Below are positions 1-64,000 of a stretch of DNA of 64,000 bases, one piece after another. A model generated the notes under the pieces. That model did no database searches and was not told where the DNA came from. It was given only the letters and a program-made list of their open reading frames with translations. This DNA is from a virus (taxonomy: Duplodnaviria; Caudoviricetes). The stretch lies in IMG/VR virus record IMGVR_UViG_3300037400_004242. The stretch is one strand, 5' to 3'. Each line of letters opens with the position of its first letter. Position 1 is the first letter of the stretch. The position numbers and the translations under genes are program-made.

Positions 1-495
1 AAAAAGAAGGTAGAGCCAAAGAAGGTTGCAAGCAAGGATGTTGTTGCAGAACGTAAGTTAATTGCAAAGCAGACAAATGTTCTTGCTACACGCCTTGCTA
101 AGAAACTTGATGACCGCATGGAAAAGATTCTTTTTGATGCGGAAGAAACAGTCAAGACGTATTTCCCTGCAAAATATGTAAGTGCTTCTCTTACAAAGTT
201 GCAGAAGCTCTTGATTGCAGAAGGTATTTCTTGTAAGTTTGATAAGCGTGTAACGAAGGAAGCTATCAAGAAAACTGCAAATACAGATATTACAACAGAT
301 GAATGCAATGAAGCTATTAAGAAGGTTGCACAGGCTGTTGTTTCTCTTACAGAGGAAACGCTTGATGCTTGCGATTCTTCTATTAAGAAACTCGCTAAGA
401 AGCATTTTGCTTCACATCGTATTTCTACAACTCATGCTATGCGTAAGTCTGTTGAAGAAAAGATGAAAACTACAGGACTCAATTTTAAGTTTTAA
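1..495 (+). CDS. 5'-truncated, highly expressed Lys/Ala-rich protein, possibly head/scaffold-associated
   Basis: Frame is open from base 1 (KKKVEPKKVASKDVVAERKLIAK...) into the listed 118..495 ORF; AAG/CGT/GCT codon bias like the sheath gene; repeated KKxA motifs; followed by a terminator. Confidence 0.6.
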   Translation, partial: KKKVEPKKVASKDVVAERKLIAKQTNVLATRLAKKLDDRMEKILFDAEETVKTYFPAKYVSASLTKLQKLLIAEGISCKFDKRVTKEAIKKTANTDITTDECNEAIKKVAQAVVSLTEETLDACDSSIKKLAKKHFASHRISTTHAMRKSVEEKMKTTGLNFKF

Positions 496-505
496 TAGAT
501 ATTGA

Positions 506-554
506 AAATAAAGCACAAACAGTAATGTAAAACTGTTTATGCTTTATTTTTTTT
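506..554 (+). terminator. Intrinsic terminator
   Basis: aaaataaagcacaaacag / ctgtttatgctttatttt inverted repeat followed by T-tract. Confidence 0.75.
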
Positions 555-559
555 GTAGA
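544..559 (+). promoter_or_regulatory. TTATTT-N6-TAGA candidate late promoter
   Basis: Motif recurs before several structural genes; 22-mer 542-563 is identical to 43011-43032. Confidence 0.55.
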
Positions 560-572
560 AAACCATAAGAAA

Positions 573-1700
573 GTGTGGTGTAATAATACTTTGGATTTTT
601 ATAAAGGAGATATATCAACATTATATTGTGAATTTAAAAAAGATGATAAAATTGTTCAAGTGACAAATCCGAAAGTTCGTGTATTGCATGAATATAATGA
701 TAATGTATATGAAGATTTGCCTTGGAAGCCAATGGAATCTTTTGATAATGGATATGCATATAAATTTGATACAAATGTCTGTGAAAACTATGGGAAATAT
801 GTAATTGTATTTTCAGGAGAATATAATGGAGAGCAATTAAATATTTTAGATAGTTTTAATATTATAGCAAGAAACACAGAAGATAATAATACCATATATT
901 TGTATGGTTTCGTTAACGATATTAATAGTAATCGAATTATAAAAGATGTAAAAATTAAAATTGTAGATTTAGAAAACAATAATATTGTTTATCAAACAAC
1001 TACTGATGAAGATGGAAAATGGGAATCTAAAATTTTTCCAAGTGACTATGAATTTATCTTCTCTTTGGATGGATATGAAGAAAGAACTGTACGTGCTCAA
1101 ATTGGTGATGAAAATGAAGAAATTCAATTCAATAATATTGGATTAGAAAAAAAATCAGATGCATCATTAGGAACAGGAATTTTTAAAATTGAAGATGAAT
1201 TTACATCAAAGAATCATATGGGAATTTCTAATATTTCTATTTCTATTTTTACAATGAATGACTTAAAAAATCCTTTTATTCAAACAAGTACTGATGATAA
1301 AGGAAAATGGAAAGTTTTTTTAGATAATGGAAATTATATTATGAAAATTTCTCTTCCTAGTGGAGTAGAAAAGAAATTCCAATTAAATGTTTACAATGAT
1401 GGTAGTAAAACAATAGAAGAAATAAAAACAAAATCTACTCAAATTGTAAGCAAAGTATTAGATAATGGACATGGGACAGAAGAATTAACAGATTATATTT
1501 TGGATGCACATGGAAATGGGATTCAAAATGCGTTAGTTCAAGCATATAAATATAATCCAACATTAGATGATTATGAATTAGAATGTCAAGACAATACAAC
1601 ATTGGAAGGACAGTTTAATTTAAATTTAAATAAAGGAAAATATAAATTAGTAATTACTTGTGATGGATTTCAAAAAAATACGCAAGTAATAGATGTATAA
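573..1700 (+). CDS. Virion protein with repeated carboxypeptidase-regulatory-like/prealbumin-fold domains
   Basis: Three T-T-D-x-x-G-x-W/F repeats (TTTDEDGKW, TSTDDKGKW, NTTLEGQF), each followed by G/S-x-Y-x-(I/L/F). Confidence 0.6.
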   Translation: MWCNNTLDFYKGDISTLYCEFKKDDKIVQVTNPKVRVLHEYNDNVYEDLPWKPMESFDNGYAYKFDTNVCENYGKYVIVFSGEYNGEQLNILDSFNIIARNTEDNNTIYLYGFVNDINSNRIIKDVKIKIVDLENNNIVYQTTTDEDGKWESKIFPSDYEFIFSLDGYEERTVRAQIGDENEEIQFNNIGLEKKSDASLGTGIFKIEDEFTSKNHMGISNISISIFTMNDLKNPFIQTSTDDKGKWKVFLDNGNYIMKISLPSGVEKKFQLNVYNDGSKTIEEIKTKSTQIVSKVLDNGHGTEELTDYILDAHGNGIQNALVQAYKYNPTLDDYELECQDNTTLEGQFNLNLNKGKYKLVITCDGFQKNTQVIDV

Positions 1701-1714
1701 AGAGGGAGTTTATA

Positions 1715-2116
1715 ATGAAAAAACGTTTAATTGTAGCAGATAAGGCAACAAATATTAAGTCAGCTTTAAAGGATTTGTCTCCTGAGGAAATTATTTCTGT
1801 TGCATCTACTGTTGATTCCGAAGCAACAGTAGATATTTATCCAATGGAAGAATTAGAATCATATGTTGAAACATATTGTAATGGAGATATGATGCGTGCT
1901 TTTAATTTAGGAGCATTTTCTAAAATTAATAGTAGTGACGATTGGTTTGAAGTTGATGGATATAAAAATTTAGAGAGCTTTTCTGATGGTACATTTAATA
2001 ATCGTATTGATTTCGATATGCTAACGGATGATGTTCTAAGTCATGGTGAGGATTCAAATCTTCCATCAGAAATTAATGATTTGCTTGAAAGCGAAATAGA
2101 TGAAGAAGATGCTTAA
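1715..2116 (+). CDS. Small acidic protein with MKKRLIVA leader, putative internal head protein
   Basis: GAGGGAG RBS; basic leader on an acidic body; leader shared with neighbours. Confidence 0.6.
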   Translation: MKKRLIVADKATNIKSALKDLSPEEIISVASTVDSEATVDIYPMEELESYVETYCNGDMMRAFNLGAFSKINSSDDWFEVDGYKNLESFSDGTFNNRIDFDMLTDDVLSHGEDSNLPSEINDLLESEIDEEDA

Positions 2117-2130
2117 TGAGAGGTGTTCTC

Positions 2131-2367
2131 ATGAAACGTTTAGTCGCTATTACAAATGGAGATTTAGAATATGTGAACGTAGAAGTTAATCCAAATGATG
2201 GAGAAGATTTATTACCATTAAAAAAATTGGATTCTGCGGATGTTAAAAATAATCGTTGTCCTGAATGTAAATATTCTCCGCTTGAAGAACAAGAAGGATA
2301 TTTAATTTGTAAGAATTGTGGGAACGCTTATAAAGTATTCGATAATCAAGTTTTTTTAGTAAAATGA
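2131..2367 (+). CDS. Small zinc-ribbon protein with MKRLVA leader
   Basis: GAGGTG RBS favours ATG 2131 over 2116; CPEC...CKNCG. Confidence 0.6.
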   Translation: MKRLVAITNGDLEYVNVEVNPNDGEDLLPLKKLDSADVKNNRCPECKYSPLEEQEGYLICKNCGNAYKVFDNQVFLVK

Positions 2368-2378
2368 GGTTTTAAAAT

Positions 2379-2774
2379 ATGAAAAAACGTTTAATTCAAG
2401 CAGATGTTGATGAAGCACAAGTTAAATCAGATGTAGAACAAGCTATTAGCAATATACAATTTGATGATAAAATTGTAAAAGACTTTGAACAAAGATTTAA
2501 TTCAAAACTACGTTTAGATGATGCATTTATTAAGGCTATGGACGAAGCTGATGTCAATAGTATTCTTACAGAAGACGTATTAGATAGTTTATCTTCAAAA
2601 TATAATGAAGATGATATTGATGTTGATATTTTAAATGATGAAAAGCTTCGTCCATTATTAAAAAAATATCAACATGCATATTATGAAGTCGCTAAAAAAG
2701 TTATGATGGAACAATTAAATTCTATAAATGATAGAATTGAAGGTAGTATTGAGAATGGAAATGTGAACTGGTGA
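2379..2774 (+). CDS. Small acidic helical protein with MKKRLIQA leader
   Basis: GAGG RBS; first 27 nt nearly identical to those of the 1715 gene. Confidence 0.6.
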   Translation: MKKRLIQADVDEAQVKSDVEQAISNIQFDDKIVKDFEQRFNSKLRLDDAFIKAMDEADVNSILTEDVLDSLSSKYNEDDIDVDILNDEKLRPLLKKYQHAYYEVAKKVMMEQLNSINDRIEGSIENGNVNW

Positions 2775-2780
2775 TGTTAT

Positions 2781-3296
2781 ATGAAACCAAACACAATTTT
2801 TCCTAGAATGACATATTATAGTCGTGTTTTGGATAATGTTGATGGTCATGTGTTGTTAAGTTGGGCAAGTACATCACAAAACAAAAGAATCTATTACGGA
2901 AGATGTAATGGAATGGTTGGTGGAGAATCCGAATTCATGGTTGAATTTGATATTTGGAATAATGAACCAGCATGGGATGGTGGAACTCCACAGATGATTG
3001 CTCAAAATGCGGCAAATTGCAGATTACGTATTACAATTCCTCCTGAAAGTCGTGATTTAAATCCTTTCTTTTATGCACGTTGCATTACATATGATTTAAA
3101 TTCTGAATTTCAAGCGGTTGATATGGCACACAGAGAATTGAAAGATATTCAAGGAAACGCAAGTGATGAATATGGTTCAATTTTAGGTGTATCTGACCAT
3201 GCGACGATTCAAACAAAAATAAAACTAAAGAAAGATTCTTTAGTGAAACAGCCAACTTATCAATTTACATTGGACTTTTTGTATAATTATGAATAA
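2781..3296 (+). CDS. Hypothetical beta-rich virion protein
   Basis: GGTGA RBS; tightly packed in structural operon. Confidence 0.55.
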   Translation: MKPNTIFPRMTYYSRVLDNVDGHVLLSWASTSQNKRIYYGRCNGMVGGESEFMVEFDIWNNEPAWDGGTPQMIAQNAANCRLRITIPPESRDLNPFFYARCITYDLNSEFQAVDMAHRELKDIQGNASDEYGSILGVSDHATIQTKIKLKKDSLVKQPTYQFTLDFLYNYE

Positions 3297-3687
3297 AATG
3301 CATTGGGAAATAGAAACAAAAAGTGGATTGCATTTGCAAGAAGGTACATCCACTTTTTTAAATGAGACAAAAGATATAAAGAAATGTTTTTTTACAGATG
3401 GTTCTATATGTTGTGGTTTTGATAATGAAGGACATGTATTTTTAAATCAAGTTGTAATAGATTTAAAAATACATCAAGAAATATTAAAATTTTATCAATA
3501 TAAAGAATGTCAGCATAGTCTTTTTAATGATTCGGAAACCATTATTTACTATTTGTGTATGGATGCTACAGATGGAGAGTATCAATATAAATATGTATTA
3601 GAAATGGTTCCATATCGAATTAATTTAAAAGCAAAGAAGTATGATGGAAAAAATCTAATCAATAGTAGAGTTTTACCATTGTTGTAA
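3289..3687 (+). CDS. Hypothetical protein
   Basis: Overlaps upstream stop; operon packing. Confidence 0.55.
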   Translation: MNKMHWEIETKSGLHLQEGTSTFLNETKDIKKCFFTDGSICCGFDNEGHVFLNQVVIDLKIHQEILKFYQYKECQHSLFNDSETIIYYLCMDATDGEYQYKYVLEMVPYRINLKAKKYDGKNLINSRVLPLL

Positions 3688-3703
3688 TGGAGGTGAAAGC
3701 GCA

Positions 3704-4483
3704 TTGTCAACACCACAAAAAAGCGTTACTTTTACGTGTTTCTTTGATGTTATTGGTAGACAAAGTAATCATAGTTGGAAGTGTGCTTTCGATGTTGTTT
3801 CTGATGATAATGTAAAGTATACTTTACATACAAATAATCAGATAATTCAAAATCCGACAGATATAGATATGTTAAGGTATTGTCCACGTCCTTTAACTGG
3901 CGTTTTACAGAATAAGGAAAAAACTTATGTAAATACTAAAATAGAATTCTTAAGTATGAATCAAATCAATAGTTCTTTTGGTAATGTAGTATCAGAAGTA
4001 TGTTATACAGATAAAGGTGGTAGATATACTTCGTATATTACGCCAGGGTTATATAATATAGACATTTTTGTGAATAATCAAAAAATTACAAAAAGGAATA
4101 TAACTATTAAAAATGGTTTGAAATTTGAATATTTTTTAGAGGTTAAAGGTTTAATTTATAAAAAATATAAAGATACTGTAAGTTTTTGTGGTTCAGATTA
4201 TAAAATGATTTATGGGCAATTAATAGATAACAAAAAGACACCAGTTGATAAATCTGAAATGATTATTTTAGATAAAAATAAAAAATTGGTAACGTATGTA
4301 AAAACAGATGATGACGGAAGATATAAATTTGCATTGAAAAATGGAGAATATATTGTAAAAATTCGTGCGAAAGATTCCCCTATAAAATCTACGAATGTTA
4401 TTTTGGATGATTTGCATGGTTTTCAAGAACAGTTAGGAATGAGTTCTATCTTATTTGGAAAACAAAGTATGATATATTTGTAA
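3704..4483 (+). CDS. Virion protein with carboxypeptidase-regulatory-like domains
   Basis: GGAGGTG RBS, TTG start; YTDKGGRY...PGLY and KTDDDGRYKF...GEY repeats. Confidence 0.55.
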   Translation: MSTPQKSVTFTCFFDVIGRQSNHSWKCAFDVVSDDNVKYTLHTNNQIIQNPTDIDMLRYCPRPLTGVLQNKEKTYVNTKIEFLSMNQINSSFGNVVSEVCYTDKGGRYTSYITPGLYNIDIFVNNQKITKRNITIKNGLKFEYFLEVKGLIYKKYKDTVSFCGSDYKMIYGQLIDNKKTPVDKSEMIILDKNKKLVTYVKTDDDGRYKFALKNGEYIVKIRAKDSPIKSTNVILDDLHGFQEQLGMSSILFGKQSMIYL

Positions 4484-4490
4484 TGTTTCA

Positions 4491-4710
4491 ATACTTGATA
4501 TATTCCCTGTCAGATTCCATTATAAGCATGATATTTTTAGATTCTATCATCACACCACATTATCTATACATACATCACATTATCAATATCACACCATTAA
4601 TATTCATATACTTGATATACTCCCCGTTAAATATAAGTTATTAAATATAACTAAGCCTGTTAAATCTAATTAAGCAGATATATCTAACTAAACTTACATA
4701 TCACATCTAA
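4491..4710. repeat. Non-coding region with several short direct repeats (origin- or pac-like candidate)
   Basis: ATACTTGATATA at 4491 and 4608; ATCAC(AC)-like and CACATTATC repeats 4549-4598; TTAAAT(A/C)TAA at 4627, 4641, 4660; C-rich/G-poor top strand unlike flanking genes. Confidence 0.55.
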
Positions 4711-4736
4711 AATACTTATTTATCCGTGGTGATGAA

Positions 4737-5576
4737 ATGATGAACATACAAGTTTTTCAAAAGAACTTACCTGCGCCTACGCATATAGATATTTCATACC
4801 CTAGGGATAACAGACATATTGTAATAACATGGAATGAAGTCAAGAATCCTGATAAAAATTTATTAAATAAAGAAATTAAAAAAGTATATTATAACATTTA
4901 TAAAGGATTCACACAAAACGGAATATTTTATAAATTAAACAATCAGCCATTGACGACGAATCGTTATGAAGATTATAGTGTATCAAAAAATCCACAAATA
5001 CAGAATTGGTATAAAGTTTCCACCGTATATAAGACTGAAGAAGAATATATAGAAGGGAAGTTATCTTTACCGACCTGTTTTCAAGTACATAATACAGACC
5101 GATGGTTTTTAAAGATGAACGAAAGAAGTTTATGGATATTAAAGAATACAGGGATGTTATTTGACTTATATACAAGGAAATTAGATGGAGAAAGATGCCC
5201 ACGATGTTTTGATGATATAAGAGGGAGAGCAGGGACATCAGATTGTCCGATATGTTATGGGACTGGGTATGTAGGAGGATATGACCCTGCATATCAGCTA
5301 TATATTAGATTAAAACCTGCGCAAGCATCTTTAGATGTTACACCGAATCAAATGTTGACATATAATCAACCATGTGGAGCATGGACAATATCAGATACAC
5401 AGATAAAGAATCGTGATGTATTAATATCTCCGACAGGGACAATATATCAAGTTATTAATTCCATGACGAATCAAGCAGGAGGGTATTTATTTCATCAAGA
5501 GTTAAATTTAAAGCCGTATGATGTAAATGACCCGATTTATGATATGAAGAGAACGACATTATATCCTAGGTTATAA
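4737..5576 (+). CDS. Putative neck/head-completion protein (FN3-like N-terminus, zinc finger)
   Basis: CPRC...CPICYGTGY motif of large-myovirus neck proteins; lies upstream of tail terminator and sheath. Confidence 0.6.
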   Translation: MMNIQVFQKNLPAPTHIDISYPRDNRHIVITWNEVKNPDKNLLNKEIKKVYYNIYKGFTQNGIFYKLNNQPLTTNRYEDYSVSKNPQIQNWYKVSTVYKTEEEYIEGKLSLPTCFQVHNTDRWFLKMNERSLWILKNTGMLFDLYTRKLDGERCPRCFDDIRGRAGTSDCPICYGTGYVGGYDPAYQLYIRLKPAQASLDVTPNQMLTYNQPCGAWTISDTQIKNRDVLISPTGTIYQVINSMTNQAGGYLFHQELNLKPYDVNDPIYDMKRTTLYPRL

Positions 5577-5580
5577 AAGT

Positions 5581-5622
5581 AAGGAATATCTAACTGTCAT
5601 CAGCAGAAAGATATTCCTTTTT
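5581..5622 (+). terminator. Intrinsic terminator
   Basis: aaggaatatct...agatattcctt plus T-tract. Confidence 0.7.
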
Positions 5623-5680
5623 ATTTAATATTGTTGTATTGTAATGAAAATGAATTAAAAAATAAAGAATATTATAATCA

Positions 5681-5696
5681 TTATTTATTTTTTAGA
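5681..5696 (+). promoter_or_regulatory. TTATTT-N6-TAGA candidate late promoter
   Basis: TTATTTATTTTTTAGA, identical to 13618 and 54664. Confidence 0.55.
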
Positions 5697-5739
5697 TGAA
5701 TCCAATGGAAACAAAGGGGATAGAGGTGAAGAAACTAAT

Positions 5740-6408
5740 ATGTTGATGGAGAATGCGATAAAGCATACAAAGGATGTATTTATAACATTCTTGCGGCTAT
5801 ATTTTAATAATCCAAAAAATTATAAAAACAAATTACCGAGACAGATTAGTGATAATCACTTCACCGAGGCTGTTTTTTATGATTCAGAACCTGAAGAATT
5901 AAGGAAATTTCCAACGGTGATATTAAGTGCAACGTCAGGGAATATGATAACGAGTGGGTTAGGAGATATGTGTTCAGAAGTAACTGACCCGCGAACAGGT
6001 TCGATAATAGCATATCGTTATCAAGGTTTTTATGAATTTACTGTAACGATAGATATAGGTTGTAAGAATCCATTAGACCGAGAAGTATTTACCGATTTGA
6101 TTACAAAAGCATTAAGGTTTTCATTAAGGAGGTATATACAAAATCAGGGAATCATCATAAAGGATGCAAGTTATGCAGGAGAGACAACGATAGATTATAA
6201 CTCTGATAAAATATATATATCACAGGTAAGATTTAATACATGGTCAACATGGATAGAAGATGTAGATTTGCTCGACCCGAACGAGTTCAATATGAAATTA
6301 CAATTTGGGTTAGAAGATATAGGCAAAAAGACATTTGAATCTACAACAGTAGAGAAAAATTCAAATCGTAATGGTGAGAACAAAATCACATATAGCGATA
6401 AAAAATAA
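5740..6408 (+). CDS. Putative tail terminator/tail completion protein
   Basis: Immediately upstream of sheath; FPTVIL...FTVTIDI...REVFTD pattern compatible with terminator fold. Confidence 0.55.
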   Translation: MLMENAIKHTKDVFITFLRLYFNNPKNYKNKLPRQISDNHFTEAVFYDSEPEELRKFPTVILSATSGNMITSGLGDMCSEVTDPRTGSIIAYRYQGFYEFTVTIDIGCKNPLDREVFTDLITKALRFSLRRYIQNQGIIIKDASYAGETTIDYNSDKIYISQVRFNTWSTWIEDVDLLDPNEFNMKLQFGLEDIGKKTFESTTVEKNSNRNGENKITYSDKK

Positions 6409-6430
6409 TTAAAATTGGAGGTATATCAGT

Positions 6431-8599
6431 ATGCCATATAGAGTTCCTGGTGCGTATGCTCGATTCATAAAATCAGCAAGCGCAGTAAATAATGTTGGTG
6501 CTACACGTTGCTTAGGTTTAATTGGAACGGGCGCAAACTATTTTGAAGTTTATAATGAAGCAATTAAGAAAAGTGATTCACAAGCATATGATAAATTAAA
6601 GTATAACAATGTTTTTGAAATCATTTCTGTTACAGATAAAGCATTGAGTAATGGTGCAATTGTAAAAGGTTCTAAAGTCTTTACAGAAGGTAAGAATGAA
6701 GCCTATATGTTAAAAGACGGAAATAAAATTGCATGGAATACGATTCAAGCACCTGAATATAAAATTATTGCACAGCCAAATGAACGTAGTCTTCAACTAA
6801 AAGGAGAAATTACGTTAATTCCTGATGATGATAATGAATATCAGATTGTAGATGGTAGCTATACGCTTGAAATCACATATCTAGAAGATGCATTTGACCA
6901 TGCAGATTCTGCTCATGTAAACTGTGGATGTTATCGTGTAACGGATAATGCTACAAAGAAAATTATGGGTGAATGGGGTGTTAGTGAAGAATATAACCGC
7001 GAAGCAATCCCTGGTATGAAAATTTTAATTAAAGATGTTTTCGTGCCTGATAAGGATGGTAATTCCATTACGCATGTTGGTGATAGTGTAACGATTAAAA
7101 CGCAAGCACCAAAGACGGAAATTGAGCCACAAGTTGTATTCGATGAAACGATTACACAGTATAGTCAGAAACTTCGTGAATCTTTCCTTGCTTTAAATAA
7201 AGATAAGGTAGATGATGAATCAAAATACGAATATTTCATTATTACTGATTCAGATGAAGTTGTAGATGGTAGCTATGTATTTCAGGTTACAGACCCACTT
7301 ACAAAAGAAGTAAAAATTTATCAGGAAGATGAAACTGGTGCAGAAATTACACCTGCTTTGTTTGAAGGTGCAGTTAATTCTGTCACAGAGTATTTAAATA
7401 TCATCCCTGGTATTACATTTATGGTTCCAGATTTTGATAATACAGCAATCACAACAGGAGATTGCGTTCGTATTCTGACGAAGAAAGCTGTCTTTGGTAA
7501 AGCTATTGCCGAAAACAACGTTTATTATGTATCTTATAAATATCGTAAGGCGGAAGAAGATTACGAACCAAAAGTTTTCTATTCTTATGATGATGTAGTT
7601 CAAGAATATGGTAACTATGATGTCACAGCTTCTTCTATTGTTACAAATTCATTAACACTCGGTGCAGAATTGGCGTTCCGTGCAGGTGTCACACCATTAG
7701 TTTGTGTACAGGCGAAGAATGATTCCGATTATGAAATGAATAAGGCAATTGACAAATTGCAAAAAGATGTTGCAGGTGTTGATAACGTTAATGCTATTGT
7801 TCCATTAACAACATCAGCAGTTGTTGGTGCTCATGCACAGACACATATTGATAATATGTCCTCAGAGAAAGGACGCCATGAACGTATGGTATATCTTTCC
7901 GCACATGCAGGACAGCCAATTAATAAAGCCGCAACAGCCGCAGATAAATCTTTGGGCATGAAACAGCAAGCAGAAGCATATAATGACGAACGTGTTGTAT
8001 ATGTAACTCCAGGTCGTGTGCAGTATGATGTCAAGAACATTCAGACAGGTCGTATTAATACTCGTGTATTGCCTGGTTGCTATCTTGCATTAGGTGTAGC
8101 GACAGTTGCGTTTACGCATGATGTAGCAGAACCATTAACACGTAAAAAGATTGCTTGTGGGTTTAAGGGCTTGATGGATAGCTACACAGAAACTGAAAAG
8201 AACGCACTTGCAGAAAGTGGATGTTGTGTTGTTCATGAAAAAGGAAATGGTATTGTTGTTCGTCATGGTATTACAACTTGCGATGATGAAGTTAATACAA
8301 CAGAAATTACATTAATTCAGATTAAAGACTATGTAATTGCACAGGTTCGTAAGACTTGTGACGAATTATATGTAGGTATTAAAAACCTTCCTTCTGCAAA
8401 AGCAAACATTCAGTTCTCAGTTAATAGTATTTTGAGCCAGTTTGTCAGTCAGGAAATCATTTTAGGCTATAGCGGTCCAACGGTTAAGGATTCGCCTGAT
8501 GACCCACGCGAAGTTCTTGTCAATTTTGAAATCGAAGCAGTATATCCATTAAATTATATCACAATCAGCTTTGGATTCTCTTCTTCAGGTTCAAAATAA
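6431..8599 (+). CDS. Contractile tail sheath protein
   Basis: N-terminal MPYRVPGAY; C-terminal PLTRKKI, VRHGITT, FEIEAVYPLNYITISF; 722 aa; upstream of tube genes. Confidence 0.92.
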   Translation: MPYRVPGAYARFIKSASAVNNVGATRCLGLIGTGANYFEVYNEAIKKSDSQAYDKLKYNNVFEIISVTDKALSNGAIVKGSKVFTEGKNEAYMLKDGNKIAWNTIQAPEYKIIAQPNERSLQLKGEITLIPDDDNEYQIVDGSYTLEITYLEDAFDHADSAHVNCGCYRVTDNATKKIMGEWGVSEEYNREAIPGMKILIKDVFVPDKDGNSITHVGDSVTIKTQAPKTEIEPQVVFDETITQYSQKLRESFLALNKDKVDDESKYEYFIITDSDEVVDGSYVFQVTDPLTKEVKIYQEDETGAEITPALFEGAVNSVTEYLNIIPGITFMVPDFDNTAITTGDCVRILTKKAVFGKAIAENNVYYVSYKYRKAEEDYEPKVFYSYDDVVQEYGNYDVTASSIVTNSLTLGAELAFRAGVTPLVCVQAKNDSDYEMNKAIDKLQKDVAGVDNVNAIVPLTTSAVVGAHAQTHIDNMSSEKGRHERMVYLSAHAGQPINKAATAADKSLGMKQQAEAYNDERVVYVTPGRVQYDVKNIQTGRINTRVLPGCYLALGVATVAFTHDVAEPLTRKKIACGFKGLMDSYTETEKNALAESGCCVVHEKGNGIVVRHGITTCDDEVNTTEITLIQIKDYVIAQVRKTCDELYVGIKNLPSAKANIQFSVNSILSQFVSQEIILGYSGPTVKDSPDDPREVLVNFEIEAVYPLNYITISFGFSSSGSK

Positions 8600-8632
8600 T
8601 AAGGGATAATAAAGGATGGTAGGTGATTATAT

Positions 8633-9256
8633 ATGGCAAAAGTAACTGGTACATCTTCTGCGTTCACGTCAGATACTAACAAATGGCTAAATACGCAACG
8701 TGCCACAGGTATGCCAGAAATTCTTGATAATAGTGCGTCACTACCAATTACTAGTACAAATATCGAGGTATATTCCAATAATATGAGAATCGGTTTTGTA
8801 CAGTCATTTACTCCTTCAGAACAACGTCAGATTACGAAAGTTCAGGAGTTAGGTACAGAAGGTGTTGTACAATCTGTACCAGGTAATACAAATGGTGGTC
8901 AGATTGCAATATCAAGATTTGCAATATTTAATGGAAGTTTGTATAATGCTTTAGGATTGACACCAACAGGTCAATTTTCTCAATATGCTTCACAGATTCC
9001 TGGTGATGCAAAAGTTTATAGTGCTTCTACGAATACATTAGGTAATCCTTTCAAGACATTGAAGGAACAACGTGTACCACTAGAATTACAGATAAAAACG
9101 AAAATGCCTGATGTAGGAAAAGCATATTACATCGAAACATATGTTGACTGCTGGTTAAGTAGTTATTCAAAAGCAATTGCAAGCGGTACGATTACAGTTA
9201 CTGAATCTGCTACAATTCAGTATTCGGATGTTTATTCTAGTATGGCAAAGGAGTGA
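8633..9256 (+). CDS. Tail tube protein (paralog 1)
   Basis: IGFVQSF...EQRQITKVQELG...VPG; CWLSSYSK...VTESATIQY; follows sheath. Confidence 0.85.
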   Translation: MAKVTGTSSAFTSDTNKWLNTQRATGMPEILDNSASLPITSTNIEVYSNNMRIGFVQSFTPSEQRQITKVQELGTEGVVQSVPGNTNGGQIAISRFAIFNGSLYNALGLTPTGQFSQYASQIPGDAKVYSASTNTLGNPFKTLKEQRVPLELQIKTKMPDVGKAYYIETYVDCWLSSYSKAIASGTITVTESATIQYSDVYSSMAKE

Positions 9257-9264
9257 CGTAGAGT

Positions 9265-9945
9265 ATGGCATATGATGCAACAAGACACTTCAACAACTTT
9301 GGTCAGAATACTTCTACAAACACTCACCGTGCAACGCGAAATGATATAAGAACTGCTAACAATACAATGAAGCCTGTGTCTTCATTTGATAACTCGTTAG
9401 CAACAACATCTACAAATATTTTCGTTTATTCAAACGGTTGTATCGTAGGTATGATTCAAAGTTTTAATATAAGTGAGCAAAGACAGGTTAATAAATTACA
9501 GGCAATCGGTTGGGAAGGTGTTGTGCAAGCCGTCCCAGGAAACACGAATGGTGGAACCCTAAATGTTTCTCGTATTGCTCTTTATGAATCTTCTATTTGG
9601 AACGCTCTTGGTTTAACAACAAATGGTGTTCCATTCAATGAAGTTGGTTCAAAGGTTTATGATTCTACAGCAAGAGATAGTGCTACAGATTGGGATAGTT
9701 CCACAATGGTTCAGGAAGATAGCGCATCGTCAAGAAAGGTTAATACACGTTTAGTATTTAAAACGTTGAAAGACCAAAAAGTTCCACTTGAAATTCAGGT
9801 TAAGACACGTCGTAATGGTAGTGCTGATGAATATTATGTGGAAACTTATATTGACTGTTGGCTAGCATCTTATTCTAAATCATATACAGTTCAGAACATA
9901 ACTGTTGCAGAGACAGCCCAGATTTCGTATGCAGATGTTTATTAA
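9265..9945 (+). CDS. Tail tube-like protein (paralog 2)
   Basis: Aligns with paralog 1 (STNI.VYSN, VPGNTNGG, FKTLK.Q.VPLE.Q.KT, ETY.DCWL.SYSK). Confidence 0.8.
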   Translation: MAYDATRHFNNFGQNTSTNTHRATRNDIRTANNTMKPVSSFDNSLATTSTNIFVYSNGCIVGMIQSFNISEQRQVNKLQAIGWEGVVQAVPGNTNGGTLNVSRIALYESSIWNALGLTTNGVPFNEVGSKVYDSTARDSATDWDSSTMVQEDSASSRKVNTRLVFKTLKDQKVPLEIQVKTRRNGSADEYYVETYIDCWLASYSKSYTVQNITVAETAQISYADVY

Positions 9946-9952
9946 TATATAG

Positions 9953-9990
9953 GAAAAGAAATACCACTATGGTATTTCTTTTCTTATGTT
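9953..9990 (+). terminator. Intrinsic terminator
   Basis: gaaaagaaatacca / tggtatttcttttc perfect stem. Confidence 0.8.
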
Positions 9991-10029
9991 TTATTTTATA
10001 AATAGAAAAATAAAAAAGGATGGATAAAT

Positions 10030-10266
10030 ATGAAAACAATTAAATGTGTACTTGATGTAGATTTTGATGATATAGAATATTGTGCAAATGATAGAGCAAG
10101 AAAATTTTTACGGAAAGTTGAAGATTTAGGATTAGAAGACCAATTTATGGATATTTTTGATGAAGAGACATTTGATGAAATTCTTCATTGTTTAAATAGT
10201 GATTTAGGATTAAAAATGATATGTCATTGGATGGATATTCCTGAGAAAGATGTATTAGATGTATGA
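10030..10266 (+). CDS. Small acidic hypothetical protein
   Basis: AAGGATGGA RBS; preceded by TTATTT-N6-TAGA (9991-10006) and followed by its own terminator. Confidence 0.6.
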   Translation: MKTIKCVLDVDFDDIEYCANDRARKFLRKVEDLGLEDQFMDIFDEETFDEILHCLNSDLGLKMICHWMDIPEKDVLDV

Positions 10267-10270
10267 TGAT

Positions 10271-10301
10271 AAAGAGGAACAATGAAATGTTCCTCTTTTT
10301 T
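10271..10301 (+). terminator. Intrinsic terminator
   Basis: aaagaggaaca / tgttcctcttt plus T-tract. Confidence 0.7.
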
Positions 10302-10323
10302 ATATAATATTTTGGTGATAAGT

Positions 10324-11604
10324 ATGTCTAAATTTGTAGATTTAACAAATCAAGTTTTTGGAGATTTGACGGTTATAAAACGTGCAGAAGATAGATGTGG
10401 TAGAACAAGATGGTTATGTAAATGCTCTTGTGGGAAAATTGTGGAACGTTATGCTTATGATTTAAAACATGGAAATACGACTTCTTGTGGATGTAAGAAA
10501 AAGAAAAAAATATCAAAATCGGAAACAATACATGGGATGTCAAAAACAAAATTTTATAAAACATTTCATGGTATGAAACAAAGATGTTATAATCTAAAAA
10601 ACAAAAGATACAAAAATTATGGTGGAAGAGGAATTATTGTTGAATGGAAAAATTTTTCTGAATTTTATCATGATATGTATGATTCATATTTAGAACATGT
10701 TAAAATATATGGAGAAAAAAATACGACAATAGATAGAATTGATGTAAATAAAAACTATAGTAAAGAGAATTGTCGTTGGGCTACATGGGAAGAACAAGCA
10801 TTAAATACAACAAGAAATATTAAAATAACTTATCACAATAAGGAATATACAGTAGAAGAAATTAGCAAGATGACGAATCTTTCTAGTAAATGTATTTATG
10901 AGAGATTATCTTTAGGATGGGATATAGAAAGAATTTTTAAGAAAGAGAAAAAGAAAGCATCAACTTCCAAAGAAATTTTGATAACATATCAAGGAGAAAC
11001 ACATAATCTTACAGAGTGGAGTAAAATTATGAATATGTCTGTAGGAAAAATAAGTTATCGGTATCATTTAGGATGGGATGCAGAAAAAATATTTTATTAT
11101 CAAAAAGAGACAAAAATAAAAGAAAAAACATTTCAAACGTATAATGATTATAAAGATGAAATTATTCTTGTCACAGATAAAATTCATAATTTAATTCATA
11201 AAAAATTTGGGGCACTTACAGTAATTGCAAGATTGACGAATAAAAATGGAAAAATACGATGGCTTTGTAAATGCGATTGTGGAAATTATTGTGATAAATT
11301 AGGAAACAGTTTAACAACACATCATACAACTTCATGCGGATGTAAAATTAATCGAAGAGGAATTACTAAAATATATCATCAAGAATATATTGTATGGAAT
11401 AATATAAAACAATGGTGTTATAATTTAAAAAATCCGAAATATCAATATTATGGTAAAAAAGGGATAAAAATGAGTGACGTATGGAAAAATAGTTTTCAAA
11501 GGTTTTTAAATGATGTAGGTAAGAAACCTGAGCATACAATTTTATCTAGGAAAGACGAATTTCAAGATTTTACAAAAGAGAATTGTTATTGGAAGGGAAT
11601 ATAA
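10324..11604 (+). CDS. Multi-module HNH-like (His-Me finger related) homing endonuclease-type protein
   Basis: DLTNQVFGDLTV..WLCKCSCG..SCGC, MKQRC..YGGRGI..IDRIDVN..NCRWAT and a second degenerate copy; GGTGA RBS favours ATG 10324. Confidence 0.75.
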   Translation: MSKFVDLTNQVFGDLTVIKRAEDRCGRTRWLCKCSCGKIVERYAYDLKHGNTTSCGCKKKKKISKSETIHGMSKTKFYKTFHGMKQRCYNLKNKRYKNYGGRGIIVEWKNFSEFYHDMYDSYLEHVKIYGEKNTTIDRIDVNKNYSKENCRWATWEEQALNTTRNIKITYHNKEYTVEEISKMTNLSSKCIYERLSLGWDIERIFKKEKKKASTSKEILITYQGETHNLTEWSKIMNMSVGKISYRYHLGWDAEKIFYYQKETKIKEKTFQTYNDYKDEIILVTDKIHNLIHKKFGALTVIARLTNKNGKIRWLCKCDCGNYCDKLGNSLTTHHTTSCGCKINRRGITKIYHQEYIVWNNIKQWCYNLKNPKYQYYGKKGIKMSDVWKNSFQRFLNDVGKKPEHTILSRKDEFQDFTKENCYWKGI

Positions 11605-13065
11605 ATGCCAAATATTATTGATTTGACAAATCAAGTTTTTGGAGATTTGACAGTTATTTGTCGTGCAAAAGGAAAGAATCATCGTGCATATTGGTTATGC
11701 AAATGTAAATGTGGAAATGAGAAAATAATCAATGGTACGAATTTAATTCATGGAAAAACAAAAACTTGTGGGCATTGTAAAATAAAAGATATTCCTTCAA
11801 AAGGAATGTATGGTATTCATTCTGTTTTTCATACATTGGAAGAGTGGAGTAATATTACAGGATTATCTGTTAATGATGTAAAAGAATGTTTTGAACAGCA
11901 TATTTCATTTTTTGATTTTATGAAACGAAATCAAACGATAGATGAAACAGGAAATAGATATGGAAAATTAACAGTTATAAAACAAGTAGAAAATGATAAA
12001 TTCAATCGTGCATGTTGGTTATGTAAATGTGATTGTGGAAATGAAATTGTTGTAGAAGGAGCACAATTAAGAAGTAAAGAATATGCGTCTTGTGGATGTG
12101 AGAAAAAGAATCGTTTGAAAGAATTAACACAAACACATGGAAAATCAAAAACATCTACTTATCAATCTTGGCTAAGTATGAAAAGTAGATGTTATAATCG
12201 TAATAATAATCGGTATGAAAATTATGGAGGTCGTGGAATTAAAGTTTGTGAACAATGGAAAAATAATTTTGAACAATTTTTAAAAGATATGGGAGAAAAG
12301 CCTAATATTCATTATTCTATTGATAGGATAGATGTCAATGGAGACTATGAGCCGTATAATTGTAGATGGGCAACGAATGCACAACAAGCGAATAACAAAC
12401 AAAATTCAAATCACAATTATAAAAAAGAATTAGAAGTAATTTATTGGAATATTCATAAACGATGTAACGTAAAAACATCGAAGAATTATAAAAATTATGG
12501 TGGAAGAAATATTAAATTAGAATGGAAATCATTTATTGATTTTTATCGTGATATGTTAAAATCTTATGTAGAACATCGTGAAGTTTATGGTAGAAAAAAT
12601 ACATCCATAGATAGAATTGATGTGAATGGAAATTATTGTAAAGAAAATTGTAAATGGAGCACTTTAAAAGAACAAGCAAATAATAAAAGAAATACGATTG
12701 TTTTAGTGTATAAAAATATTTCTCATACTTTGTTTGAATGGAGTAAAATAGTAGGTATCAAGCAAAATGTTTTGTATCGCAGGTATCAATTACATTGGAA
12801 TGTTGAAGATATTTTATATAAGCCTGTAAAAAATAGTGTTTCAAAAGAAACTCTGTTGGAAAAACATACTTATAATTCATGGAAAGACATGTTAAGATAT
12901 GCTAAAAGAAGAAATATAGATGTTCAAGTATCGTGGAATATTTATAATAATTTTTTTTATGATATGGGATTAAAATTTGAACATTCAAAATTGACAAGAA
13001 TAGATAAAACAAAAGGATATTCAAAAGAAAATTGTATTTGGAAAAGAAGTGATAAGAATGGATAG
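11605..13065 (+). CDS. Second multi-module HNH-like homing endonuclease-type protein
   Basis: Two Cys ribbons, two YGGR..IDRIDVNG.Y...NC.W modules and one degenerate module; 5' ~40 nt nearly identical to previous gene. Confidence 0.75.
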   Translation: MPNIIDLTNQVFGDLTVICRAKGKNHRAYWLCKCKCGNEKIINGTNLIHGKTKTCGHCKIKDIPSKGMYGIHSVFHTLEEWSNITGLSVNDVKECFEQHISFFDFMKRNQTIDETGNRYGKLTVIKQVENDKFNRACWLCKCDCGNEIVVEGAQLRSKEYASCGCEKKNRLKELTQTHGKSKTSTYQSWLSMKSRCYNRNNNRYENYGGRGIKVCEQWKNNFEQFLKDMGEKPNIHYSIDRIDVNGDYEPYNCRWATNAQQANNKQNSNHNYKKELEVIYWNIHKRCNVKTSKNYKNYGGRNIKLEWKSFIDFYRDMLKSYVEHREVYGRKNTSIDRIDVNGNYCKENCKWSTLKEQANNKRNTIVLVYKNISHTLFEWSKIVGIKQNVLYRRYQLHWNVEDILYKPVKNSVSKETLLEKHTYNSWKDMLRYAKRRNIDVQVSWNIYNNFFYDMGLKFEHSKLTRIDKTKGYSKENCIWKRSDKNG

Positions 13066-13083
13066 AAATATAATTATTTATTT

Positions 13084-13238
13084 AGAAGGGATTGCGGAAT
13101 CAGTATAAAACTAAGCCTATGGAGATTGTGTAAGACGTAAAAAGGTATGGCTACGCCATACCTCATGCGATTTCACCGCATACGCTACGGTCAAAGAAAT
13201 AGGAATCCCCCACATGTACATGTGGGGGAGGATGTCAA
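13084..13238 (+). ncRNA. IS200/IS605 right end / TnpB omega-RNA-like element without tnpB
   Basis: GCCTATGGAGATTGTGTAAGAC...ACGGTC..GAAATAGGAATCCCCCACATG-TA-CATGTGGGGGAGGATGTCAA; CCTAT/ATAGG and GATTGT/ACGGTC pairings, two internal hairpins, terminal TCAA. Confidence 0.75.
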
Positions 13239-13283
13239 CAAGTATGGTAGTAGCAAGAGCAAAATTAATAGAAGGAAATAATT

Positions 13284-13580
13284 ATGGAATTAACGTATGA
13301 TAAAATGAAAGAAGATTATGGTTCAATAAAATATAACAATGAAGAATATATCATCGTAAATGAGATACCATATTATGATTATCAGTATAAAGGACATAAT
13401 CAGCAAGAATATTACAAAGGAATTGCAGTAAAATTAGGTGATGAAATAGATGAAGATGGATTTGTACCTGCGTATGAAATGAAATGGGATATAAAAAACA
13501 AAGATGAAATTCCTCCTTGTGATTGGAACAGTCCAAAAGAAATTACAGAGAATGGGTATTATCAAATTGAAGAAATATAA
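13284..13580 (+). CDS. Small acidic hypothetical protein
   Basis: GAAGGA RBS; followed by terminator. Confidence 0.6.
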   Translation: MELTYDKMKEDYGSIKYNNEEYIIVNEIPYYDYQYKGHNQQEYYKGIAVKLGDEIDEDGFVPAYEMKWDIKNKDEIPPCDWNSPKEITENGYYQIEEI

Positions 13581-13584
13581 AAGA

Positions 13585-13633
13585 AAAAGCTGTGTGTAAT
13601 GCAAAAACACACAGCTTTTATTTATTTTTTAGA
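13585..13633 (+). terminator. Terminator fused to TTATTT-N6-TAGA motif
   Basis: aaaagctgtgtgt / acacacagctttt followed by TTATTTATTTTTTAGA (13618-13633). Confidence 0.75.
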
Positions 13634-13675
13634 GCAAAAAGTCAAGAAAAATTAGAAAGGGTGTCTTGAACAGAA

Positions 13676-14632
13676 ATGGCAGATGAAAAAGATAAGAAAG
13701 AAAAACGAAGAATTATTATGGATATAATTTTTCGCGGATATGCAACAAAAGAAATAAAAAAGTTTCATAAGCGTTGGAAGTTTAAGACATTAAATTCTGA
13801 AGAACATCGTAAGATATGGTCAATATCTACGATAAGTGATGATGAATCTGTTAATTGGGTAACATATAAAGCACAGATATTAAAGAGTGCTTTTTTATCT
13901 TTAAATGATATAGAAGCAACAGAAGAAGGAAAAGATGAAATCTTTGAACAACTTCCACAGTCAGTTATTGATGCATTATATGAAGAATACCGAAAACTAG
14001 ATGACATTCAATTGCAAGCAAGTAATGAAATGGAACTGATTAAAGAAATCACAGAAAGTCCTTATTCTAGAGTAAAATTTAGAGTAATGAAAGAATTTAA
14101 TATTTTGCCAACGGATAAAAGATATAAAGAATTGAATGAGCATCAAATGTTATGGTTATATGAAAATATCATGAAAGATATGCAAGAAGAAGAAGAACGA
14201 AAAAAACAAAGAATGGATTATCTTGCATTTTATATTAATCCTGAATTAGCGCAAGAAGTAAGGAATAAAGAAAAAGAACGCGAAGGTGCTAAAGATGGAT
14301 TCGGGACAAGTAAACCTGTTGAAAAAATGAAAGCACATGATGAAGCAACGAATGACCCAAATATTATTACGCATTATGGTGATACAACTGTAGATGAAGA
14401 TTTTGATGCGAAGTTAAAACTTTTTGCTACAGATGAAGAATTGACAGAATTAGATGATGATACACACAAAGGAAATTCTGCTGAGACAAAAGATTCCTTC
14501 TTATCTCGTGTTGTAGGAGCACAAAAAGAAATCCAAGATGCGAATGAAAAGGTGTTAGAAAAACAAGTAGAAGAAGATGCGAAAAAAGCAGGGATAAATC
14601 CTGATGACTTGGATATTATCGAAGTAAAATAA
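13676..14632 (+). CDS. Tail assembly chaperone
   Basis: WKFKTLNSEE...ILKSA.LSLN...LPQSVIDALYEEY plus FNILPTDKRY..LNEHQMLWLY extension; directly upstream of tape-measure genes. Confidence 0.7.
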   Translation: MADEKDKKEKRRIIMDIIFRGYATKEIKKFHKRWKFKTLNSEEHRKIWSISTISDDESVNWVTYKAQILKSAFLSLNDIEATEEGKDEIFEQLPQSVIDALYEEYRKLDDIQLQASNEMELIKEITESPYSRVKFRVMKEFNILPTDKRYKELNEHQMLWLYENIMKDMQEEEERKKQRMDYLAFYINPELAQEVRNKEKEREGAKDGFGTSKPVEKMKAHDEATNDPNIITHYGDTTVDEDFDAKLKLFATDEELTELDDDTHKGNSAETKDSFLSRVVGAQKEIQDANEKVLEKQVEEDAKKAGINPDDLDIIEVK

Positions 14633-14653
14633 AGAGAAAGGAGGATAAAGGAT

Positions 14654-17600
14654 TTGGCAGATGAAGTAAAAAGTAATAATTTAGATGTGACACAAACTGG
14701 TTTTAAGTTAATAGCTAAAACTGGTGCAAAATTAGAGAATGATACAGGAACTAATACATTACAAAATTCTCTAGAAGATAGTAGTGCAAAAAAGGCAGTC
14801 GAAGAGTTTAATAAATTAACAAGTTCTGCAAAGCCGATAAAAGAAGAAATAGATAAATTAATTGAAGCAATTAGCAATCAAAATATTGAAGGAATTCAAC
14901 AATTTTTAACAGAATTGCAACAAAATGCAACAACGTTGCAAAGTGCAATTGAATCAGGTAGTGTGGGTGATAATTCTACTATTTCGAGTTTAACATCACA
15001 ACTTTCTGAAATTCAAAAGGCTTCCACGCAGATTCAATCAGAGATTAATGGGATACAAGAAAAATATCAAACAGCATTTAATAATGTAGGCGAAGCATTT
15101 GCAAAACAAATTGGGGATGCGATGACAGGAGTATCGCAAACGATTGAACAAACATCTTCAAAAGTAAAAGAGTTTGCAGGTGCTTTAAATGAAATTAGTG
15201 TAAAAACAGGAGATATGCAACAAGAAGCGCAAAAAACAATTGATGCTTCTAAGCAAGTTCAACAAGCAATTTCAGAAGCCTATAAAGCACAAGAAGAAGC
15301 TATTAAAAAAGGAAATGTGTTAGCTTCTAAAACAGAAGAAACACAAGAAGTTATTGATGCTGAAATCGAACAAATCATTCAAGATATTAACAATCAAACA
15401 GGCGCATTTAAACAAATTGGTGATGAAATAAAACAAATGAGCGAAACACTTGCAGGAGAAGTAAGTGCGGAGCTAGAGAAAAATCTAGAACAATTACAAT
15501 TAGGGGTAACAGATGCACAAAAGAACGGCGAAGATGTAAGTGCAGATATAATTGTAAATCAGTTGCTAGAAAATTTTACATCAAAATTACAAATGGTAAA
15601 TGACATTAAAGCAAAGGATGACGGGAGCAACGTAGAAGTCATTCGTTCTTTAAGAGATTTTACAAATCAAATTCAAGAAAGTTTTTCTAATTCAATTCGT
15701 CAGAAGATTGATGTTATTCAGGAATATGCAAAAAGTGCTAATGTAGATAATAAAGAATTAGAAAGTGGAATTTTAAGTTTAAATGGATTATTAACAGAGA
15801 TAGAAGAACGTACACAAAGTACGCTTACAACGAATGAAAACGCTTTTAAGACGGCTTTGATAAATGCTGTGAATAATTATAGTCAACAGCAAAAAGAAGC
15901 CGCTACACCGGGAACCAAGAGCTATAATCGGGCTAGTGAATTATTGGCAAATAAGAGTTTAAGTGCGATTAACTATGATGATATTGCCAATGGTGCAAAT
16001 GATGCTTTAATTAATCTAGAATATTCTCGTGGAAAGAATAATCCTTGGTATCAATATGTTACAACAGGAAATTTACTTGGTAATAAAACAGATTTAGCAA
16101 ACAATTTAAGGAATGTACAACGTCATGGTGTTATTGCACAATCTGTAATTCCAAATGCAATTGAAACTCTTAGTAAGAGTGGATTAAGTAATAAAGAAAA
16201 AGCAGAAAATATTGGAAAACTTGCAGGAGCAAATTTATCAGTAAGTGATTCTATTAAACAAACTGCAAAAGGTATGAATTTATCAAGCGGTGGTGGTAAG
16301 AATCTTACAGAAGAAGATAAAAAAGTTTTTGAAGCGTTCCAAAAACAATTAAATAGTGCATTAGATAATTTAACTCGTACTATTAATGCGATTGAAGATT
16401 TAGACCCTGAAAATAAAACATTAGGAAAATTAAAAGAAGAACAGAAAGCGTTATTAGATTTAAAAAATCAAGCAGATAAAGCGAAAGATAGTTCATCAGC
16501 ATTGTCTAATGCCTTTTCAACAATTTGGAAAGGATTAGGAAAACTGAAAAACCTGTTAGCAGGTGGATTAGGTATGATGGGCTTAGGCGCACTTCTTTCT
16601 CCAATGCAAATGATTAATAAAGCTATTGGCTTTGAGGTAGAAGAAGGAAAAAGAAGATATGGCACAGCGATTACAGATTATTCAATGGGAGCAAGTTTAA
16701 ACCGTGGAAGAATCTATGATATTGCTCGTGTAAAGCCTTATGAGTATTTTAGATTATCGCAAGGTATGATAAAGGATGAAGAATATCTTAATTCTTATCG
16801 TACTATGGCTCAGGGCGTAGGAGGACATTACGGCTCAAATCCTGAAGCGGCGGCAAATGATATGCAAAGGATTACAGAAAATACTTTTGCATTTGGTCGT
16901 GTGAATGGATTAAGTGATTCTTCTATTGCAGGATTCATGAAAGCGACGTATAAAGATACTCGAATGTCTGCGGATGAAGCAAGTGCGGCATTAGTAGAAG
17001 TAGCACAAGCCGCTCAGTCAGCAGGTGTCCCTGTTGAAAAATATGTTAATACTATTACAAGTCTGTCACAACAGTTAATAAACCAAGGTGTAGGATTTGA
17101 ACAAGTAAAATCTTCTATGAATGGTTTAGTAACAAGGCGTGGATTGCGTGTTGAAGATGCTTCAAGTTTGTTGCAAAGTCAAGCGAGAGCAAATGAAAAT
17201 ATGGCAAGAGACTTGAATGGTAGTGCATTTTGGGGAATGATGTCAGGTCAAGGTCGTGACCCAATGAGTTTGATTGCAAGTGGTTATGACGCTTACGATG
17301 CAAAAACGGGTCAGCCGAAAGATGGCTATTTCCAAATGATGGCACAAAGAGTTATGTCAGAAGCTGGAACGATGGGCATGATTGGCGGTAATGCTATGGG
17401 CGGCGTCATGTTCATGGAATCTTTAATGCAACGTGGCTATACTCGTAAAGATGCTTCTATGATTGAAGATGCTCGTGAAAAGGGTGATGTTGGACTTGTT
17501 GCTGAACTTCTGAAAAAAGCAGAAGAACATAAAGATGGTGGTATTAATTCTTTAGCAAGTGCTATTGATGATGCAAAAGCAAAATTACAAGAAGCAGGTA

Positions 17601-20578
17601 ATCAAGTTTCTATTTTTCAAAAATTACAAGTAGATTTAGAAAGTGCTCAAAAGAAAATTGGTCAAGCAATTAGTGATTATTTGTCAGGCCCTCTCGCTTT
17701 ATTTAGACAAGGATTTGAAAAAGTTCTTGATACAATTGTAAAATATAGTGGAAAATTAATTGATGCAATTTCTGAATTTATTGGAGGAATGACAGGAAAA
17801 GGAGATTCGTCTCTTGCAAAAGCAGGAGCTTTTGTAGCGAATAATGCTGAATATGTATGGAAGAATCCTGGTCATGCTTTAGCATATACTGCCGCAGGAG
17901 TAGCTGGTTTAGGTGGCTTATATTTAGCTGGTCGTAAAGGATTAGGTGCGGCATCTGCTAAATTGTTTAAAAATTCAGGACCAAAAGGAACTAGTAATAT
18001 AGGCAAAACTATTACAAGCCTTGGAAGTAAAGGTAGAACAGGTGCTGTTTTGGCTGGTGCTGGATTAGCCGCATTAGCAGGAGGTTTTGCTCTTTCAACT
18101 TTAGTTAGTATGTTTACCAATGGTAGTGCTACAATTCGTGCGAATAATTCTGAAGCAGAAGAAGATAAAACAGCAGGAATGGCAGAAGCTAATATGTTAG
18201 CACAACCTCCTTCAAATCCAGGTTTAAGTGAAAGTAATTCTCCTGCAAGTAGTGGAGAAAGTGCTGTAGAACAATCTACAAGTACAGAAAGTAATACAGA
18301 AGAAGTTCCGAATGAAAACGGAGCTACTTATGGAGAAGGATATACAGAAGAATATAGTCAAATAGATTCTAATTTAGAAGATAAAAAAGGAGAATACAAT
18401 GAAAGTTTAAGTAATGCTGAATTTTTAAATGAATCTGTTAAAGAAATGTATGGCGATGCTATTGAAAATCAGCCATTATATGATGATAGTAAATATCAAG
18501 AACAACAGAAAAATGAAGAATCTAATAATGTTAGTAATGATATATTAGCGGCTTCTGTTGTTGGAACTTCTGCATTAGGATATGCAGGATATAAATATAA
18601 AAATAGAAATGCACAGCCTGGAGTGAAATCATCTTTTAAAAATGCATCAAAATTTGGAAAAGTTGGGAGAATTTTAGGCGGTGTTGGTAGTTTAGCTTAT
18701 TTTGGAGTTCAAGGCTATCAAGAATTTTTCGGAGAAAATGCAAATAAATATACAGGTGCACAACATATTGGTAGATTTGGTATTGATTTAGCAACAGGAT
18801 TAGCTGGAGCGTCATTAGGTGCTAAAGCTGGTGGTGCTATTGGAGCGGCATTTGGTGGAATTGGTGCTGTGCCTGGTGCTCTTTTAGGTGGTGTTGTAGG
18901 TGGACTTGCTGGTGGTGTAGCAAGTGATGTAATTAAAAATTCTTCATTAGGTAAAAAGTTTGGATTAGCAGATGTAGATGATGTTCGTGAAGCGCATGAT
19001 AAATATCAAAGTCGCGTAAAGCAATCAGAAAGTATTTATGGTGATGCAACAAAAAGTATTGTAAGTTCTAATGATGCAAGGACAAAAGCCGCAGAGCAAG
19101 CATTAAATTTGCATGGAATGAAATTGGAAGATTTAACAAATGACCAAGAACAATATATGAACGATGTTTATGCAGATTTAAAAGCGCATGGACTAGAAGA
19201 AAGCGTAGCGGCATTTATAGCGGCATTGTCCACAGCAGGTGTTGCTACACAGCAAAATAATGATGGTAAATTTGCATTAGAAAATGATAAAGATGTTACT
19301 GCAAAAGCTATGGATAAATTATTTCGTATTGAATCTAATAGTGCTTTAGGTTCTGAATATCCTGATACAAATGATTTTTTTCATGGAAACGATACAGATA
19401 ATCATAAAGGTGACCATAATAATTTATTTGCTTTAGATGTTGGTCGTAAATGGTTGCCATCAGAATCAATGTCATATGATGATAAAATGGCATTAGGTAA
19501 TGAGATTGCTACTGCCGCAAATTATGCGGCATCAAATCCAGATTCTGATATGTCTGGATTATTTAAAAGAATTTTCCCAGATGCTGGTACAGGAACAGCT
19601 TCAAGTATTGGAAAAGCTATAGAAAAATCATGGAATGATATAGATAAAGATGAAGCATCTGTAACAAATTGGTTGCAAGATAAGGCGGGTAAAATTTCAT
19701 ATTTTGCAAAAGAGGATAATAAAGACGATTTAACTAAAATTGCTGGAAAGATTGCAGAAGAAAAAGTTAATGGAGAAACTGCAACTTCGCATCCTGAGCA
19801 GGTTGCAAGTCAGTATCAATTAGGTCCTACTGTATCACAACAACAAGAAAATGCTAAGTCGCAACAACAAAGTACTCCAGCGCAAGAAAAAATGACACCT
19901 GAAAGTGTTGCAAAGAAAAATATGGAAAATTATAAAAATATGGAAGAACAAATTTCAGGTTTAGCTGGAATAAAAGATAGAGCATTATGGGCAGATAATA
20001 TAGCAACAGGTCAATTTATTTTTGATGGTACAACAACATTAGGAATGAATGGAAAACATCTTTCTTTAAAAGGAGCTAGAGACTTGTTCCGTATGAATAG
20101 TGGTAGAAGAACAAAAGATATGTATTCTTCTACATTACAAGGTTATGCTGATGGTGAAGGTAATCATCTTGAAGGTGCAGGTGTTAAAGATATTCGTGAA
20201 AATATGGAAAAGAAATATCTAAAACCTGCAAGAACAGTTTTTGCGGATGGAGAGCATTTTAAAGGAACTGCTGATGTCACAAATGCATTAGAGACAATGC
20301 ATCAGCAACAAAAGAAATATCAAGAGCAACAAGAATCAACATATGCACAAAATAAAGAAAATCAAGAAAAAGCAAAACATGAACAAGATGAAAAGAATAA
20401 CAATAATGCAGAAAGTGCATCAATACAAATTGTTGTTATGGGTTCTGGTGGAGATAAACAAACAGCAAAAACTGCTCAGGAAATTGCGCAAAGTGCTCAA
20501 AGAGCAAACCAAGAAGCAGATAGATTAAGAGAAGAGTATAAAGCTAAATTTGAATCAGAAAATATGACAAATACTTAA
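14654..20578 (+). CDS. Tape measure protein paralog A (no recognisable hydrolase; glycine-zipper segments)
   Basis: 1974 aa; coiled-coil N-terminus, helical TMP-like core, hydrophobic Gly/Ala segments (GASLGAKAGGAIGAAFGGIGAVPGALLGG); after chaperone; AAGGAGG RBS, TTG start. Confidence 0.8.
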   Translation: MADEVKSNNLDVTQTGFKLIAKTGAKLENDTGTNTLQNSLEDSSAKKAVEEFNKLTSSAKPIKEEIDKLIEAISNQNIEGIQQFLTELQQNATTLQSAIESGSVGDNSTISSLTSQLSEIQKASTQIQSEINGIQEKYQTAFNNVGEAFAKQIGDAMTGVSQTIEQTSSKVKEFAGALNEISVKTGDMQQEAQKTIDASKQVQQAISEAYKAQEEAIKKGNVLASKTEETQEVIDAEIEQIIQDINNQTGAFKQIGDEIKQMSETLAGEVSAELEKNLEQLQLGVTDAQKNGEDVSADIIVNQLLENFTSKLQMVNDIKAKDDGSNVEVIRSLRDFTNQIQESFSNSIRQKIDVIQEYAKSANVDNKELESGILSLNGLLTEIEERTQSTLTTNENAFKTALINAVNNYSQQQKEAATPGTKSYNRASELLANKSLSAINYDDIANGANDALINLEYSRGKNNPWYQYVTTGNLLGNKTDLANNLRNVQRHGVIAQSVIPNAIETLSKSGLSNKEKAENIGKLAGANLSVSDSIKQTAKGMNLSSGGGKNLTEEDKKVFEAFQKQLNSALDNLTRTINAIEDLDPENKTLGKLKEEQKALLDLKNQADKAKDSSSALSNAFSTIWKGLGKLKNLLAGGLGMMGLGALLSPMQMINKAIGFEVEEGKRRYGTAITDYSMGASLNRGRIYDIARVKPYEYFRLSQGMIKDEEYLNSYRTMAQGVGGHYGSNPEAAANDMQRITENTFAFGRVNGLSDSSIAGFMKATYKDTRMSADEASAALVEVAQAAQSAGVPVEKYVNTITSLSQQLINQGVGFEQVKSSMNGLVTRRGLRVEDASSLLQSQARANENMARDLNGSAFWGMMSGQGRDPMSLIASGYDAYDAKTGQPKDGYFQMMAQRVMSEAGTMGMIGGNAMGGVMFMESLMQRGYTRKDASMIEDAREKGDVGLVAELLKKAEEHKDGGINSLASAIDDAKAKLQEAGNQVSIFQKLQVDLESAQKKIGQAISDYLSGPLALFRQGFEKVLDTIVKYSGKLIDAISEFIGGMTGKGDSSLAKAGAFVANNAEYVWKNPGHALAYTAAGVAGLGGLYLAGRKGLGAASAKLFKNSGPKGTSNIGKTITSLGSKGRTGAVLAGAGLAALAGGFALSTLVSMFTNGSATIRANNSEAEEDKTAGMAEANMLAQPPSNPGLSESNSPASSGESAVEQSTSTESNTEEVPNENGATYGEGYTEEYSQIDSNLEDKKGEYNESLSNAEFLNESVKEMYGDAIENQPLYDDSKYQEQQKNEESNNVSNDILAASVVGTSALGYAGYKYKNRNAQPGVKSSFKNASKFGKVGRILGGVGSLAYFGVQGYQEFFGENANKYTGAQHIGRFGIDLATGLAGASLGAKAGGAIGAAFGGIGAVPGALLGGVVGGLAGGVASDVIKNSSLGKKFGLADVDDVREAHDKYQSRVKQSESIYGDATKSIVSSNDARTKAAEQALNLHGMKLEDLTNDQEQYMNDVYADLKAHGLEESVAAFIAALSTAGVATQQNNDGKFALENDKDVTAKAMDKLFRIESNSALGSEYPDTNDFFHGNDTDNHKGDHNNLFALDVGRKWLPSESMSYDDKMALGNEIATAANYAASNPDSDMSGLFKRIFPDAGTGTASSIGKAIEKSWNDIDKDEASVTNWLQDKAGKISYFAKEDNKDDLTKIAGKIAEEKVNGETATSHPEQVASQYQLGPTVSQQQENAKSQQQSTPAQEKMTPESVAKKNMENYKNMEEQISGLAGIKDRALWADNIATGQFIFDGTTTLGMNGKHLSLKGARDLFRMNSGRRTKDMYSSTLQGYADGEGNHLEGAGVKDIRENMEKKYLKPARTVFADGEHFKGTADVTNALETMHQQQKKYQEQQESTYAQNKENQEKAKHEQDEKNNNNAESASIQIVVMGSGGDKQTAKTAQEIAQSAQRANQEADRLREEYKAKFESENMTNT

Positions 20579-20596
20579 TGATTGAGGAGATTCGTT

Positions 20597-23500
20597 ATGG
20601 AGAAAGAGAAAAATATTAGTTTGACAGGAAATTTTGATAAATCAATAAAAGAACTAGATTCTAATATAACGAATCTTATTAATCAATTTTTTGGTGTATG
20701 GAATAAGATTGATAATAGTATTTCGGATTCATCTAGTGTCGTTGCAAATTATTTAAATACATTATCTGAAATAAAAAGTCATTTAGATGATATTCAAAGT
20801 CAACAAGTAAAAAACACTTTGGCTAAAAATGTTCAAACACAAAAAGAATTATTAGATGCTTTTTTAAAAACAAAAGCAGAACTTGATAATTTCGTGCATG
20901 GATTTCAAAAGTCTGCGGATGAAACTATAAAGAAAGAAATTACAATTAAATTAAATTTTAATCAATTTAATATTTTAAATAATTTATTAAAAATATTAAA
21001 TAACAATCAATTAAATGCAAAAGAAATAAAAATATCAAATCAATTTCAACTTGTAAATGAAAATAACTTGGCTACAGTTTTATCTTCTGCACAATCGCAA
21101 GTTCCTAATATTCCTGATAAAACAGAATTGGCTGTACAATCTATTCAAAATGTACTAAACATTATGTTGCAAAATCATTATAGTTTAGCTATGATTGCAA
21201 GCGGTTTGAGAGAAGATGTACAAAAAGCATCCAATATAAGGGATATAAAACAAACACAAATTTTAGCTGAAGTTTTAACAGATTTAAAAGAAACGACATT
21301 TAATCCTGACGAAGAAGTACGAAATAATAAAAAAATAGAAGATTTAAAAGAACAAATAGATAAGAGCTTAAAAGAAATTATTGATATTCGTAAAAATTCA
21401 ATAGATTATTCAGCTACAGATTCTATTAATAAAGATTGTGATGAAATTCTTCGTATGCTTGCAACTATGAAAGCGAATATAGATGTTGCAGAGCAAGAAC
21501 TTTATAAAAAAGATGAAGACAGAACTTTAAGTACGGTTGACGTATATCAGTTACTTCATTTAAATTTGATAAATACTTATAGTCAACAAGCAGATACGAT
21601 TCAAAAAAAGATAGAAAATTTATCCAAAAGTATTCATGAATCTGTTGCAGAATCATTAAAAGAAAAACATAAACAGTTAGATGACCCAGAATCTTTTACT
21701 TATAAACAAACAGAAAATGAATTACAATATCGAAGAATATCTGATATAAAAAATGTTTTGCCAAAAAATGATTCTTTAAATAAAGTAATTACATCATTAC
21801 GTATGAATCCTGATAAAATGAATAAATTAACGTTTATGTCAAATCAAGATTTTGGTAAACAAGTAAACGATGTTCGTAGAAATAATGCAGTTTTTGCAGA
21901 CAAAACGAAAAAGTTTTTAGATGAAAACGTTTCAACTAATTTAAACCATAATCAAATTTCTTTGGCTGAAATTACAGGAACGGCACAGGTTGTTGGTGAT
22001 TCTAATTTAAAATTAGCAAGGACAATTAATACAAATACAAATCCATTAATGTATAATCTTTTTGCTTCAAAATCCGAAAAAGAACAATTAGACTTAATAA
22101 AAAATAATATTGAAGATACAGTAAAAATGATGAATCGTATATTGTTATCTTATAGTGAATTAGAAGAAAAACCTGATTCTTATTATTCTTTAAGAAAACA
22201 AAAAGATGCATTACAAGATGAATTAACAAAAATTAATAATTTACAAAATTCTTTTAGTGAATTGGCAAGTGTATTACGATTAGCAAATTTAGCTCGTAAA
22301 AAAATCATGGGAATGTTAGCAGGTGGGTTAACATTTTTAGGAATTGGAGCTATTTTACATCCAATGCAATTATTGTCTCAATTTATAGAATCATCAAAAC
22401 AATTAGGACAATCAAGTTATCAAGTTGCGATGACAGATTTTTCTACAGGAGCGTCTATTGATAGAGGAAACATACATGATTTAGCTTTTCAAACTCCTGA
22501 TTATTATTTTGGTTTAACGTATGGACAAATTGGGATGCAAGAAGTTCCTAATTTACATCGTTCTCTTACAAGAATAATTGGTGGACAATTTGGTAATTCT
22601 CCTTCTCAAAATCGTAGTGATATGGCATATTTTGCAAAAAATATGACAGCAGATAAAAATTTGTTAGGTATAAGTGATGGAACGATAGGAGAAAATTTAA
22701 AGATTTTTTATCGTGATTTGGGAATGTCTGCGCAAGAAGCCGCTACGTATTTAAGAAGATTAGAATCATATGCGATGATGTCTCAAATTCCTATGGAAAA
22801 TTTCTTAGGCACAATTTCAGGAATGTCTGAGAGTTTACGAAATTTAGGTGTTCATACTAAGGTATTTGTTAATGCGTTAACATCTATGGTTAATTTCCAT
22901 AATATGCGTATTGAAGATGCTCGTAATATGATTCAAGAAACTGCTCAAAATGCAAATAGTTTTTCAAGTGATTGGGCAAGAAATATCTTTTGGGGAATTC
23001 AACGTGCTAAAAAAGGTGAAGACCCATTTAAAGTTTTGTTAAGAGGATATAAATCTCATGATAGAAATGGGAATGTAATACCTGAGTATTATGATTCATT
23101 AGTTGATAGAATGTTTGATGAAGCGAAATATTTTGGTACTCGTTGGGGTGGAAATCCAAACAATTCTTTAAATACAGTAGATATGTATAGTCGTTTATTA
23201 GAAGATGGGTATACATTAAAGCAAGCAAATACAATTGTACATTTACATCAGGAAGGAAAATTAGACGAATTAAAAGAAAAATTAAAAGGATATGATGAAT
23301 TAAATCAGAATCCTATGGCTCCTGCAAATACAACGAAAGAATATGCGGCAGAATTGAAAAAAGCTGGAAGTCAATTAAGTGAATTTACAAAGATTCAATC
23401 AGACTTAACTCGTGCAATTAATCAAATTGCAGATAAATTCAATAATGAATTAGGACCACAATTGTCAAAAGGATTGCCATTGATTGAAGCTATTTTAGCT

Positions 23501-26500
23501 AAATATGTGGCAGGAATGGAAGCAATTATAAAACGTATTGGTGGATTCTTAAGTTCTCCAATTGGGAAATGGTATTTAAATAATTTTGCAAATAATCCAA
23601 TTGAAACAATTGCAGGAACAGTAGCCGCAGGAACTTTAGCAAGATATGGTATGAAAAATTTGACTAAAGCAGGATTTAATTCATTAAAAGGGATGATTAC
23701 AGGAAAACCAACAAAATCACCTATTAATATTGGAGGAAAATATGGGAAAATAATTGCAGGTGGTGCAATATTAGGTACTGCTTTGTTGGGTGCTTTTGTA
23801 GGTACAGCAAATGCAAATGCGATGTACGATGATAGTGAAAATGATATTAAAGATAAAAATGATGAGCAAAAGGCACTATTGGTATCCATGTTTCAAACTG
23901 GGCAAGCAAGTGCTACTATTATTGGTAATTTAGCAACGAATATTCGTGATAATCATTTAGGAAAAATCGCAGGAATTTTAGTGGCAGGAGGTTTTGTATC
24001 TATTGCTTCTGCTTTTATTGCTAGATTTATTTCTAAACGAAATCAAGGAAAATTTTTAAGTAAATTAAGTAAATATAAACATCGTGATTTATTAGAAGAA
24101 TTAGCAAAACCAAAAGAATTGAGTAAAAAAGCAAAGAAAAATTTAGCTAGGTATGATTTAAAAAAGAAAAAATCCAAAAAGATTCGTACTTATTTAAAGA
24201 AAAGAGCACAATGGTTGGCTGATGTTAAGGCTTATAATGAACGAATTAAAGTAAATCGTAGAATTTCAAAGCACAATAAAAAAATGCATGAAATAAAAAT
24301 TCAAAAAATAAAACAAATGAGGATGAAAGCTCAAAATCATTTAAGCTGGATTCGTAAATTAAAAATTGGTGGTGGAGTATTAGCCGTCGCAGGTGCGATT
24401 ATATTTGGATTAGATGCATACTTTAATCGTGAGAAGAATCAAGAAGAACAAGAAGATAAGCAAAGTGAATCACAAGGGGATTTAATAAATCCACAACCAT
24501 TTGTTCAAAAATCAAATCAAAGTATTGCAGATTATAACAAAAGAGTAGATGAACAAAATCAAGAAATACAAAAAGAAAATTTAGCAAATCAAGTTAAAGA
24601 ACAAAATCAAAACTCAAATCAAGATAGTTTAGCAAAAAATCCTCCAACAAAACAACAAACAGATAAACAACAAAAAGAAGCAAGTAGAAATGGTGCTGAT
24701 TCACAAGCCCAATCTGCACAATATGCTGAAGTTGTTAAAAATACAAAACAACAAATAGAAGCATATCAAAAAGAGAAAGAAATGGAACAGCAGTATTTGA
24801 CTTATGACAAAACTGCGCAAGATATTTCTTTGTCGAATAATAATTTTGTTAATAAAAATGCTTCTAATTTATCGAATCATATTGAAGGATGGAAGAAAAC
24901 AGGTGAACATGAAAAGAGAATTTGGGGAGATAGCTATCGACAATTTTTAGAAATCTATGGAAATGAAGCTAAAGCATTGCAAATGGCGGCACAAGCATTA
25001 GCATCTGCTCGTGTAGCAGGTGGTGGTGGAATAAATGGTGCTCCACAATCATTTGTTGAATATGGTACTAAAATGTTACAAAGTGCTCCACCAGAAATAC
25101 GTCAAATGATAAAAAATGCGCATGATAAATATCCAAATGTTCCTGAATATGTTATTGCGGCAATTGCCGCACATGAAAGCGGATTTCAAAATGTAATGAA
25201 TGGTCAAGGCTCAGGTGCAACAGGTATGATGCAAATAATGCCTGGTACAGCCGCAGGAGTTGGATACGGAGACGAAGATAGATTGCTTCATGACCCACAA
25301 TATAATTTAATGGCAGGTACAGCATATGTAAGCACTTTAGCATCTAATTATGATTCATGGGCAAAAACTATATCTGCATATAGTTTAGGCGGTGGAGCGA
25401 TTAATGGTTTAATTAAAAAATATGGAAACGATTGGTATAGACATTTGGAAGAAGCGGATGAAGCGTCAGGTGTACCTGGTCAAACAACAAATTATTTAAA
25501 AAGTTTGGGATTAATGGATGGAAATGGAAATTTAAAACCTGAAAATGCAAGTTCCGTATCTATATCTCCTAGTGTGTCTAGTCCTCCAGGCGCAGAATAT
25601 AGTGGGAATTTAGGTGTTGATTTTTCTCATTTAAGATGGAGTGGATTCGTAGCAGATAAAGGATGGGACCATAGTTATGATGCACATGCAAATTCTGCAC
25701 AATATATTGCCATGGATATTGGTAGATTAACTCCAAAAGCGAAACAAAGACTAAATTTGTTTACTCAATTATATGCAAAATATAGTGGTGGTGGCACATT
25801 AGAATGGAACGTAGCTACATTAGGGCATGACCCTGGTACGGCACATACTACAGGAAGAAAAATAGATATGGAATTGGGCGGAGTAGATGTAGATGCTATA
25901 ATAAGAGCTGGTAATGAAGCCCATGTTGGTGTAGTTAATGAAGCTGGAACTCATTTTGATATATTGTTAGAAGGAACAGGAGGTTACGAAGGAAAACTTT
26001 TAACACAACAGTTTTCTTGGGATGATGCAAATTCTAATGGTAGTCAAGGTGGCGGTGGTGTAATTCCAACTCTTAATATAAATTTAGATGCTATGAAACC
26101 AAAAACATTAAAAGAACAATGGGACGCAAGTTTAAAAGCGTATAAAATTTCTGTTGGTGAAGGAAAAACTATTAAGGGAAGATATACGCATAATGGATTG
26201 TATTTGGAAGCTGGAAAAAATGCAGAATCGTATAAAGAAGAAGATGAAAAATTAAGAAATATATATAGTAAAGCATATGATATGACAGACGGGCAAATTA
26301 CAACATCAGATAAAGTAAAAGAAAATGTCGCATTTCTTGAATCAATGTATAGAAATGGGCACGAAGAAATGATGTCTATGTTACAAGCGAAAGAAAAGAA
26401 AGCAAAACAGTTAAATAAATTAACAGAAGATTTGAAAGAATATATTTACTATAATGATTTGTTTGAAAATGTAAAGATTGCAGATTCTAGAGCAACATCA

Positions 26501-26503
26501 TGA
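20597..26503 (+). CDS. Tape measure protein paralog B with lytic transglycosylase (SLT) and peptidase M15-like domain
   Basis: AIAAHESG, GATGMMQIMPGTA, NLMAGTAYV, AYSLG (SLT motifs); HTTGRKID...HFDI (M15-like); core homologous to paralog A; GAGGAG RBS favours ATG 20597. Confidence 0.8.
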   Translation: MEKEKNISLTGNFDKSIKELDSNITNLINQFFGVWNKIDNSISDSSSVVANYLNTLSEIKSHLDDIQSQQVKNTLAKNVQTQKELLDAFLKTKAELDNFVHGFQKSADETIKKEITIKLNFNQFNILNNLLKILNNNQLNAKEIKISNQFQLVNENNLATVLSSAQSQVPNIPDKTELAVQSIQNVLNIMLQNHYSLAMIASGLREDVQKASNIRDIKQTQILAEVLTDLKETTFNPDEEVRNNKKIEDLKEQIDKSLKEIIDIRKNSIDYSATDSINKDCDEILRMLATMKANIDVAEQELYKKDEDRTLSTVDVYQLLHLNLINTYSQQADTIQKKIENLSKSIHESVAESLKEKHKQLDDPESFTYKQTENELQYRRISDIKNVLPKNDSLNKVITSLRMNPDKMNKLTFMSNQDFGKQVNDVRRNNAVFADKTKKFLDENVSTNLNHNQISLAEITGTAQVVGDSNLKLARTINTNTNPLMYNLFASKSEKEQLDLIKNNIEDTVKMMNRILLSYSELEEKPDSYYSLRKQKDALQDELTKINNLQNSFSELASVLRLANLARKKIMGMLAGGLTFLGIGAILHPMQLLSQFIESSKQLGQSSYQVAMTDFSTGASIDRGNIHDLAFQTPDYYFGLTYGQIGMQEVPNLHRSLTRIIGGQFGNSPSQNRSDMAYFAKNMTADKNLLGISDGTIGENLKIFYRDLGMSAQEAATYLRRLESYAMMSQIPMENFLGTISGMSESLRNLGVHTKVFVNALTSMVNFHNMRIEDARNMIQETAQNANSFSSDWARNIFWGIQRAKKGEDPFKVLLRGYKSHDRNGNVIPEYYDSLVDRMFDEAKYFGTRWGGNPNNSLNTVDMYSRLLEDGYTLKQANTIVHLHQEGKLDELKEKLKGYDELNQNPMAPANTTKEYAAELKKAGSQLSEFTKIQSDLTRAINQIADKFNNELGPQLSKGLPLIEAILAKYVAGMEAIIKRIGGFLSSPIGKWYLNNFANNPIETIAGTVAAGTLARYGMKNLTKAGFNSLKGMITGKPTKSPINIGGKYGKIIAGGAILGTALLGAFVGTANANAMYDDSENDIKDKNDEQKALLVSMFQTGQASATIIGNLATNIRDNHLGKIAGILVAGGFVSIASAFIARFISKRNQGKFLSKLSKYKHRDLLEELAKPKELSKKAKKNLARYDLKKKKSKKIRTYLKKRAQWLADVKAYNERIKVNRRISKHNKKMHEIKIQKIKQMRMKAQNHLSWIRKLKIGGGVLAVAGAIIFGLDAYFNREKNQEEQEDKQSESQGDLINPQPFVQKSNQSIADYNKRVDEQNQEIQKENLANQVKEQNQNSNQDSLAKNPPTKQQTDKQQKEASRNGADSQAQSAQYAEVVKNTKQQIEAYQKEKEMEQQYLTYDKTAQDISLSNNNFVNKNASNLSNHIEGWKKTGEHEKRIWGDSYRQFLEIYGNEAKALQMAAQALASARVAGGGGINGAPQSFVEYGTKMLQSAPPEIRQMIKNAHDKYPNVPEYVIAAIAAHESGFQNVMNGQGSGATGMMQIMPGTAAGVGYGDEDRLLHDPQYNLMAGTAYVSTLASNYDSWAKTISAYSLGGGAINGLIKKYGNDWYRHLEEADEASGVPGQTTNYLKSLGLMDGNGNLKPENASSVSISPSVSSPPGAEYSGNLGVDFSHLRWSGFVADKGWDHSYDAHANSAQYIAMDIGRLTPKAKQRLNLFTQLYAKYSGGGTLEWNVATLGHDPGTAHTTGRKIDMELGGVDVDAIIRAGNEAHVGVVNEAGTHFDILLEGTGGYEGKLLTQQFSWDDANSNGSQGGGGVIPTLNINLDAMKPKTLKEQWDASLKAYKISVGEGKTIKGRYTHNGLYLEAGKNAESYKEEDEKLRNIYSKAYDMTDGQITTSDKVKENVAFLESMYRNGHEEMMSMLQAKEKKAKQLNKLTEDLKEYIYYNDLFENVKIADSRATS

Positions 26504-26521
26504 TATTTCTAATTGATAATT

Positions 26522-26549
26522 TTATTTTGTAAGTAGAAAATTGTATAAT
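26522..26549 (+). promoter_or_regulatory. TTATTT-N6-TAGA motif plus TATAAT hexamer
   Basis: TTATTTTGTAAGTAGA 26522-26537; TATAAT 26544-26549. Confidence 0.45.
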
Positions 26550-26572
26550 TCTTTTAGAAAGGACTAAATAGA

Positions 26573-27016
26573 ATGGCGAATAAAAATAAAAATGATAAAT
26601 TAATTGCTGAAATGCTTGGAGATTTAATTGACCAAAGCGAAGATACAACTGTTGTAAAGAAATATGGGAAAGAATGGGCGATGCGTCCAATTTCTTCAAG
26701 TGAATATTTAAATGCTTTAAAGGATAGTCAAAATTTAAAGCAAGATGAAATCACTCGTGTATTTGGTATGCAGATTGCAATTTTAAAACGCGGTTTAGTT
26801 TCAGTTAATGGTATTGTGTTAACTGATGAACAAAAAGATAGAATTTTAAATGCAATCAGTCCTGTTGTTCTAAACACTCTTTATAATGAGTTTGAAGAGA
26901 TTCGTCGTAAGAATGATGAAAAGTTAGATAAGATTGAAAATTCGGATTCTGAAGATGAAGAAGAAACAGATGAAGAACAAGTAGAAAAACCAAAGATGAA
27001 CACAATTGATGCGTAA
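26573..27016 (+). CDS. Second tail assembly chaperone
   Basis: WAMRPISSSE...ILKRGLVSVNG...ISPVVLNTLYNEF parallels the N-terminal half of 13676..14632. Confidence 0.7.
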   Translation: MANKNKNDKLIAEMLGDLIDQSEDTTVVKKYGKEWAMRPISSSEYLNALKDSQNLKQDEITRVFGMQIAILKRGLVSVNGIVLTDEQKDRILNAISPVVLNTLYNEFEEIRRKNDEKLDKIENSDSEDEEETDEEQVEKPKMNTIDA

Positions 27017-27018
27017 AT

Positions 27019-27057
27019 AAAAAAGGATGTGTAAAACAATAGACACATCCTTTTTTT
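27019..27057 (+). terminator. Intrinsic terminator
   Basis: aaaaaaggatgtgt / acacatcctttttt. Confidence 0.8.
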
Positions 27058-27099
27058 GTATTTTTTTAATGAGATTAATTTTTTAGGTGGGATTTAATA

Positions 27100-30000
27100 A
27101 TGAGTACAGCAACAGCTAGTATTGATGAACAAAATAAATTAAGCATAATAAAACAACATTTTGATGATATGGCAAAGCTGATTGCTGAAGTTAACAAAAT
27201 CTATAGCTCTGCTGTACAATCAATATCAAAAGATAATGAAAGTTTAAAAAAATTACAAGATGTTATGCATCAATTGGAAAACTTTCAAAAGCAGAAAGAT
27301 GCGATGTTTCAATATTTGGATAATGTAAGGGAAACATTATCGCATCAAGATTTATATCAAATTATTTCAAAACAGCAAACAAGTATTAATATAATTATAT
27401 CTAAAATACAAGCATTACAATATGATGACAATTTAGAAGAAGTCGCATCTAAAATTGAAACATATTCAAATCAGATTACTGAATTAGGTAAAGCAAATGA
27501 ATCTGATGTAAAAAATTTCGATACTCTTGTAGCAGAAGATATAAGAAATATACAAAAGCAATTTCGTGATTTCCGTGAAGCATGTATTAGAATTACAGCA
27601 AAGAAATTAACAGTACAGCAAAAAACACAGGAACAGACAAATGAATTAGAACAAAGAATACAGATGATGCAGGATATTCTTTTGAATCAAAAAAATTCTA
27701 GTCAATCTGCTCGTACTGTAAGTTCTAATTTAACTAGAATGATTAATAAGATTGCAGAAGAAGCGTCTTATTTTAATAAGAAAAAAAGTACTGTTAATTC
27801 AAGGTCTTTATTAACTTTAATTCAAAGATTAAAAAAATATCATGATTCAACAAAGAGAAAACCTCATACGATTGCTAATTTTAGTCAAGAAATTAGTGCC
27901 TTAACAGATATAACAAGTTCCTTGCTTGAAGAAGAATATCATTCTTTAATGGCAGATATGAAAAATGGAACGGAAGTTACAGCAGAACAAATTCAACATT
28001 TTAATGATATTTTTACAAAAACATTAGATAAACAGGGGAAGTTTTTAACTGGGAAATCTTTTGATATATTTGTTAAATATATGCCAAAATTAAAAGGCGA
28101 ACATGAAAGGATTTTAACGTCTTTTGAAACATTATATTCTTATCCAAAACTTGTAACGAACGCATATATTGATACTTTAGTTAATGAATTAAAACAATAT
28201 CATGAAAATCCACCTGAAGAACAGTATAACGATTATCAATTAAAACATGCAAAAAAAGAGTTAACAGCAAGTAAAAATTTTGATTATACGAATTATTCAT
28301 TAAACATTTTAGCAAATCCAAAATCTTTATATGCAAGTGATGATGTAAAAAATGCATATAAAGATTTTGGAAGAGATTCAGCTATTTATAATGAACAAAT
28401 TCAAACAATTTTAAAAAATGAAGAAATAGGAGCACAAAGAACAGGTCGTAATGTAGATGACTTATTTAAAGAAGATTTTGTGAATGGTAGATTTACTCAA
28501 CCTTTGTTAAATAATAATGATAGATTGCTTAGTTTTGCACAAAAAATTAATAAAAATGATTTAAAAAAGAACGATGTTGGCATATCAAGCGATGTAGCAA
28601 AACAATTGACAGAAGCAATCCATCAAACATATCGACAGATTCAAATCTTATCTCGTTTTGACCCTGATTCTAAATTATTAGAAGCATTAAAACAACAAGC
28701 AAAAGATTTAGAAGAACAACGTGATGATTTAGTAAAAGCAGGAAAAGATGATAAGTTAAAAGGATATGAATCTTTATTTAAATCTTTTAAAGGTGTAAAA
28801 GGATTTTTTGAAAAAGCGTTAGTTATGATGGGATTGGGTGGATTATTTTCTTTCAATAAATGGAAAGATATGATAAAAACCCGTGCAAATGAAAATGGCA
28901 AGATGATGTATAATAATTTTCTTGCAAATACTGCTATGGGGGCTTCCAATCCATATACTAATTCTTATGATTTGGTTTATAATTATGGTCAAAATGTTTT
29001 TAAGGCTTCTTATGGACAAATCGGTTTTGATGCTTATAGTAATATGTATCAAAATTTGTCTAAGAATTTAATGGGCAGAGCAGATAGGAGTGGTTCTGCA
29101 AAAGCACAAGATGCCATGTACTTTACTTATGGTATGACATTACCAGTTAATATGTATGGGATTAGTGCAGGTACTGCTACAAATTTTGCTTCGGAATTTT
29201 ATATGAATAATCGTATGAGTGCGAAAGAGACTATGGATATGTTTTATGATGTTATAGGTCGTGCTCAAAAATCAAATATTCCGATTGAAAAATATATGAG
29301 AACAATTACTACGTTAAGTCATAAATATCGTGAAATTGGATATGGTGGTAAACAAGTTGCGGCAAATATTCAGTTTATGATAGATAATGGTTTGCGTATT
29401 GAAGATGCTCAAAGTTTGCATGGTGAAATTTTAGGTGCTCAAACAAATTTCTCATTAAATAAATCAAATGCTGTATATTCGATATTAGCAGGACAAACGC
29501 ATAATATGTTTACAGCTATGTTTATGAATTTAAAAACGCATGACAGATTTGGAAACCCAATTCAAGGTAGGCAGAAATTAATTGGCGAACAAATGATGGA
29601 AAAACTTCGTATGACAGATGGAATGTTTTCTAATCCTGTCATGAGAAGATTTAATTACATGCAACAATTTATGGGCATGGGCGTTGGATTAAAAAATGCA
29701 AATTTAATGACAGATGCGGCAGTTAAAGGGGACACAAAAAAATTAGGTGCATATTTAGATGGTGCAGAAGAAGAAAAATTAAAGAAAAATATGAATTTAA
29801 AAAAGAGTGTACAAGGATTTGCTAATGAATTAGCAAATGCAAGCGCACTCTTATCAGAAAAACAAAAAAATCAAGCAAATATGATGTCTGCCGCGAATCA
29901 GATTGCGGAACATTTAGGTTCTCACAGAGAAGGTATGCAAGCGTTCTCTAATATGATTGATACAGCAACGCAAAATTTAATTAATGGTTTTGAGAGATTA

Positions 30001-33000
30001 GTACAATTTATTAATAATTTAGATTTAAAAAATATACCTGGTGCATCAAAAGCATTTGCATTTGCTATAGAACATCCATTGTTAGCATTGGGTGGAGCAT
30101 ATGCAGGTTGGAAAGGATTAAAATATGGAGCAAAAAAATTAACACAGCCATTAAGACATTGGAATGATGTTAAAGATAATGCGGCGGCAAATCAGGCAAA
30201 ACAAGCAAAAGCTCCAAAATCTTCAAATAGTTCTGCTTGGAAAACATTAAAAAATGGAATAAGAAGGTTTAAACCGAGAAGTATGGCAAGATTTATTGTA
30301 GTAGGAACAACTGCCGCAATTGGTTTAGCTACAGCTACAACAGAAGCAAGTCCATCGGAACAATATGAAAAAATACAAGAACAAAAACCAAAATCTGAAG
30401 AAGATGAAAAAAAAGCTCCAAATCAATTAGTGAGTATGTTTAAAAGTGGAAAATCAAATGCTACAATATTAACAAAAGATGGAAAACATGTATTAGTTGG
30501 TAATGAACAATACGCTGATGCAAAATCTTGGTTAACTAGAACACAAGTTCAGGTTGCTACAACAATAGCGGGAATTGCCGCAGTTACTGCGATTTCTATT
30601 CTTGCGTATAAAAAATTTTTTAAGGATATAGGACTTAATTTACCTAAGATTCCAAAATCTCCTAAAAAACCTCCTAAATTAAAAATTAAAAAAATGGATT
30701 TTTCTGACTTGAATATTATTAATCAAAAAATTATGAAAAATGATGCAATTGCAAAATCCATTTTAAGACATCAAAGAAAATTAGAAAAACAAAAAAATGC
30801 AAAAAAATTTAAAGAAAAACAACGTCGTTTAAGACAATTAAGAAAAAAACAGTTAAAATCAGGAGAATTGCGTTCTCTTTGGGAATATTTTGGGAATGGA
30901 TTAAAAGAGCTTCCAAAAACAGATTTACTTTTAATGATTGGGCTTCCTATTCTTGAAGAATTTATGAGTAGTGATGAAGAAGATGAAGAATATGGTCAAG
31001 ATGATAGAACTGCGTTGCAAAAAGTTTCCGCAGGTGTTATTGAAGGAACCCCATATTTTTTATTAAGTCAGGCATTGAGCAAAATTCCAAGAGTTGGAGG
31101 ATTTTTATCTATTGCTGTTCCTTTGGCGTTAGATGTAGCAGAACAAAATGGGTATAAAACTCCAATTTCTGATTTAACATATTATGTTAAACAAAGTTTA
31201 GGCGTTCAAAGAAAGATAAATGCATCAAACTTAGATTACTTAAATAATATGGTAAAAGAAAATACCTTAACAGGAGAAGATTTTGATAAATTAATTAAAA
31301 GTGATACTGAACAAGGAAAATATTTTAGAAAATATTTATCAAAAAATGGAATTGAATATTCAAGTTTAAATGAAACAGAAAAAGCTATTTTTAAAGAAGA
31401 AATGGATGCTTTGCTGAATTTAAGATTAGCAACAGTTCAAGTTCTTGCTATGGCAGTACAAGCATTTAAACAAGCTATGGCGGCAAGAGCAAATGCTCAT
31501 AATCTAGGTGGAGGAGGAGATAGTAATAAGCAATTAACAGCAAAAGGAAAAGAATATATTAAAAATCAGCTTGAAGCATTTTTTCCTGGCGATGATAATG
31601 AAATTACAAATCTTGACATGGCGATTCATACATATGTTTATGCACAAGATTTTATTAATGAACATGAAAGTGAGTTTGATTATGATAAAAAAAGTGCCGC
31701 TTATGCAACATTACGTTATTTAAAACATCGTATTGTTGAATTGAATGGCGGTGAGCCATATGAACTCACAGATGAAGATAATGTTGGATTGTTAGGCGAA
31801 AAATCATATATAGTTAGGGACCCATATGATAATCTTACAGGTCGTTCTGGAAGTAGTGAAGAATTGGCTAATAAAATATCTAATCCAACAGGTTATACTG
31901 GATATATTTCTGCAAAAGAAGCTAAGGAAGGTATTGGAAATACTGCTGAAGAAGATGAAGAAATAGCTAAAAGTGCAGGTTTTTATGGCGCGGCTATGGG
32001 AAATTATGAAGATAGTTTAACGAAACAATTAATTAATGATAATAATCCAGAATATGTAGAAAATAAGCCAGTTCAGCAAAATTCAGCTTCACAATCTAGT
32101 TCTTCTTCGCAAGTAGATGGAGATTATGGAGCATATGCAAGTATGGTAGAACAAGCTAAAATGATTTCTCAATTAACTGGTTTACCAACAGATGTAATAT
32201 TTGCGCAATTAGCATTTGAAACAGGTCAAAATCCATCTGATATGGCATATTCTGATAAAATTCATAATTATGGTGGTACTATTGTTGATATGGGGCATGG
32301 AAAAAATGATAGTGGCTTTGGTATTTATGTAAACAATCAAGAGGGCGCAGAAGCATATGTAAAAGGTACAGTCCCAGTTAGAGAACAATTACCACAATTA
32401 AGGGAAGCAATCGCACAAGGCGATTTGAAAAAATATGTACATTTATTAAAATATGGTATGGAAGAGTCTGGTAAAGGAAATTATCAATATTTTACTGGCG
32501 ATGAAAATGAATATTTAAATGGTATAATGTCTTATTTATCATTAGCTCATAAATTTGGGTTAAATGGAGTTACACCTAATGGTACATATGATTTTTCAGC
32601 AGTAATACAACGATTACAGAATTTAAAGCCAAAAACATTAAAAGAACAATGGGATGAAAATATAAGTAATTATAAAACATCTGTTGGTAATGGAAAAACT
32701 ATAAAAGGCGCATATACACATAATGGATTATATCTAGATGCTTCTTTATCTGCTCCTTCTATTGTAGAAGAAAATCAAAAATTAAGAGAAAAATATGCAA
32801 ATGGTTTATATAATGATGATATTACTCCATCTACTGAAAATATTATGACACCTGAAAAATTGGCTGAATTTGAAAAGAAAAAAATGTATTTATCATTTAA
32901 AGCTGTTCAAGAAGAAACAAAAATGATGATAGAAGCAGAAAGAAAAAAATCACAACAGAAGGATGTTATTTTTAGGCGAACATTGGAAGAAGCAAAAGCT

Positions 33001-33180
33001 AAAACAGAAAAAGAATTAAACAAAGAAGAAAAAGATGATAGAGATACAATTGTTTTGAATGTTTTAGCAAAATTAAAAGATGGCCTTAGTTCAAAACAAA
33101 TTAATCAAATATATCAAGAAGTAAATAAGATTTTAACGGATAATGGTTTTGAAGCCGATAGTTATATCACACAAACATAA
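27100..33180 (+). CDS. Tape measure protein paralog C with glucosaminidase (GH73-like) domain
   Basis: 2026 aa; core motifs shared with A and B; GLPTDVIFAQLAFETG...HNYGG...YFT..EY resembles GH73; C-terminal KPKTLKEQWD block shared with B. Confidence 0.75.
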   Translation: MSTATASIDEQNKLSIIKQHFDDMAKLIAEVNKIYSSAVQSISKDNESLKKLQDVMHQLENFQKQKDAMFQYLDNVRETLSHQDLYQIISKQQTSINIIISKIQALQYDDNLEEVASKIETYSNQITELGKANESDVKNFDTLVAEDIRNIQKQFRDFREACIRITAKKLTVQQKTQEQTNELEQRIQMMQDILLNQKNSSQSARTVSSNLTRMINKIAEEASYFNKKKSTVNSRSLLTLIQRLKKYHDSTKRKPHTIANFSQEISALTDITSSLLEEEYHSLMADMKNGTEVTAEQIQHFNDIFTKTLDKQGKFLTGKSFDIFVKYMPKLKGEHERILTSFETLYSYPKLVTNAYIDTLVNELKQYHENPPEEQYNDYQLKHAKKELTASKNFDYTNYSLNILANPKSLYASDDVKNAYKDFGRDSAIYNEQIQTILKNEEIGAQRTGRNVDDLFKEDFVNGRFTQPLLNNNDRLLSFAQKINKNDLKKNDVGISSDVAKQLTEAIHQTYRQIQILSRFDPDSKLLEALKQQAKDLEEQRDDLVKAGKDDKLKGYESLFKSFKGVKGFFEKALVMMGLGGLFSFNKWKDMIKTRANENGKMMYNNFLANTAMGASNPYTNSYDLVYNYGQNVFKASYGQIGFDAYSNMYQNLSKNLMGRADRSGSAKAQDAMYFTYGMTLPVNMYGISAGTATNFASEFYMNNRMSAKETMDMFYDVIGRAQKSNIPIEKYMRTITTLSHKYREIGYGGKQVAANIQFMIDNGLRIEDAQSLHGEILGAQTNFSLNKSNAVYSILAGQTHNMFTAMFMNLKTHDRFGNPIQGRQKLIGEQMMEKLRMTDGMFSNPVMRRFNYMQQFMGMGVGLKNANLMTDAAVKGDTKKLGAYLDGAEEEKLKKNMNLKKSVQGFANELANASALLSEKQKNQANMMSAANQIAEHLGSHREGMQAFSNMIDTATQNLINGFERLVQFINNLDLKNIPGASKAFAFAIEHPLLALGGAYAGWKGLKYGAKKLTQPLRHWNDVKDNAAANQAKQAKAPKSSNSSAWKTLKNGIRRFKPRSMARFIVVGTTAAIGLATATTEASPSEQYEKIQEQKPKSEEDEKKAPNQLVSMFKSGKSNATILTKDGKHVLVGNEQYADAKSWLTRTQVQVATTIAGIAAVTAISILAYKKFFKDIGLNLPKIPKSPKKPPKLKIKKMDFSDLNIINQKIMKNDAIAKSILRHQRKLEKQKNAKKFKEKQRRLRQLRKKQLKSGELRSLWEYFGNGLKELPKTDLLLMIGLPILEEFMSSDEEDEEYGQDDRTALQKVSAGVIEGTPYFLLSQALSKIPRVGGFLSIAVPLALDVAEQNGYKTPISDLTYYVKQSLGVQRKINASNLDYLNNMVKENTLTGEDFDKLIKSDTEQGKYFRKYLSKNGIEYSSLNETEKAIFKEEMDALLNLRLATVQVLAMAVQAFKQAMAARANAHNLGGGGDSNKQLTAKGKEYIKNQLEAFFPGDDNEITNLDMAIHTYVYAQDFINEHESEFDYDKKSAAYATLRYLKHRIVELNGGEPYELTDEDNVGLLGEKSYIVRDPYDNLTGRSGSSEELANKISNPTGYTGYISAKEAKEGIGNTAEEDEEIAKSAGFYGAAMGNYEDSLTKQLINDNNPEYVENKPVQQNSASQSSSSSQVDGDYGAYASMVEQAKMISQLTGLPTDVIFAQLAFETGQNPSDMAYSDKIHNYGGTIVDMGHGKNDSGFGIYVNNQEGAEAYVKGTVPVREQLPQLREAIAQGDLKKYVHLLKYGMEESGKGNYQYFTGDENEYLNGIMSYLSLAHKFGLNGVTPNGTYDFSAVIQRLQNLKPKTLKEQWDENISNYKTSVGNGKTIKGAYTHNGLYLDASLSAPSIVEENQKLREKYANGLYNDDITPSTENIMTPEKLAEFEKKKMYLSFKAVQEETKMMIEAERKKSQQKDVIFRRTLEEAKAKTEKELNKEEKDDRDTIVLNVLAKLKDGLSSKQINQIYQEVNKILTDNGFEADSYITQT

Positions 33181-33247
33181 TAATAATTTAAAAAATGAGA
33201 TTGTATGTTTTTAATAGAGTGAAATATGAACTAGGAGGTAAAAATAT

Positions 33248-35461
33248 ATGTCAGCTATAGATGATAGACATGCTGAAATGGTAAAAAGAGCACAGCAGAT
33301 AAAACAACAAGGAGGTAAATCAGGAGATACATTTAAACAGGATAGCTCTGGGAATTGGGGAAAAACTACTAGTACATCTAGTAATGTAGCTAGTGGTTCA
33401 ACATTTAATTTTAACACTTCAAATAATACTGGAAGTAGTATATTTGGGCAAACATCATCATATAGTATGAGTGGTGCTACGCCAAAGACACAATTTATGG
33501 GAACAGAAGAAACACAAAGGATGTATGGTCCCTTTGGAGGTACAGGAACCTTTGGAGGTATAGGAACTTCAACTCCTCCATATGCGCCAACGGGTAGTGG
33601 TGCTAGCGGTAAAACAAATGGTGGAATTGGTAAGACTGGGATACCATCAATAGATGACCCTTCATCAACAGGAATTGGACATAGAATGAATAATGGTAGC
33701 TCAGGAAGCACTACGGCAGGTGCAGATACTACTGTTATTGGAGCAATAGGAACCACAATTCTAGGTGGTTTGCTAGGTAAAATGTTTAATAAAATCACAG
33801 GAGAAAAAGAATATAGTGGTGATATTAGTTATTCTCAATCTCCAATTGATTTGCCTGGAACCATTGTTGGTAATTTAAAAAATGTACAAAGTACGCAAGC
33901 ATATATACAAAATTTTGCACGTTATAATAATTATTTAACTTGTAATTTAGGTATGGCTCAAATGGCGGCAGATAGATATATGTCTTTAAAAGAACGTATT
34001 CCAATGTCATTTGAATATTATGCAACACCAAGTCAAAAAAAAGAAGTTGTAATGTATATTAATCCTGAAAACATGTCTATTAGTACTGCAAAAGTTAAGC
34101 AAAAAGTATTTACTCGTGGTGGAATTTATTTTCATCATTATGGTGATGATATTTGGACAATGAAAATTAGTGGTACGTGCGGATATGCACAAATGAGAGG
34201 TATTGAAGCATTAGAAGAAATCTATTTTAATTCAGGAACATTGTTAAAATATACAAATGTTGCGGCTGATACGGTTCATACGAATAAAATTACAACTGCA
34301 ACACAAGCAACAAATGCTTCTATTCAAGATTCATTAGATAAATTAAGAAGTTCAGGAAAAGTTGGTAATTATTTAGCAAAAGTTTTTGGAACACTTACAG
34401 ATGGATTAGGATATACGAAAGGAAAAGATGGAAAAACAGATAATTCTATTGCTACAAAATTAGGGAAACATAGAGGATTATTAGGAAAAATATTTGGTAA
34501 TTCTTCTAGTCAAAAAGCAAATGGTAATTTATTTGATGTGTTAGCAGGAGCGGCTATGGATGCATCTGCAAATATGAATAAATGTTATGATAATAATACA
34601 GATGCACAAGTTCAAGAGACTATGAATAATACCAAAAATTTAATGAAAGCCGCCGCTATGATGACAGGAAATCCGACAGCTTTTAAACAATATTTTACAG
34701 GATGTTTTAAAAAATTAAAACAAGGAATTGGTTCAACAACAAGTAAAGAAGTTTTAGGTGCTATGGCGGCAGATATGGTGCAAGGAATATTTTCTGGGAA
34801 GCCATCAAATGAAAACATGAAAGCGATTCTAGATAGTATGAATAATGGTACAAAAAACTTTTTTCAGGGTGTATTAGACATGTTTAATGGTGATTATCAA
34901 CAAACAAATGATATTGTTGCACCACAATCTGCTACATATGGAAATTATTATACTTTAGGACAAATGACAATGACAGAATTAAATAATGTTGTAAAATCTG
35001 TTCAATCTTTTAATGCAGAACATACGATAGACCATAATGATGCCGCTAAGAATTGGGCTGATATAGAAGACCAATTAACAGATTTATATCGTCCACGTCA
35101 GATTATTATGTATTTTGATGACCGTGTATACATTGGGCATTTTGATAGTTTTAACTATACACGAAAAGCAAGCACTCCATTAATTTATTATGATATGAGT
35201 TTTACAGTTACACGTCAGATAAAAATTGATGTTTCTAATCGTCAGCAAAAGAATTCTTCTAATGGTAGCACTTCTTTGGGAAGTTTATTAGGTACAGCTA
35301 TAGCAGGACAAGTTGTTGGTAGAGGAATTAGTGCTTATAAAAAACATCAACAAAATAAACGTAATAAACAAGCAACGAAAGAAGTAGGTATTCCAGGAAA
35401 AACTGCGGATGGAAAAACTGCTCCAACACCATATGATGGAAGCAATACTAAAACACTTTAA
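33248..35461 (+). CDS. Putative tail tube initiator / baseplate tube-fold protein
   Basis: MYINPENMSI...KVFTRGG...HYGDD...ISGT and YIGHFDSFNYTR...YDMSFTV separated by a long helical insert; after tape measures. Confidence 0.6.
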   Translation: MSAIDDRHAEMVKRAQQIKQQGGKSGDTFKQDSSGNWGKTTSTSSNVASGSTFNFNTSNNTGSSIFGQTSSYSMSGATPKTQFMGTEETQRMYGPFGGTGTFGGIGTSTPPYAPTGSGASGKTNGGIGKTGIPSIDDPSSTGIGHRMNNGSSGSTTAGADTTVIGAIGTTILGGLLGKMFNKITGEKEYSGDISYSQSPIDLPGTIVGNLKNVQSTQAYIQNFARYNNYLTCNLGMAQMAADRYMSLKERIPMSFEYYATPSQKKEVVMYINPENMSISTAKVKQKVFTRGGIYFHHYGDDIWTMKISGTCGYAQMRGIEALEEIYFNSGTLLKYTNVAADTVHTNKITTATQATNASIQDSLDKLRSSGKVGNYLAKVFGTLTDGLGYTKGKDGKTDNSIATKLGKHRGLLGKIFGNSSSQKANGNLFDVLAGAAMDASANMNKCYDNNTDAQVQETMNNTKNLMKAAAMMTGNPTAFKQYFTGCFKKLKQGIGSTTSKEVLGAMAADMVQGIFSGKPSNENMKAILDSMNNGTKNFFQGVLDMFNGDYQQTNDIVAPQSATYGNYYTLGQMTMTELNNVVKSVQSFNAEHTIDHNDAAKNWADIEDQLTDLYRPRQIIMYFDDRVYIGHFDSFNYTRKASTPLIYYDMSFTVTRQIKIDVSNRQQKNSSNGSTSLGSLLGTAIAGQVVGRGISAYKKHQQNKRNKQATKEVGIPGKTADGKTAPTPYDGSNTKTL

Positions 35462-35481
35462 TAGAAAGGAATTCATAATAT

Positions 35482-38400
35482 ATGGCAGATAATGATGATG
35501 CGAAGAAAAAACAACAAGCAGAACAAGAAAGTCAGGATGCAATACAATCTGCTTATGGTCGTGCAAGTCAAGCGGCGCAAAATGGCGGCACTTATATGAC
35601 TGGTGTTTTTTCAACAAATGGAACTGCTGAATTTGATGCAGGACGAGATATTTTAACGGGTGCAGATTTTAAAAAATATGAACATCCAGAGCGTCTTGTT
35701 GGAACACAAATGCAATATGCGAATACCGGAAATATTCGTGTTGTAAATTTTAAACAAGATTATGTTGTTTTAATTCGCAAGAAATTATTTTATGCGGCAA
35801 ATTCAGCAGGGAATATTGAAAAAGATAATGCTGAAATGTCTGATGGTAATTATGTTCGCACTTATAAATTAGATAATTGGACGAGTATTCGTACTAATAT
35901 TAGTATTTCAGGTACGCCAGGAAATTGTCAGATAGATTTGCAAGGTGGGGAATGGGTTTTATGTTATGAAGAAACATCTTTAACAAATCGTGGCAAACCA
36001 ATTGTAACATCAGAATATAATGGTTATGTAAGTGATGAATTTCCAAACAATAATGCTCAATTACAAAATGATTCAAGCAATAATTTTGAAAATACGCAAA
36101 CACAACAAAATGACCCATCAACACAAGTAGAACATGGTGTTGCTACAGTTAATGATGCTATTGCAAATAATATTTGGAATCGCTCAGGCGTTCATCCATA
36201 TCTAGAACAGTATCGTGGTATTACATATGATACAAAAGCAAATCCAGATGGTAAAACAGGTACTGTTACAATGACAGATACAGATGGTACGGTACGTAAA
36301 TTTACTTTACCGATGGATAATACAAAACGTGATGAAAATATTTTAAATATTGGACAAAATTGTGAATCTGGTTATAAAATAGCAGAAAAATGCGATTGGG
36401 AACCAATGGATGAAGTTTGGATTTATGGGAAATCAAACTTTGAACGTGATAGTAAATATAGCAATAGTGATTTTAAAATGAATCAAATTTTCTTTGGATA
36501 CATTGATAATGTAACAAAGACTTATTTGAGTGGTAAATCCGCAGGATGTACCATTTCAATTACTGCTACAGACCAATTAAAATTATTAGATTTATCATAT
36601 GTTACAATGAATCCATCTATGACACCAGGTGCATCAGGTGTTGGAGGTATAGATTTACGTTATTCAAAACAAGATACTAGTCATTTTGGTACGTTTCGTT
36701 TATACAATCCATACTCTGTTATGCAACAAATGGGATTGTTTGGTAGTGCAGAAGATGCTAAAAAAGCGCAAGAAGAGACATTAAACAACTCTTGGGAATT
36801 TCAAACATTAGCTAATATTTTTGGTGGAAAACCGATTGCTGAAATTATTAAACAGTTATGTTTAGATGCAGGTGTCCCAACTTGGTATTTAAAACAGCGT
36901 ATAGAACCAATTCAATATCCACCATTTGTGTATTCGTATAAACAATCAAATTCTTCCATGTTATTTAATGGAAGTATGATGAAACGATTGAATGAATGTC
37001 AAACAGCGGCAAGGAAATTATTATTAGAATTTTTTGCAGACGAAGCAGGAAATATTGTTTTAAAATGCCCAAATTTTGCATTGGGTGTAAATTCAAAAGT
37101 AAAAAATAATATGGGATTTGCAGAATCTTGTTCTGCGATGATGAATATTGATATTGATAATATTCAACCATATTATGCAATTAATGAAACAAAAATAGAT
37201 AATGCAAAATTGCAACATGCATCACAAGAAGACTTAGATATTTTAAATAACACAAGTCATTCCACAAATGTTGACCAATGTAACCAATATAAAAGAGTAA
37301 AAGCCGCAGAAGAAATAGTAAAAGGTTCTAATTTAACAATGGCAGAAGCCGCAGATAAATTAAGCGGTTTAACGGAAACAAATCCACAATATACATTTAT
37401 GAAACAATATACAACATACACAGATGATTATGGTAGTGGAGACAACGGTCCGATTTCTGTTTCTGTGCAAGCACCTGATACATTTGTAAGTTTGGCAGAA
37501 AGATATTTGGGCAAAAATAGTGATGCATATTTAGATATTTATGACCAAGCATGTTCCCAGTTTAATACTGACGGAAAGCAAATTATTAAAGATATTAATG
37601 ATTGCCAAGCTATTTATGGTCAGACATTAATTATTCGTAGAAATCGTTTATATGATAATCAAAATAAAACATGGTTAGGAAATTCCGACCAATTACGTGA
37701 TGATTTAATTACAAAATATGGCGAAGACGAAAGTACATGGTACAAACAAGCAGAAGCAGAAGATAAAAAACAAGTTCAAAAACGTAAAGAAACACAAGAA
37801 AAATATATGCAACAAGTGCAGAAACAATATTCAGGGACATTATCAGAAATGACAGATAGTTTAATCCCTGAAATTCCGCAGGAATTTATATTGTCTTTTA
37901 GTTTAACAGATTCCGATAAACAGATTTATAATATGTATGAAGTTAATATTGAAGGAGACTTTGGAATCTTTGATAAAGGCGGACCGCTTCAAAAAATCTG
38001 TCGTGTATTTCCTGATATAGCTTCTATGATTCGCTTCGGTTGCCGTCCGAATCCTACGGTATACAATTTTCCATATATGGGGAATAAAGAAAATGCGCAT
38101 TTATTAGGATTTATGTTATGTGCGATGTCATTAGCAAGAAGAAATTCAGCAACTTTAAGTATGATTGAAGATTCTTCTATTCATGTAGGCGACCCGATTC
38201 GTTTCTTCGCTTATGATGAACATCCTGATGTTCCTTTATCAGAACAAAAAGGAGATAGAGGTCAATTTGAATCTGTACTAAATTCTATGGCTCGTACTTC
38301 TAAGGATTTGGAAACACAAACGATGGAAACATTGTCTGGTTTTGAACAATTTGCCGTAGAAAAGGAGCAAGAAAAAGTAGAAGGTGGAAACTATACACCT

Positions 38401-41331
38401 TATAGGGAGAAAGACACGGGGAATTATGTTGGTCATATTGATAAAGGTAATGCACTTAACATTATGACCGAAACAGATGTTTCTAAAAAAAGTTATGAAA
38501 AAGTTCCTGCTTCTCAAATGGCAACACATACAGATGCGCAAACAATTTATTATGTAGAACAAGTTTCTCGTAGCATTGGTGTTGCAAAAGAATCAACAAT
38601 GACATTGACTTTAAGTTGTGGTCGTATGATGGGACATCCAAGTGTCATTGATTATATGTTATTATTATATCAAGCATATTTTGACCCTGCTTTAGGTTTT
38701 TGTCCTGATATTGCAGAATTAAATAAATTAAGAGATAAATATAAAGGGAATACAAAAGAACATAAAATTACTCCATTAGATTGTTTAATTCAGATTGCGT
38801 ATGATGAATATCATGTTTTGCAAAATGAAACGGCAGTTCCAGATATTGCAGTTAATACAGCGCAAGAAATAGAAAGTTTGCCTGAATCAAAATATGCACT
38901 TAGTAAATTAGCAGGTGATGGGGCTTCAGAAGTTCAATGCGTCGGATTAAAAAATTTCTTTGCGGCTGAAAATTTAAATTTGGGACAATTTCAGCCATTA
39001 TTTGCTGATGTCTATCATTATAATAACGATTGGAAAAAATTAACATCTATGATATATGGTCATGTGTCTTGTCCAAATCCTCGTGACCCGCAAATGGATA
39101 TTGTAAAATTTAGTTTCGTTATATTTTTATTTGATTACAATCAAACTCGCTGGGCATTTAGTCGTACAGAAGGTGGAGGAACAGTAAACAAAGGATACAG
39201 TTTTGAAACACATTATAGGTCTGAGAATGAAGCAAAAAGTCAATATAATGTTTTAGCTGGTGTTCGTGCAAGATGGATAGCAGGAGAATATAACAAAACA
39301 AATAATGTAACAAGTTATAAAGAAATGTTAAATGCTGTTATTAATATGTTAAAAAAAGAAGCCATGAGTGTTGGCGATAGAAGTGAATATAGAGCAACAG
39401 CAAATGAATGTGTTTTTAAAGATAATGAAATTAATCCTTCTATGAAAAATGTTACAGAAGGTTCAAAAGAATCTTCAATTGCGCAACAAAAGATTGAAGA
39501 ACTACATCATGCTATTATTGCTTTAAATGTAGATAAATTTGGTAGTTCTTTGACAATTAATATGATACAGTTTGATGGCATATTAAATCGTCATATTGGT
39601 GAAACCATTATTATTCCAAAAGAAATAATATTAGGTGAAAAAAGTACAGATAAAGCAAATAAAAAAGATGAACCAGATTCAAAAACAGAAGTTGCGGCAA
39701 ATGATGCAGAAAAACAAGCCTTTGGTAACGATGTCAAAAAATATCAAGTTGTTGAAAATGGTGTACATTGTATTCGTTATGAAAGTTCTACTTGTAAAGC
39801 ACAGTATTATTTCAAAGAAGATGGATGGGATAATTCCACGACACCTCCTGATATTAGTAAATGTGAAAAAAGTTTTGTAAAAATCAAAGAAGCAGATGGT
39901 TATCATTTAATTCAATCTCAAAGTTGTATTGATGGTCGTTCTAGAAACACGACAGTTAAAGTTGATACACTTATGACAGATGATACATATAGTACTGTTA
40001 AAGACAATGCCCCTGATGTTGTATCTGTTTATGCCGCTGATGGACACCCAATAATAGAAAATGTTGAAATGGTATCAGGCACGATACAAGGCGAACAAAA
40101 TGATATTGTTGCTAATGCAAAAGGAAACGGTTCATGCAAACCTTATACTGATATGGTTTATAATTACAAAGGTTCAACGCAAAAAGATGGCGCAGATTTT
40201 ATGAACCAAACTAATAAATGGAGACATGCGAATAATATTGTTGCTGAAGATGAATTAACATATAAACAAATTCAAAATGGGAAAACTATAGATTCAACAA
40301 CTTATCAAGTTAATTCTGATGGCAAAATGGAAAATGTTACAACAAAACCAGTTGAATTTAGTACAAACGAAAAAAACAATAATGCTAAAACATATTCTAA
40401 TAGTAATGCACAAAATAATAATTCTAGTAATCAAAAACAAATGACACCAGAAGAATATGAAAAATATACTTATAATAAATACAAAAGATTTGGAGAAGAA
40501 AAAGCAAAACAACAGGCCAAATTAGCAAGACAAAACTATGAAAAAATTTATAATTCAAAAAATCAGAATGGAAATTCAACCACGAGATTAAATACAGATA
40601 AAGTAAATTCTGGTAATGAAAATTATAAAAAACAATCTGAAAGTGTATTGGATGAATTAACTAAATCAAATCCAAATTCTATGAGTGACGAACAGTTAAA
40701 CAAAAAAGAAACAAAACAAACTTCTACAAAATCAGAAGATATCCCAACTTCTGGAAAAAATAATAATCCAAAAAATGATAATTCAAAAAATACAACGAGT
40801 TCTGAAAATACTCAAACTGTTTCAACTGTTAAAAGCAGTATACCAGATAATACAACAGGTACTGATATTTGGGATAATAAGAAAAGTAATAATGGTTTTT
40901 CGAACAACGTTCAATCTCCTATGTATAAATGTACAGCTAATTACGAAGGATTAAATAGTACGCAATTAAGAGCCGTGCGCGGTCAGAATACAACATCGAG
41001 TAGAGTAATTAAAGCAGATATAAATGATGATGGTAGTACGGTAGTTACAAAAATAGATAGAAATATGCGTGTAACAAAAGTGCGTTTTGATAGTGATGGA
41101 AAATATGCTGGTGAAGTAAAAATGGATTCTCAAAAGTATTATAATGCTACTACTGGAGAAATGACGGATGTACAAACACGTAATGCTACAATAGCTCAAG
41201 TTGCTGGAGAATATGGATTAAGTTATACCGGGGCTGTTATTCTTGCGCCTGATATGAATACAAAGAAACAAGTTTTAACAGAATTACGAAATAAAGGTGT
41301 GCATTGTGATGTTGTTATTAGTAGAAGATAA
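35482..41331 (+). CDS. Large baseplate hub protein with LysM-like segments
   Basis: PMDEVWIY..QIFFGYIDNV..ISITATDQLK.L, EFFADEAGNIVLK, SMIRFG.R, ATLSMIEDSSIHVGDPI, YYVEQVSRSI...TLTLSCGR. Confidence 0.7.
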   Translation: MADNDDAKKKQQAEQESQDAIQSAYGRASQAAQNGGTYMTGVFSTNGTAEFDAGRDILTGADFKKYEHPERLVGTQMQYANTGNIRVVNFKQDYVVLIRKKLFYAANSAGNIEKDNAEMSDGNYVRTYKLDNWTSIRTNISISGTPGNCQIDLQGGEWVLCYEETSLTNRGKPIVTSEYNGYVSDEFPNNNAQLQNDSSNNFENTQTQQNDPSTQVEHGVATVNDAIANNIWNRSGVHPYLEQYRGITYDTKANPDGKTGTVTMTDTDGTVRKFTLPMDNTKRDENILNIGQNCESGYKIAEKCDWEPMDEVWIYGKSNFERDSKYSNSDFKMNQIFFGYIDNVTKTYLSGKSAGCTISITATDQLKLLDLSYVTMNPSMTPGASGVGGIDLRYSKQDTSHFGTFRLYNPYSVMQQMGLFGSAEDAKKAQEETLNNSWEFQTLANIFGGKPIAEIIKQLCLDAGVPTWYLKQRIEPIQYPPFVYSYKQSNSSMLFNGSMMKRLNECQTAARKLLLEFFADEAGNIVLKCPNFALGVNSKVKNNMGFAESCSAMMNIDIDNIQPYYAINETKIDNAKLQHASQEDLDILNNTSHSTNVDQCNQYKRVKAAEEIVKGSNLTMAEAADKLSGLTETNPQYTFMKQYTTYTDDYGSGDNGPISVSVQAPDTFVSLAERYLGKNSDAYLDIYDQACSQFNTDGKQIIKDINDCQAIYGQTLIIRRNRLYDNQNKTWLGNSDQLRDDLITKYGEDESTWYKQAEAEDKKQVQKRKETQEKYMQQVQKQYSGTLSEMTDSLIPEIPQEFILSFSLTDSDKQIYNMYEVNIEGDFGIFDKGGPLQKICRVFPDIASMIRFGCRPNPTVYNFPYMGNKENAHLLGFMLCAMSLARRNSATLSMIEDSSIHVGDPIRFFAYDEHPDVPLSEQKGDRGQFESVLNSMARTSKDLETQTMETLSGFEQFAVEKEQEKVEGGNYTPYREKDTGNYVGHIDKGNALNIMTETDVSKKSYEKVPASQMATHTDAQTIYYVEQVSRSIGVAKESTMTLTLSCGRMMGHPSVIDYMLLLYQAYFDPALGFCPDIAELNKLRDKYKGNTKEHKITPLDCLIQIAYDEYHVLQNETAVPDIAVNTAQEIESLPESKYALSKLAGDGASEVQCVGLKNFFAAENLNLGQFQPLFADVYHYNNDWKKLTSMIYGHVSCPNPRDPQMDIVKFSFVIFLFDYNQTRWAFSRTEGGGTVNKGYSFETHYRSENEAKSQYNVLAGVRARWIAGEYNKTNNVTSYKEMLNAVINMLKKEAMSVGDRSEYRATANECVFKDNEINPSMKNVTEGSKESSIAQQKIEELHHAIIALNVDKFGSSLTINMIQFDGILNRHIGETIIIPKEIILGEKSTDKANKKDEPDSKTEVAANDAEKQAFGNDVKKYQVVENGVHCIRYESSTCKAQYYFKEDGWDNSTTPPDISKCEKSFVKIKEADGYHLIQSQSCIDGRSRNTTVKVDTLMTDDTYSTVKDNAPDVVSVYAADGHPIIENVEMVSGTIQGEQNDIVANAKGNGSCKPYTDMVYNYKGSTQKDGADFMNQTNKWRHANNIVAEDELTYKQIQNGKTIDSTTYQVNSDGKMENVTTKPVEFSTNEKNNNAKTYSNSNAQNNNSSNQKQMTPEEYEKYTYNKYKRFGEEKAKQQAKLARQNYEKIYNSKNQNGNSTTRLNTDKVNSGNENYKKQSESVLDELTKSNPNSMSDEQLNKKETKQTSTKSEDIPTSGKNNNPKNDNSKNTTSSENTQTVSTVKSSIPDNTTGTDIWDNKKSNNGFSNNVQSPMYKCTANYEGLNSTQLRAVRGQNTTSSRVIKADINDDGSTVVTKIDRNMRVTKVRFDSDGKYAGEVKMDSQKYYNATTGEMTDVQTRNATIAQVAGEYGLSYTGAVILAPDMNTKKQVLTELRNKGVHCDVVISRR

Positions 41332-41348
41332 TCATACGAGGTAATAAT

Positions 41349-41528
41349 ATGGCAAATATATATGAAGAATTATTTAATAAAGTTAAAGGTGGTCAAAATC
41401 CAATTGAAGCGATTAGTAAAGTGCAAGGTGTAATTAGCCAAATAAAAACACTTAAAAATGCGGTTAGTAATCCTGTGAATGTTTATGATTTAGTGAAAGG
41501 AGCTATGAAAAAAATGCGAAGGAAGTGA
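41349..41528 (+). CDS. 59-aa basic amphipathic protein (absent from ORF track)
   Basis: GAGGT RBS; MANIYEELFNKVKGGQNPIEAISKVQGVISQIKTLKNAVSNPVNVYDLVKGAMKKMRRK fills the gap. Confidence 0.65.
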   Translation: MANIYEELFNKVKGGQNPIEAISKVQGVISQIKTLKNAVSNPVNVYDLVKGAMKKMRRK

Positions 41529-41534
41529 TTTTAA

Positions 41535-42311
41535 ATGTCTTTAATGAGTTCAGTAGGGAATATAAAAGGACAAGTTGCTAGTTTAGGTGCTCAAATAAAA
41601 AATTTGAGCAAAGGATTAGGAAATCTACAAGGATTAGCAGGTATGTTAGGTCAGTCTGCTTTAGGTCGTTTTAGTGGTTTATTAAATAGTGGTAAACTTC
41701 CAGCAAAAGGTGCTGTTCAAGCTATTGGTAAAATTATAGCTGTCACATCAACTGTTGGAGTTATTATGAACTTATATAATAATGCTATGAAAGCTAGTAA
41801 GGCAAAAAAAACAGCTAAAGGTGATGATAAAGCAACTGAACAACAAAAAATAGATTCAAATGGAAATAAAGTTGATGAAGGAATTAGTGGTCAAGATGTG
41901 TCTAATTCTGCATCAGAGACAGCATTACAAGATGAGGATTCTAGCCCTGTAGGAAAAGGCGAAGGAGGTTCTGTTTCTTATGATTCTATGTTGCCTGGTG
42001 ATAGATTAAAAGCTAAGATGAATGATTATTATCAGCAATTACAGAATCGTTCTCCAGAAGAGATTCAATTTAGTAATGCTCTTGCATATGAAAAACAAAT
42101 TAAAAAATACAAAAGCACTTTAACTGGTGATGAAGATAAAGATTGGGGAACAAAAGCTCAAATTGGTGTTTTACAACAAATGAAAGAACAGTCTATTTCT
42201 AACGGTAATAATGATTTAAGTTATTATAGTAGGTTATCAGACCCTTCATCGTATGGTAAACAAAAATATGAAGATTATGCAGAATATGAAATGTGGAAAG
42301 AAAATGGATAA
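41535..42311 (+). CDS. Gly/Leu-rich hypothetical virion protein with hydrophobic segment
   Basis: Amphipathic N-terminal half, IIAVTSTVGVIMNL segment; between hub and spike. Confidence 0.55.
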   Translation: MSLMSSVGNIKGQVASLGAQIKNLSKGLGNLQGLAGMLGQSALGRFSGLLNSGKLPAKGAVQAIGKIIAVTSTVGVIMNLYNNAMKASKAKKTAKGDDKATEQQKIDSNGNKVDEGISGQDVSNSASETALQDEDSSPVGKGEGGSVSYDSMLPGDRLKAKMNDYYQQLQNRSPEEIQFSNALAYEKQIKKYKSTLTGDEDKDWGTKAQIGVLQQMKEQSISNGNNDLSYYSRLSDPSSYGKQKYEDYAEYEMWKENG

Positions 42312-42323
42312 AGGTGATGGTAT

Positions 42324-42977
42324 ATGTCAGAAATAGATGCAGGTGATAAAAATGCCGCAGGAGCTAGCGGCATATTAATTGGTGCAGAAACAGTAGTAAA
42401 AGCACAAGAAGCCGCCGCAAAATTAAAAGATAAAGCTAATGGTACAGCGTCAGCGGCGGCAGTAAAACAAGGCTTACTTGGAAAAATGAAAAGCAAACTG
42501 CAATCAGCTTTAGGAAAACAAGCGGGTACTGTTTTAGGAAAGAAATTGAATGGAATGGTTGGAAAAGCCGTAAATAAAGCTGTTAATAAGGCGGTTAATA
42601 AAACAGTTAATAAAATGGTATCAAAAGCTGTTTCTAAAGTCGGTGGCGGTTTAGTTGGTGGCATGATAGGCTCTGCGCTTTCAAATAATAAAGTTGTATC
42701 AAATTATATGAATCATTTAACAAGTAGTATTTCAGGAAGTATTACAAATAGTTTGACAGGTGGTGGAGGTGCAATTACAAAAGCACTCCAAAGAAATTTT
42801 GATGCTGATGGTGGACGGCAAGCACAAGCAGAATATCAACAAAAAAGAATCCAAAATGCACAAGCAAAAGCTAATGCGAAATTAGAAAAACAAGCAAAAG
42901 CAGAAGCAAGAAAAGCAAATAATAGTAAGGCAAATCTTCAGCAACTTATGAAAGTTACAACAATGACAAATCGGTAA
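42324..42977 (+). CDS. Ala/Lys/Gly-rich hypothetical virion protein
   Basis: KAVN tandem repeat and GGGLVGGMIGSAL; GGTGA RBS. Confidence 0.55.
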   Translation: MSEIDAGDKNAAGASGILIGAETVVKAQEAAAKLKDKANGTASAAAVKQGLLGKMKSKLQSALGKQAGTVLGKKLNGMVGKAVNKAVNKAVNKTVNKMVSKAVSKVGGGLVGGMIGSALSNNKVVSNYMNHLTSSISGSITNSLTGGGGAITKALQRNFDADGGRQAQAEYQQKRIQNAQAKANAKLEKQAKAEARKANNSKANLQQLMKVTTMTNR

Positions 42978-42980
42978 ATG

Positions 42981-43028
42981 ATAAAGATATACAATAAAAA
43001 CATTGTATATCTTTATTTTTTTTGTAGA
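42981..43028 (+). terminator. Terminator fused to TTATTT-N6-TAGA motif
   Basis: ataaagatatacaat / attgtatatctttat, then TTATTTTTTTTGTAGA (43013-43028). Confidence 0.75.
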
Positions 43029-43054
43029 AAACATATAGAAAAGGAGGATGAATA

Positions 43055-43996
43055 ATGGCAATTAGTGAACAAGATATTGCGAACGCCATGAACGCTAACG
43101 TATCAGAACAAGAGCCTGATATATTAGAAGGAATTAATAGAACAATTCCACCACAGCCATCAACACTTTTAGTTGATAAAGCAAAGAATCAGTTAGATAA
43201 ATATTATGACATCCAAATACGTGTTGCTCAAATTGAAAATCCACAAGAGGATATTATTTCAGTTGTTGATAGAAATCCATTAGATATAAGTCATACAATT
43301 AATGATAATACAGGTCAAGTATGTTTACGTTTTAATGATTTGGGATTGGGATTTATGAATCCTGATGGTGCAGGAGAAAAATTAAATTCCATGTATGACT
43401 ATGACCCAAAAATGCAAAATGAATATGCTGTTACAAATGTGGATAGTAGACCGAATGTAGGATTAACTTATCCTTTTATTTTTGTTGGTACGCAAAGTTG
43501 GTGTGGTTTTAATTATTTACCTCCTGTTGGAAGTAAAGTATTAGTTGGATTCGGTAAAAATCACAAACCTTTTATCCTAGGGTTTTTAGCAGAACAATAT
43601 AAATTAATGCGACCGATTTTACACCCAGGAGAAATTATGATAAAAGGATATGGAAATAATTATATTCATTGGCGATGGAGTAACAAATTGGATATAGTTG
43701 CAGGTGGTTCTGAAGGAGAAATCGACCGTGATGATGCCGCAGGAGGAAAAACTATTGCATGTAGTAATTCTTGTATGATACAATTGGATGCTGACAATGG
43801 ACAAATTTCGTTGCTCGTAAATGGTACTGGATTGGTAGTAAGTGGCGATGGTGTTCATATGCGTCATAAAACAAGTTCTATTGATATAACTGATGAGGGT
43901 GTATCTACATTAACAACAGGTTCCATTAGTATGGATGGTGCGGCTATGGATAAACATATCGCGAAAGAGAGTTCCAACCCTGGTTCTAAAAAGTAA
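43055..43996 (+). CDS. Baseplate central spike (gpV/gp5-like)
   Basis: YLPPVGSKVLVGF..PFILGF OB-fold signature, L.PGE, C-terminal beta-strand repeats. Confidence 0.7.
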   Translation: MAISEQDIANAMNANVSEQEPDILEGINRTIPPQPSTLLVDKAKNQLDKYYDIQIRVAQIENPQEDIISVVDRNPLDISHTINDNTGQVCLRFNDLGLGFMNPDGAGEKLNSMYDYDPKMQNEYAVTNVDSRPNVGLTYPFIFVGTQSWCGFNYLPPVGSKVLVGFGKNHKPFILGFLAEQYKLMRPILHPGEIMIKGYGNNYIHWRWSNKLDIVAGGSEGEIDRDDAAGGKTIACSNSCMIQLDADNGQISLLVNGTGLVVSGDGVHMRHKTSSIDITDEGVSTLTTGSISMDGAAMDKHIAKESSNPGSKK

Positions 43997-44008
43997 GGTG
44001 ATAAGAGT

Positions 44009-44494
44009 ATGTCAGTTGATGCAGAATTATTTACGTTATGTGACCATTATACAGGAGGAAAACAGTATGCTCCTGAAAAATGTCCAAAATGTGGAGGAAA
44101 AGGATATTATTATGATATTTCTTATGATTTAAATGGTCATGCAAAATTAGTAACAGGAACAATAAAATTACAGCAAGAAATGTTAAAAATTATTAATGAT
44201 GTAAAAGGTAATAACATATTTTTTAAACGTTGGGGTTCAGAACTTCATGATTTAATTGGTAAGAAAAAAACGAGATTGACAAACTCGAAATTACAGATTA
44301 TGATTCGTACTTCTTTGGAATATTTAAAATATTTGCAATTAGCAGAAAATAAAGATTATGCAAATATGACACCTGATGAAATTCTTTTAGGTGTAGAAAA
44401 TATAAAAGTAAAAGATTATGTAGTTGGTTATGATGTTAATGTTACGATTAAAAATCAATCAAGTGAAATCTTAGACCAAACGATTCTATTATAA
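44009..44494 (+). CDS. gp25/gpW-like baseplate protein with N-terminal zinc finger
   Basis: KLQQEMLKII...GNNIFFKRWGSELHDLIG; CDH...CPKCGGKG. Confidence 0.75.
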   Translation: MSVDAELFTLCDHYTGGKQYAPEKCPKCGGKGYYYDISYDLNGHAKLVTGTIKLQQEMLKIINDVKGNNIFFKRWGSELHDLIGKKKTRLTNSKLQIMIRTSLEYLKYLQLAENKDYANMTPDEILLGVENIKVKDYVVGYDVNVTIKNQSSEILDQTILL

Positions 44495-44511
44495 AAGTTG
44501 GTGAATTTTTC

Positions 44512-46488
44512 GTGATAAAACAAAGAACGTATGATGAAATTGTACAATCAATACGTAATAATATTTATGAACGTGACCCTAGAGTAGATTCAAAAGCAGG
44601 GACTTTTGTATCTGATGTTTTGGTTCAGCCACAAGCAGATGAACTTGCGGCGGCTTACATAGATATGAAAATAATGGAAATTAATCAATCCATTTTAACT
44701 GCAACTGGATATGATTTAGACCGTTTAGGAATGAACTATTTTACGTATCGTCATGCAGGAACGAAAGCATCAGGACGTGTACGATTCTTTATTAAGAATT
44801 CAAATAAATATGGTGTTACAAAAGATGCATTTCCTGAAGAAGTTTCTATTCCTGAAGGTTTAGAAGTCGCAACAGCGGCAACGGCAACATCAGACCAATT
44901 AGTATTTAAAACATTATCATCTGCTTATATGACACAGCAACAAATGTGGGATATGGCAAATACAGATGAATCTACAGGATATCGTTATATAGAATTGCCG
45001 ATTGAATGTGAAGCTGTTGGTAGCGCAGGAAATGTAGAAGCAGGAGAAGTTTCTGCTTTTTATAGTGATACAGTTGAAGGAATTGTTGCTGTTTATAATT
45101 CTTTAGCATTAACAGGTGGTTCAGATAATGAAGATGATAATTCGTTAAGAATGAGAATTATGTTATCTGTATTAGGTGCTTCCATTTGTACGAAAAATGG
45201 TTATTTAAAGTGGGTAATTCAAAAAGATAATGTTAATGATGCATTTGTTGTTGGTGCAGGAGATTATTTAATGTACCGTGATGGCGGATATATTAATGCC
45301 GCAGGTTCGTATACATATGGATTGGGTGGCATGGTTGATATATGGGTACGTGGTGAATTACCAATTACTTATACGAACCAATTCACTGTAACAACTTCTT
45401 ATAAAACAGGTATTGGTCAAGAAGGAGACTATGAAGGTGTCCCTTGCCATGATTTAGTATTAGATTTTCAACCTGTTTTACAAATTGTTTCTATTAAATC
45501 TGCAAATACAGGATATGCATTTGAAAATGCAGAAAATTTTGAAATAGAATATGGATATTCAGGTACATCAACTCTAGAAAAAACATATTATAAAGATGTA
45601 TTATGGGATTTTTCGGTTACAGAAAAATTTACAGATACAGAATATTATCCAATGGATGTTGTAGATGATACAGAAGTAGAAGTTTTAAGAAAACAAGTTA
45701 ATGCAGAACTTTTACGTTTAATGGATGAAATGACAAATGTAAGTTTCAATTTAAATTGGAAAACAATGTATTATGAGGATATTTCTTCTTATGATGTCAC
45801 ACCAATGTTTCGTAAAGTATCTTATAATGGAAATTGTTATAAATTGATTGCATTGGATAAACGTTTAAATGGGCGTATGTTTGTAAAGAAAAATAATCGT
45901 ATATATCTTCGTGTTTATCAAAATCCTGATTTTGTTTTGATTAATATGCCTTATTCAGATGAACAGAAGACAATTTCTCAAAAGGGAAATGATATTGGTG
46001 GTTCTGTATATTCAAAGGATGTTATTCATTTTACAGATACAGGGAAAGAAAAAATACAAGATGGAGATATGCTTCAAATTACATATACTACTAATGCTTT
46101 GATTTCTACTTTGCAAAATGAAATGAATGCTATGAGAATTTTGACGGCAGATATTTTAATACGTCAAGCAAAGAAAGTAGATATTCAGATTATTGTTAAT
46201 TTGAATATTGAAAGTACATATGATTCAACAACAATTAAGAATACGATTGCAACAGCGTTAAGTACATATATTAATAGTATGAAACGTTTAGGTGGTCGTA
46301 TTGAAGATTCAGAAATTGTTACGATTATTCGTAGTCTTTCTGGTGTAGACCATGTTGACATTGAAAATGTAACTTTATGTAAAGTAGGTGGAGCAGATGT
46401 CAACGAAATTATATTGGATGATAATGAATATTTTAATTTATACACATTATCATTAAATGTAACAAGTGGTAGTACTGTCGAATCTTAA
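44512..46488 (+). CDS. Baseplate J-like wedge protein
   Basis: ATGYDLDRLG, ASGRVRF, GSAGNVEAG, GGSDNEDDNSLRMRI, GMVDIWV, LSGVDHV. Confidence 0.9.
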   Translation: MIKQRTYDEIVQSIRNNIYERDPRVDSKAGTFVSDVLVQPQADELAAAYIDMKIMEINQSILTATGYDLDRLGMNYFTYRHAGTKASGRVRFFIKNSNKYGVTKDAFPEEVSIPEGLEVATAATATSDQLVFKTLSSAYMTQQQMWDMANTDESTGYRYIELPIECEAVGSAGNVEAGEVSAFYSDTVEGIVAVYNSLALTGGSDNEDDNSLRMRIMLSVLGASICTKNGYLKWVIQKDNVNDAFVVGAGDYLMYRDGGYINAAGSYTYGLGGMVDIWVRGELPITYTNQFTVTTSYKTGIGQEGDYEGVPCHDLVLDFQPVLQIVSIKSANTGYAFENAENFEIEYGYSGTSTLEKTYYKDVLWDFSVTEKFTDTEYYPMDVVDDTEVEVLRKQVNAELLRLMDEMTNVSFNLNWKTMYYEDISSYDVTPMFRKVSYNGNCYKLIALDKRLNGRMFVKKNNRIYLRVYQNPDFVLINMPYSDEQKTISQKGNDIGGSVYSKDVIHFTDTGKEKIQDGDMLQITYTTNALISTLQNEMNAMRILTADILIRQAKKVDIQIIVNLNIESTYDSTTIKNTIATALSTYINSMKRLGGRIEDSEIVTIIRSLSGVDHVDIENVTLCKVGGADVNEIILDDNEYFNLYTLSLNVTSGSTVES

Positions 46489-46511
46489 TAAAAAGGAAGG
46501 GATGAAATAAA

Positions 46512-49500
46512 TTGAAAACAGGTATTCGTTTTACTTGTTTGGAAAATGGAGATAACCTGCTAGGACAAAACTGGACATATAAGACAAAGACAGGCGTAGA
46601 AGCAATTGTTGAAAAAGTTGCCGATATGTTTGAACATGTATCAAATTTAAATATTACATATGTCATAGACAAACTTGTCATTGGCAAAGATAAAACGAAT
46701 TCTCTTTACCTTCCAAATACAGGCATAAATGGTAATCTCTGGCCAATTACAGAACGTTTAGGTCAGTATAATTTAATGATTCAAAAGTATAATATTGACC
46801 TTGTTGTTGAAATTGAATATCCTACACGAATTACTTCTTTTAATTACATGGATTATGCCAAATATACAGTAGAATTAATTAGTAAATATTCTTTTATCAA
46901 AAATTGGCAGATAATGACAAATCCTGAAGAAGTGGATAAAATGAAAGAATATAAATGTCCACCAGACGTTTATGTTCAAATGATGAAATATATTTATCCG
47001 TTAATTCATGATAATTATTCAGATATTAAAATTGGTGGTCCTGGATGTTCTGATGCAATTAATGAATATGTAAAAACAGAATATAAAAATGAAGACAAAC
47101 AAGTCTTTCATCAAGGATGGCTTGCCGCCGCAACCGGTGAATATTATGGTACATCACCACAATATGATGCTACGGAAAAAGGTGGATTTTTACAATATAT
47201 TGATTTTTTTGCTTTTCAAGGTGATAACAGTACAGGCAAATTTACATATGAAACTTTTCCTGCTGTTATTGTAAAATTAAAGCAAGGATTGAATAAGCAA
47301 GCTCAAAGAGCAGGTTTTAATTTAAATGTTGAATATTGGTCTACAAAACAAGGTCATATGGCAAATTACGATAATGTTTCTGATTTGCAATTGCAAGCAT
47401 ATCGTGATTTGAAGGAATATATGGTTGATTTTGCGATGGGAATTATCCCATTCAAAAAGCAATTAGTAGATGAATTTTATGACCCAAATAGTGGAATAGA
47501 TTTAAACGCATATGGCATTTTATATTACTATTTAGGATTGGATAGAAAACCTTCTTTTCAACAATTTAAATTTATTTTAAAAATGTTGGAAGATTATGAT
47601 GATATTTGTAGGGATGAATTGTTAATTAAAGCAAAACGTCCTTATGATATTACAACCGCAGATGTACAAAGTGTCATGTTTATGGCAAAAGACAAAAGTA
47701 AAGTTTTAACGATTGTATATCCTGCGATTGAACGAATTATTTCAGAAGGTGCAAAAAATGTAGCAACTGTTACATTAAAACCTGCTTTAAATCGAACAAT
47801 TCATGTACCTGATGGTTCGCAATATACTATTACAACTCCAACAAACGTTAATTTTAAATCCTATGATTTTATTGCAGTTGAAGAAAGTTTAATTGTCAGC
47901 ACAAAAAATAAAGAAGAGCTTCGTGCGGATGTAACTAATAAATTAAATTTTTATAATACGTATATTCAGAATCTATTAAAAATGGTTCCTGATGATTACA
48001 ACAAAGAAGTTTACGATACAAATTTTTATAATTTACTTCGTGCGGCAGGTATTGAGTTCGGTGATTTGCGTTATGATATGAGTATCTTAAAAGATAATTA
48101 TTTTTTAAGAACGGCTCATGGCGATGCTATCTTTAATAACTTTGGTGCTATTATTGGTGTAAAATGGAAACCAAAGTGGTCTGAAAAACAATATAGAAAT
48201 GCTGTTTCAGGAATTATAGAAGCATTATTTCATGGTGCAAATAAAAATTCAATTGCAAAAGCAATTAAATTATATACAGGATATTCTGTAAAAATATATG
48301 AGTTATTTAAAGATTATGGACATTATGGTATACCACAAAATGAAAATTGGGAAAATCAATATCGTTTTACAGTAGAAGTAGAAAAAGATATTGATGAATC
48401 TTTGGATGTAAAAGAAGCATATGACGAAACAAAAGAAGTCTTGGATTTAACTCGTCCTGCTCATACATTACCAATTATTATGATTGTTCTCGTTGGTAGA
48501 GAAAATTATAGAGAGTGGTATAAACAAAGATATGGAATAGATTTTTCAAAATCAGATAAATTTGACCCTGAATATATGATTTTGAAAGAATCCAATAAAT
48601 ATGGATGGAAATCTATTAATTATGATTGGGTTTTGCATCATGCAGAAACAGATAATCATATTAAAACAAATTCCATATATCCGATAGGACCAAGATATAC
48701 TTTATATGATAGGGTAAAATATAATTATAAACAGCTATTTCGTACACATATAAGAAAACCGATAGATACTCCGTGGGCAGAACTTATTTCTTGGTATAAA
48801 GATAAGTATGAACGTCCAATCTATGAAGATTTAGTCATGGAAAATTATATGGAGTTCTATGAAGTTAAATATGGAATTAAACCTACATTAGAAGAAAAAA
48901 TTTTAAAAACAAATGGTGGCTTACTATATGATAAAGATGGGAACGTTATTGGTTCAGAACATCGAAAATTAAATACATTTCGTTATGGTGTAAAGTATGC
49001 ATTAAAAGATGAATTTTTCTTAGGAAGAGAATATTATGCAGAAGATAAATTTCACAAAGTTTTAGATTCTTTGGTGAATACTTTTGTAAGGATGATATTT
49101 GAAGATACTTATGATTTACCAATAGATGATGAAATTACAGGTTGGGATACAGGTGCTGTATTTACAGAATTAAAATATGGATATGCGCCAAGTTATGCAT
49201 GTTCTTTTATTACATATAAACCTGATACACCAGGATTTAATCGTGTAACGAATCGTACTCGTTGGGGTGTATATTATCGTTTAAAAGATAATCGTTATTA
49301 TTTTGATATAAGTACACCTTTTAAAGATTCATTTAAAACACCAACTCCTGCACCAGCTTCGTCAACAACAATGACAAAACCTTTTACAGAATCTGTAGGA
49401 GTTGTTGCAGGTTCTTCTGCTTCTGTTGGCTCTTCTACGGTTCCGACTTTGACAGAAACAATAACTTCTGTAAGTGAATCAAGTACTTCTGCAAGTGCAT

Positions 49501-49685
49501 CATCAACAAAACCGCTTATAGAAACTATGCCAACACCAAGTGGAACAATGGGAGTTTCAACACCAATACCAATTCCGTTTAAAGAAAGTAAAATTAGTAC
49601 TATTAAAGATAGCGGTGCTCGTATTGAAATGTATAAAGTAGATGCAGTAGGAACAATTACAATGATTCGTTCGGAAGGAGTATAA
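46512..49685 (+). CDS. Baseplate I-like wedge protein fused to N-terminal glycoside-hydrolase-like TIM barrel and C-terminal repeats
   Basis: TAHGDAIFNNFG..YRNAV..HGANKNSI..LTRPAHT (gpI-like); WQIMTNPE, IKIGGPG, IDFFAFQ, YWSTKQG (clan GH-A-like). Confidence 0.65.
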   Translation: MKTGIRFTCLENGDNLLGQNWTYKTKTGVEAIVEKVADMFEHVSNLNITYVIDKLVIGKDKTNSLYLPNTGINGNLWPITERLGQYNLMIQKYNIDLVVEIEYPTRITSFNYMDYAKYTVELISKYSFIKNWQIMTNPEEVDKMKEYKCPPDVYVQMMKYIYPLIHDNYSDIKIGGPGCSDAINEYVKTEYKNEDKQVFHQGWLAAATGEYYGTSPQYDATEKGGFLQYIDFFAFQGDNSTGKFTYETFPAVIVKLKQGLNKQAQRAGFNLNVEYWSTKQGHMANYDNVSDLQLQAYRDLKEYMVDFAMGIIPFKKQLVDEFYDPNSGIDLNAYGILYYYLGLDRKPSFQQFKFILKMLEDYDDICRDELLIKAKRPYDITTADVQSVMFMAKDKSKVLTIVYPAIERIISEGAKNVATVTLKPALNRTIHVPDGSQYTITTPTNVNFKSYDFIAVEESLIVSTKNKEELRADVTNKLNFYNTYIQNLLKMVPDDYNKEVYDTNFYNLLRAAGIEFGDLRYDMSILKDNYFLRTAHGDAIFNNFGAIIGVKWKPKWSEKQYRNAVSGIIEALFHGANKNSIAKAIKLYTGYSVKIYELFKDYGHYGIPQNENWENQYRFTVEVEKDIDESLDVKEAYDETKEVLDLTRPAHTLPIIMIVLVGRENYREWYKQRYGIDFSKSDKFDPEYMILKESNKYGWKSINYDWVLHHAETDNHIKTNSIYPIGPRYTLYDRVKYNYKQLFRTHIRKPIDTPWAELISWYKDKYERPIYEDLVMENYMEFYEVKYGIKPTLEEKILKTNGGLLYDKDGNVIGSEHRKLNTFRYGVKYALKDEFFLGREYYAEDKFHKVLDSLVNTFVRMIFEDTYDLPIDDEITGWDTGAVFTELKYGYAPSYACSFITYKPDTPGFNRVTNRTRWGVYYRLKDNRYYFDISTPFKDSFKTPTPAPASSTTMTKPFTESVGVVAGSSASVGSSTVPTLTETITSVSESSTSASASSTKPLIETMPTPSGTMGVSTPIPIPFKESKISTIKDSGARIEMYKVDAVGTITMIRSEGV

Positions 49686-49688
49686 AAT

Positions 49689-50351
49689 ATGTACGTGTTG
49701 TTTGAACAAGGTCAAGATACAGCATGTGGATATGATTCTAGAGTAAAACCTTTCATGACAGGAATTAAACTAGATGATATTTCCATGTTAACAAAAGATA
49801 TTGAAGAAGAATATTGGGTGGATGAAAATAAAGGAGGTTTGAAATGGTATGTTGATAAACATGGGATGCCGACAACAGACCCTAGAGACGCAAAACCATT
49901 ACAAAAGAAAATCTCTGTTCATGAAACAATAGATTTTGCTCATTATCCAAATAAATTTACAAAATTAGATATTATGAAATATAAGAAACAATTATTATTA
50001 GACGAATATAATTGTGATGATTGTTATATGTATGAATTTGGATTAAATAAATTTGTAAATAGAGATAAATCTAAAAATATTCAAATTCTAGAAGATGATA
50101 TACAATTATTTCAAAATGGAGTGTTAGTTACGACACCAATTAATATTCATGATTATAAACATTTTGAAGTTATTGTAGATGCAGAAGAAGATGTTCAAAT
50201 ATATTATGCTTATGATGGAGAACATTTTGCAAAATCTAAAAAGCATAATACAATTGTAGATGAAGGTATTGATAAAATTTATTTACAGATAAAAAATAAA
50301 TTCGATGGAAAAAATATGGTATATGCATATCATGTTTTATTGAAAGAATGA
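49689..50351 (+). CDS. Hypothetical baseplate-region protein
   Basis: GGAAGGAG RBS; operon packing. Confidence 0.55.
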   Translation: MYVLFEQGQDTACGYDSRVKPFMTGIKLDDISMLTKDIEEEYWVDENKGGLKWYVDKHGMPTTDPRDAKPLQKKISVHETIDFAHYPNKFTKLDIMKYKKQLLLDEYNCDDCYMYEFGLNKFVNRDKSKNIQILEDDIQLFQNGVLVTTPINIHDYKHFEVIVDAEEDVQIYYAYDGEHFAKSKKHNTIVDEGIDKIYLQIKNKFDGKNMVYAYHVLLKE

Positions 50352-50405
50352 TACATTCACAATATAATAAATTAAAATCATATCATAAAAGAGGGGAAGT
50401 ATAGT

Positions 50406-52457
50406 ATGGCAGGTGGATTCTCAGGAGGAATCGGTGGCGGTGGTAGTACATCAACATCAAGTCCTTTATACGCTTATAATCCTACTTTCTTACAACCAAT
50501 AAAAGGTTCTTTTAATAAAGATGCAAATTTTGTATCTTTAAATGTAGGCACAGATGCATACGTAACAGAACGCGAAGTCAATGAAATGCAGTGGATTCAG
50601 ATTGAACGCGCCGCAAATACTTTGCGTCATATTGCAAAATCTGGTATTGTTACAATTGACAAAACGAATAAATTTGCAGAATGTTTTCAAATTGTTAATA
50701 ACGATGAAACAAATTTGAATGGATTTGAATTACCTCCATTTGAATCTGTATGCGATGGTTATTTAGTTCACCATGAAGAATATCATGGTTCACCAACTAT
50801 TACACCACAGAATATTAAAGTAAGATTACCAAATCCTCCAATTGGTGGGTATCGTCATGATTTTGTATTCCTAGAGTATTGGTTTGCAGAATTAAAAAAG
50901 AATGACGATGTTCCAAAATGGGGTTATATTTATAATCAAAAAATTCCGTTTCATATCATAGATGAACGAATTATGGATGAAACATCACATCGTATTCAAT
51001 TGCGTTGGACGATTTCACATTATGAAGATTACGATGACTGGTGCGAAAATGGATTTATTAAACCTGATGGAACACCAAATCCTAAAATTCATCCTTTACC
51101 ACAAACAGGTTGGATAGCACCAGGTTATCATTATGTACAGACAGAACATGACCCATATTTGTTCCGTGCAGGTGTAGGTATGTCTAGTACAGTTCATACA
51201 GCCGATGGATATGTTTATGCAATTCCATTATTTAATATTTTTAGATTTAATAATAGTGGGTTTAATGCGGCTTATAATCCTTTCGGTGGTGTTGATTACG
51301 TAGATTCAACAACAGTTTGTGATAGACCTGATAATAAATTCTCAAATATTATTTATACTGACCAGATTACTGATTTGCGTCATTTATCAGCTTTGGGCGA
51401 AGAACAATATGATAAGATTTATGTTCGCCAGGAAGATTACTACAAATATTTAACCATTACTCGTAATAAGATTATGAATACGTCTTATGAGTATTGGTAT
51501 TTGAAAAATATTCTTAGAAATATAGATATTGATTTGCCATCCATTCATGATTTGGAAATTTATGGACATGAAATGATTCATCAATGGGGTTTAACAAATG
51601 GCGCAGGATTAGACCCATTAGATGAAGATAGAAAAATTGTTTATAAAAAACATAATAAATATTATGTTGGAAAACGATTAGAAAAGAAAAACTATTGTGT
51701 TGTTCCAACTTGTATTGATTACGATTTAGAAGATGCAGGAACCATTGGTGATGTTTATATTAATAAATATCCAACAAAATTCCGTTTGTATAATACAGGT
51801 GCAAAAAATCTTCGTATGAATCTAGAAGCGTTCTTCGTCGATGGAGAAGTCGTTATGAGTGGTGAAGGAGTATTCTCAGGAATGGATGGTACTCCGATTG
51901 ATATGCCATTTAAAATGGATGATGATAGATATTTTGTATCCATTACAGCATTAGACAATACAAATGGTAGAAATGGTGAAATTTTTGTAAAACTTGTAGA
52001 AAAACAAATCTTTGTATATAATACCGGATTAAAAACAAGTTCTGTAGGTACAGTTGTTTCTACAACAGGAAATAAATTTCAATGGGTTGTCATTGATATG
52101 CAAAGTCCTGAATGGAAAAATTCAAATTATGTCAATGTAAAATTGGACGGACATAATGGTGTACAAGTTTCTACAACAGAATTTGGTGAACATTATCGTT
52201 TGAATTTAGGAACACCAATTGTTCCAACTTCTGTTTTGATTGACCAAGGTTCTATTGGCGATATATATGCTGATATTGATGAAGATGACCTATTTACCGT
52301 ATATAATACAGGTAAAGCAGGAGCAACAGTACAATGCTTTATCTTTAATGATGTTGAATATGTAGATTATTACGATACTCAGCCAATTCCTGTTCCTGTG
52401 GATGTTCCAAATATTGTTCAGAAAGAATTTGAATATCCTATGAAACCTTATGAGTAA
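50406..52457 (+). CDS. Baseplate/fibre protein paralog 1 with three C-terminal YNTG repeats
   Basis: EVNEMQ, DFVFLEYWFAE, DETSHRIQLRW, VYAIPLF, RPD...DLR shared with 54706..58359. Confidence 0.6.
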   Translation: MAGGFSGGIGGGGSTSTSSPLYAYNPTFLQPIKGSFNKDANFVSLNVGTDAYVTEREVNEMQWIQIERAANTLRHIAKSGIVTIDKTNKFAECFQIVNNDETNLNGFELPPFESVCDGYLVHHEEYHGSPTITPQNIKVRLPNPPIGGYRHDFVFLEYWFAELKKNDDVPKWGYIYNQKIPFHIIDERIMDETSHRIQLRWTISHYEDYDDWCENGFIKPDGTPNPKIHPLPQTGWIAPGYHYVQTEHDPYLFRAGVGMSSTVHTADGYVYAIPLFNIFRFNNSGFNAAYNPFGGVDYVDSTTVCDRPDNKFSNIIYTDQITDLRHLSALGEEQYDKIYVRQEDYYKYLTITRNKIMNTSYEYWYLKNILRNIDIDLPSIHDLEIYGHEMIHQWGLTNGAGLDPLDEDRKIVYKKHNKYYVGKRLEKKNYCVVPTCIDYDLEDAGTIGDVYINKYPTKFRLYNTGAKNLRMNLEAFFVDGEVVMSGEGVFSGMDGTPIDMPFKMDDDRYFVSITALDNTNGRNGEIFVKLVEKQIFVYNTGLKTSSVGTVVSTTGNKFQWVVIDMQSPEWKNSNYVNVKLDGHNGVQVSTTEFGEHYRLNLGTPIVPTSVLIDQGSIGDIYADIDEDDLFTVYNTGKAGATVQCFIFNDVEYVDYYDTQPIPVPVDVPNIVQKEFEYPMKPYE

Positions 52458-52505
52458 TATCTTTAATCGTAAATAAAAATATATAAACAAGGAGATTAAA
52501 AAATT

Positions 52506-53159
52506 ATGAATTTATCAGAAATTATGGCAAAGAATACAATGAAAGGTCAAATCTCTATGATTGCTCATAAGGGAGGAGAACTTGTTAATGGTAAGATTGT
52601 TGGCGGTGAAGTATTAAAGACATTTACTGTACAGAACTTGATTGTAGATACAGCTTCTAAGTTGATGGCGGCTCGTATGGCTCCTGGTGCTATTACAGGT
52701 GGTACAAATCCTGCTTTCCAAGGAAACTTTGTAGACCGTGGTTTACAGTATCTTGCTTTAGGTGTTGGTTACTTGAAGAATCCTGCACTTCCTTATGATG
52801 AAACGACAAACAATGTTGATACAACAAAGTGGAATTTACAGAATCCTCCACAGGAGCAGTTAACAGAAACAAAACTTGTAGGTGAGTTTTATCGTAAGCG
52901 TTTTACGACTTGGTGCTTTGTTGATGCGGCAGGAAATGAAACAAGTTCTCTTACAAATGTACTGAAACTTTCTACTACATTCTATGAGAATGAAGCAAAT
53001 GGTCCTATTACCGAAATGGGTATTTATGGCGGTGATGCTCAAGATTGGGGCGCAGGTGTAGGTAAAGATAGCGGCACATTATTCAACTTAAAACGTATAA
53101 AAGTATGGAATAAGGAGAATTATAGTAGGCTTAGTATAGTATGGCAAATTACATTCTGA
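52506..53159 (+). CDS. Tail-collar/fibre-attachment-type structural protein
   Basis: NLIVD, LALGVG, EANGPITEMGIYGG, RLSIVWQITF; highly expressed codon bias. Confidence 0.6.
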   Translation: MNLSEIMAKNTMKGQISMIAHKGGELVNGKIVGGEVLKTFTVQNLIVDTASKLMAARMAPGAITGGTNPAFQGNFVDRGLQYLALGVGYLKNPALPYDETTNNVDTTKWNLQNPPQEQLTETKLVGEFYRKRFTTWCFVDAAGNETSSLTNVLKLSTTFYENEANGPITEMGIYGGDAQDWGAGVGKDSGTLFNLKRIKVWNKENYSRLSIVWQITF

Positions 53160-53259
53160 TGTTTCACATTCTGATGTTTCACATTCTGATGCGTCTGCAT
53201 TTTGATGTTTCACATTTTGATGTTTACACATTTTGATGTTTACACATTTTGATGTTTAA
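53151..53259 (+). repeat. Seven tandem 15-16 bp repeats with core ACATT(C/T)TGATGTTT
   Basis: Units start at 53151, 53166, 53181, 53197, 53212, 53228, 53244; the first overlaps the upstream stop codon. Confidence 0.9.
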
Positions 53260-53305
53260 AATATTTTACAAAAATTACTAAATTTAAAATAAAATATAAA
53301 TATAA

Positions 53306-53338
53306 AAAGAGAGAATAAAATTTATTCTCTCTTTATTT
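53306..53338 (+). terminator. Hairpin/terminator
   Basis: aaagagagaataaa / tttattctctcttt. Confidence 0.6.
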
Positions 53339-53373
53339 CATTTTAAAGCGAAATATTTTCAGGAGGAAAACAT

Positions 53374-54603
53374 ATGAGTGTAATAGATAAAATAGTAAAA
53401 TATCGAATTCCGAAAAAAGGAAAATATAAATATGCATTTGATTCGTATAAAAAATCTCCTGAAGATAAATATGTTTTTATTAATCAAAGAGAATTGGTAA
53501 AAATTGTAACTGACGAAATTAAGTTTGATATAGAATGTATTTGTGATAAATGCGGGAAACATTTTACAAGAAGATTAGGATTACTAGAATTAGATAGAAT
53601 TTATTGTCAGATATGTATTACAAAAGATACGAATCAAAAACGTTATGGTGTTGATGTTCCGATTCAAAATAAAAAGATTTATGAAAAAATAAAAAATACA
53701 ATGATAGAAAGATATGGAGTAGATAATTCCATGAAATCTCCTGAAGTACGAAAGAAATCACAGGAAACATTAATGAAAAATTATGGTGTAGAACATCCAT
53801 CACAAAGTAAAGAAATTCAAGAGAGAACGAAAAAGACGTTTTTAAAAAAGTATGGCGTAGAATGTTCTTTACAGAATGAAAAAGTAAAAGAAAAAGCGAA
53901 GAAAACATTAATAGAAAAATATGGTGTAGATAATTCAATGAAAGCTCCTGAAGTTCAAGAAAAATTTCGGAAAACAATGCAAGAACGTTATGGAGTAAAT
54001 TATGTTTTTGAAAATGATACTTTATATGGAAAAGCAAAGCAAACCATGTTAGAAAAATATGGTTATGAATTTGCGATTAAGAATAAAGAAATTCAAGAAA
54101 AACAAAAGATAACATGTTTAAAACATTTTGGAGTAGAATATCCTGCACAAAGTAAAGAAGTATTGAAACGGCAAGAAGAAACAAATTTAAAAAAATATGG
54201 ATATAAGCATCCATTAGATTTAGCAAAAAATCGTGGATATATTAGTATTGAAAATATTCGATGTGCTTGTTCAAAACAACAAAAACATATTGCAGAATTA
54301 ATTCATGGAGAAATTAATGTTCCTGTTGGAAGATATATTTTAGATATTGTTGTAGATAATATAAATATTGAATATGATGGTGGTGGACATCGTTTAAATG
54401 TAAAATTTGGCGTATTAACAAACGAAGAATTTGATAAACAAGAAAATAAAAGAAATCAATGGATAATTCATAAAGGATATAAGGTAATTCGGATTATTTG
54501 TCCAAGGGATAAAATTCCTGAAGATGATATTATTTTAAAACAATTGAAAGAAGCTAGAGAAAAATTAAAAAAAGAAAATATAATATACATTACATGGGAT
54601 TAA
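53374..54603 (+). CDS. Free-standing homing endonuclease-like protein (KYG repeats plus Vsr/DUF559-like nuclease)
   Basis: CDKC..CQIC, about nine T..K/RYGV repeats, C-terminal YILDI...INIEYDGGGH...GYKVIRI. Confidence 0.75.
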   Translation: MSVIDKIVKYRIPKKGKYKYAFDSYKKSPEDKYVFINQRELVKIVTDEIKFDIECICDKCGKHFTRRLGLLELDRIYCQICITKDTNQKRYGVDVPIQNKKIYEKIKNTMIERYGVDNSMKSPEVRKKSQETLMKNYGVEHPSQSKEIQERTKKTFLKKYGVECSLQNEKVKEKAKKTLIEKYGVDNSMKAPEVQEKFRKTMQERYGVNYVFENDTLYGKAKQTMLEKYGYEFAIKNKEIQEKQKITCLKHFGVEYPAQSKEVLKRQEETNLKKYGYKHPLDLAKNRGYISIENIRCACSKQQKHIAELIHGEINVPVGRYILDIVVDNINIEYDGGGHRLNVKFGVLTNEEFDKQENKRNQWIIHKGYKVIRIICPRDKIPEDDIILKQLKEAREKLKKENIIYITWD

Positions 54604-54608
54604 TTTTT

Positions 54609-54640
54609 AAGCAGAATATATCATATGTTCTGCTTATTTT
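54609..54640 (+). terminator. Intrinsic terminator
   Basis: aagcagaatat / atgttctgctt plus T-tract. Confidence 0.65.
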
Positions 54641-54663
54641 TCGTATAAAGGAAAGTATGTTTT

Positions 54664-54679
54664 TTATTTATTTTTTAGA
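54664..54679 (+). promoter_or_regulatory. TTATTT-N6-TAGA candidate late promoter
   Basis: TTATTTATTTTTTAGA, identical to 5681 and 13618. Confidence 0.55.
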
Positions 54680-54705
54680 GTATAAATTTTGAAAAGGGGG
54701 AAATT

Positions 54706-57700
54706 TTGTTGGACAACTTTGAAAAATTCTCCAATTATGATAAACGTTCAAGTTATCAGCAAGTCCGTTTTGGACATGATAAGCCAATTCTAGAAACAGA
54801 ATTGAATGAAATACAACAATTACAGACAGATGCTAGATTAGATATTGTTAACAAACATGTATATAGTGGTTTTACAGAACTTGTTACAAAAGGATTTAAT
54901 GGAGAACCAATTGTTTATAATCCTTCATCGAATGGATTACTTTTAACAAACAAAATTGCAATTGCTCCATTTACTGCAAATATCATGGGATATACAGTTC
55001 ATGGAAGCGGAAATTTTACATATAACAAAATTGATAATTATATTTTAGTAGATTTAGGTGAAGTCGCGAAAAAAGCGATGTACGACAGCTTAGTATATCT
55101 TGAAGTTTGGTTCGAGATTGAAAAAGGTGAACAATCTGCTAAAAAATTCGGATATTCCATGGGTGATACGATTGGTACACCTGCAAAAGACAAACGTGTT
55201 GGTGATGAAACTTCTCGTAGACTTGCTTTATGTTGGAATATTTGTGTAAAGAATGAATGTGATTTTGATAATTATCCTGAAGGATTAGGATACAATGACA
55301 TTTTTCATTATTCTCATGTATTTGCAAAAGCAAATGGGCAGTTAGGAAATGATTCTAATGTAAATATAAGTTTCAGCGAAGCAACAAATGATATGTTCCG
55401 TGCTGAAAAATTCCATCATGATAAAAATTTGTATGTAGCAGGTAGACCAACATATGAAATTGATTCATCTACATTGTATGGAAAATATGTTTATGCATTA
55501 CCAATGTTTCGTATTCGTAGAAGAAACAAAGTACCATATGATATAACGAATTTTAATGGTTCTTCTTCTTATAATAAAATGGTAGTCAACAATGACACAT
55601 CAGAAAAAGGAGATTTGCTTGCAGGATTCAGGCCGGATAGATTGGCATATGATATGATTGATGTAAATGATGTTATGGATATTCGTAAATCTGTTTGCTA
55701 TGCGGATTATAATGAAAATAGTATGGCAGATGATACAATTCGTGCATTATTTAATAATCAATTAACAACACGTCAAACAAAAAAGATGCGTCGTATTCAA
55801 TTTGGTAATAAAGAAATTCCATTTGATAAAATTGATAATGCTACTTTTTCTGTTCCATTTAATAAAAGTGTAAAAGATAAAATTCCCGGTGGTTGTACAA
55901 CAGAAAACGCATTAGTAAGATATGAAGATTCCATTTGTGGAATGGGTGCAGTTTTTGAAAATAGCAATTATGTATTGTATGATATTAATAAATCAAGTGC
56001 AGAATTATTAAATCGTGATAAAGGTTCCATTGATTTTTACTTTAAGCCATTTTGGAATGGTTCTGATGAAGATATTGACCAAGAAATTATGTCTTTAGTA
56101 GATGGTGGGAAACATCCAATTTGGAAATTTGAGAAAAAAGGATTGAAATTAATCTTAACACATTATGATACTTTTAGTGCAGTAACTGTATCAGGAAAAA
56201 GCAATTTAGTACAAGAAACAAAATGTGAGATTAATTTGTCACAAGATTTAATAAAAGCAAATCAATATTACTACATTCGTATTTCATGGACAAACAAACC
56301 AATGCCTTTAAATGGTATGGCATATGTTTATATTAATAGTATCATGAAAGCACAAATGGAAATCCCAAAATGTAAACTGACGGCGCAGTATTTAAAAGTT
56401 GGTGGCGTAGCTAATTCAAATAAAGGATTCTTGATTAGCAATTTAATAGGTTATAAAAAGAATTTTGAATTGCTTATGATGGAAGGTTCCAAATATGGAT
56501 ATGCAAAAAATAAGTTCTGGCCTATGTTGCCAAAAGACTTTATGTATTCAGATACATTACTGATGCCTGGATTTAATGGAATTGTAAATAATTATGGTGA
56601 TGATTCTTTCACACAAGTACAAATGACATTGGAACTTGCTCCATATTCTACAACAGCAGGAAAAAGATTTAAATTTGAAGTTTCTTCTGATAAAAAAATT
56701 GTTAGTATAGATAAAGTATATAATTATGAAAATGATAAACTTTATATTTATCAAACAAATTACGATGTTATCATTGATGATGTTGCAACAAATAACCAAG
56801 CTGGTGAAATTATTCATTATGGTAGTGTTGCAGAAGTTGTATTCCAGAATACATATGCCGCAGTCAAGAAAATTGTTATAGAAGCTACGATTCAATTAAG
56901 TACAGGTTGTGGTGGTCAAGATATAGCAACAGAAGTATTAGGCGCAGCGATGATGAAATATGACGATGAAGATGATAACTATTATTATCCACTTCGTATG
57001 ACAGAAGAAGTTTCGTTTAATGCAAAAGGTGCTTATCCTAGACAGATACCTTGGTTAAAACCCAGGAAAGTTAATGGAGAAGAAGATAAAGCATATGATG
57101 TTTCTAATCAGTTGCGTTCACAGTATCAATGCTATGCGAGATTGATATATTATAATGTATCAGGTAATGGTACGGCAGAATATAAAATTCCAATAAATGT
57201 ATATGGATACAATGTTATTGGTGTTATTGGATGCAGTAGTATTGGCAAAATTAAAAATGTATATCGTACACCATCAGAAATTCCTGATGAACCTGAAAAT
57301 GAAATTACGGTTATGTTAGAGACACCATTACTTGTAGGTGAAACAATTACATTTGAATTAGCAACAAGTGGTTTCTCATTTGATTACGAATTAAATTCAA
57401 AGACATTGATGACAGATATGTATCAATGCAAGAATTTAGTGTTTTTAACAGATGGTAAAAATAGCAAATTTACAAAACCATGTATGTCAAATAGCGATGA
57501 ATATTTGCATGGTGGAATTTTGAAGTCTGTTATGACATTTATAGATTCTGATGGTAATAAACATTTTCAATGCTATGAAGACAGTATGATATTCTATAAT
57601 GAATATGGTGAAGTTATTGAAAATAAAAAACGTTTAAATGCTCGTGAGATTAAAGTTTCAGGATTTGGTACGCCATTTATTACGGTAGATTTAGGTAAGA

Positions 57701-58359
57701 TATATCCAATGGGAACGAGAATCGAAGTTCCAATTATGACAACATATCAGCCATTAAAATCTGATATTCTTTCTGTTTGGTATAATTATATTCCATATCA
57801 AGGAAACATGACAAATGCTCGTCAAACAGTAAAACGTATTACAGATTGGCATTATTTTATTACAACATTAGGTACAGGTAAAAATGATAAAGATGTAATT
57901 TATAGAAATGTTGTAAATAATTTGCCTGGTGGTTTAACTTATGGATATAAGATGGATAATAAAGATATTGTTGTAAAATATGCAAAAAATAATATGACAA
58001 ATACATTGAGCAACATTAATAAACAACTTGTATTTTTGAATAACTTTATGCTAGAATATAACAAAGATTTTAGTAATTTGGCTTCAGAATATAAAGTAAA
58101 GAAAAATTGTGCATGTTTCCAAGATGGAGAATTGAAATTCTTAAATGTAGATTTTAGTTTATATTTTGATGATTTGGTAAATCCAATTAATAAATATGTA
58201 GGTGCTTATTGTGTTGTTGTTACAGATACAGGAGAACTTATGGTTATGGTAATCGGTAATTTCGATGAAACAGCAACAGCAATTAATCATTTACATCCTA
58301 CATATGGAGATTTGTATCGCATTAAAGGCAGACCAACAACAGTACGTAATAGCGACTAA
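54706..58359 (+). CDS. Baseplate/fibre protein paralog 2 with LamG/concanavalin-like domain, putative receptor-binding component
   Basis: ELNEIQQLQ, VYLEVWFE, DETSRRL, VYALPMFRIRRRN, RPD; KGSIDFYFKP.W...YYIRISW...YVYIN. Confidence 0.6.
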   Translation: MLDNFEKFSNYDKRSSYQQVRFGHDKPILETELNEIQQLQTDARLDIVNKHVYSGFTELVTKGFNGEPIVYNPSSNGLLLTNKIAIAPFTANIMGYTVHGSGNFTYNKIDNYILVDLGEVAKKAMYDSLVYLEVWFEIEKGEQSAKKFGYSMGDTIGTPAKDKRVGDETSRRLALCWNICVKNECDFDNYPEGLGYNDIFHYSHVFAKANGQLGNDSNVNISFSEATNDMFRAEKFHHDKNLYVAGRPTYEIDSSTLYGKYVYALPMFRIRRRNKVPYDITNFNGSSSYNKMVVNNDTSEKGDLLAGFRPDRLAYDMIDVNDVMDIRKSVCYADYNENSMADDTIRALFNNQLTTRQTKKMRRIQFGNKEIPFDKIDNATFSVPFNKSVKDKIPGGCTTENALVRYEDSICGMGAVFENSNYVLYDINKSSAELLNRDKGSIDFYFKPFWNGSDEDIDQEIMSLVDGGKHPIWKFEKKGLKLILTHYDTFSAVTVSGKSNLVQETKCEINLSQDLIKANQYYYIRISWTNKPMPLNGMAYVYINSIMKAQMEIPKCKLTAQYLKVGGVANSNKGFLISNLIGYKKNFELLMMEGSKYGYAKNKFWPMLPKDFMYSDTLLMPGFNGIVNNYGDDSFTQVQMTLELAPYSTTAGKRFKFEVSSDKKIVSIDKVYNYENDKLYIYQTNYDVIIDDVATNNQAGEIIHYGSVAEVVFQNTYAAVKKIVIEATIQLSTGCGGQDIATEVLGAAMMKYDDEDDNYYYPLRMTEEVSFNAKGAYPRQIPWLKPRKVNGEEDKAYDVSNQLRSQYQCYARLIYYNVSGNGTAEYKIPINVYGYNVIGVIGCSSIGKIKNVYRTPSEIPDEPENEITVMLETPLLVGETITFELATSGFSFDYELNSKTLMTDMYQCKNLVFLTDGKNSKFTKPCMSNSDEYLHGGILKSVMTFIDSDGNKHFQCYEDSMIFYNEYGEVIENKKRLNAREIKVSGFGTPFITVDLGKIYPMGTRIEVPIMTTYQPLKSDILSVWYNYIPYQGNMTNARQTVKRITDWHYFITTLGTGKNDKDVIYRNVVNNLPGGLTYGYKMDNKDIVVKYAKNNMTNTLSNINKQLVFLNNFMLEYNKDFSNLASEYKVKKNCACFQDGELKFLNVDFSLYFDDLVNPINKYVGAYCVVVTDTGELMVMVIGNFDETATAINHLHPTYGDLYRIKGRPTTVRNSD

Positions 58360-58366
58360 AAAACTG

Positions 58367-58396
58367 TTGACAAAACAACATGATATAAGATATAAT
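58367..58396 (+). promoter_or_regulatory. Consensus sigma-A/sigma-70 promoter
   Basis: TTGACA (58367) - 18 bp - TATAAT (58391); overlaps hairpin 58392-58425 that can terminate the late operon. Confidence 0.75.
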
Positions 58397-58430
58397 AGGT
58401 GTAAAGATTATTTTGCACCTATTATTTTTA

Positions 58431-58749
58431 GGACTAATCGTTAAGTACCCAAAAACATACGCAAGTGTGTTTAAACATACTTAAAAGTGGACACCAAGTC
58501 TTTTAAGCACGGCTAAACGATTGGTTTCAAGCCCAAGTGACTACGGGTGAGGAAACTTGCTTCGTAGGATGAACTAAGTCAGGTAGCAAGGCAAAAACGC
58601 ACCTTCGGATGTACCTTCAGTCTGTCGCTCTGTGAAAGCCAACCAAGAAACACGGCTAATGTCCTGCCGTGATAACAGGGAAACTCATGTCCTCTACCCG
58701 ACCTCGGCAAGAAGGAAAATTCCCGTCTTTGACGGTGTTGGCAGAGATG
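58431..58749 (+). ncRNA. IscB omega-RNA (HEARO-like) without iscB
   Basis: GTTTCAAGCCCAAGTGAC, ATGAACTAAGTCAG, CACCTTCGGATGTACCTTCAGTC, GCTCTGTG, GCCAACCAAGAAAC, GATAACAGGGAAAC, CGGCAAGAAGG; intact stems with GCAA and GAAA loops; GC-rich relative to genome. Confidence 0.8.
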
Positions 58750-58751
58750 CC

Positions 58752-58795
58752 CGTGGAATACCGCCCCTATTTGGGGCGGTATTCCATGTATTTGT
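58752..58795 (+). terminator. 16-bp GC-rich hairpin closing the omega-RNA (terminator or IS subterminal palindrome)
   Basis: cgtggaataccgcccc-tattt-ggggcggtattccatg. Confidence 0.65.
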
Positions 58796-58863
58796 TAGTT
58801 AAAATGTGCTTTAGATGCACTTTTAAGTATATTTGTCTATGTTTTTAGAAGGAGGAATAGCAA

Positions 58864-59121
58864 ATGGCATTTGCAGATAATAATAACTCTCTTTATGATG
58901 TTGTTATGAAACAGAGCGATACAAAAGAAACAAAATTTTCGTTGTTGGAGAATAAAAAAAGTGGAGCACTTCGTGCAAGTATTCGTGATTTTACACATAC
59001 AGAATCATATGATGGTCCAACGCGAAATGGCATGATGTTTCAATTGAATACAATTGCGGATGTAGAGAAATATCAGAAAACCTTTAATGAATTTTTTGAT
59101 AAAATTAAAGAATTTTTCTGA
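58864..59121 (+). CDS. PC4/YdbC-like single-stranded DNA-binding protein
   Basis: ASIRDF...GPTRNGMMF motif; 85 aa; GGAGG RBS. Confidence 0.6.
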   Translation: MAFADNNNSLYDVVMKQSDTKETKFSLLENKKSGALRASIRDFTHTESYDGPTRNGMMFQLNTIADVEKYQKTFNEFFDKIKEFF

Positions 59122-59128
59122 AAAAAAG

Positions 59129-59160
59129 AAGGTCAAAGATATAAGTCTTTGACCTTTTGT
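59129..59160 (+). terminator. Intrinsic terminator
   Basis: aaggtcaaaga / tctttgacctt. Confidence 0.7.
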
Positions 59161-59184
59161 GTTCATAAGGAGGATTATTTGTAA

Positions 59185-59562
59185 ATGCCTAGGCGTAAGT
59201 TAACAGAAGCAGAAAAAATAGAAAAAGATAAAAAATTAGTTTATCAAAAATTAATAAATAATGAATTGGTATCTATTAAAGATTTGGCAAAGTTGTTACA
59301 AAAACGTTCATGCACTATTCGGAAATGGGAAGAGAAGGGAATTGTACAAAAACCTGCAAAGATTGACCCAATTCGCATGTATACTTATGATGAACTTGCA
59401 AAATTTTTACATGATTTAATTAATCATGAATGGAAATATAAGACAATAGATATGGATGAAATAAAGTCTATTTTAAAATATTTGGATTCTTTAGTAGAAG
59501 TAAATCATGTAAAGCGACGTGTGATAAAAAAAGACCCATATTCATTTGATGGGATATATTAA
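59185..59562 (+). CDS. MerR-type helix-turn-helix protein
   Basis: SIKDLAKLL...TIRKWEEKGIV..P....RMYT. Confidence 0.75.
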   Translation: MPRRKLTEAEKIEKDKKLVYQKLINNELVSIKDLAKLLQKRSCTIRKWEEKGIVQKPAKIDPIRMYTYDELAKFLHDLINHEWKYKTIDMDEIKSILKYLDSLVEVNHVKRRVIKKDPYSFDGIY

Positions 59563-59580
59563 AAGGAGAAACAAAGAGAA

Positions 59581-62037
59581 ATGGTGCAATTAGATTTAGA
59601 TAATGTATATTTAAAAATTACAGGATTAGAAAAAGATGAAGAAATGAAATTATGGAATCTTCTTTCTTTTCCTGTACAAGTTTTCGGTATGCAAGAAGTT
59701 CGTTATCGACATTTATATAATCGTAAAACAAAGAAAACATACGCTGGTTTACTAGAGTATGTGGAAGGACATCTGAAAGATAGGAACATTAAATATATAT
59801 TAAAGGATAATCGTATAAAGCCGCAACAAAATGCTAATTTCAAATTAGTGGATTATATTGATAATGAAAAGAAAATTCCATTGAAACTTAGACCATATCA
59901 GCAAGATATAGTAGATAAGTGTAGAGAACGAGAAGTAATACAAGCAGCTACTGGAGCAGGAAAAGCATTACCATTAGATACAGATATTCTTACTCCAAAC
60001 GGATTTGTTAAAATGCGTGATATTCATGTTGGTTCTGTTGTTTATGATGAAAATGGAGAAAAAACAAGTGTAATTGCAGAATTTCCACAAAACGAATTGA
60101 AACAAGAATATAAAATTACATTTAATGATGGTAGTTATGTGATTTGTTGTAAGGAACATCTATGGAAATATGATGTTAAAACCAATCTCAAACATCATAG
60201 ATGGAAAGTGAATAATATTGTTGATATTATTAACAAATATGGATTAAAAAAGAGTAGGTCATTAAATATATATATTCCTGTATGTAAACCAATTCAATTT
60301 GATAAAAAAGAATTGCTTATTCCACCATATTTAATGGGTGCATTACTTGGTGATGGGGGTTTTACACAGAATACAATTTCTTTTACTAATGTTGAAAAAG
60401 ATATTATTGATAAAGTCAATTTATTGGTTTCAACATGGGGTGTTTTTAAACATAAGAAAAATAAAAGCCATCCACAACTACATTTTGTTGGTGGTGAAAA
60501 TAATTTATTTAAAAAATATATAGAAAATACGTTTCACCATGCAAATTCAAAAACAAAATTTATTCCAAATGAATATAAAATGAGTTCTATCGAAGATAGA
60601 TTAGAATTAATTCGTGGATTAATTGATACTGATGGTTCCATAAATGAAAAGGGACATATAAAAATTGGCTTTGTTAGTGAACAATTAGCAAAAGATTTGC
60701 AATTTGTTCTTCAAAGTCTAGGCTATCGTTCTAAAATGACGATTGACAAAAGAAAAGGAAGAAATGATACGTATAATTTATATATACGTGGTTGTGATGA
60801 TAAATTATTTTCTTCAATAAAGCATAAAGAAAGATTTAAACATCATAAAGTAGCAAAAAATCATTACTACGACATTTTAAAAATTGTTTCAGTAGAACCA
60901 TTAGATAAAAAATCAGAAATGAAATGTATTACAGTTGATAGTCCTTTACATACATATATTTGTAAAGACTTTATTGTAACACACAATACATTGATGATGG
61001 CAGGATGTATTGCCAAATTTAATGTAAAACCTGTTTGCATTTTTGCAGATAAAATAGGATTATGTCAACAATTGAAACAAGAAATGGAAAAATTTCTTGG
61101 TGTTGAAGTTGGTTTGGTCGGTGATGGTCATGAAGACTATAAAGATATTACAGTTATTTCTGTACAATCTGCCGATGAAAAGTATATCCAAAAAGCACAA
61201 ATGTGTTTGTGGGACGAATGTCACCATGTGCCAGCTCATACAATAGTTTCTATAGCGAACAAATGCACACAGGCATATTACAGGGTTGGCGTTTCTGCAA
61301 CACCTTGGCGTGATGCAGGTGATGACTTGCTTATTGAAGCAGTTTTAAATAAAAAGAAAGATGCTATTATTTCTGCATCAAAATTAATTGAATTAGGATA
61401 TTTAATTAAACCAGATATTTATTTTGTACCAATTAAACAAGTTTTTAAAGGAAAAAATTATCAAGATATTTATAAAAAAGCAATTGTAGAAAATATAGAT
61501 AGAAATAAAATTGTTTGCAAAATAGCTTATAATATGTTTATTCGTAATAAACATGTGTTAATTCTTTATAAAAATATTGCGCATGGAGAAACTTTACGTG
61601 ATATGATGGAAAAAAGATTAAATGCAAAGGCAACGCCAATTACTGTTAACCATCCAGTTACAGGAAAAGAACAAACAATTCGTGTAAAACCTGTAGAATT
61701 ACTTTCAGGAAATGATGATACGTTAAAACGTGTCGCAGTTTTTGAAGCAGTTAAGAGAGGAATTTGCCGTTGTTTAATTGCATCAACAATTGCTGATGAA
61801 GGATTAGATTTGCCTATCTTAGATACTTTAATTCTTGCTGGTGGTGGTAAATCTTCAACGAGAGCTTTTCAACGTGTCGGACGTGTATTAAGGCTTCATG
61901 AAGGTAAAACAAAAGCGATTGTTTTTGATTTTACAGATTATACGCCTATGTTACGTAGACATTCAAGAAATAGACAAAAATATTATGAACAGGAACCTAT
62001 GTGGGATATTCATAAATTTAATGTGAATCCAGATTAA
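59581..62037 (+). CDS. Superfamily 2 (UvsW-like) DNA helicase with intein
   Basis: LRPYQ, ATGAGK/T, DECHH, SATP, EGLDLP, QRVGRVLR. Confidence 0.9.
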   Translation: MVQLDLDNVYLKITGLEKDEEMKLWNLLSFPVQVFGMQEVRYRHLYNRKTKKTYAGLLEYVEGHLKDRNIKYILKDNRIKPQQNANFKLVDYIDNEKKIPLKLRPYQQDIVDKCREREVIQAATGAGKALPLDTDILTPNGFVKMRDIHVGSVVYDENGEKTSVIAEFPQNELKQEYKITFNDGSYVICCKEHLWKYDVKTNLKHHRWKVNNIVDIINKYGLKKSRSLNIYIPVCKPIQFDKKELLIPPYLMGALLGDGGFTQNTISFTNVEKDIIDKVNLLVSTWGVFKHKKNKSHPQLHFVGGENNLFKKYIENTFHHANSKTKFIPNEYKMSSIEDRLELIRGLIDTDGSINEKGHIKIGFVSEQLAKDLQFVLQSLGYRSKMTIDKRKGRNDTYNLYIRGCDDKLFSSIKHKERFKHHKVAKNHYYDILKIVSVEPLDKKSEMKCITVDSPLHTYICKDFIVTHNTLMMAGCIAKFNVKPVCIFADKIGLCQQLKQEMEKFLGVEVGLVGDGHEDYKDITVISVQSADEKYIQKAQMCLWDECHHVPAHTIVSIANKCTQAYYRVGVSATPWRDAGDDLLIEAVLNKKKDAIISASKLIELGYLIKPDIYFVPIKQVFKGKNYQDIYKKAIVENIDRNKIVCKIAYNMFIRNKHVLILYKNIAHGETLRDMMEKRLNAKATPITVNHPVTGKEQTIRVKPVELLSGNDDTLKRVAVFEAVKRGICRCLIASTIADEGLDLPILDTLILAGGGKSSTRAFQRVGRVLRLHEGKTKAIVFDFTDYTPMLRRHSRNRQKYYEQEPMWDIHKFNVNPD
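59965..60987 (+). mobile_element. Class 3 intein (341 aa) with LAGLIDADG endonuclease, inserted in Walker A
   Basis: Starts ALPLDT, ends VTHN followed by T; EHLW, MKCITV, VTHN give the W-C-T triplet; MGALLGDGG and IRGLIDTDG motifs. Confidence 0.9.
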
Positions 62038-62062
62038 AAATTGCATATACTAAAGATGGGAT

Positions 62063-63313
62063 GTGAACGGTATGCAAACTCATTCGGAGATAAAATGTGA
62101 CTTTTGCGGAAAAGAATTTAAATCCGCAGTCTCACTCAAAAATCATATTTTAAAAACCGATGATAGCCAACATCAGTTATTGGCTTTTATTTATAATGAG
62201 TTGAAGTTCAAATGTAAGGAACTAAATTCTTACGTTGAAAAATATCGTGATTTTTTCGATACTGTTACAAAAGAATCTCTTCCGGTGAGTGAACGAGAAC
62301 TATTGAATAAAATCAAAGAGGATATTCAAGCTGAACAAAAACGAAAAGAAGAAAAAAAACAACAGTTAAAATTACAAAGACATTTAAATGATTTAAAACG
62401 CTTACAAGAACTAGAAGAAGAACGCAGTATTCGTAAGCGTTTAGAAAAAGATATGTTTGATAGCTTACCTGAAGCTGATAAACCTGTAAATATTGTGAAT
62501 GAATTTTATAATATGATTCATGATAAATGTTATAATTATACAATTGAAGTAAAACTTATTAAAGCTCTTTATACACAAAAAAAATTTGATGCAGAAACAA
62601 TTCATTTCATTGTAAAATATATGGCAAAAACAGGTTGTTCAAATTTAAGAAGCATTAATTATAAAATTAATGATGCTCTGAATTTCAGAGAAAGCATGAA
62701 ACTTATCAAAACAGAAAATACAATCCCATATTTAATTAAGTATTATTATAAATCTTTACATATGAAAATGAATGTAAAGACATTTATGAAAGAATTAAAT
62801 AAAATTAAATCTTCCATGCTTGCAAATAACTTGACAATGCAACAAGTGAAAAATGTATTGGATGGAATGATTTCGCAAAATAAACGTGTATTGAGTTGGT
62901 TTGATAGTTATGTTTCACAATATGCTGATAAGAATGTAAAGGAAAATCCAATTCATGTTTGTACAGAAAATCGTGAAGTTGATATGAACGTTCATGAAAT
63001 TCTTCGTGGAAAGATGACTTTGGATAAAGTTAGTGATAGAATTAAAAATCAATGCATAGATAAATTGAAAAATGTATTTATGCAAGGCTCTTTTGATAAT
63101 CGTTATAATTATTTTGAATGGGCATATAAGATTAATCTTCCACTAACAAAAGATATGGTAACATTTGCAAATCAGCATAATAATGAACGGAACAATCGTT
63201 TTCAGAAATGGTATGAAAGTATTTGCCTGAAACATGATGATGGATTGATGGTGAAATATAATAATACCATGAAAAATTATAACTTGTGGCTAGAAAAACA
63301 GCAGAAGTTGTGA
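62063..63313 (+). CDS. C2H2 zinc-finger protein, putative replication initiator
   Basis: CDFCGKEFKSAVSLKNHI..H; two helical DnaD-like repeats; directly upstream of DnaC-like gene. Confidence 0.5.
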   Translation: MNGMQTHSEIKCDFCGKEFKSAVSLKNHILKTDDSQHQLLAFIYNELKFKCKELNSYVEKYRDFFDTVTKESLPVSERELLNKIKEDIQAEQKRKEEKKQQLKLQRHLNDLKRLQELEEERSIRKRLEKDMFDSLPEADKPVNIVNEFYNMIHDKCYNYTIEVKLIKALYTQKKFDAETIHFIVKYMAKTGCSNLRSINYKINDALNFRESMKLIKTENTIPYLIKYYYKSLHMKMNVKTFMKELNKIKSSMLANNLTMQQVKNVLDGMISQNKRVLSWFDSYVSQYADKNVKENPIHVCTENREVDMNVHEILRGKMTLDKVSDRIKNQCIDKLKNVFMQGSFDNRYNYFEWAYKINLPLTKDMVTFANQHNNERNNRFQKWYESICLKHDDGLMVKYNNTMKNYNLWLEKQQKL

Positions 63314-63348
63314 TATGATAATGTCATTCGGTAGAGGAAGGAGAAAAC

Positions 63349-64000
63349 TTGCCAATGTTGTTATCAAAGGAAGAACAAGAATTAGAAGTAAAGAAGAATC
63401 GTAGGAGATTTGTACAAACATGTAAAAAATGTGGTGGTACTGGTTTTCTTACGAGAATGAACAATGGATATGAGGAATCATATCCATGTTCTTGTCTTAA
63501 AGTGGTAAAACGTAACGTTAAATTGTTAGATTGGGGAGTACCAAGAAAATTTTTGAATGATAAATGGAACATGGATTTTTTAAAAGAAAAACCATATTAT
63601 CAAGACATTAAAAACTATATTGATAACTTCCAAGAAAATTATGATAATGGGAAAGGATTGTTTTTGTATGGTCCTCAAGGACGAGGAAAAACGACAGTAG
63701 AAAGTATTATCGCAAAAGAAGTTGTCATGATGGTAAATCCTGATACTTTTTCAAAGAAACAAACTTTTAATGTTGCTTTTGCGATGTATGATGATATTGT
63801 TAAAAAACAATTTGATAAAGAACAAAGTCAATTAAAATATTTCCTTTATAAGTCAGATTTGTTAATTATTGATAATGTAGGAAATGAAACAGGGAAAAAT
63901 GAGAAACAATTCTCTCAAAGAATCTTAGAAATGATTCTTAGAAAAAGAGATAATGATTGTTTACCTACGATTTTGTCATCAAATTATAATATTGATGAAA
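63349..64000 (+). CDS. DnaC/IstB-like AAA+ helicase loader (3'-truncated, absent from ORF track)
   Basis: CKKCGGTG..PCSC, GLFLYGPQGRGKT, DLLIIDNVG, LPTILSSN; AAGGAG RBS, start TTG 63349 or ATG 63355. Confidence 0.85.
   Translation, partial: MPMLLSKEEQELEVKKNRRRFVQTCKKCGGTGFLTRMNNGYEESYPCSCLKVVKRNVKLLDWGVPRKFLNDKWNMDFLKEKPYYQDIKNYIDNFQENYDNGKGLFLYGPQGRGKTTVESIIAKEVVMMVNPDTFSKKQTFNVAFAMYDDIVKKQFDKEQSQLKYFLYKSDLLIIDNVGNETGKNEKQFSQRILEMILRKRDNDCLPTILSSNYNIDE

Follow-up and report, generated by a model that had tools for sequence, protein, structure and literature searches.

Three collinear tape-measure paralogs in the tail module of an uncultured, probably phage-G-like jumbo myophage: a candidate hetero-oligomeric ruler

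Phage annotation and tail-length prediction share a rule: one tape-measure gene, one homo-oligomer, and a length that equals tail length. What, then, do three giant genes at the tape-measure position of a single phage encode? We investigated this question in the window, a stretch of 64,000 nt of an IMG/VR virus record (IMGVR_UViG_3300037400_004242; Caudoviricetes), which carries the contractile-tail module of an uncultured, probably phage-G-like jumbo myophage from the cattle gut (rumen). Phage G was the best cultured match of its tail genes, which stand in the same order across the tail module compared. Relatives with the same triplet have genomes of up to 416–504 kb, where 400–500 kb is expected of a phage-G-like virus.

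The original prediction described three giant, length-matched ORFs in tandem that share motifs despite deep divergence. We found all three on the plus strand: paralog A (14654..20578; 1974 aa, from a TTG start with a strong SD), paralog B (20582..26503; 1973 aa from TTG, or 1968 aa from the ATG at 20597), and paralog C (27100..33180; 2026 aa). They occupy one strand of one module, after the tube and chaperone genes and before the hub/baseplate genes, but the tandem is interrupted, as a stand-alone 147-aa chaperone gene (G, 26573..27016, +; gp181 homolog, E 2e-7) splits B from C. Every named motif was recovered in collinear order, namely LAGG (A635, B579; counterpart LVMMGLGG at C574), MSA.E (A771, B715, C706), R[VI]EDA (A832, B776, C766), and LVSMF (A1150, B1100, C1110). 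Full-length collinear paralogy was borne out at 23–26% identity with E from 1e-30 to 1e-62 (BLASTP; A versus B: 26% over 919 aa, E 2e-62; A versus C: 23%, E 4e-39; B versus C: 25%, E 6e-30). Homology extends beyond the conserved core (A: ~450 aa, 16529..17911, +; B: 22289..23641, +; C: 28780..30120, +) to a pre-core flank, a mid block, and a C-terminal block in profile–profile comparison, the last being weak for A. All three keep an N-terminal helical part of 500–730 aa, the core, and the C-terminal block. A split tape-measure gene was ruled out, because the same ordered N-to-C landmarks recur in every ORF; an A–B readthrough fusion was also rejected, as A and B share a reading frame in the window (TAA followed by TGA) but not consistently in relatives.

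Sequence, fold, and synteny identify the three as tape measures. Each matched gp183, the single tape measure of phage G (E 3e-27 to 6e-11 in a sequence search against phage G), of which A, B, and C are, on these alignments, full-length collinear paralogs. The PhageMin_Tail-like core of A gave a confident all-helical model (pLDDT 85.5), for which BFVD ranked gp183 first, followed mostly by proteins named as tape measures or as minor tail proteins. The Pfam signal (PF10145) was weak in members of the family, and PDB gave no informative match by sequence or by fold. As expected of tape measures, the chains are long, consist largely of helices, contain hydrophobic segments, and may end in C-terminal muralytic domains. 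They depart from a one-gene homo-oligomer in that three paralogs are retained. By analogy, they would lie in the tube lumen, their length setting that of the tail. The triplet is not an assembly artefact, since the GT–A, A–B, and B–G–C junctions (GT being the second chaperone gene) are spanned by contigs from two other studies. Parts of A, B, C, and G are also covered by contigs from RNA runs, although contigs cannot show transcription or its levels. A scan of GTDB genomes found no relative, and the record nearest to the window (G001) was an 8% fragment without A, B, or C genes.

The surrounding module includes a single-copy tail sheath (6431..8599, +; best match phage G gp178), two tail-tube paralogs (8633..9945, +; gp179 and gp180 homologs), a single-copy gp184-like protein of tube-initiator type (33248..35461, +), and a single gp185-like baseplate-region protein of 1949 aa (35482..41331, +). 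The last was considered as a fourth paralog and rejected, as it resembles gp185 and not A, B, or C. The tube duplication is not tied to the triplet, as the pair also occurs in phage G and all single-copy relatives. GT (13676..14632, +) is a single in-frame gene whose N half resembles gp181 and whose C half resembles the frameshifted part of gp182, with the slippery site lost and G located elsewhere. This in-frame fusion with a separate G characterizes the whole A/B/C clade and the two-copy relative L039, whereas single-copy relatives keep the slippery AAAAAAC. The split suggests that gene duplication can replace a near-universal frameshift. Behind G lies a terminator-like hairpin with a U tract (27019..27056, +), and a hairpin occurs at this spot in 15/15 genomes with G between copies; such a conserved element between C and its upstream genes indicates that equal expression is not built in. 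Promoter-like sites were at chance level.

The triplet was indeed conserved among relatives: 13 genomes carry it complete in the order GT-A-B-G-C, and near-complete genomes contain exactly three matches each, versus one in phage G. A, B, and C form three separate clades (support 97–99), which, together with the recurrent layout, indicates an old and retained triplication; the sister pair differs by tree (B+C in two analyses, A+B in another). In the closest pair tested, dN/dS was 0.17–0.22 for A, B, and C alike; all copies are under purifying selection. Single-copy relatives (phage G and six others; tape measures of 1911–4534 aa) all fall outside the A/B/C clade and thus do not refute co-assembly. 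Two copies occur in L039, G010, and G023. Both L039 copies have B/C-type C-termini, so A is not universally needed (placement of L039_1 with clade A: AU test p 0.058). The G010 copies are 68% identical, a young pair, and G023 represents an independent duplication (4423/4393 aa, 29% identity) with a common block at 2536 and 2538. In the G023 lineage, orthologs of copy 1 measure 3676–4423 aa and those of copy 2 measure 3422–4393 aa.

We examined whether the paralogs keep their lengths in step. The 3% match of the original prediction is real in the window but is the tightest case, the range over the 13 genomes being 3–17% (13–17% in L013, L044, and L045). Paralogs vary from 1676 to 2287 aa over genomes, and, as anticipated, their lengths co-vary: the within-genome SD was 66, versus 92 after shuffling (permutation p 5e-5), and independent contrasts of total length gave r of 0.82 for B–C, 0.57 for A–B, and 0.53 for A–C. 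Lengths therefore co-vary beyond shared ancestry, A–C more weakly than A–B and B–C. The spacer that runs from the end of the core to the mid motif is length-matched, with 401 aa in A (17912..19114, +), 413 aa in B (23642..24880, +), and 407 aa in C (30121..31341, +; basic), and 340/341/319 aa in another genome. Spacer contrasts were 0.84/0.76/0.97; without two basal genomes, A–B (0.84) and B–C (0.85) remained significant (p about 0.002) and A–C (r 0.57, p 0.08) did not, the spacer and its charge pattern having been picked post hoc out of 24 segment tests. Lengths of the enzyme segments did not co-vary (r −0.04 to 0.40), and the N-terminal part of A varied independently of B and C. Nor did GT and G co-vary with the tape measures; with these as controls, a genome-wide length bias was rejected. 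Spacer identity between paralogs (19–26%) was near the shuffled level (16–21%), so gene conversion does not explain the match.

The spacers also differ in charge. A has an acidic stretch (18209–18511, +; net −18) and B a basic one (23939–24241, +; net +20). In register, mean charge was −9 in A and +14.5 in B, compared with −2.4 in single copies, and in most genomes the net charge of the B ortholog lay between +9 and +27 per 100 aa. The pattern may be one inherited event. A complex prediction for the A and B cores, run without controls, scored 0.29 against a mark of 0.32 and counts neither for nor against contact.

The C-termini carry different predicted wall enzymes. B encodes an SLT lytic transglycosylase domain (25124..25429, +; E 7e-19) with the expected catalytic Glu in an HESG motif, possibly along with an M15-like peptidase. 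C has a glucosaminidase-like domain (32152..32451, +) below the Pfam cut-off (E 0.0045–0.025), which is stronger in its L013 ortholog (6e-11). No enzyme, Pfam domains included, was found in the C-terminal part of A; A orthologs have NlpC/P60, CHAP, or M23 peptidases. In most relatives A carries a peptidase, while B has a transglycosylase or lysozyme and C a glucosaminidase, SLT, or C39, a distribution that shows enzyme shuffling.

Based on these results, we consider it probable, at roughly two chances in three, that A, B, and C lie side by side in a hetero-oligomeric tape measure that brings more wall hydrolases without lengthening the tail. An ancestral single gene would have been duplicated twice, long ago, and one tail tube would receive the three chains next to each other, approximately in register, to make a ruler of ~300 nm, with chaperones G and GT supplied by separate genes in place of one frameshifted gene. 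Contact between chains would force the ruler segments to change length together, leaving the C-terminal enzyme cargo free to vary; after ejection, the chains would provide complementary wall-cutting activities from a tail no longer than before. Because two- and three-copy genomes both exist, our simplest guess for stoichiometry is a hexamer (3:3 or 2:2:2). A 1:1:1 complex is possible, but an obligate one is argued against by the two-copy relatives. Co-assembly in one tail, as originally proposed, is the best-supported inference, and the 1:1:1 ratio offered there as an example was not established as a fixed one, given one- and two-copy relatives and a length spread of up to 17%.

Alternatively, each virion could contain a homo-oligomer of one paralog, so that particles come in three kinds that differ in wall enzymes as bet-hedging, and lengths would fit one tail optimum and host envelope thickness. 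Each paralog has all landmarks of a complete tape measure, their enzymes are unlike, and a terminator-like hairpin precedes C. Moreover, hydrophobic segments lie in the spacer, and an envelope constraint could make such a membrane-adjacent part co-vary. However, the strong charge of B would be awkward in a homo-oligomer, with A opposite at the same place, and lengths that agree to 1–3% in several genomes, and to 0.7% in the case of G023, are tighter than a loose optimum should need. No inversion switch was found, and the DNA showed neither long repeats nor arms of an inversion. We regard this arrangement as unlikely.

Slightly less likely still, one paralog could be the ruler and the other two virion lysins or channel subunits, stored in the head or baseplate and joining after ejection. 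In favor of this, the spread in total length reaches 17%, A is the most free to vary, and the co-varying spacer could matter in an ejected complex; annotation offers a precedent, as a 'tape measure' is paired with a 'tail lysin' in the Staphylococcus jumbo phage MarsHill (10.1101/2020.12.14.422802). Against this, the N-terminal helical part, core, and C-terminal block persist in all three, total length itself co-varies (p 5e-5), and both G023 copies reach about 4400 aa, ~2x the usual family length.

Two further readings are very improbable. The genes stand in tandem order and very long tails are known in other phages, so A, B, and C could be joined end to end in one tail of about 930 nm by the phage G ratio. 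Yet lengths co-vary, which a serial ruler would not require, both termini are retained in every chain, and MarsHill, with two candidate tape measures, has a tail of 233 nm (10.1101/2020.12.14.422802). That equal lengths are a meaningless leftover of duplication fits the young G010 pair, as duplicates begin equal, but is largely refuted by contrasts and permutation, as lengths did change among genomes and, once phylogeny was corrected for, did so in step, in a segment whose identity is close to background and in copies under purifying selection.

A broader version of the hetero-oligomeric reading falls somewhat short of even odds: phage-G-like jumbo phages would have repeatedly replaced a homo-oligomeric ruler by one of two or three specialised subunits with charge-complementary, length-locked spacers and freely exchanged enzymes. 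In the present lineage each virion would then have a defined A/B/C content (1:1:1 or 2:2:2), which would make it the first example of a heteromeric tape measure. If true, a heteromeric ruler breaks the one-gene and one-homo-oligomer parts of the rule and shows a route to a wider wall-enzyme set at unchanged tail length. Distinguishable subunits would permit tests of how many chains occupy the tube, what part of a chain does the measuring, and whether tail length follows the shortest chain or every chain, and relatives with one, two, or three copies, 1700–4500 aa long, provide a natural comparative system.

Lambda-type gpG/gpGT chaperones are produced by a programmed −1 frameshift. Homologs of both are present here, whereas the A/B/C clade and L039 have an in-frame GT, a separate G, and a terminator-like hairpin behind G. 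We found neither a hetero-oligomeric tape measure nor a phage with three tape measures in the literature, most subscription papers lying outside the search, and the 'two tape measure' matches examined proved to be chaperones. Tape measures described so far assemble as trimers or hexamers, and domains predicted to be globular are unfolded inside the tube (PMC11329794). As proposed for A, B, and C, Diffocin CD1366 and other solved examples span the tube lumen as helical trimers or hexamers, and their predicted globular domain and hydrophobic segments refold once ejected (PMC11329794), but they are homo-oligomers of one gene, whereas we propose a hetero-oligomer. Lengths that change in step across 13 genomes suggest a design, three different proteins in one tail tube, each with its own cell-wall enzymes, not yet shown for any phage. 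Among jumbo myophages, the Staphylococcus phages MarsHill, Madawaska, and Machias likewise encode more than one tape-measure-like protein, again with domains that degrade peptidoglycan, but have two candidates instead of three, and the available part of their report presents the pair without a co-assembly or co-variation test (10.1101/2020.12.14.422802); in the phage collection, no sequence match linked their tape measures to the A/B/C family. The gp178–gp189 tail module of phage G (Bacillus/Lysinibacillus, Donellivirus) includes gp183, the 2893-aa virion tape measure of a 450-nm tail (PMC8570332). It shares with the window a homologous tape-measure core (20–27% identity, fold TM 0.56), C-terminal wall hydrolases, a pair of tube paralogs, G/T chaperones, and the order of the genes. 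In phage G, glucosaminidase and M23 reside on the same chain of one gene beside a frameshifted G/GT, whereas the window distributes its enzymes over three genes of ~2000 aa each and encodes G and GT separately.

The tape-measure triplet is real: three giant ORFs lie in tandem on the + strand at 14654-20578 (A, 1974 aa), 20582-26503 (B, 1973 aa, or 1968 aa counted from an ATG behind a clear SD) and 27100-33180 (C, 2026 aa), with positions and sizes as in the original prediction. They aligned significantly with one another (BLASTP E = 2e-62 for A/B, 4e-39 for A/C and 6e-30 for B/C; identity 23-26%), and the shared motifs on which that prediction was built all align across them. In profile comparisons, homology extended beyond the core (the conserved part of ~450 aa): the flank before it matched with a probability of 64-99, a mid block with 98, and a C-terminal block with 99.9 between B and C but weakly for A. 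Each ORF is thus a whole copy and no fragment. The junctions of the paralogs with each other and with the tail assembly chaperones (GT-A, A-B and B-G-C) were spanned by contigs of two other studies, mostly at 99% identity, and at least 82% of sampled words were found in 14 DNA runs, whose labelled sources were mostly bovine or other gut metagenomes. Near-identical strains showed 12-nt in-frame length variants in A (19847-19877).

The sole cultured-phage match of the core was gp183, the tape measure of phage G, and phage G gp178 was the top match of the sheath. Gene order also follows phage G: sheath, two tubes, chaperones, tape measure, gp184-like, gp185-like and baseplate. The structure model of the A core was confident (pLDDT 85.5); gp183 ranked first among its viral fold matches (E = 2e-12), and most of the others were named tape measures or minor tail proteins. 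Both tube genes are ancestral and bear no relation to tape-measure copy number. Scaled by the phage G ratio (2893 aa, with glucosaminidase and M23 domains, for a tail of 450 nm; PMC8570332), a 2000-aa chain would give a tail of ~306-315 nm. Phage G kinship and the hydrolases suggest a Gram-positive gut bacterium as the probable host.

The gp185-like protein (35482-41331), which carries a long, Asn/Ser-rich C-terminal extension, has 1949 aa, where phage G has 840 and relatives have 1020-1517. The interval between tube and chaperone genes is an insertion hot spot, holding two HNH-type endonuclease genes in the window (10282-13065) and methylases, an intein, a Cas12f/TnpB-like gene or an RNA ligase instead in relatives. 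A 98-aa ORF (13284-13580) had 73% identity to the same-place ORF of the relative L003 and no match in a Pfam search. Further downstream are a free-standing homing endonuclease (53374-54603) and a helicase containing an internal LAGLIDADG domain, likely an intein (59581-62037). In the 504-kb genome G003 (L009, L082/L091), the triplet lies ~90-100 kb from the sheath and tube genes; thus, the tail module is rearranged there.

In the 318-aa ORF preceding A (13676-14632, + strand), the N-terminal half matched phage G gp181 (by way of orthologs) and the C-terminal half the frameshifted part of gp182; the ORF is therefore GT as an in-frame fusion. Between B and C, the 147-aa ORF is a stand-alone G, located with a terminator-like hairpin at 26573-27056 (+ strand); a hairpin followed G in 15/15 genomes with this layout, with a U tract in most. 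Single-copy relatives have split G and T frames and keep the slippery AAAAAAC, which is missing from the window GT. An in-frame GT plus a separate G replaces the G/GT frameshift in every triplet genome and in the two-copy relative L039, and G and a longer GT-like ORF are likewise present in G023, another two-copy relative. Separate expression, we infer, now governs the ratio of G to GT.

The search of relatives recovered GT-A-B-G-C complete in 13 genomes (tape measures of 1676-2287 aa; GC about 30 to 56%), with exactly three matches in near-complete records of 281, 416 and 504 kb and one in phage G. A, B and C each formed one clade (support 97-99) with broadly congruent inner branching, so the triplication is older than the radiation of this lineage. 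The basal triplet genomes L044 (on a 500-kb contig) and L045 have a GC of 54-56%, versus near 30% elsewhere in the family. dN/dS was 0.17-0.22 in A, B and C of the pair L012/G005. For L010/L019, a more distant pair in which dS is possibly underestimated, it was about 0.5. Seven relatives carry one copy (1911-4534 aa) and three carry two: L039 (1997/1855 aa, 32% identity, G between), G010 (2114/2138 aa, 68%) and G023 (167-kb IMG/VR record; tandem copies of 4423/4393 aa, 29%; L128:882-14153 and L129:1217-14398). Because neither G010 nor G023 belongs to the A/B/C clade, at least three duplication events are implied in the family. L039 (L039:3458-15568) falls within the clade; its copies cluster together and both C-termini are B/C-type, which would fit loss of A, homogenisation of the copies or a separate duplication. 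The lone 4534-aa tape measure of G021 (L119-L120), with its core at residue 2648, grew on the N-terminal side, unlike G023.

Lengths held within ~3% had been put forward as a sign of co-assembly; this is true of the window (spread 2.9%, the tightest) but not a general rule, as the spread reaches 17% (range 3-17% in the 13 triplet genomes). Co-variation among relatives was borne out: the within-genome SD of total length was 66 aa versus 92 aa after shuffling paralogs among genomes (permutation p = 5e-5), and independent contrasts on the concatenated tree gave r = 0.82 for B-C (p = 6e-4), 0.57 for A-B (p = 0.04) and 0.53 for A-C, the weakest pair (p = 0.06). When the paralogs were cut into segments at conserved anchors, the core was constant (444-462 aa). 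The spacer, from the core end to the LxxHG-like mid motif, differed between genomes, at about 250-430 aa (less in L045, whose anchor is unreliable), and was matched within them (A/B/C 401/413/407, 409/410/408, 340/341/319, 375/375/371, 385/383/368 and 406/405/434; poorest 324/358/386 and 363/272/253). Its contrasts were 0.84, 0.76 and 0.97 across all genomes and, with HMM-placed anchors and without the two basal genomes, 0.84 for A-B (p = 0.002), 0.85 for B-C (p = 0.002) and 0.57 for A-C (p = 0.08); the permutation p was 5e-5. The spacer was picked post hoc out of 24 segment tests, and after Bonferroni correction the all-genome A-B and B-C values hold and A-C fails. Spacer identity between paralogs was 19-26%, against 16-21% in shuffled sequences. 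The enzyme-bearing segment showed no length co-variation between paralogs (r = -0.04 to 0.40), and chaperone lengths did not track spacer length across genomes. The G023 pair is an independent instance of length matching: its copies, at twice the usual length, differ by 0.7% and have a common block at 2536 and 2538, and are barely alignable beyond residue 1150. At the phage G ratio, copies of this size would predict a tail close to 690 nm. Orthologs of the two copies together spanned 3400-4400 aa, as a range not paired by genome.

At 100-200 residues past the core, A was acidic in 14/15 orthologs (mean -9) and B basic in 14/14 (mean +14.5); C was slightly basic (+4.4), whereas single copies were close to neutral (-2.4). 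Opposite charges fit chains lying against each other, but the pattern may have been inherited from a single event. Enzyme cargo is modular. Orthologs of A mostly carry NlpC/P60, CHAP or M23 domains (none was recognisable in the window A), those of B SLT or phage lysozyme, and those of C glucosaminidase, SLT or C39; depending on the genome, SLT belongs to B or to C, and cargo also differs between the copies of two-copy genomes. Downstream of SLT in the window B, an H-x6-D...H motif resembles M15 peptidases, a lead to a possible M15-like metallopeptidase domain (25595-26020). This region is 80% identical to B of L010, compared with only about 47% between the cores, which suggests a recent module swap. 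Coverage falls over the C enzyme region (30864-32855) in two related-strain DNA runs, and some strains may carry another C module there, although missing cover proves nothing.

The comparative data are best explained if A, B and C share one tube, to which we assign a probability of roughly two in three: the paralogs would lie side by side, with ruler segments changing length together and enzyme segments free. The co-varying rulers would also arise in separate particle types whose lengths are tied by a common host-envelope constraint, but the single sheath/hub set, the opposite in-register charges and a search that turned up no inversion switch point to a shared tube, and we consider separate particles unlikely. 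Somewhat less likely still, one paralog is the ruler and the other two are accessory lysins; against this, all three are full-length and their rulers co-vary. Chains placed end to end as a serial ruler and equal lengths inherited neutrally are both very improbable beside the co-variation of lengths. Co-assembly in one tail is favoured; a fixed 1:1:1 ratio is not general, because L039 has no A-type C-terminus.

Our literature search turned up no reported tape-measure triplet, heteromeric tape measure or duplication in this family; for Staphylococcus jumbo phages, a pair of candidate tape measures is described (10.1101/2020.12.14.422802). Tape measures of solved structure form trimers or hexamers that run along the tube, where the globular domains predicted for them are unfolded (PMC11329794). 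A hexamer would fit both two- and three-copy genomes. Phage G, which shares this tail gene order, has a single tape measure, whereas the window has three paralogs.

Follow-up and report, generated by a model that had tools for sequence, protein, structure and literature searches.

Why should a phage carry the RNA of an RNA-guided nuclease at a place where the gene for the nuclease is gone? The DNA analysed here, referred to as the window, is a stretch of 64,000 nucleotides from a virus of the Caudoviricetes (IMG/VR record IMGVR_UViG_3300037400_004242). An earlier note on it had described an orphan omega-RNA of the IscB type, packaged as a transcription unit of its own, with a hairpin where iscB would start, and had offered three readings: a guide for an IscB encoded elsewhere, a decoy for host nucleases, or a non-autonomous IS200/IS605 derivative. 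The explanation that we prefer is the third, namely that window 58430-58849 is a non-autonomous, iscB-deleted ISC element of the HfmIscB type, belonging to the IS200/IS605 superfamily. We are highly confident of the identity of the element, and we consider the explanation as a whole to be quite likely. The features of the locus are collected in Table 1.

Table 1. Features of the locus in window coordinates, with the basis for each assignment.
Feature	Position	Strand	Basis or remark
Phage promoter TTGACA-18-TATAAT	58367-58396	+	Sigma-70-type; 12/12 consensus matches
Putative 16-nt guide TGCACCTATTATTTTT	58414-58429	+	Phage flank DNA directly 5' of the scaffold, outside the element
Inserted element, 420 bp, iscB-deleted ISC (IS200/IS605-type) derivative	58430-58849	+	Absent from G001/L019 and L020
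Left edge of element (transposon RE), starts AGGACTAAT	58430	+
Putative transposon-encoded motif (TEM) AGGACT	58430-58435	+	TAM/TEM analogy, Meers et al.
Omega-RNA scaffold	58430-58746	+	Family covariance model, covariation, sub-threshold full-length HEARO alignment
Guide-adaptor stem, ACTAATCGTT paired with AACGATTGGT	58433-58442 with 58516-58525	+
Omega-RNA core	58523-58724	+	Family covariance model match
Terminal hairpin of omega-RNA	near 58718-58735	+
iscB start remnant ATG CCC	58747-58752	+	Aligns with the ATGCCC/ATGCCA iscB start of Selenomonas/Mitsuokella-type copies
16-bp GC-rich hairpin filling the iscB deletion	58752-58788	+	Terminator scan, fold
iscB 3'-end remnant, about 10 nt, TATTTGTTAG	58789-58798	+	Family TATTGGTTAG, encoding ...YWL stop
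LE subterminal hairpin, presumed TnpA recognition structure	58796-58829	+	Fold; homologous hairpins after iscB elsewhere
Right edge of element (LE), ends TTTTTAGA	58849	+
AGGAGG, Shine-Dalgarno of the 85-aa gene and putative target-adjacent motif (TAM)	58850-58855	+	G001 empty site
85-aa phage gene, 5' UTR invaded by the element	58864-59121	+	ORF list

The inserted element and its site

The boundaries of the element are fixed by a relative that does not have it. The nearest relative compared, G001 (IMG/VR 3300028048_001492, also designated L001 and L019), is 99.2-99.4% identical to the window on both sides of the insertion; it matches the window up to 58429 and resumes at 58850, with nothing in between. 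Its empty site reads ...TATTATTTTT followed directly by AGGAGGAATAGC, a further form of the same junction being ...CACCTATTATTTTT followed by AGGAGGAATAGCAAATG. The junction is scarless, the sole ambiguity being the AGG common to the target-adjacent motif (TAM) and the transposon-encoded motif (TEM). In L020, a more distant relative, the site is also empty, and the promoter and 5' leader are present. These are the empty-site alleles that the earlier note had proposed to look for.

Another relative, L021 (IMGVR_UViG_3300028048_001497), has at the same site a mini-element of about 95 bp that matches at both ends but is devoid of the scaffold. What it retains is some 49 nt from the start and some 45 nt from the end of the element in the window, among them the lineage-specific ATCGTTAA and ACATACGCAAGT. 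Related jumbo phages have this one site in three natural forms: occupied, empty and with the mini-element.

Over about 3 kb of flank on either side, the window and G001 differ at an even background of about 0.7%, the differences nearest to the junctions being 46 and 113 nt away. A co-conversion tract beside the insertion was considered and rejected, since the SNPs are not clustered at the junctions. The pattern fits either a recent scarless excision in G001 or a gain from a near-identical donor.

The ends of the element are those of a mobile family. Copies with the start AGGACTAAT and homologous LE ends were recovered from more than 35 distinct sites, and dozens of IscB-bearing copies share these ends; all copies of the family begin with (A/G)GGACT, or in longer form (A/G)GGACTAAT. 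Discrete ends shared between unrelated sites, the lack of a target-site duplication, insertion next to a motif and subterminal hairpins at the ends are all found, as in non-autonomous IS200/IS605 elements. Together with the empty-site allele, these observations support the reading of the locus as a non-autonomous derivative of that superfamily.

At 32 of the 37 distinct right junctions of full-length copies, the element abuts (A)AGGAG, with a co-oriented start codon after it; the junction motif at these sites and in the window is AGGAG(G/A). The family apparently inserts directly 5' of a Shine-Dalgarno AGGAG, which on the evidence of these junctions would serve as the TAM and would be recognised by TnpA or IscB. 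A TAM of this kind would explain why family copies are found in 5' UTRs and in the orientation of the gene, and it is relevant to users of compact IscBs as editors. We found no statement in the literature of the Shine-Dalgarno as TAM for the HfmIscB-type family, and a search for papers on HfmIscB (including a published TAM) and on IscB in phages gave none that was relevant.

Selfish elements are numerous around the locus. Upstream there is a homing-endonuclease gene (window 53374-54603), and the helicase downstream (window 59581-62037) has a LAGLIDADG insertion of the intein type at about residues 328-406. In L021 a structured, GC-rich insert of about 400 nt (L021:2466-2895), which ends GGATGTCAAC, interrupts the promoter of the same locus. 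The last 153 nt of this insert are 92.8% identical to window 13087-13239, a TnpB-type structured segment that ends GGATGTCAA at 13238, and the two look like members of a second family of mobile, protein-less IS200/605-type elements in this phage clade.

The promoter upstream of the element is indeed the perfect one that had been described, but it does not make the element a stand-alone transcription unit. The same TTGACA-18-TATAAT sequence is present 5' of the orthologous gene in G001 and in L020, both of which are without the element, and it is therefore assigned to the downstream 85-aa gene: by this comparison the promoter is native to the phage gene and not the element's own. The gene has orthologues in L019, L020 and L021, and no match in Pfam or among the PHROGs. 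Transcription from the native promoter would now run into the inserted element, which begins 33 nt downstream of it. In a family-wide test, at least 9 of the 12 consensus positions were matched upstream of 8 of 35 element sites, compared to 19 of 126 control Shine-Dalgarno sites, and at least 10 of 12 upstream of a single element site among the 35, which is that of the window. Promoter capture as a trait of the family was rejected on the ground that a strong upstream promoter occurs at this one site only, and the proximity of promoter and element in the window is an accident of the insertion site.

Of the gene for IscB, the part from codon 3 up to the last codons is missing, and in its place, just after the ATG, is a 16-bp hairpin, as the earlier note had seen. 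What remains of the 3' end has one mismatch, judged by eye, to the intact and delta-iscB copies. The hairpin is unique in the window. Its stem has 10 GC pairs, its tail (TATTTGTTAG) is U-rich but interrupted, and it resembles an intrinsic terminator. Such a terminator would have to be leaky or costly, because efficient termination would starve the downstream gene. In IMG/VR there were no matches either to this hairpin or to the window-specific signature of the terminal hairpin of the RNA. In intact copies the last hairpin of the omega-RNA carries the Shine-Dalgarno of iscB; in the window it reads CCGTC-TTT-GACGG, which is still a hairpin, and the Shine-Dalgarno has been lost.

A second nuclease-less copy with a layout like that of the window occurs in a Selenomonas ruminantium MAG (UBA3715, L053:1490-1945). 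It consists of the RNA, a terminal hairpin in which the iscB Shine-Dalgarno has likewise been lost, and a 10-bp hairpin, different from that of the window, where iscB would be; a TATAAT box is located just 5' of the element start. A tree made to look for an old nuclease-less lineage does not group this copy with the window, which is on a long branch, with identity of at most 75%.

The position of the insert in a 5' UTR, with a terminator-like hairpin 60 nt before the Shine-Dalgarno, is what one would expect of a cis-acting leader or attenuator, in which insert and hairpin would regulate the 85-aa gene and the replication genes downstream. We regard this as very improbable, given that the closest relative expresses the same gene without the insert, and that the sequence is that of a mobile-element family present at dozens of unrelated sites.

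The omega-RNA and its family

The stems that had been described are present: the guide-adaptor stem, in the region of which the RE lies, and further GTCAGGTAG/CTACCCGAC and CACGGC/GCCGTG. The fold of 58395-58800 is far more stable than that of shuffled sequences (z = -5.98), and none of 100 shuffles was as good.

At gathering thresholds, Rfam has no match in the window. The HEARO model RF02033 does align over its full length, with a score of 19.5 bits (E 0.05-0.1) against a gathering score of 83. A covariance model was built for the family from 25 RNAs that lie directly upstream of intact iscB, with the window excluded. It gave 199.9 bits (E about 8e-41) at 58523-58724, and this is the sole match in the 64 kb. 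The covariance-model check proposed in the earlier note therefore came out below threshold for Rfam HEARO and strongly positive for the family model, and the description of the RNA as an IscB-type omega-RNA, related to HEARO, stands.

Six members of the subfamily have HEARO scores of 24-38 bits, and four of these adjoin an intact iscB. Since RNAs next to intact iscB reach only such scores, the sub-threshold score is a property of the subfamily and not a sign of decay. The family model in turn scores canonical HEARO RNAs weakly, at 21-32 bits. The Rfam HEARO model misses the whole subfamily, and its RNAs consequently go unannotated in phage genomes.

The structure is conserved by covariation. 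In an alignment of 17 sequences with the relatives, 95.9% of cells are paired, and changes on both sides are found in 41 of 67 pairs; none of 500 shuffles was as high, and slid controls had 33-45% of cells paired and 5-12 pairs changed on both sides. In the window, 63 of the 67 consensus pairs are canonical. It differs from the consensus at 25 pairs, of which 13 are doubly compensated, 8 are changed on one side with pairing kept, and 4 are broken. Canonical pairing is thus kept at 21 of the 25 differing pairs. One of the four broken pairs, in the terminal hairpin, is an artefact of register. The CUUCGG/CUGUCG helix accounts for two others, U.C and U.U; because L060, an intact Selenomonas copy, has them as well, their reading as decay was rejected. 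By sequence comparison, then, the window has a structurally intact omega-RNA of the HfmIscB-type IscB family. No close relative of it was found among the sampled copies, to which identity is at most 75%. Divergence of this structure-preserving kind is not datable, and it speaks neither for nor against an inert relic.

The relatives of the RNA are, for the most part, attached to a nuclease. Using blastn, RNA-coding stretches 68-76% identical to that of the window were found in two human-gut phage records and in two Staphylococcus phages of the genus Baoshanvirus. In the Staphylococcus phages, and in many phage contigs from gut and rumen, related RNAs lie directly upstream of ORFs of 409-416 aa with RRXRR, HNH and RuvC domains. 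The match in the Staphylococcus phages is directly upstream of an IscB of 411 aa that has RRXRR, HNH and RuvC matches. These two phages, vB_SauM_JDF86 (L004:3237-4472) and vB_SsapH-Golestan101-M (L006:3236-4471), have the full IscB and omega-RNA at different genome positions, and the labels given to the protein in their records are just 'hypothetical protein' and 'HNH endonuclease'. Over its whole length, the IscB of L007 matches HfmIscB (PDB 9k2z), with an E-value of 2e-194.

Pattern scans extended the family to 12 + 29 loci in IMG/VR, 14 in bacterial genomes and 84 in metagenomes; the bacterial carriers include Selenomonas ruminantium, Mitsuokella, Sharpea, Lachnospira and Lacrimispora. We classified 131 pattern matches. 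A full-length IscB of about 413 aa follows the RNA in 74, contig ends cut off a further 33, and the other 24 are frameshifted or internally deleted.

Derivatives with a deleted iscB are, judged by these copies, common and independent. The best defined is a 506-bp delta-iscB form, in which the omega-RNA is followed by 44 codons that join IscB residues 1-20 to 385-411. It occurs at no fewer than four different sites, three of the copies (L113, L127, L137) being in one large phage contig of 301 kb from a metagenome; further loci are L003, L005, L084, L102 and L148, and in L084 the left and right flanks come from two different sites. Because this form is found at several sites, RNA-bearing copies without the nuclease would still be mobilisable. 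Other deletion copies have differing ORF stubs, or have lost the ORF entirely (L073, L131) or part of the RNA (L109, L021). The scaffold is thus not universally retained, having been lost in L021 and L109.

These observations bear on the possibility that the element in the window is an inert relic, in which iscB was deleted recently, the RNA is intact for lack of time, and the remaining DNA is at most a substrate for TnpA. The many independent frameshifts and deletions in the family, which are of all sizes and in some cases remove the scaffold, are what this predicts, as is the fact that no partner genes were found in the window. Less easily accommodated is the polymorphism between occupied and empty sites in genomes that are 99% identical, which indicates a very recent precise excision or gain, and therefore recent activity of a trans-acting factor on the element. 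We give an inert relic about even chances, or slightly better.

Guide, target and partners

The anatomy of IscB elements has been described by Meers et al. 2023 (10.1101/2023.03.14.532601): the omega-RNA lies upstream of iscB with the RE as its boundary, the guide is flanking DNA, the TAM is directly next to the LE, and the occupied site is protected by a transposon motif slightly different from the TAM. The layout in the window fits this description. By analogy, and from the element boundary given by the G001 empty site, nucleotides 58414-58429 would serve as the guide. The guide had previously been placed at about 58403-58430; its location just 5' of the scaffold was correct, and the position is refined here.

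A search of IMG/VR with the guide followed by AGGAG, as had been suggested, gave exactly one occurrence, which is at the empty site of G001. The guide thus matches the empty allele exactly, and the role proposed for OMEGA systems, to cut the vacant site and so be retained or copied, becomes testable phage against phage. In the occupied site, AGGACT stands in place of the TAM AGGAGG, and by the same analogy this would spare it from cleavage.

On the basis of these observations, we propose the following mechanism. The element has inserted directly 5' of the Shine-Dalgarno AGGAG, in the orientation of the gene, between the promoter and the ribosome-binding site of the 85-aa gene. The phage promoter would then give an RNA of about 390 nt, made up of a leader of about 11 nt, the 16-nt guide copied from the flank and the omega-RNA scaffold, and the transcript would probably end at the hairpin that replaces iscB. 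This RNA is expected to be inactive alone, and to need a compatible IscB in trans, from a co-infecting phage, from the host or from another part of a genome of about 0.5 Mb. With such an IscB, it would direct cleavage of the unoccupied allele, the one found in the 99%-identical sister phage, where AGGAGG comes after the guide match. Cutting there would help the element to be retained or to home, and the occupied site would be protected by the replacement of the TAM with AGGACT.

Where might the partner proteins come from? A tblastn search of the 64-kb window with family IscB found no iscB, and the word 'orphan' in the earlier note is apt for the window. A corresponding search with the TnpA of G006 found no tnpA in the window, and an RRXRR search found no iscB in the approximately 42 kb of G001. 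Two relatives, G005 and G006, do encode IscBs, which are 32-34% identical to the family IscB and lie behind canonical HEARO RNAs scoring 115-125 bits; G006 also encodes a Y1 transposase of 158 aa (Y1_Tnp, 123.8 bits). The coordinates for these genes of the relatives are L048:1205-2742 (G006), L049:1242-~2850 (G005) and L050:1426-1902, the HEARO RNAs with their IscB genes being some 10-22 kb downstream of the orthologous site. That the IscBs of G005 and G006 are partners of the RNA in the window is unlikely, in view of the 32-34% identity, the canonical HEAROs and the absence of blastn similarity between these and the window element. According to CheckV, the contigs of the relatives are 8-35% complete, which suggests a full phage genome near 0.5 Mb.

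Of the uses first suggested, we found no evidence for a decoy, and none for a guide serving an IscB elsewhere in the genome, the IscBs of the relatives being of the different, canonical-HEARO type.

A stronger version of trans use is that the RNA has been selected as a guide. According to this, a nuclease-less omega-RNA is kept under a strong early promoter and loaded by an IscB that the host or a co-infecting phage provides, and the IscB then cuts competitor genomes that have the empty site; the result would be an RNA-guided device for homing or exclusion between jumbo phages, split between genomes. The elements nearest in sequence are of the Selenomonadaceae type, and the similarity of the element ends suggests a host in that family. 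Several observations are in keeping with selection as a guide. The scaffold is as intact as in IscB-linked copies, and no other family site has a consensus promoter 33 nt upstream. There is a perfect natural target in the sister phage, whose contig name shares a metagenome number with that of another relative. The Selenomonas MAG has an analogous orphan of RNA plus hairpin (L053), whose terminal hairpin also lacks the iscB Shine-Dalgarno, and trans use of stand-alone omega-RNAs is documented. Against this, the window and the relatives examined yielded no cognate IscB, L053 and the window do not group in the tree, so that an old orphan lineage is not supported, and the mini-element of L021 has lost the scaffold at the very same site. 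Moreover, the even distribution of SNPs over about 3 kb on each side gives no sign of homing from a diverged donor. We therefore consider selection as a trans-acting guide to be unlikely, and the same applies to the split homing or exclusion device. Were it true, the use of the Shine-Dalgarno as TAM would guarantee both a target and transcription.

Whether through selection or not, it is possible, though somewhat doubtful, that the RNA in the window is still used by an IscB.

Comparison with known systems

Stand-alone omega-RNAs are already known, and the element in the window differs from them in its particulars. They work in trans (Altae-Tran et al. 2021, as cited in PMC10691335 and PMC9581776), and PATEs that encode omega-RNAs have been described in the literature. 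Because both are documented, the element is of a known kind. Like the stand-alone omega-RNAs and PATE-like derivatives (Altae-Tran et al.; Meers et al.), it has mobilised ends that enclose an omega-RNA and no gene for an effector or transposase, its guide would come from the flank, and it would require IscB and TnpA in trans. Unlike them, it is located in the 5' UTR of a jumbo phage, has a terminator-like hairpin in place of iscB, and is without a same-family, effector-containing copy in the available parts of the genome.

With HfmIscB-type elements (PDB 9k2z) it shares a homologous omega-RNA, the RE start AGGACTAAT and insertion next to AGGAG, and its LE end is like that of the Selenomonas copies (CTATGTTTTTAG). 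It differs from them in having neither the IscB ORF of about 413 aa nor its Shine-Dalgarno, and in being at most 75% identical to any sampled copy.

The RNA resembles Rfam HEARO RF02033 in the conserved core motifs CACC...GAUG...CAGUC...GCUCUG and in the AGCC/GGC long-range pairing. Canonical HEARO RNAs in the related phages nevertheless score 115-125 bits, whereas the window scores 19.5 and the whole subfamily 24-38 bits.

Finally, the element is comparable to phage homing endonuclease genes and inteins, being a selfish element of a phage that is predicted to target close relatives at their unoccupied allele. In contrast to these, it would recognise its target by means of an RNA, and guide and nuclease are not encoded together. 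The features that set it apart from the systems above are its setting in a jumbo phage, the apparent use of a Shine-Dalgarno as TAM, the empty target in a sister phage, and the hairpin that has replaced iscB.
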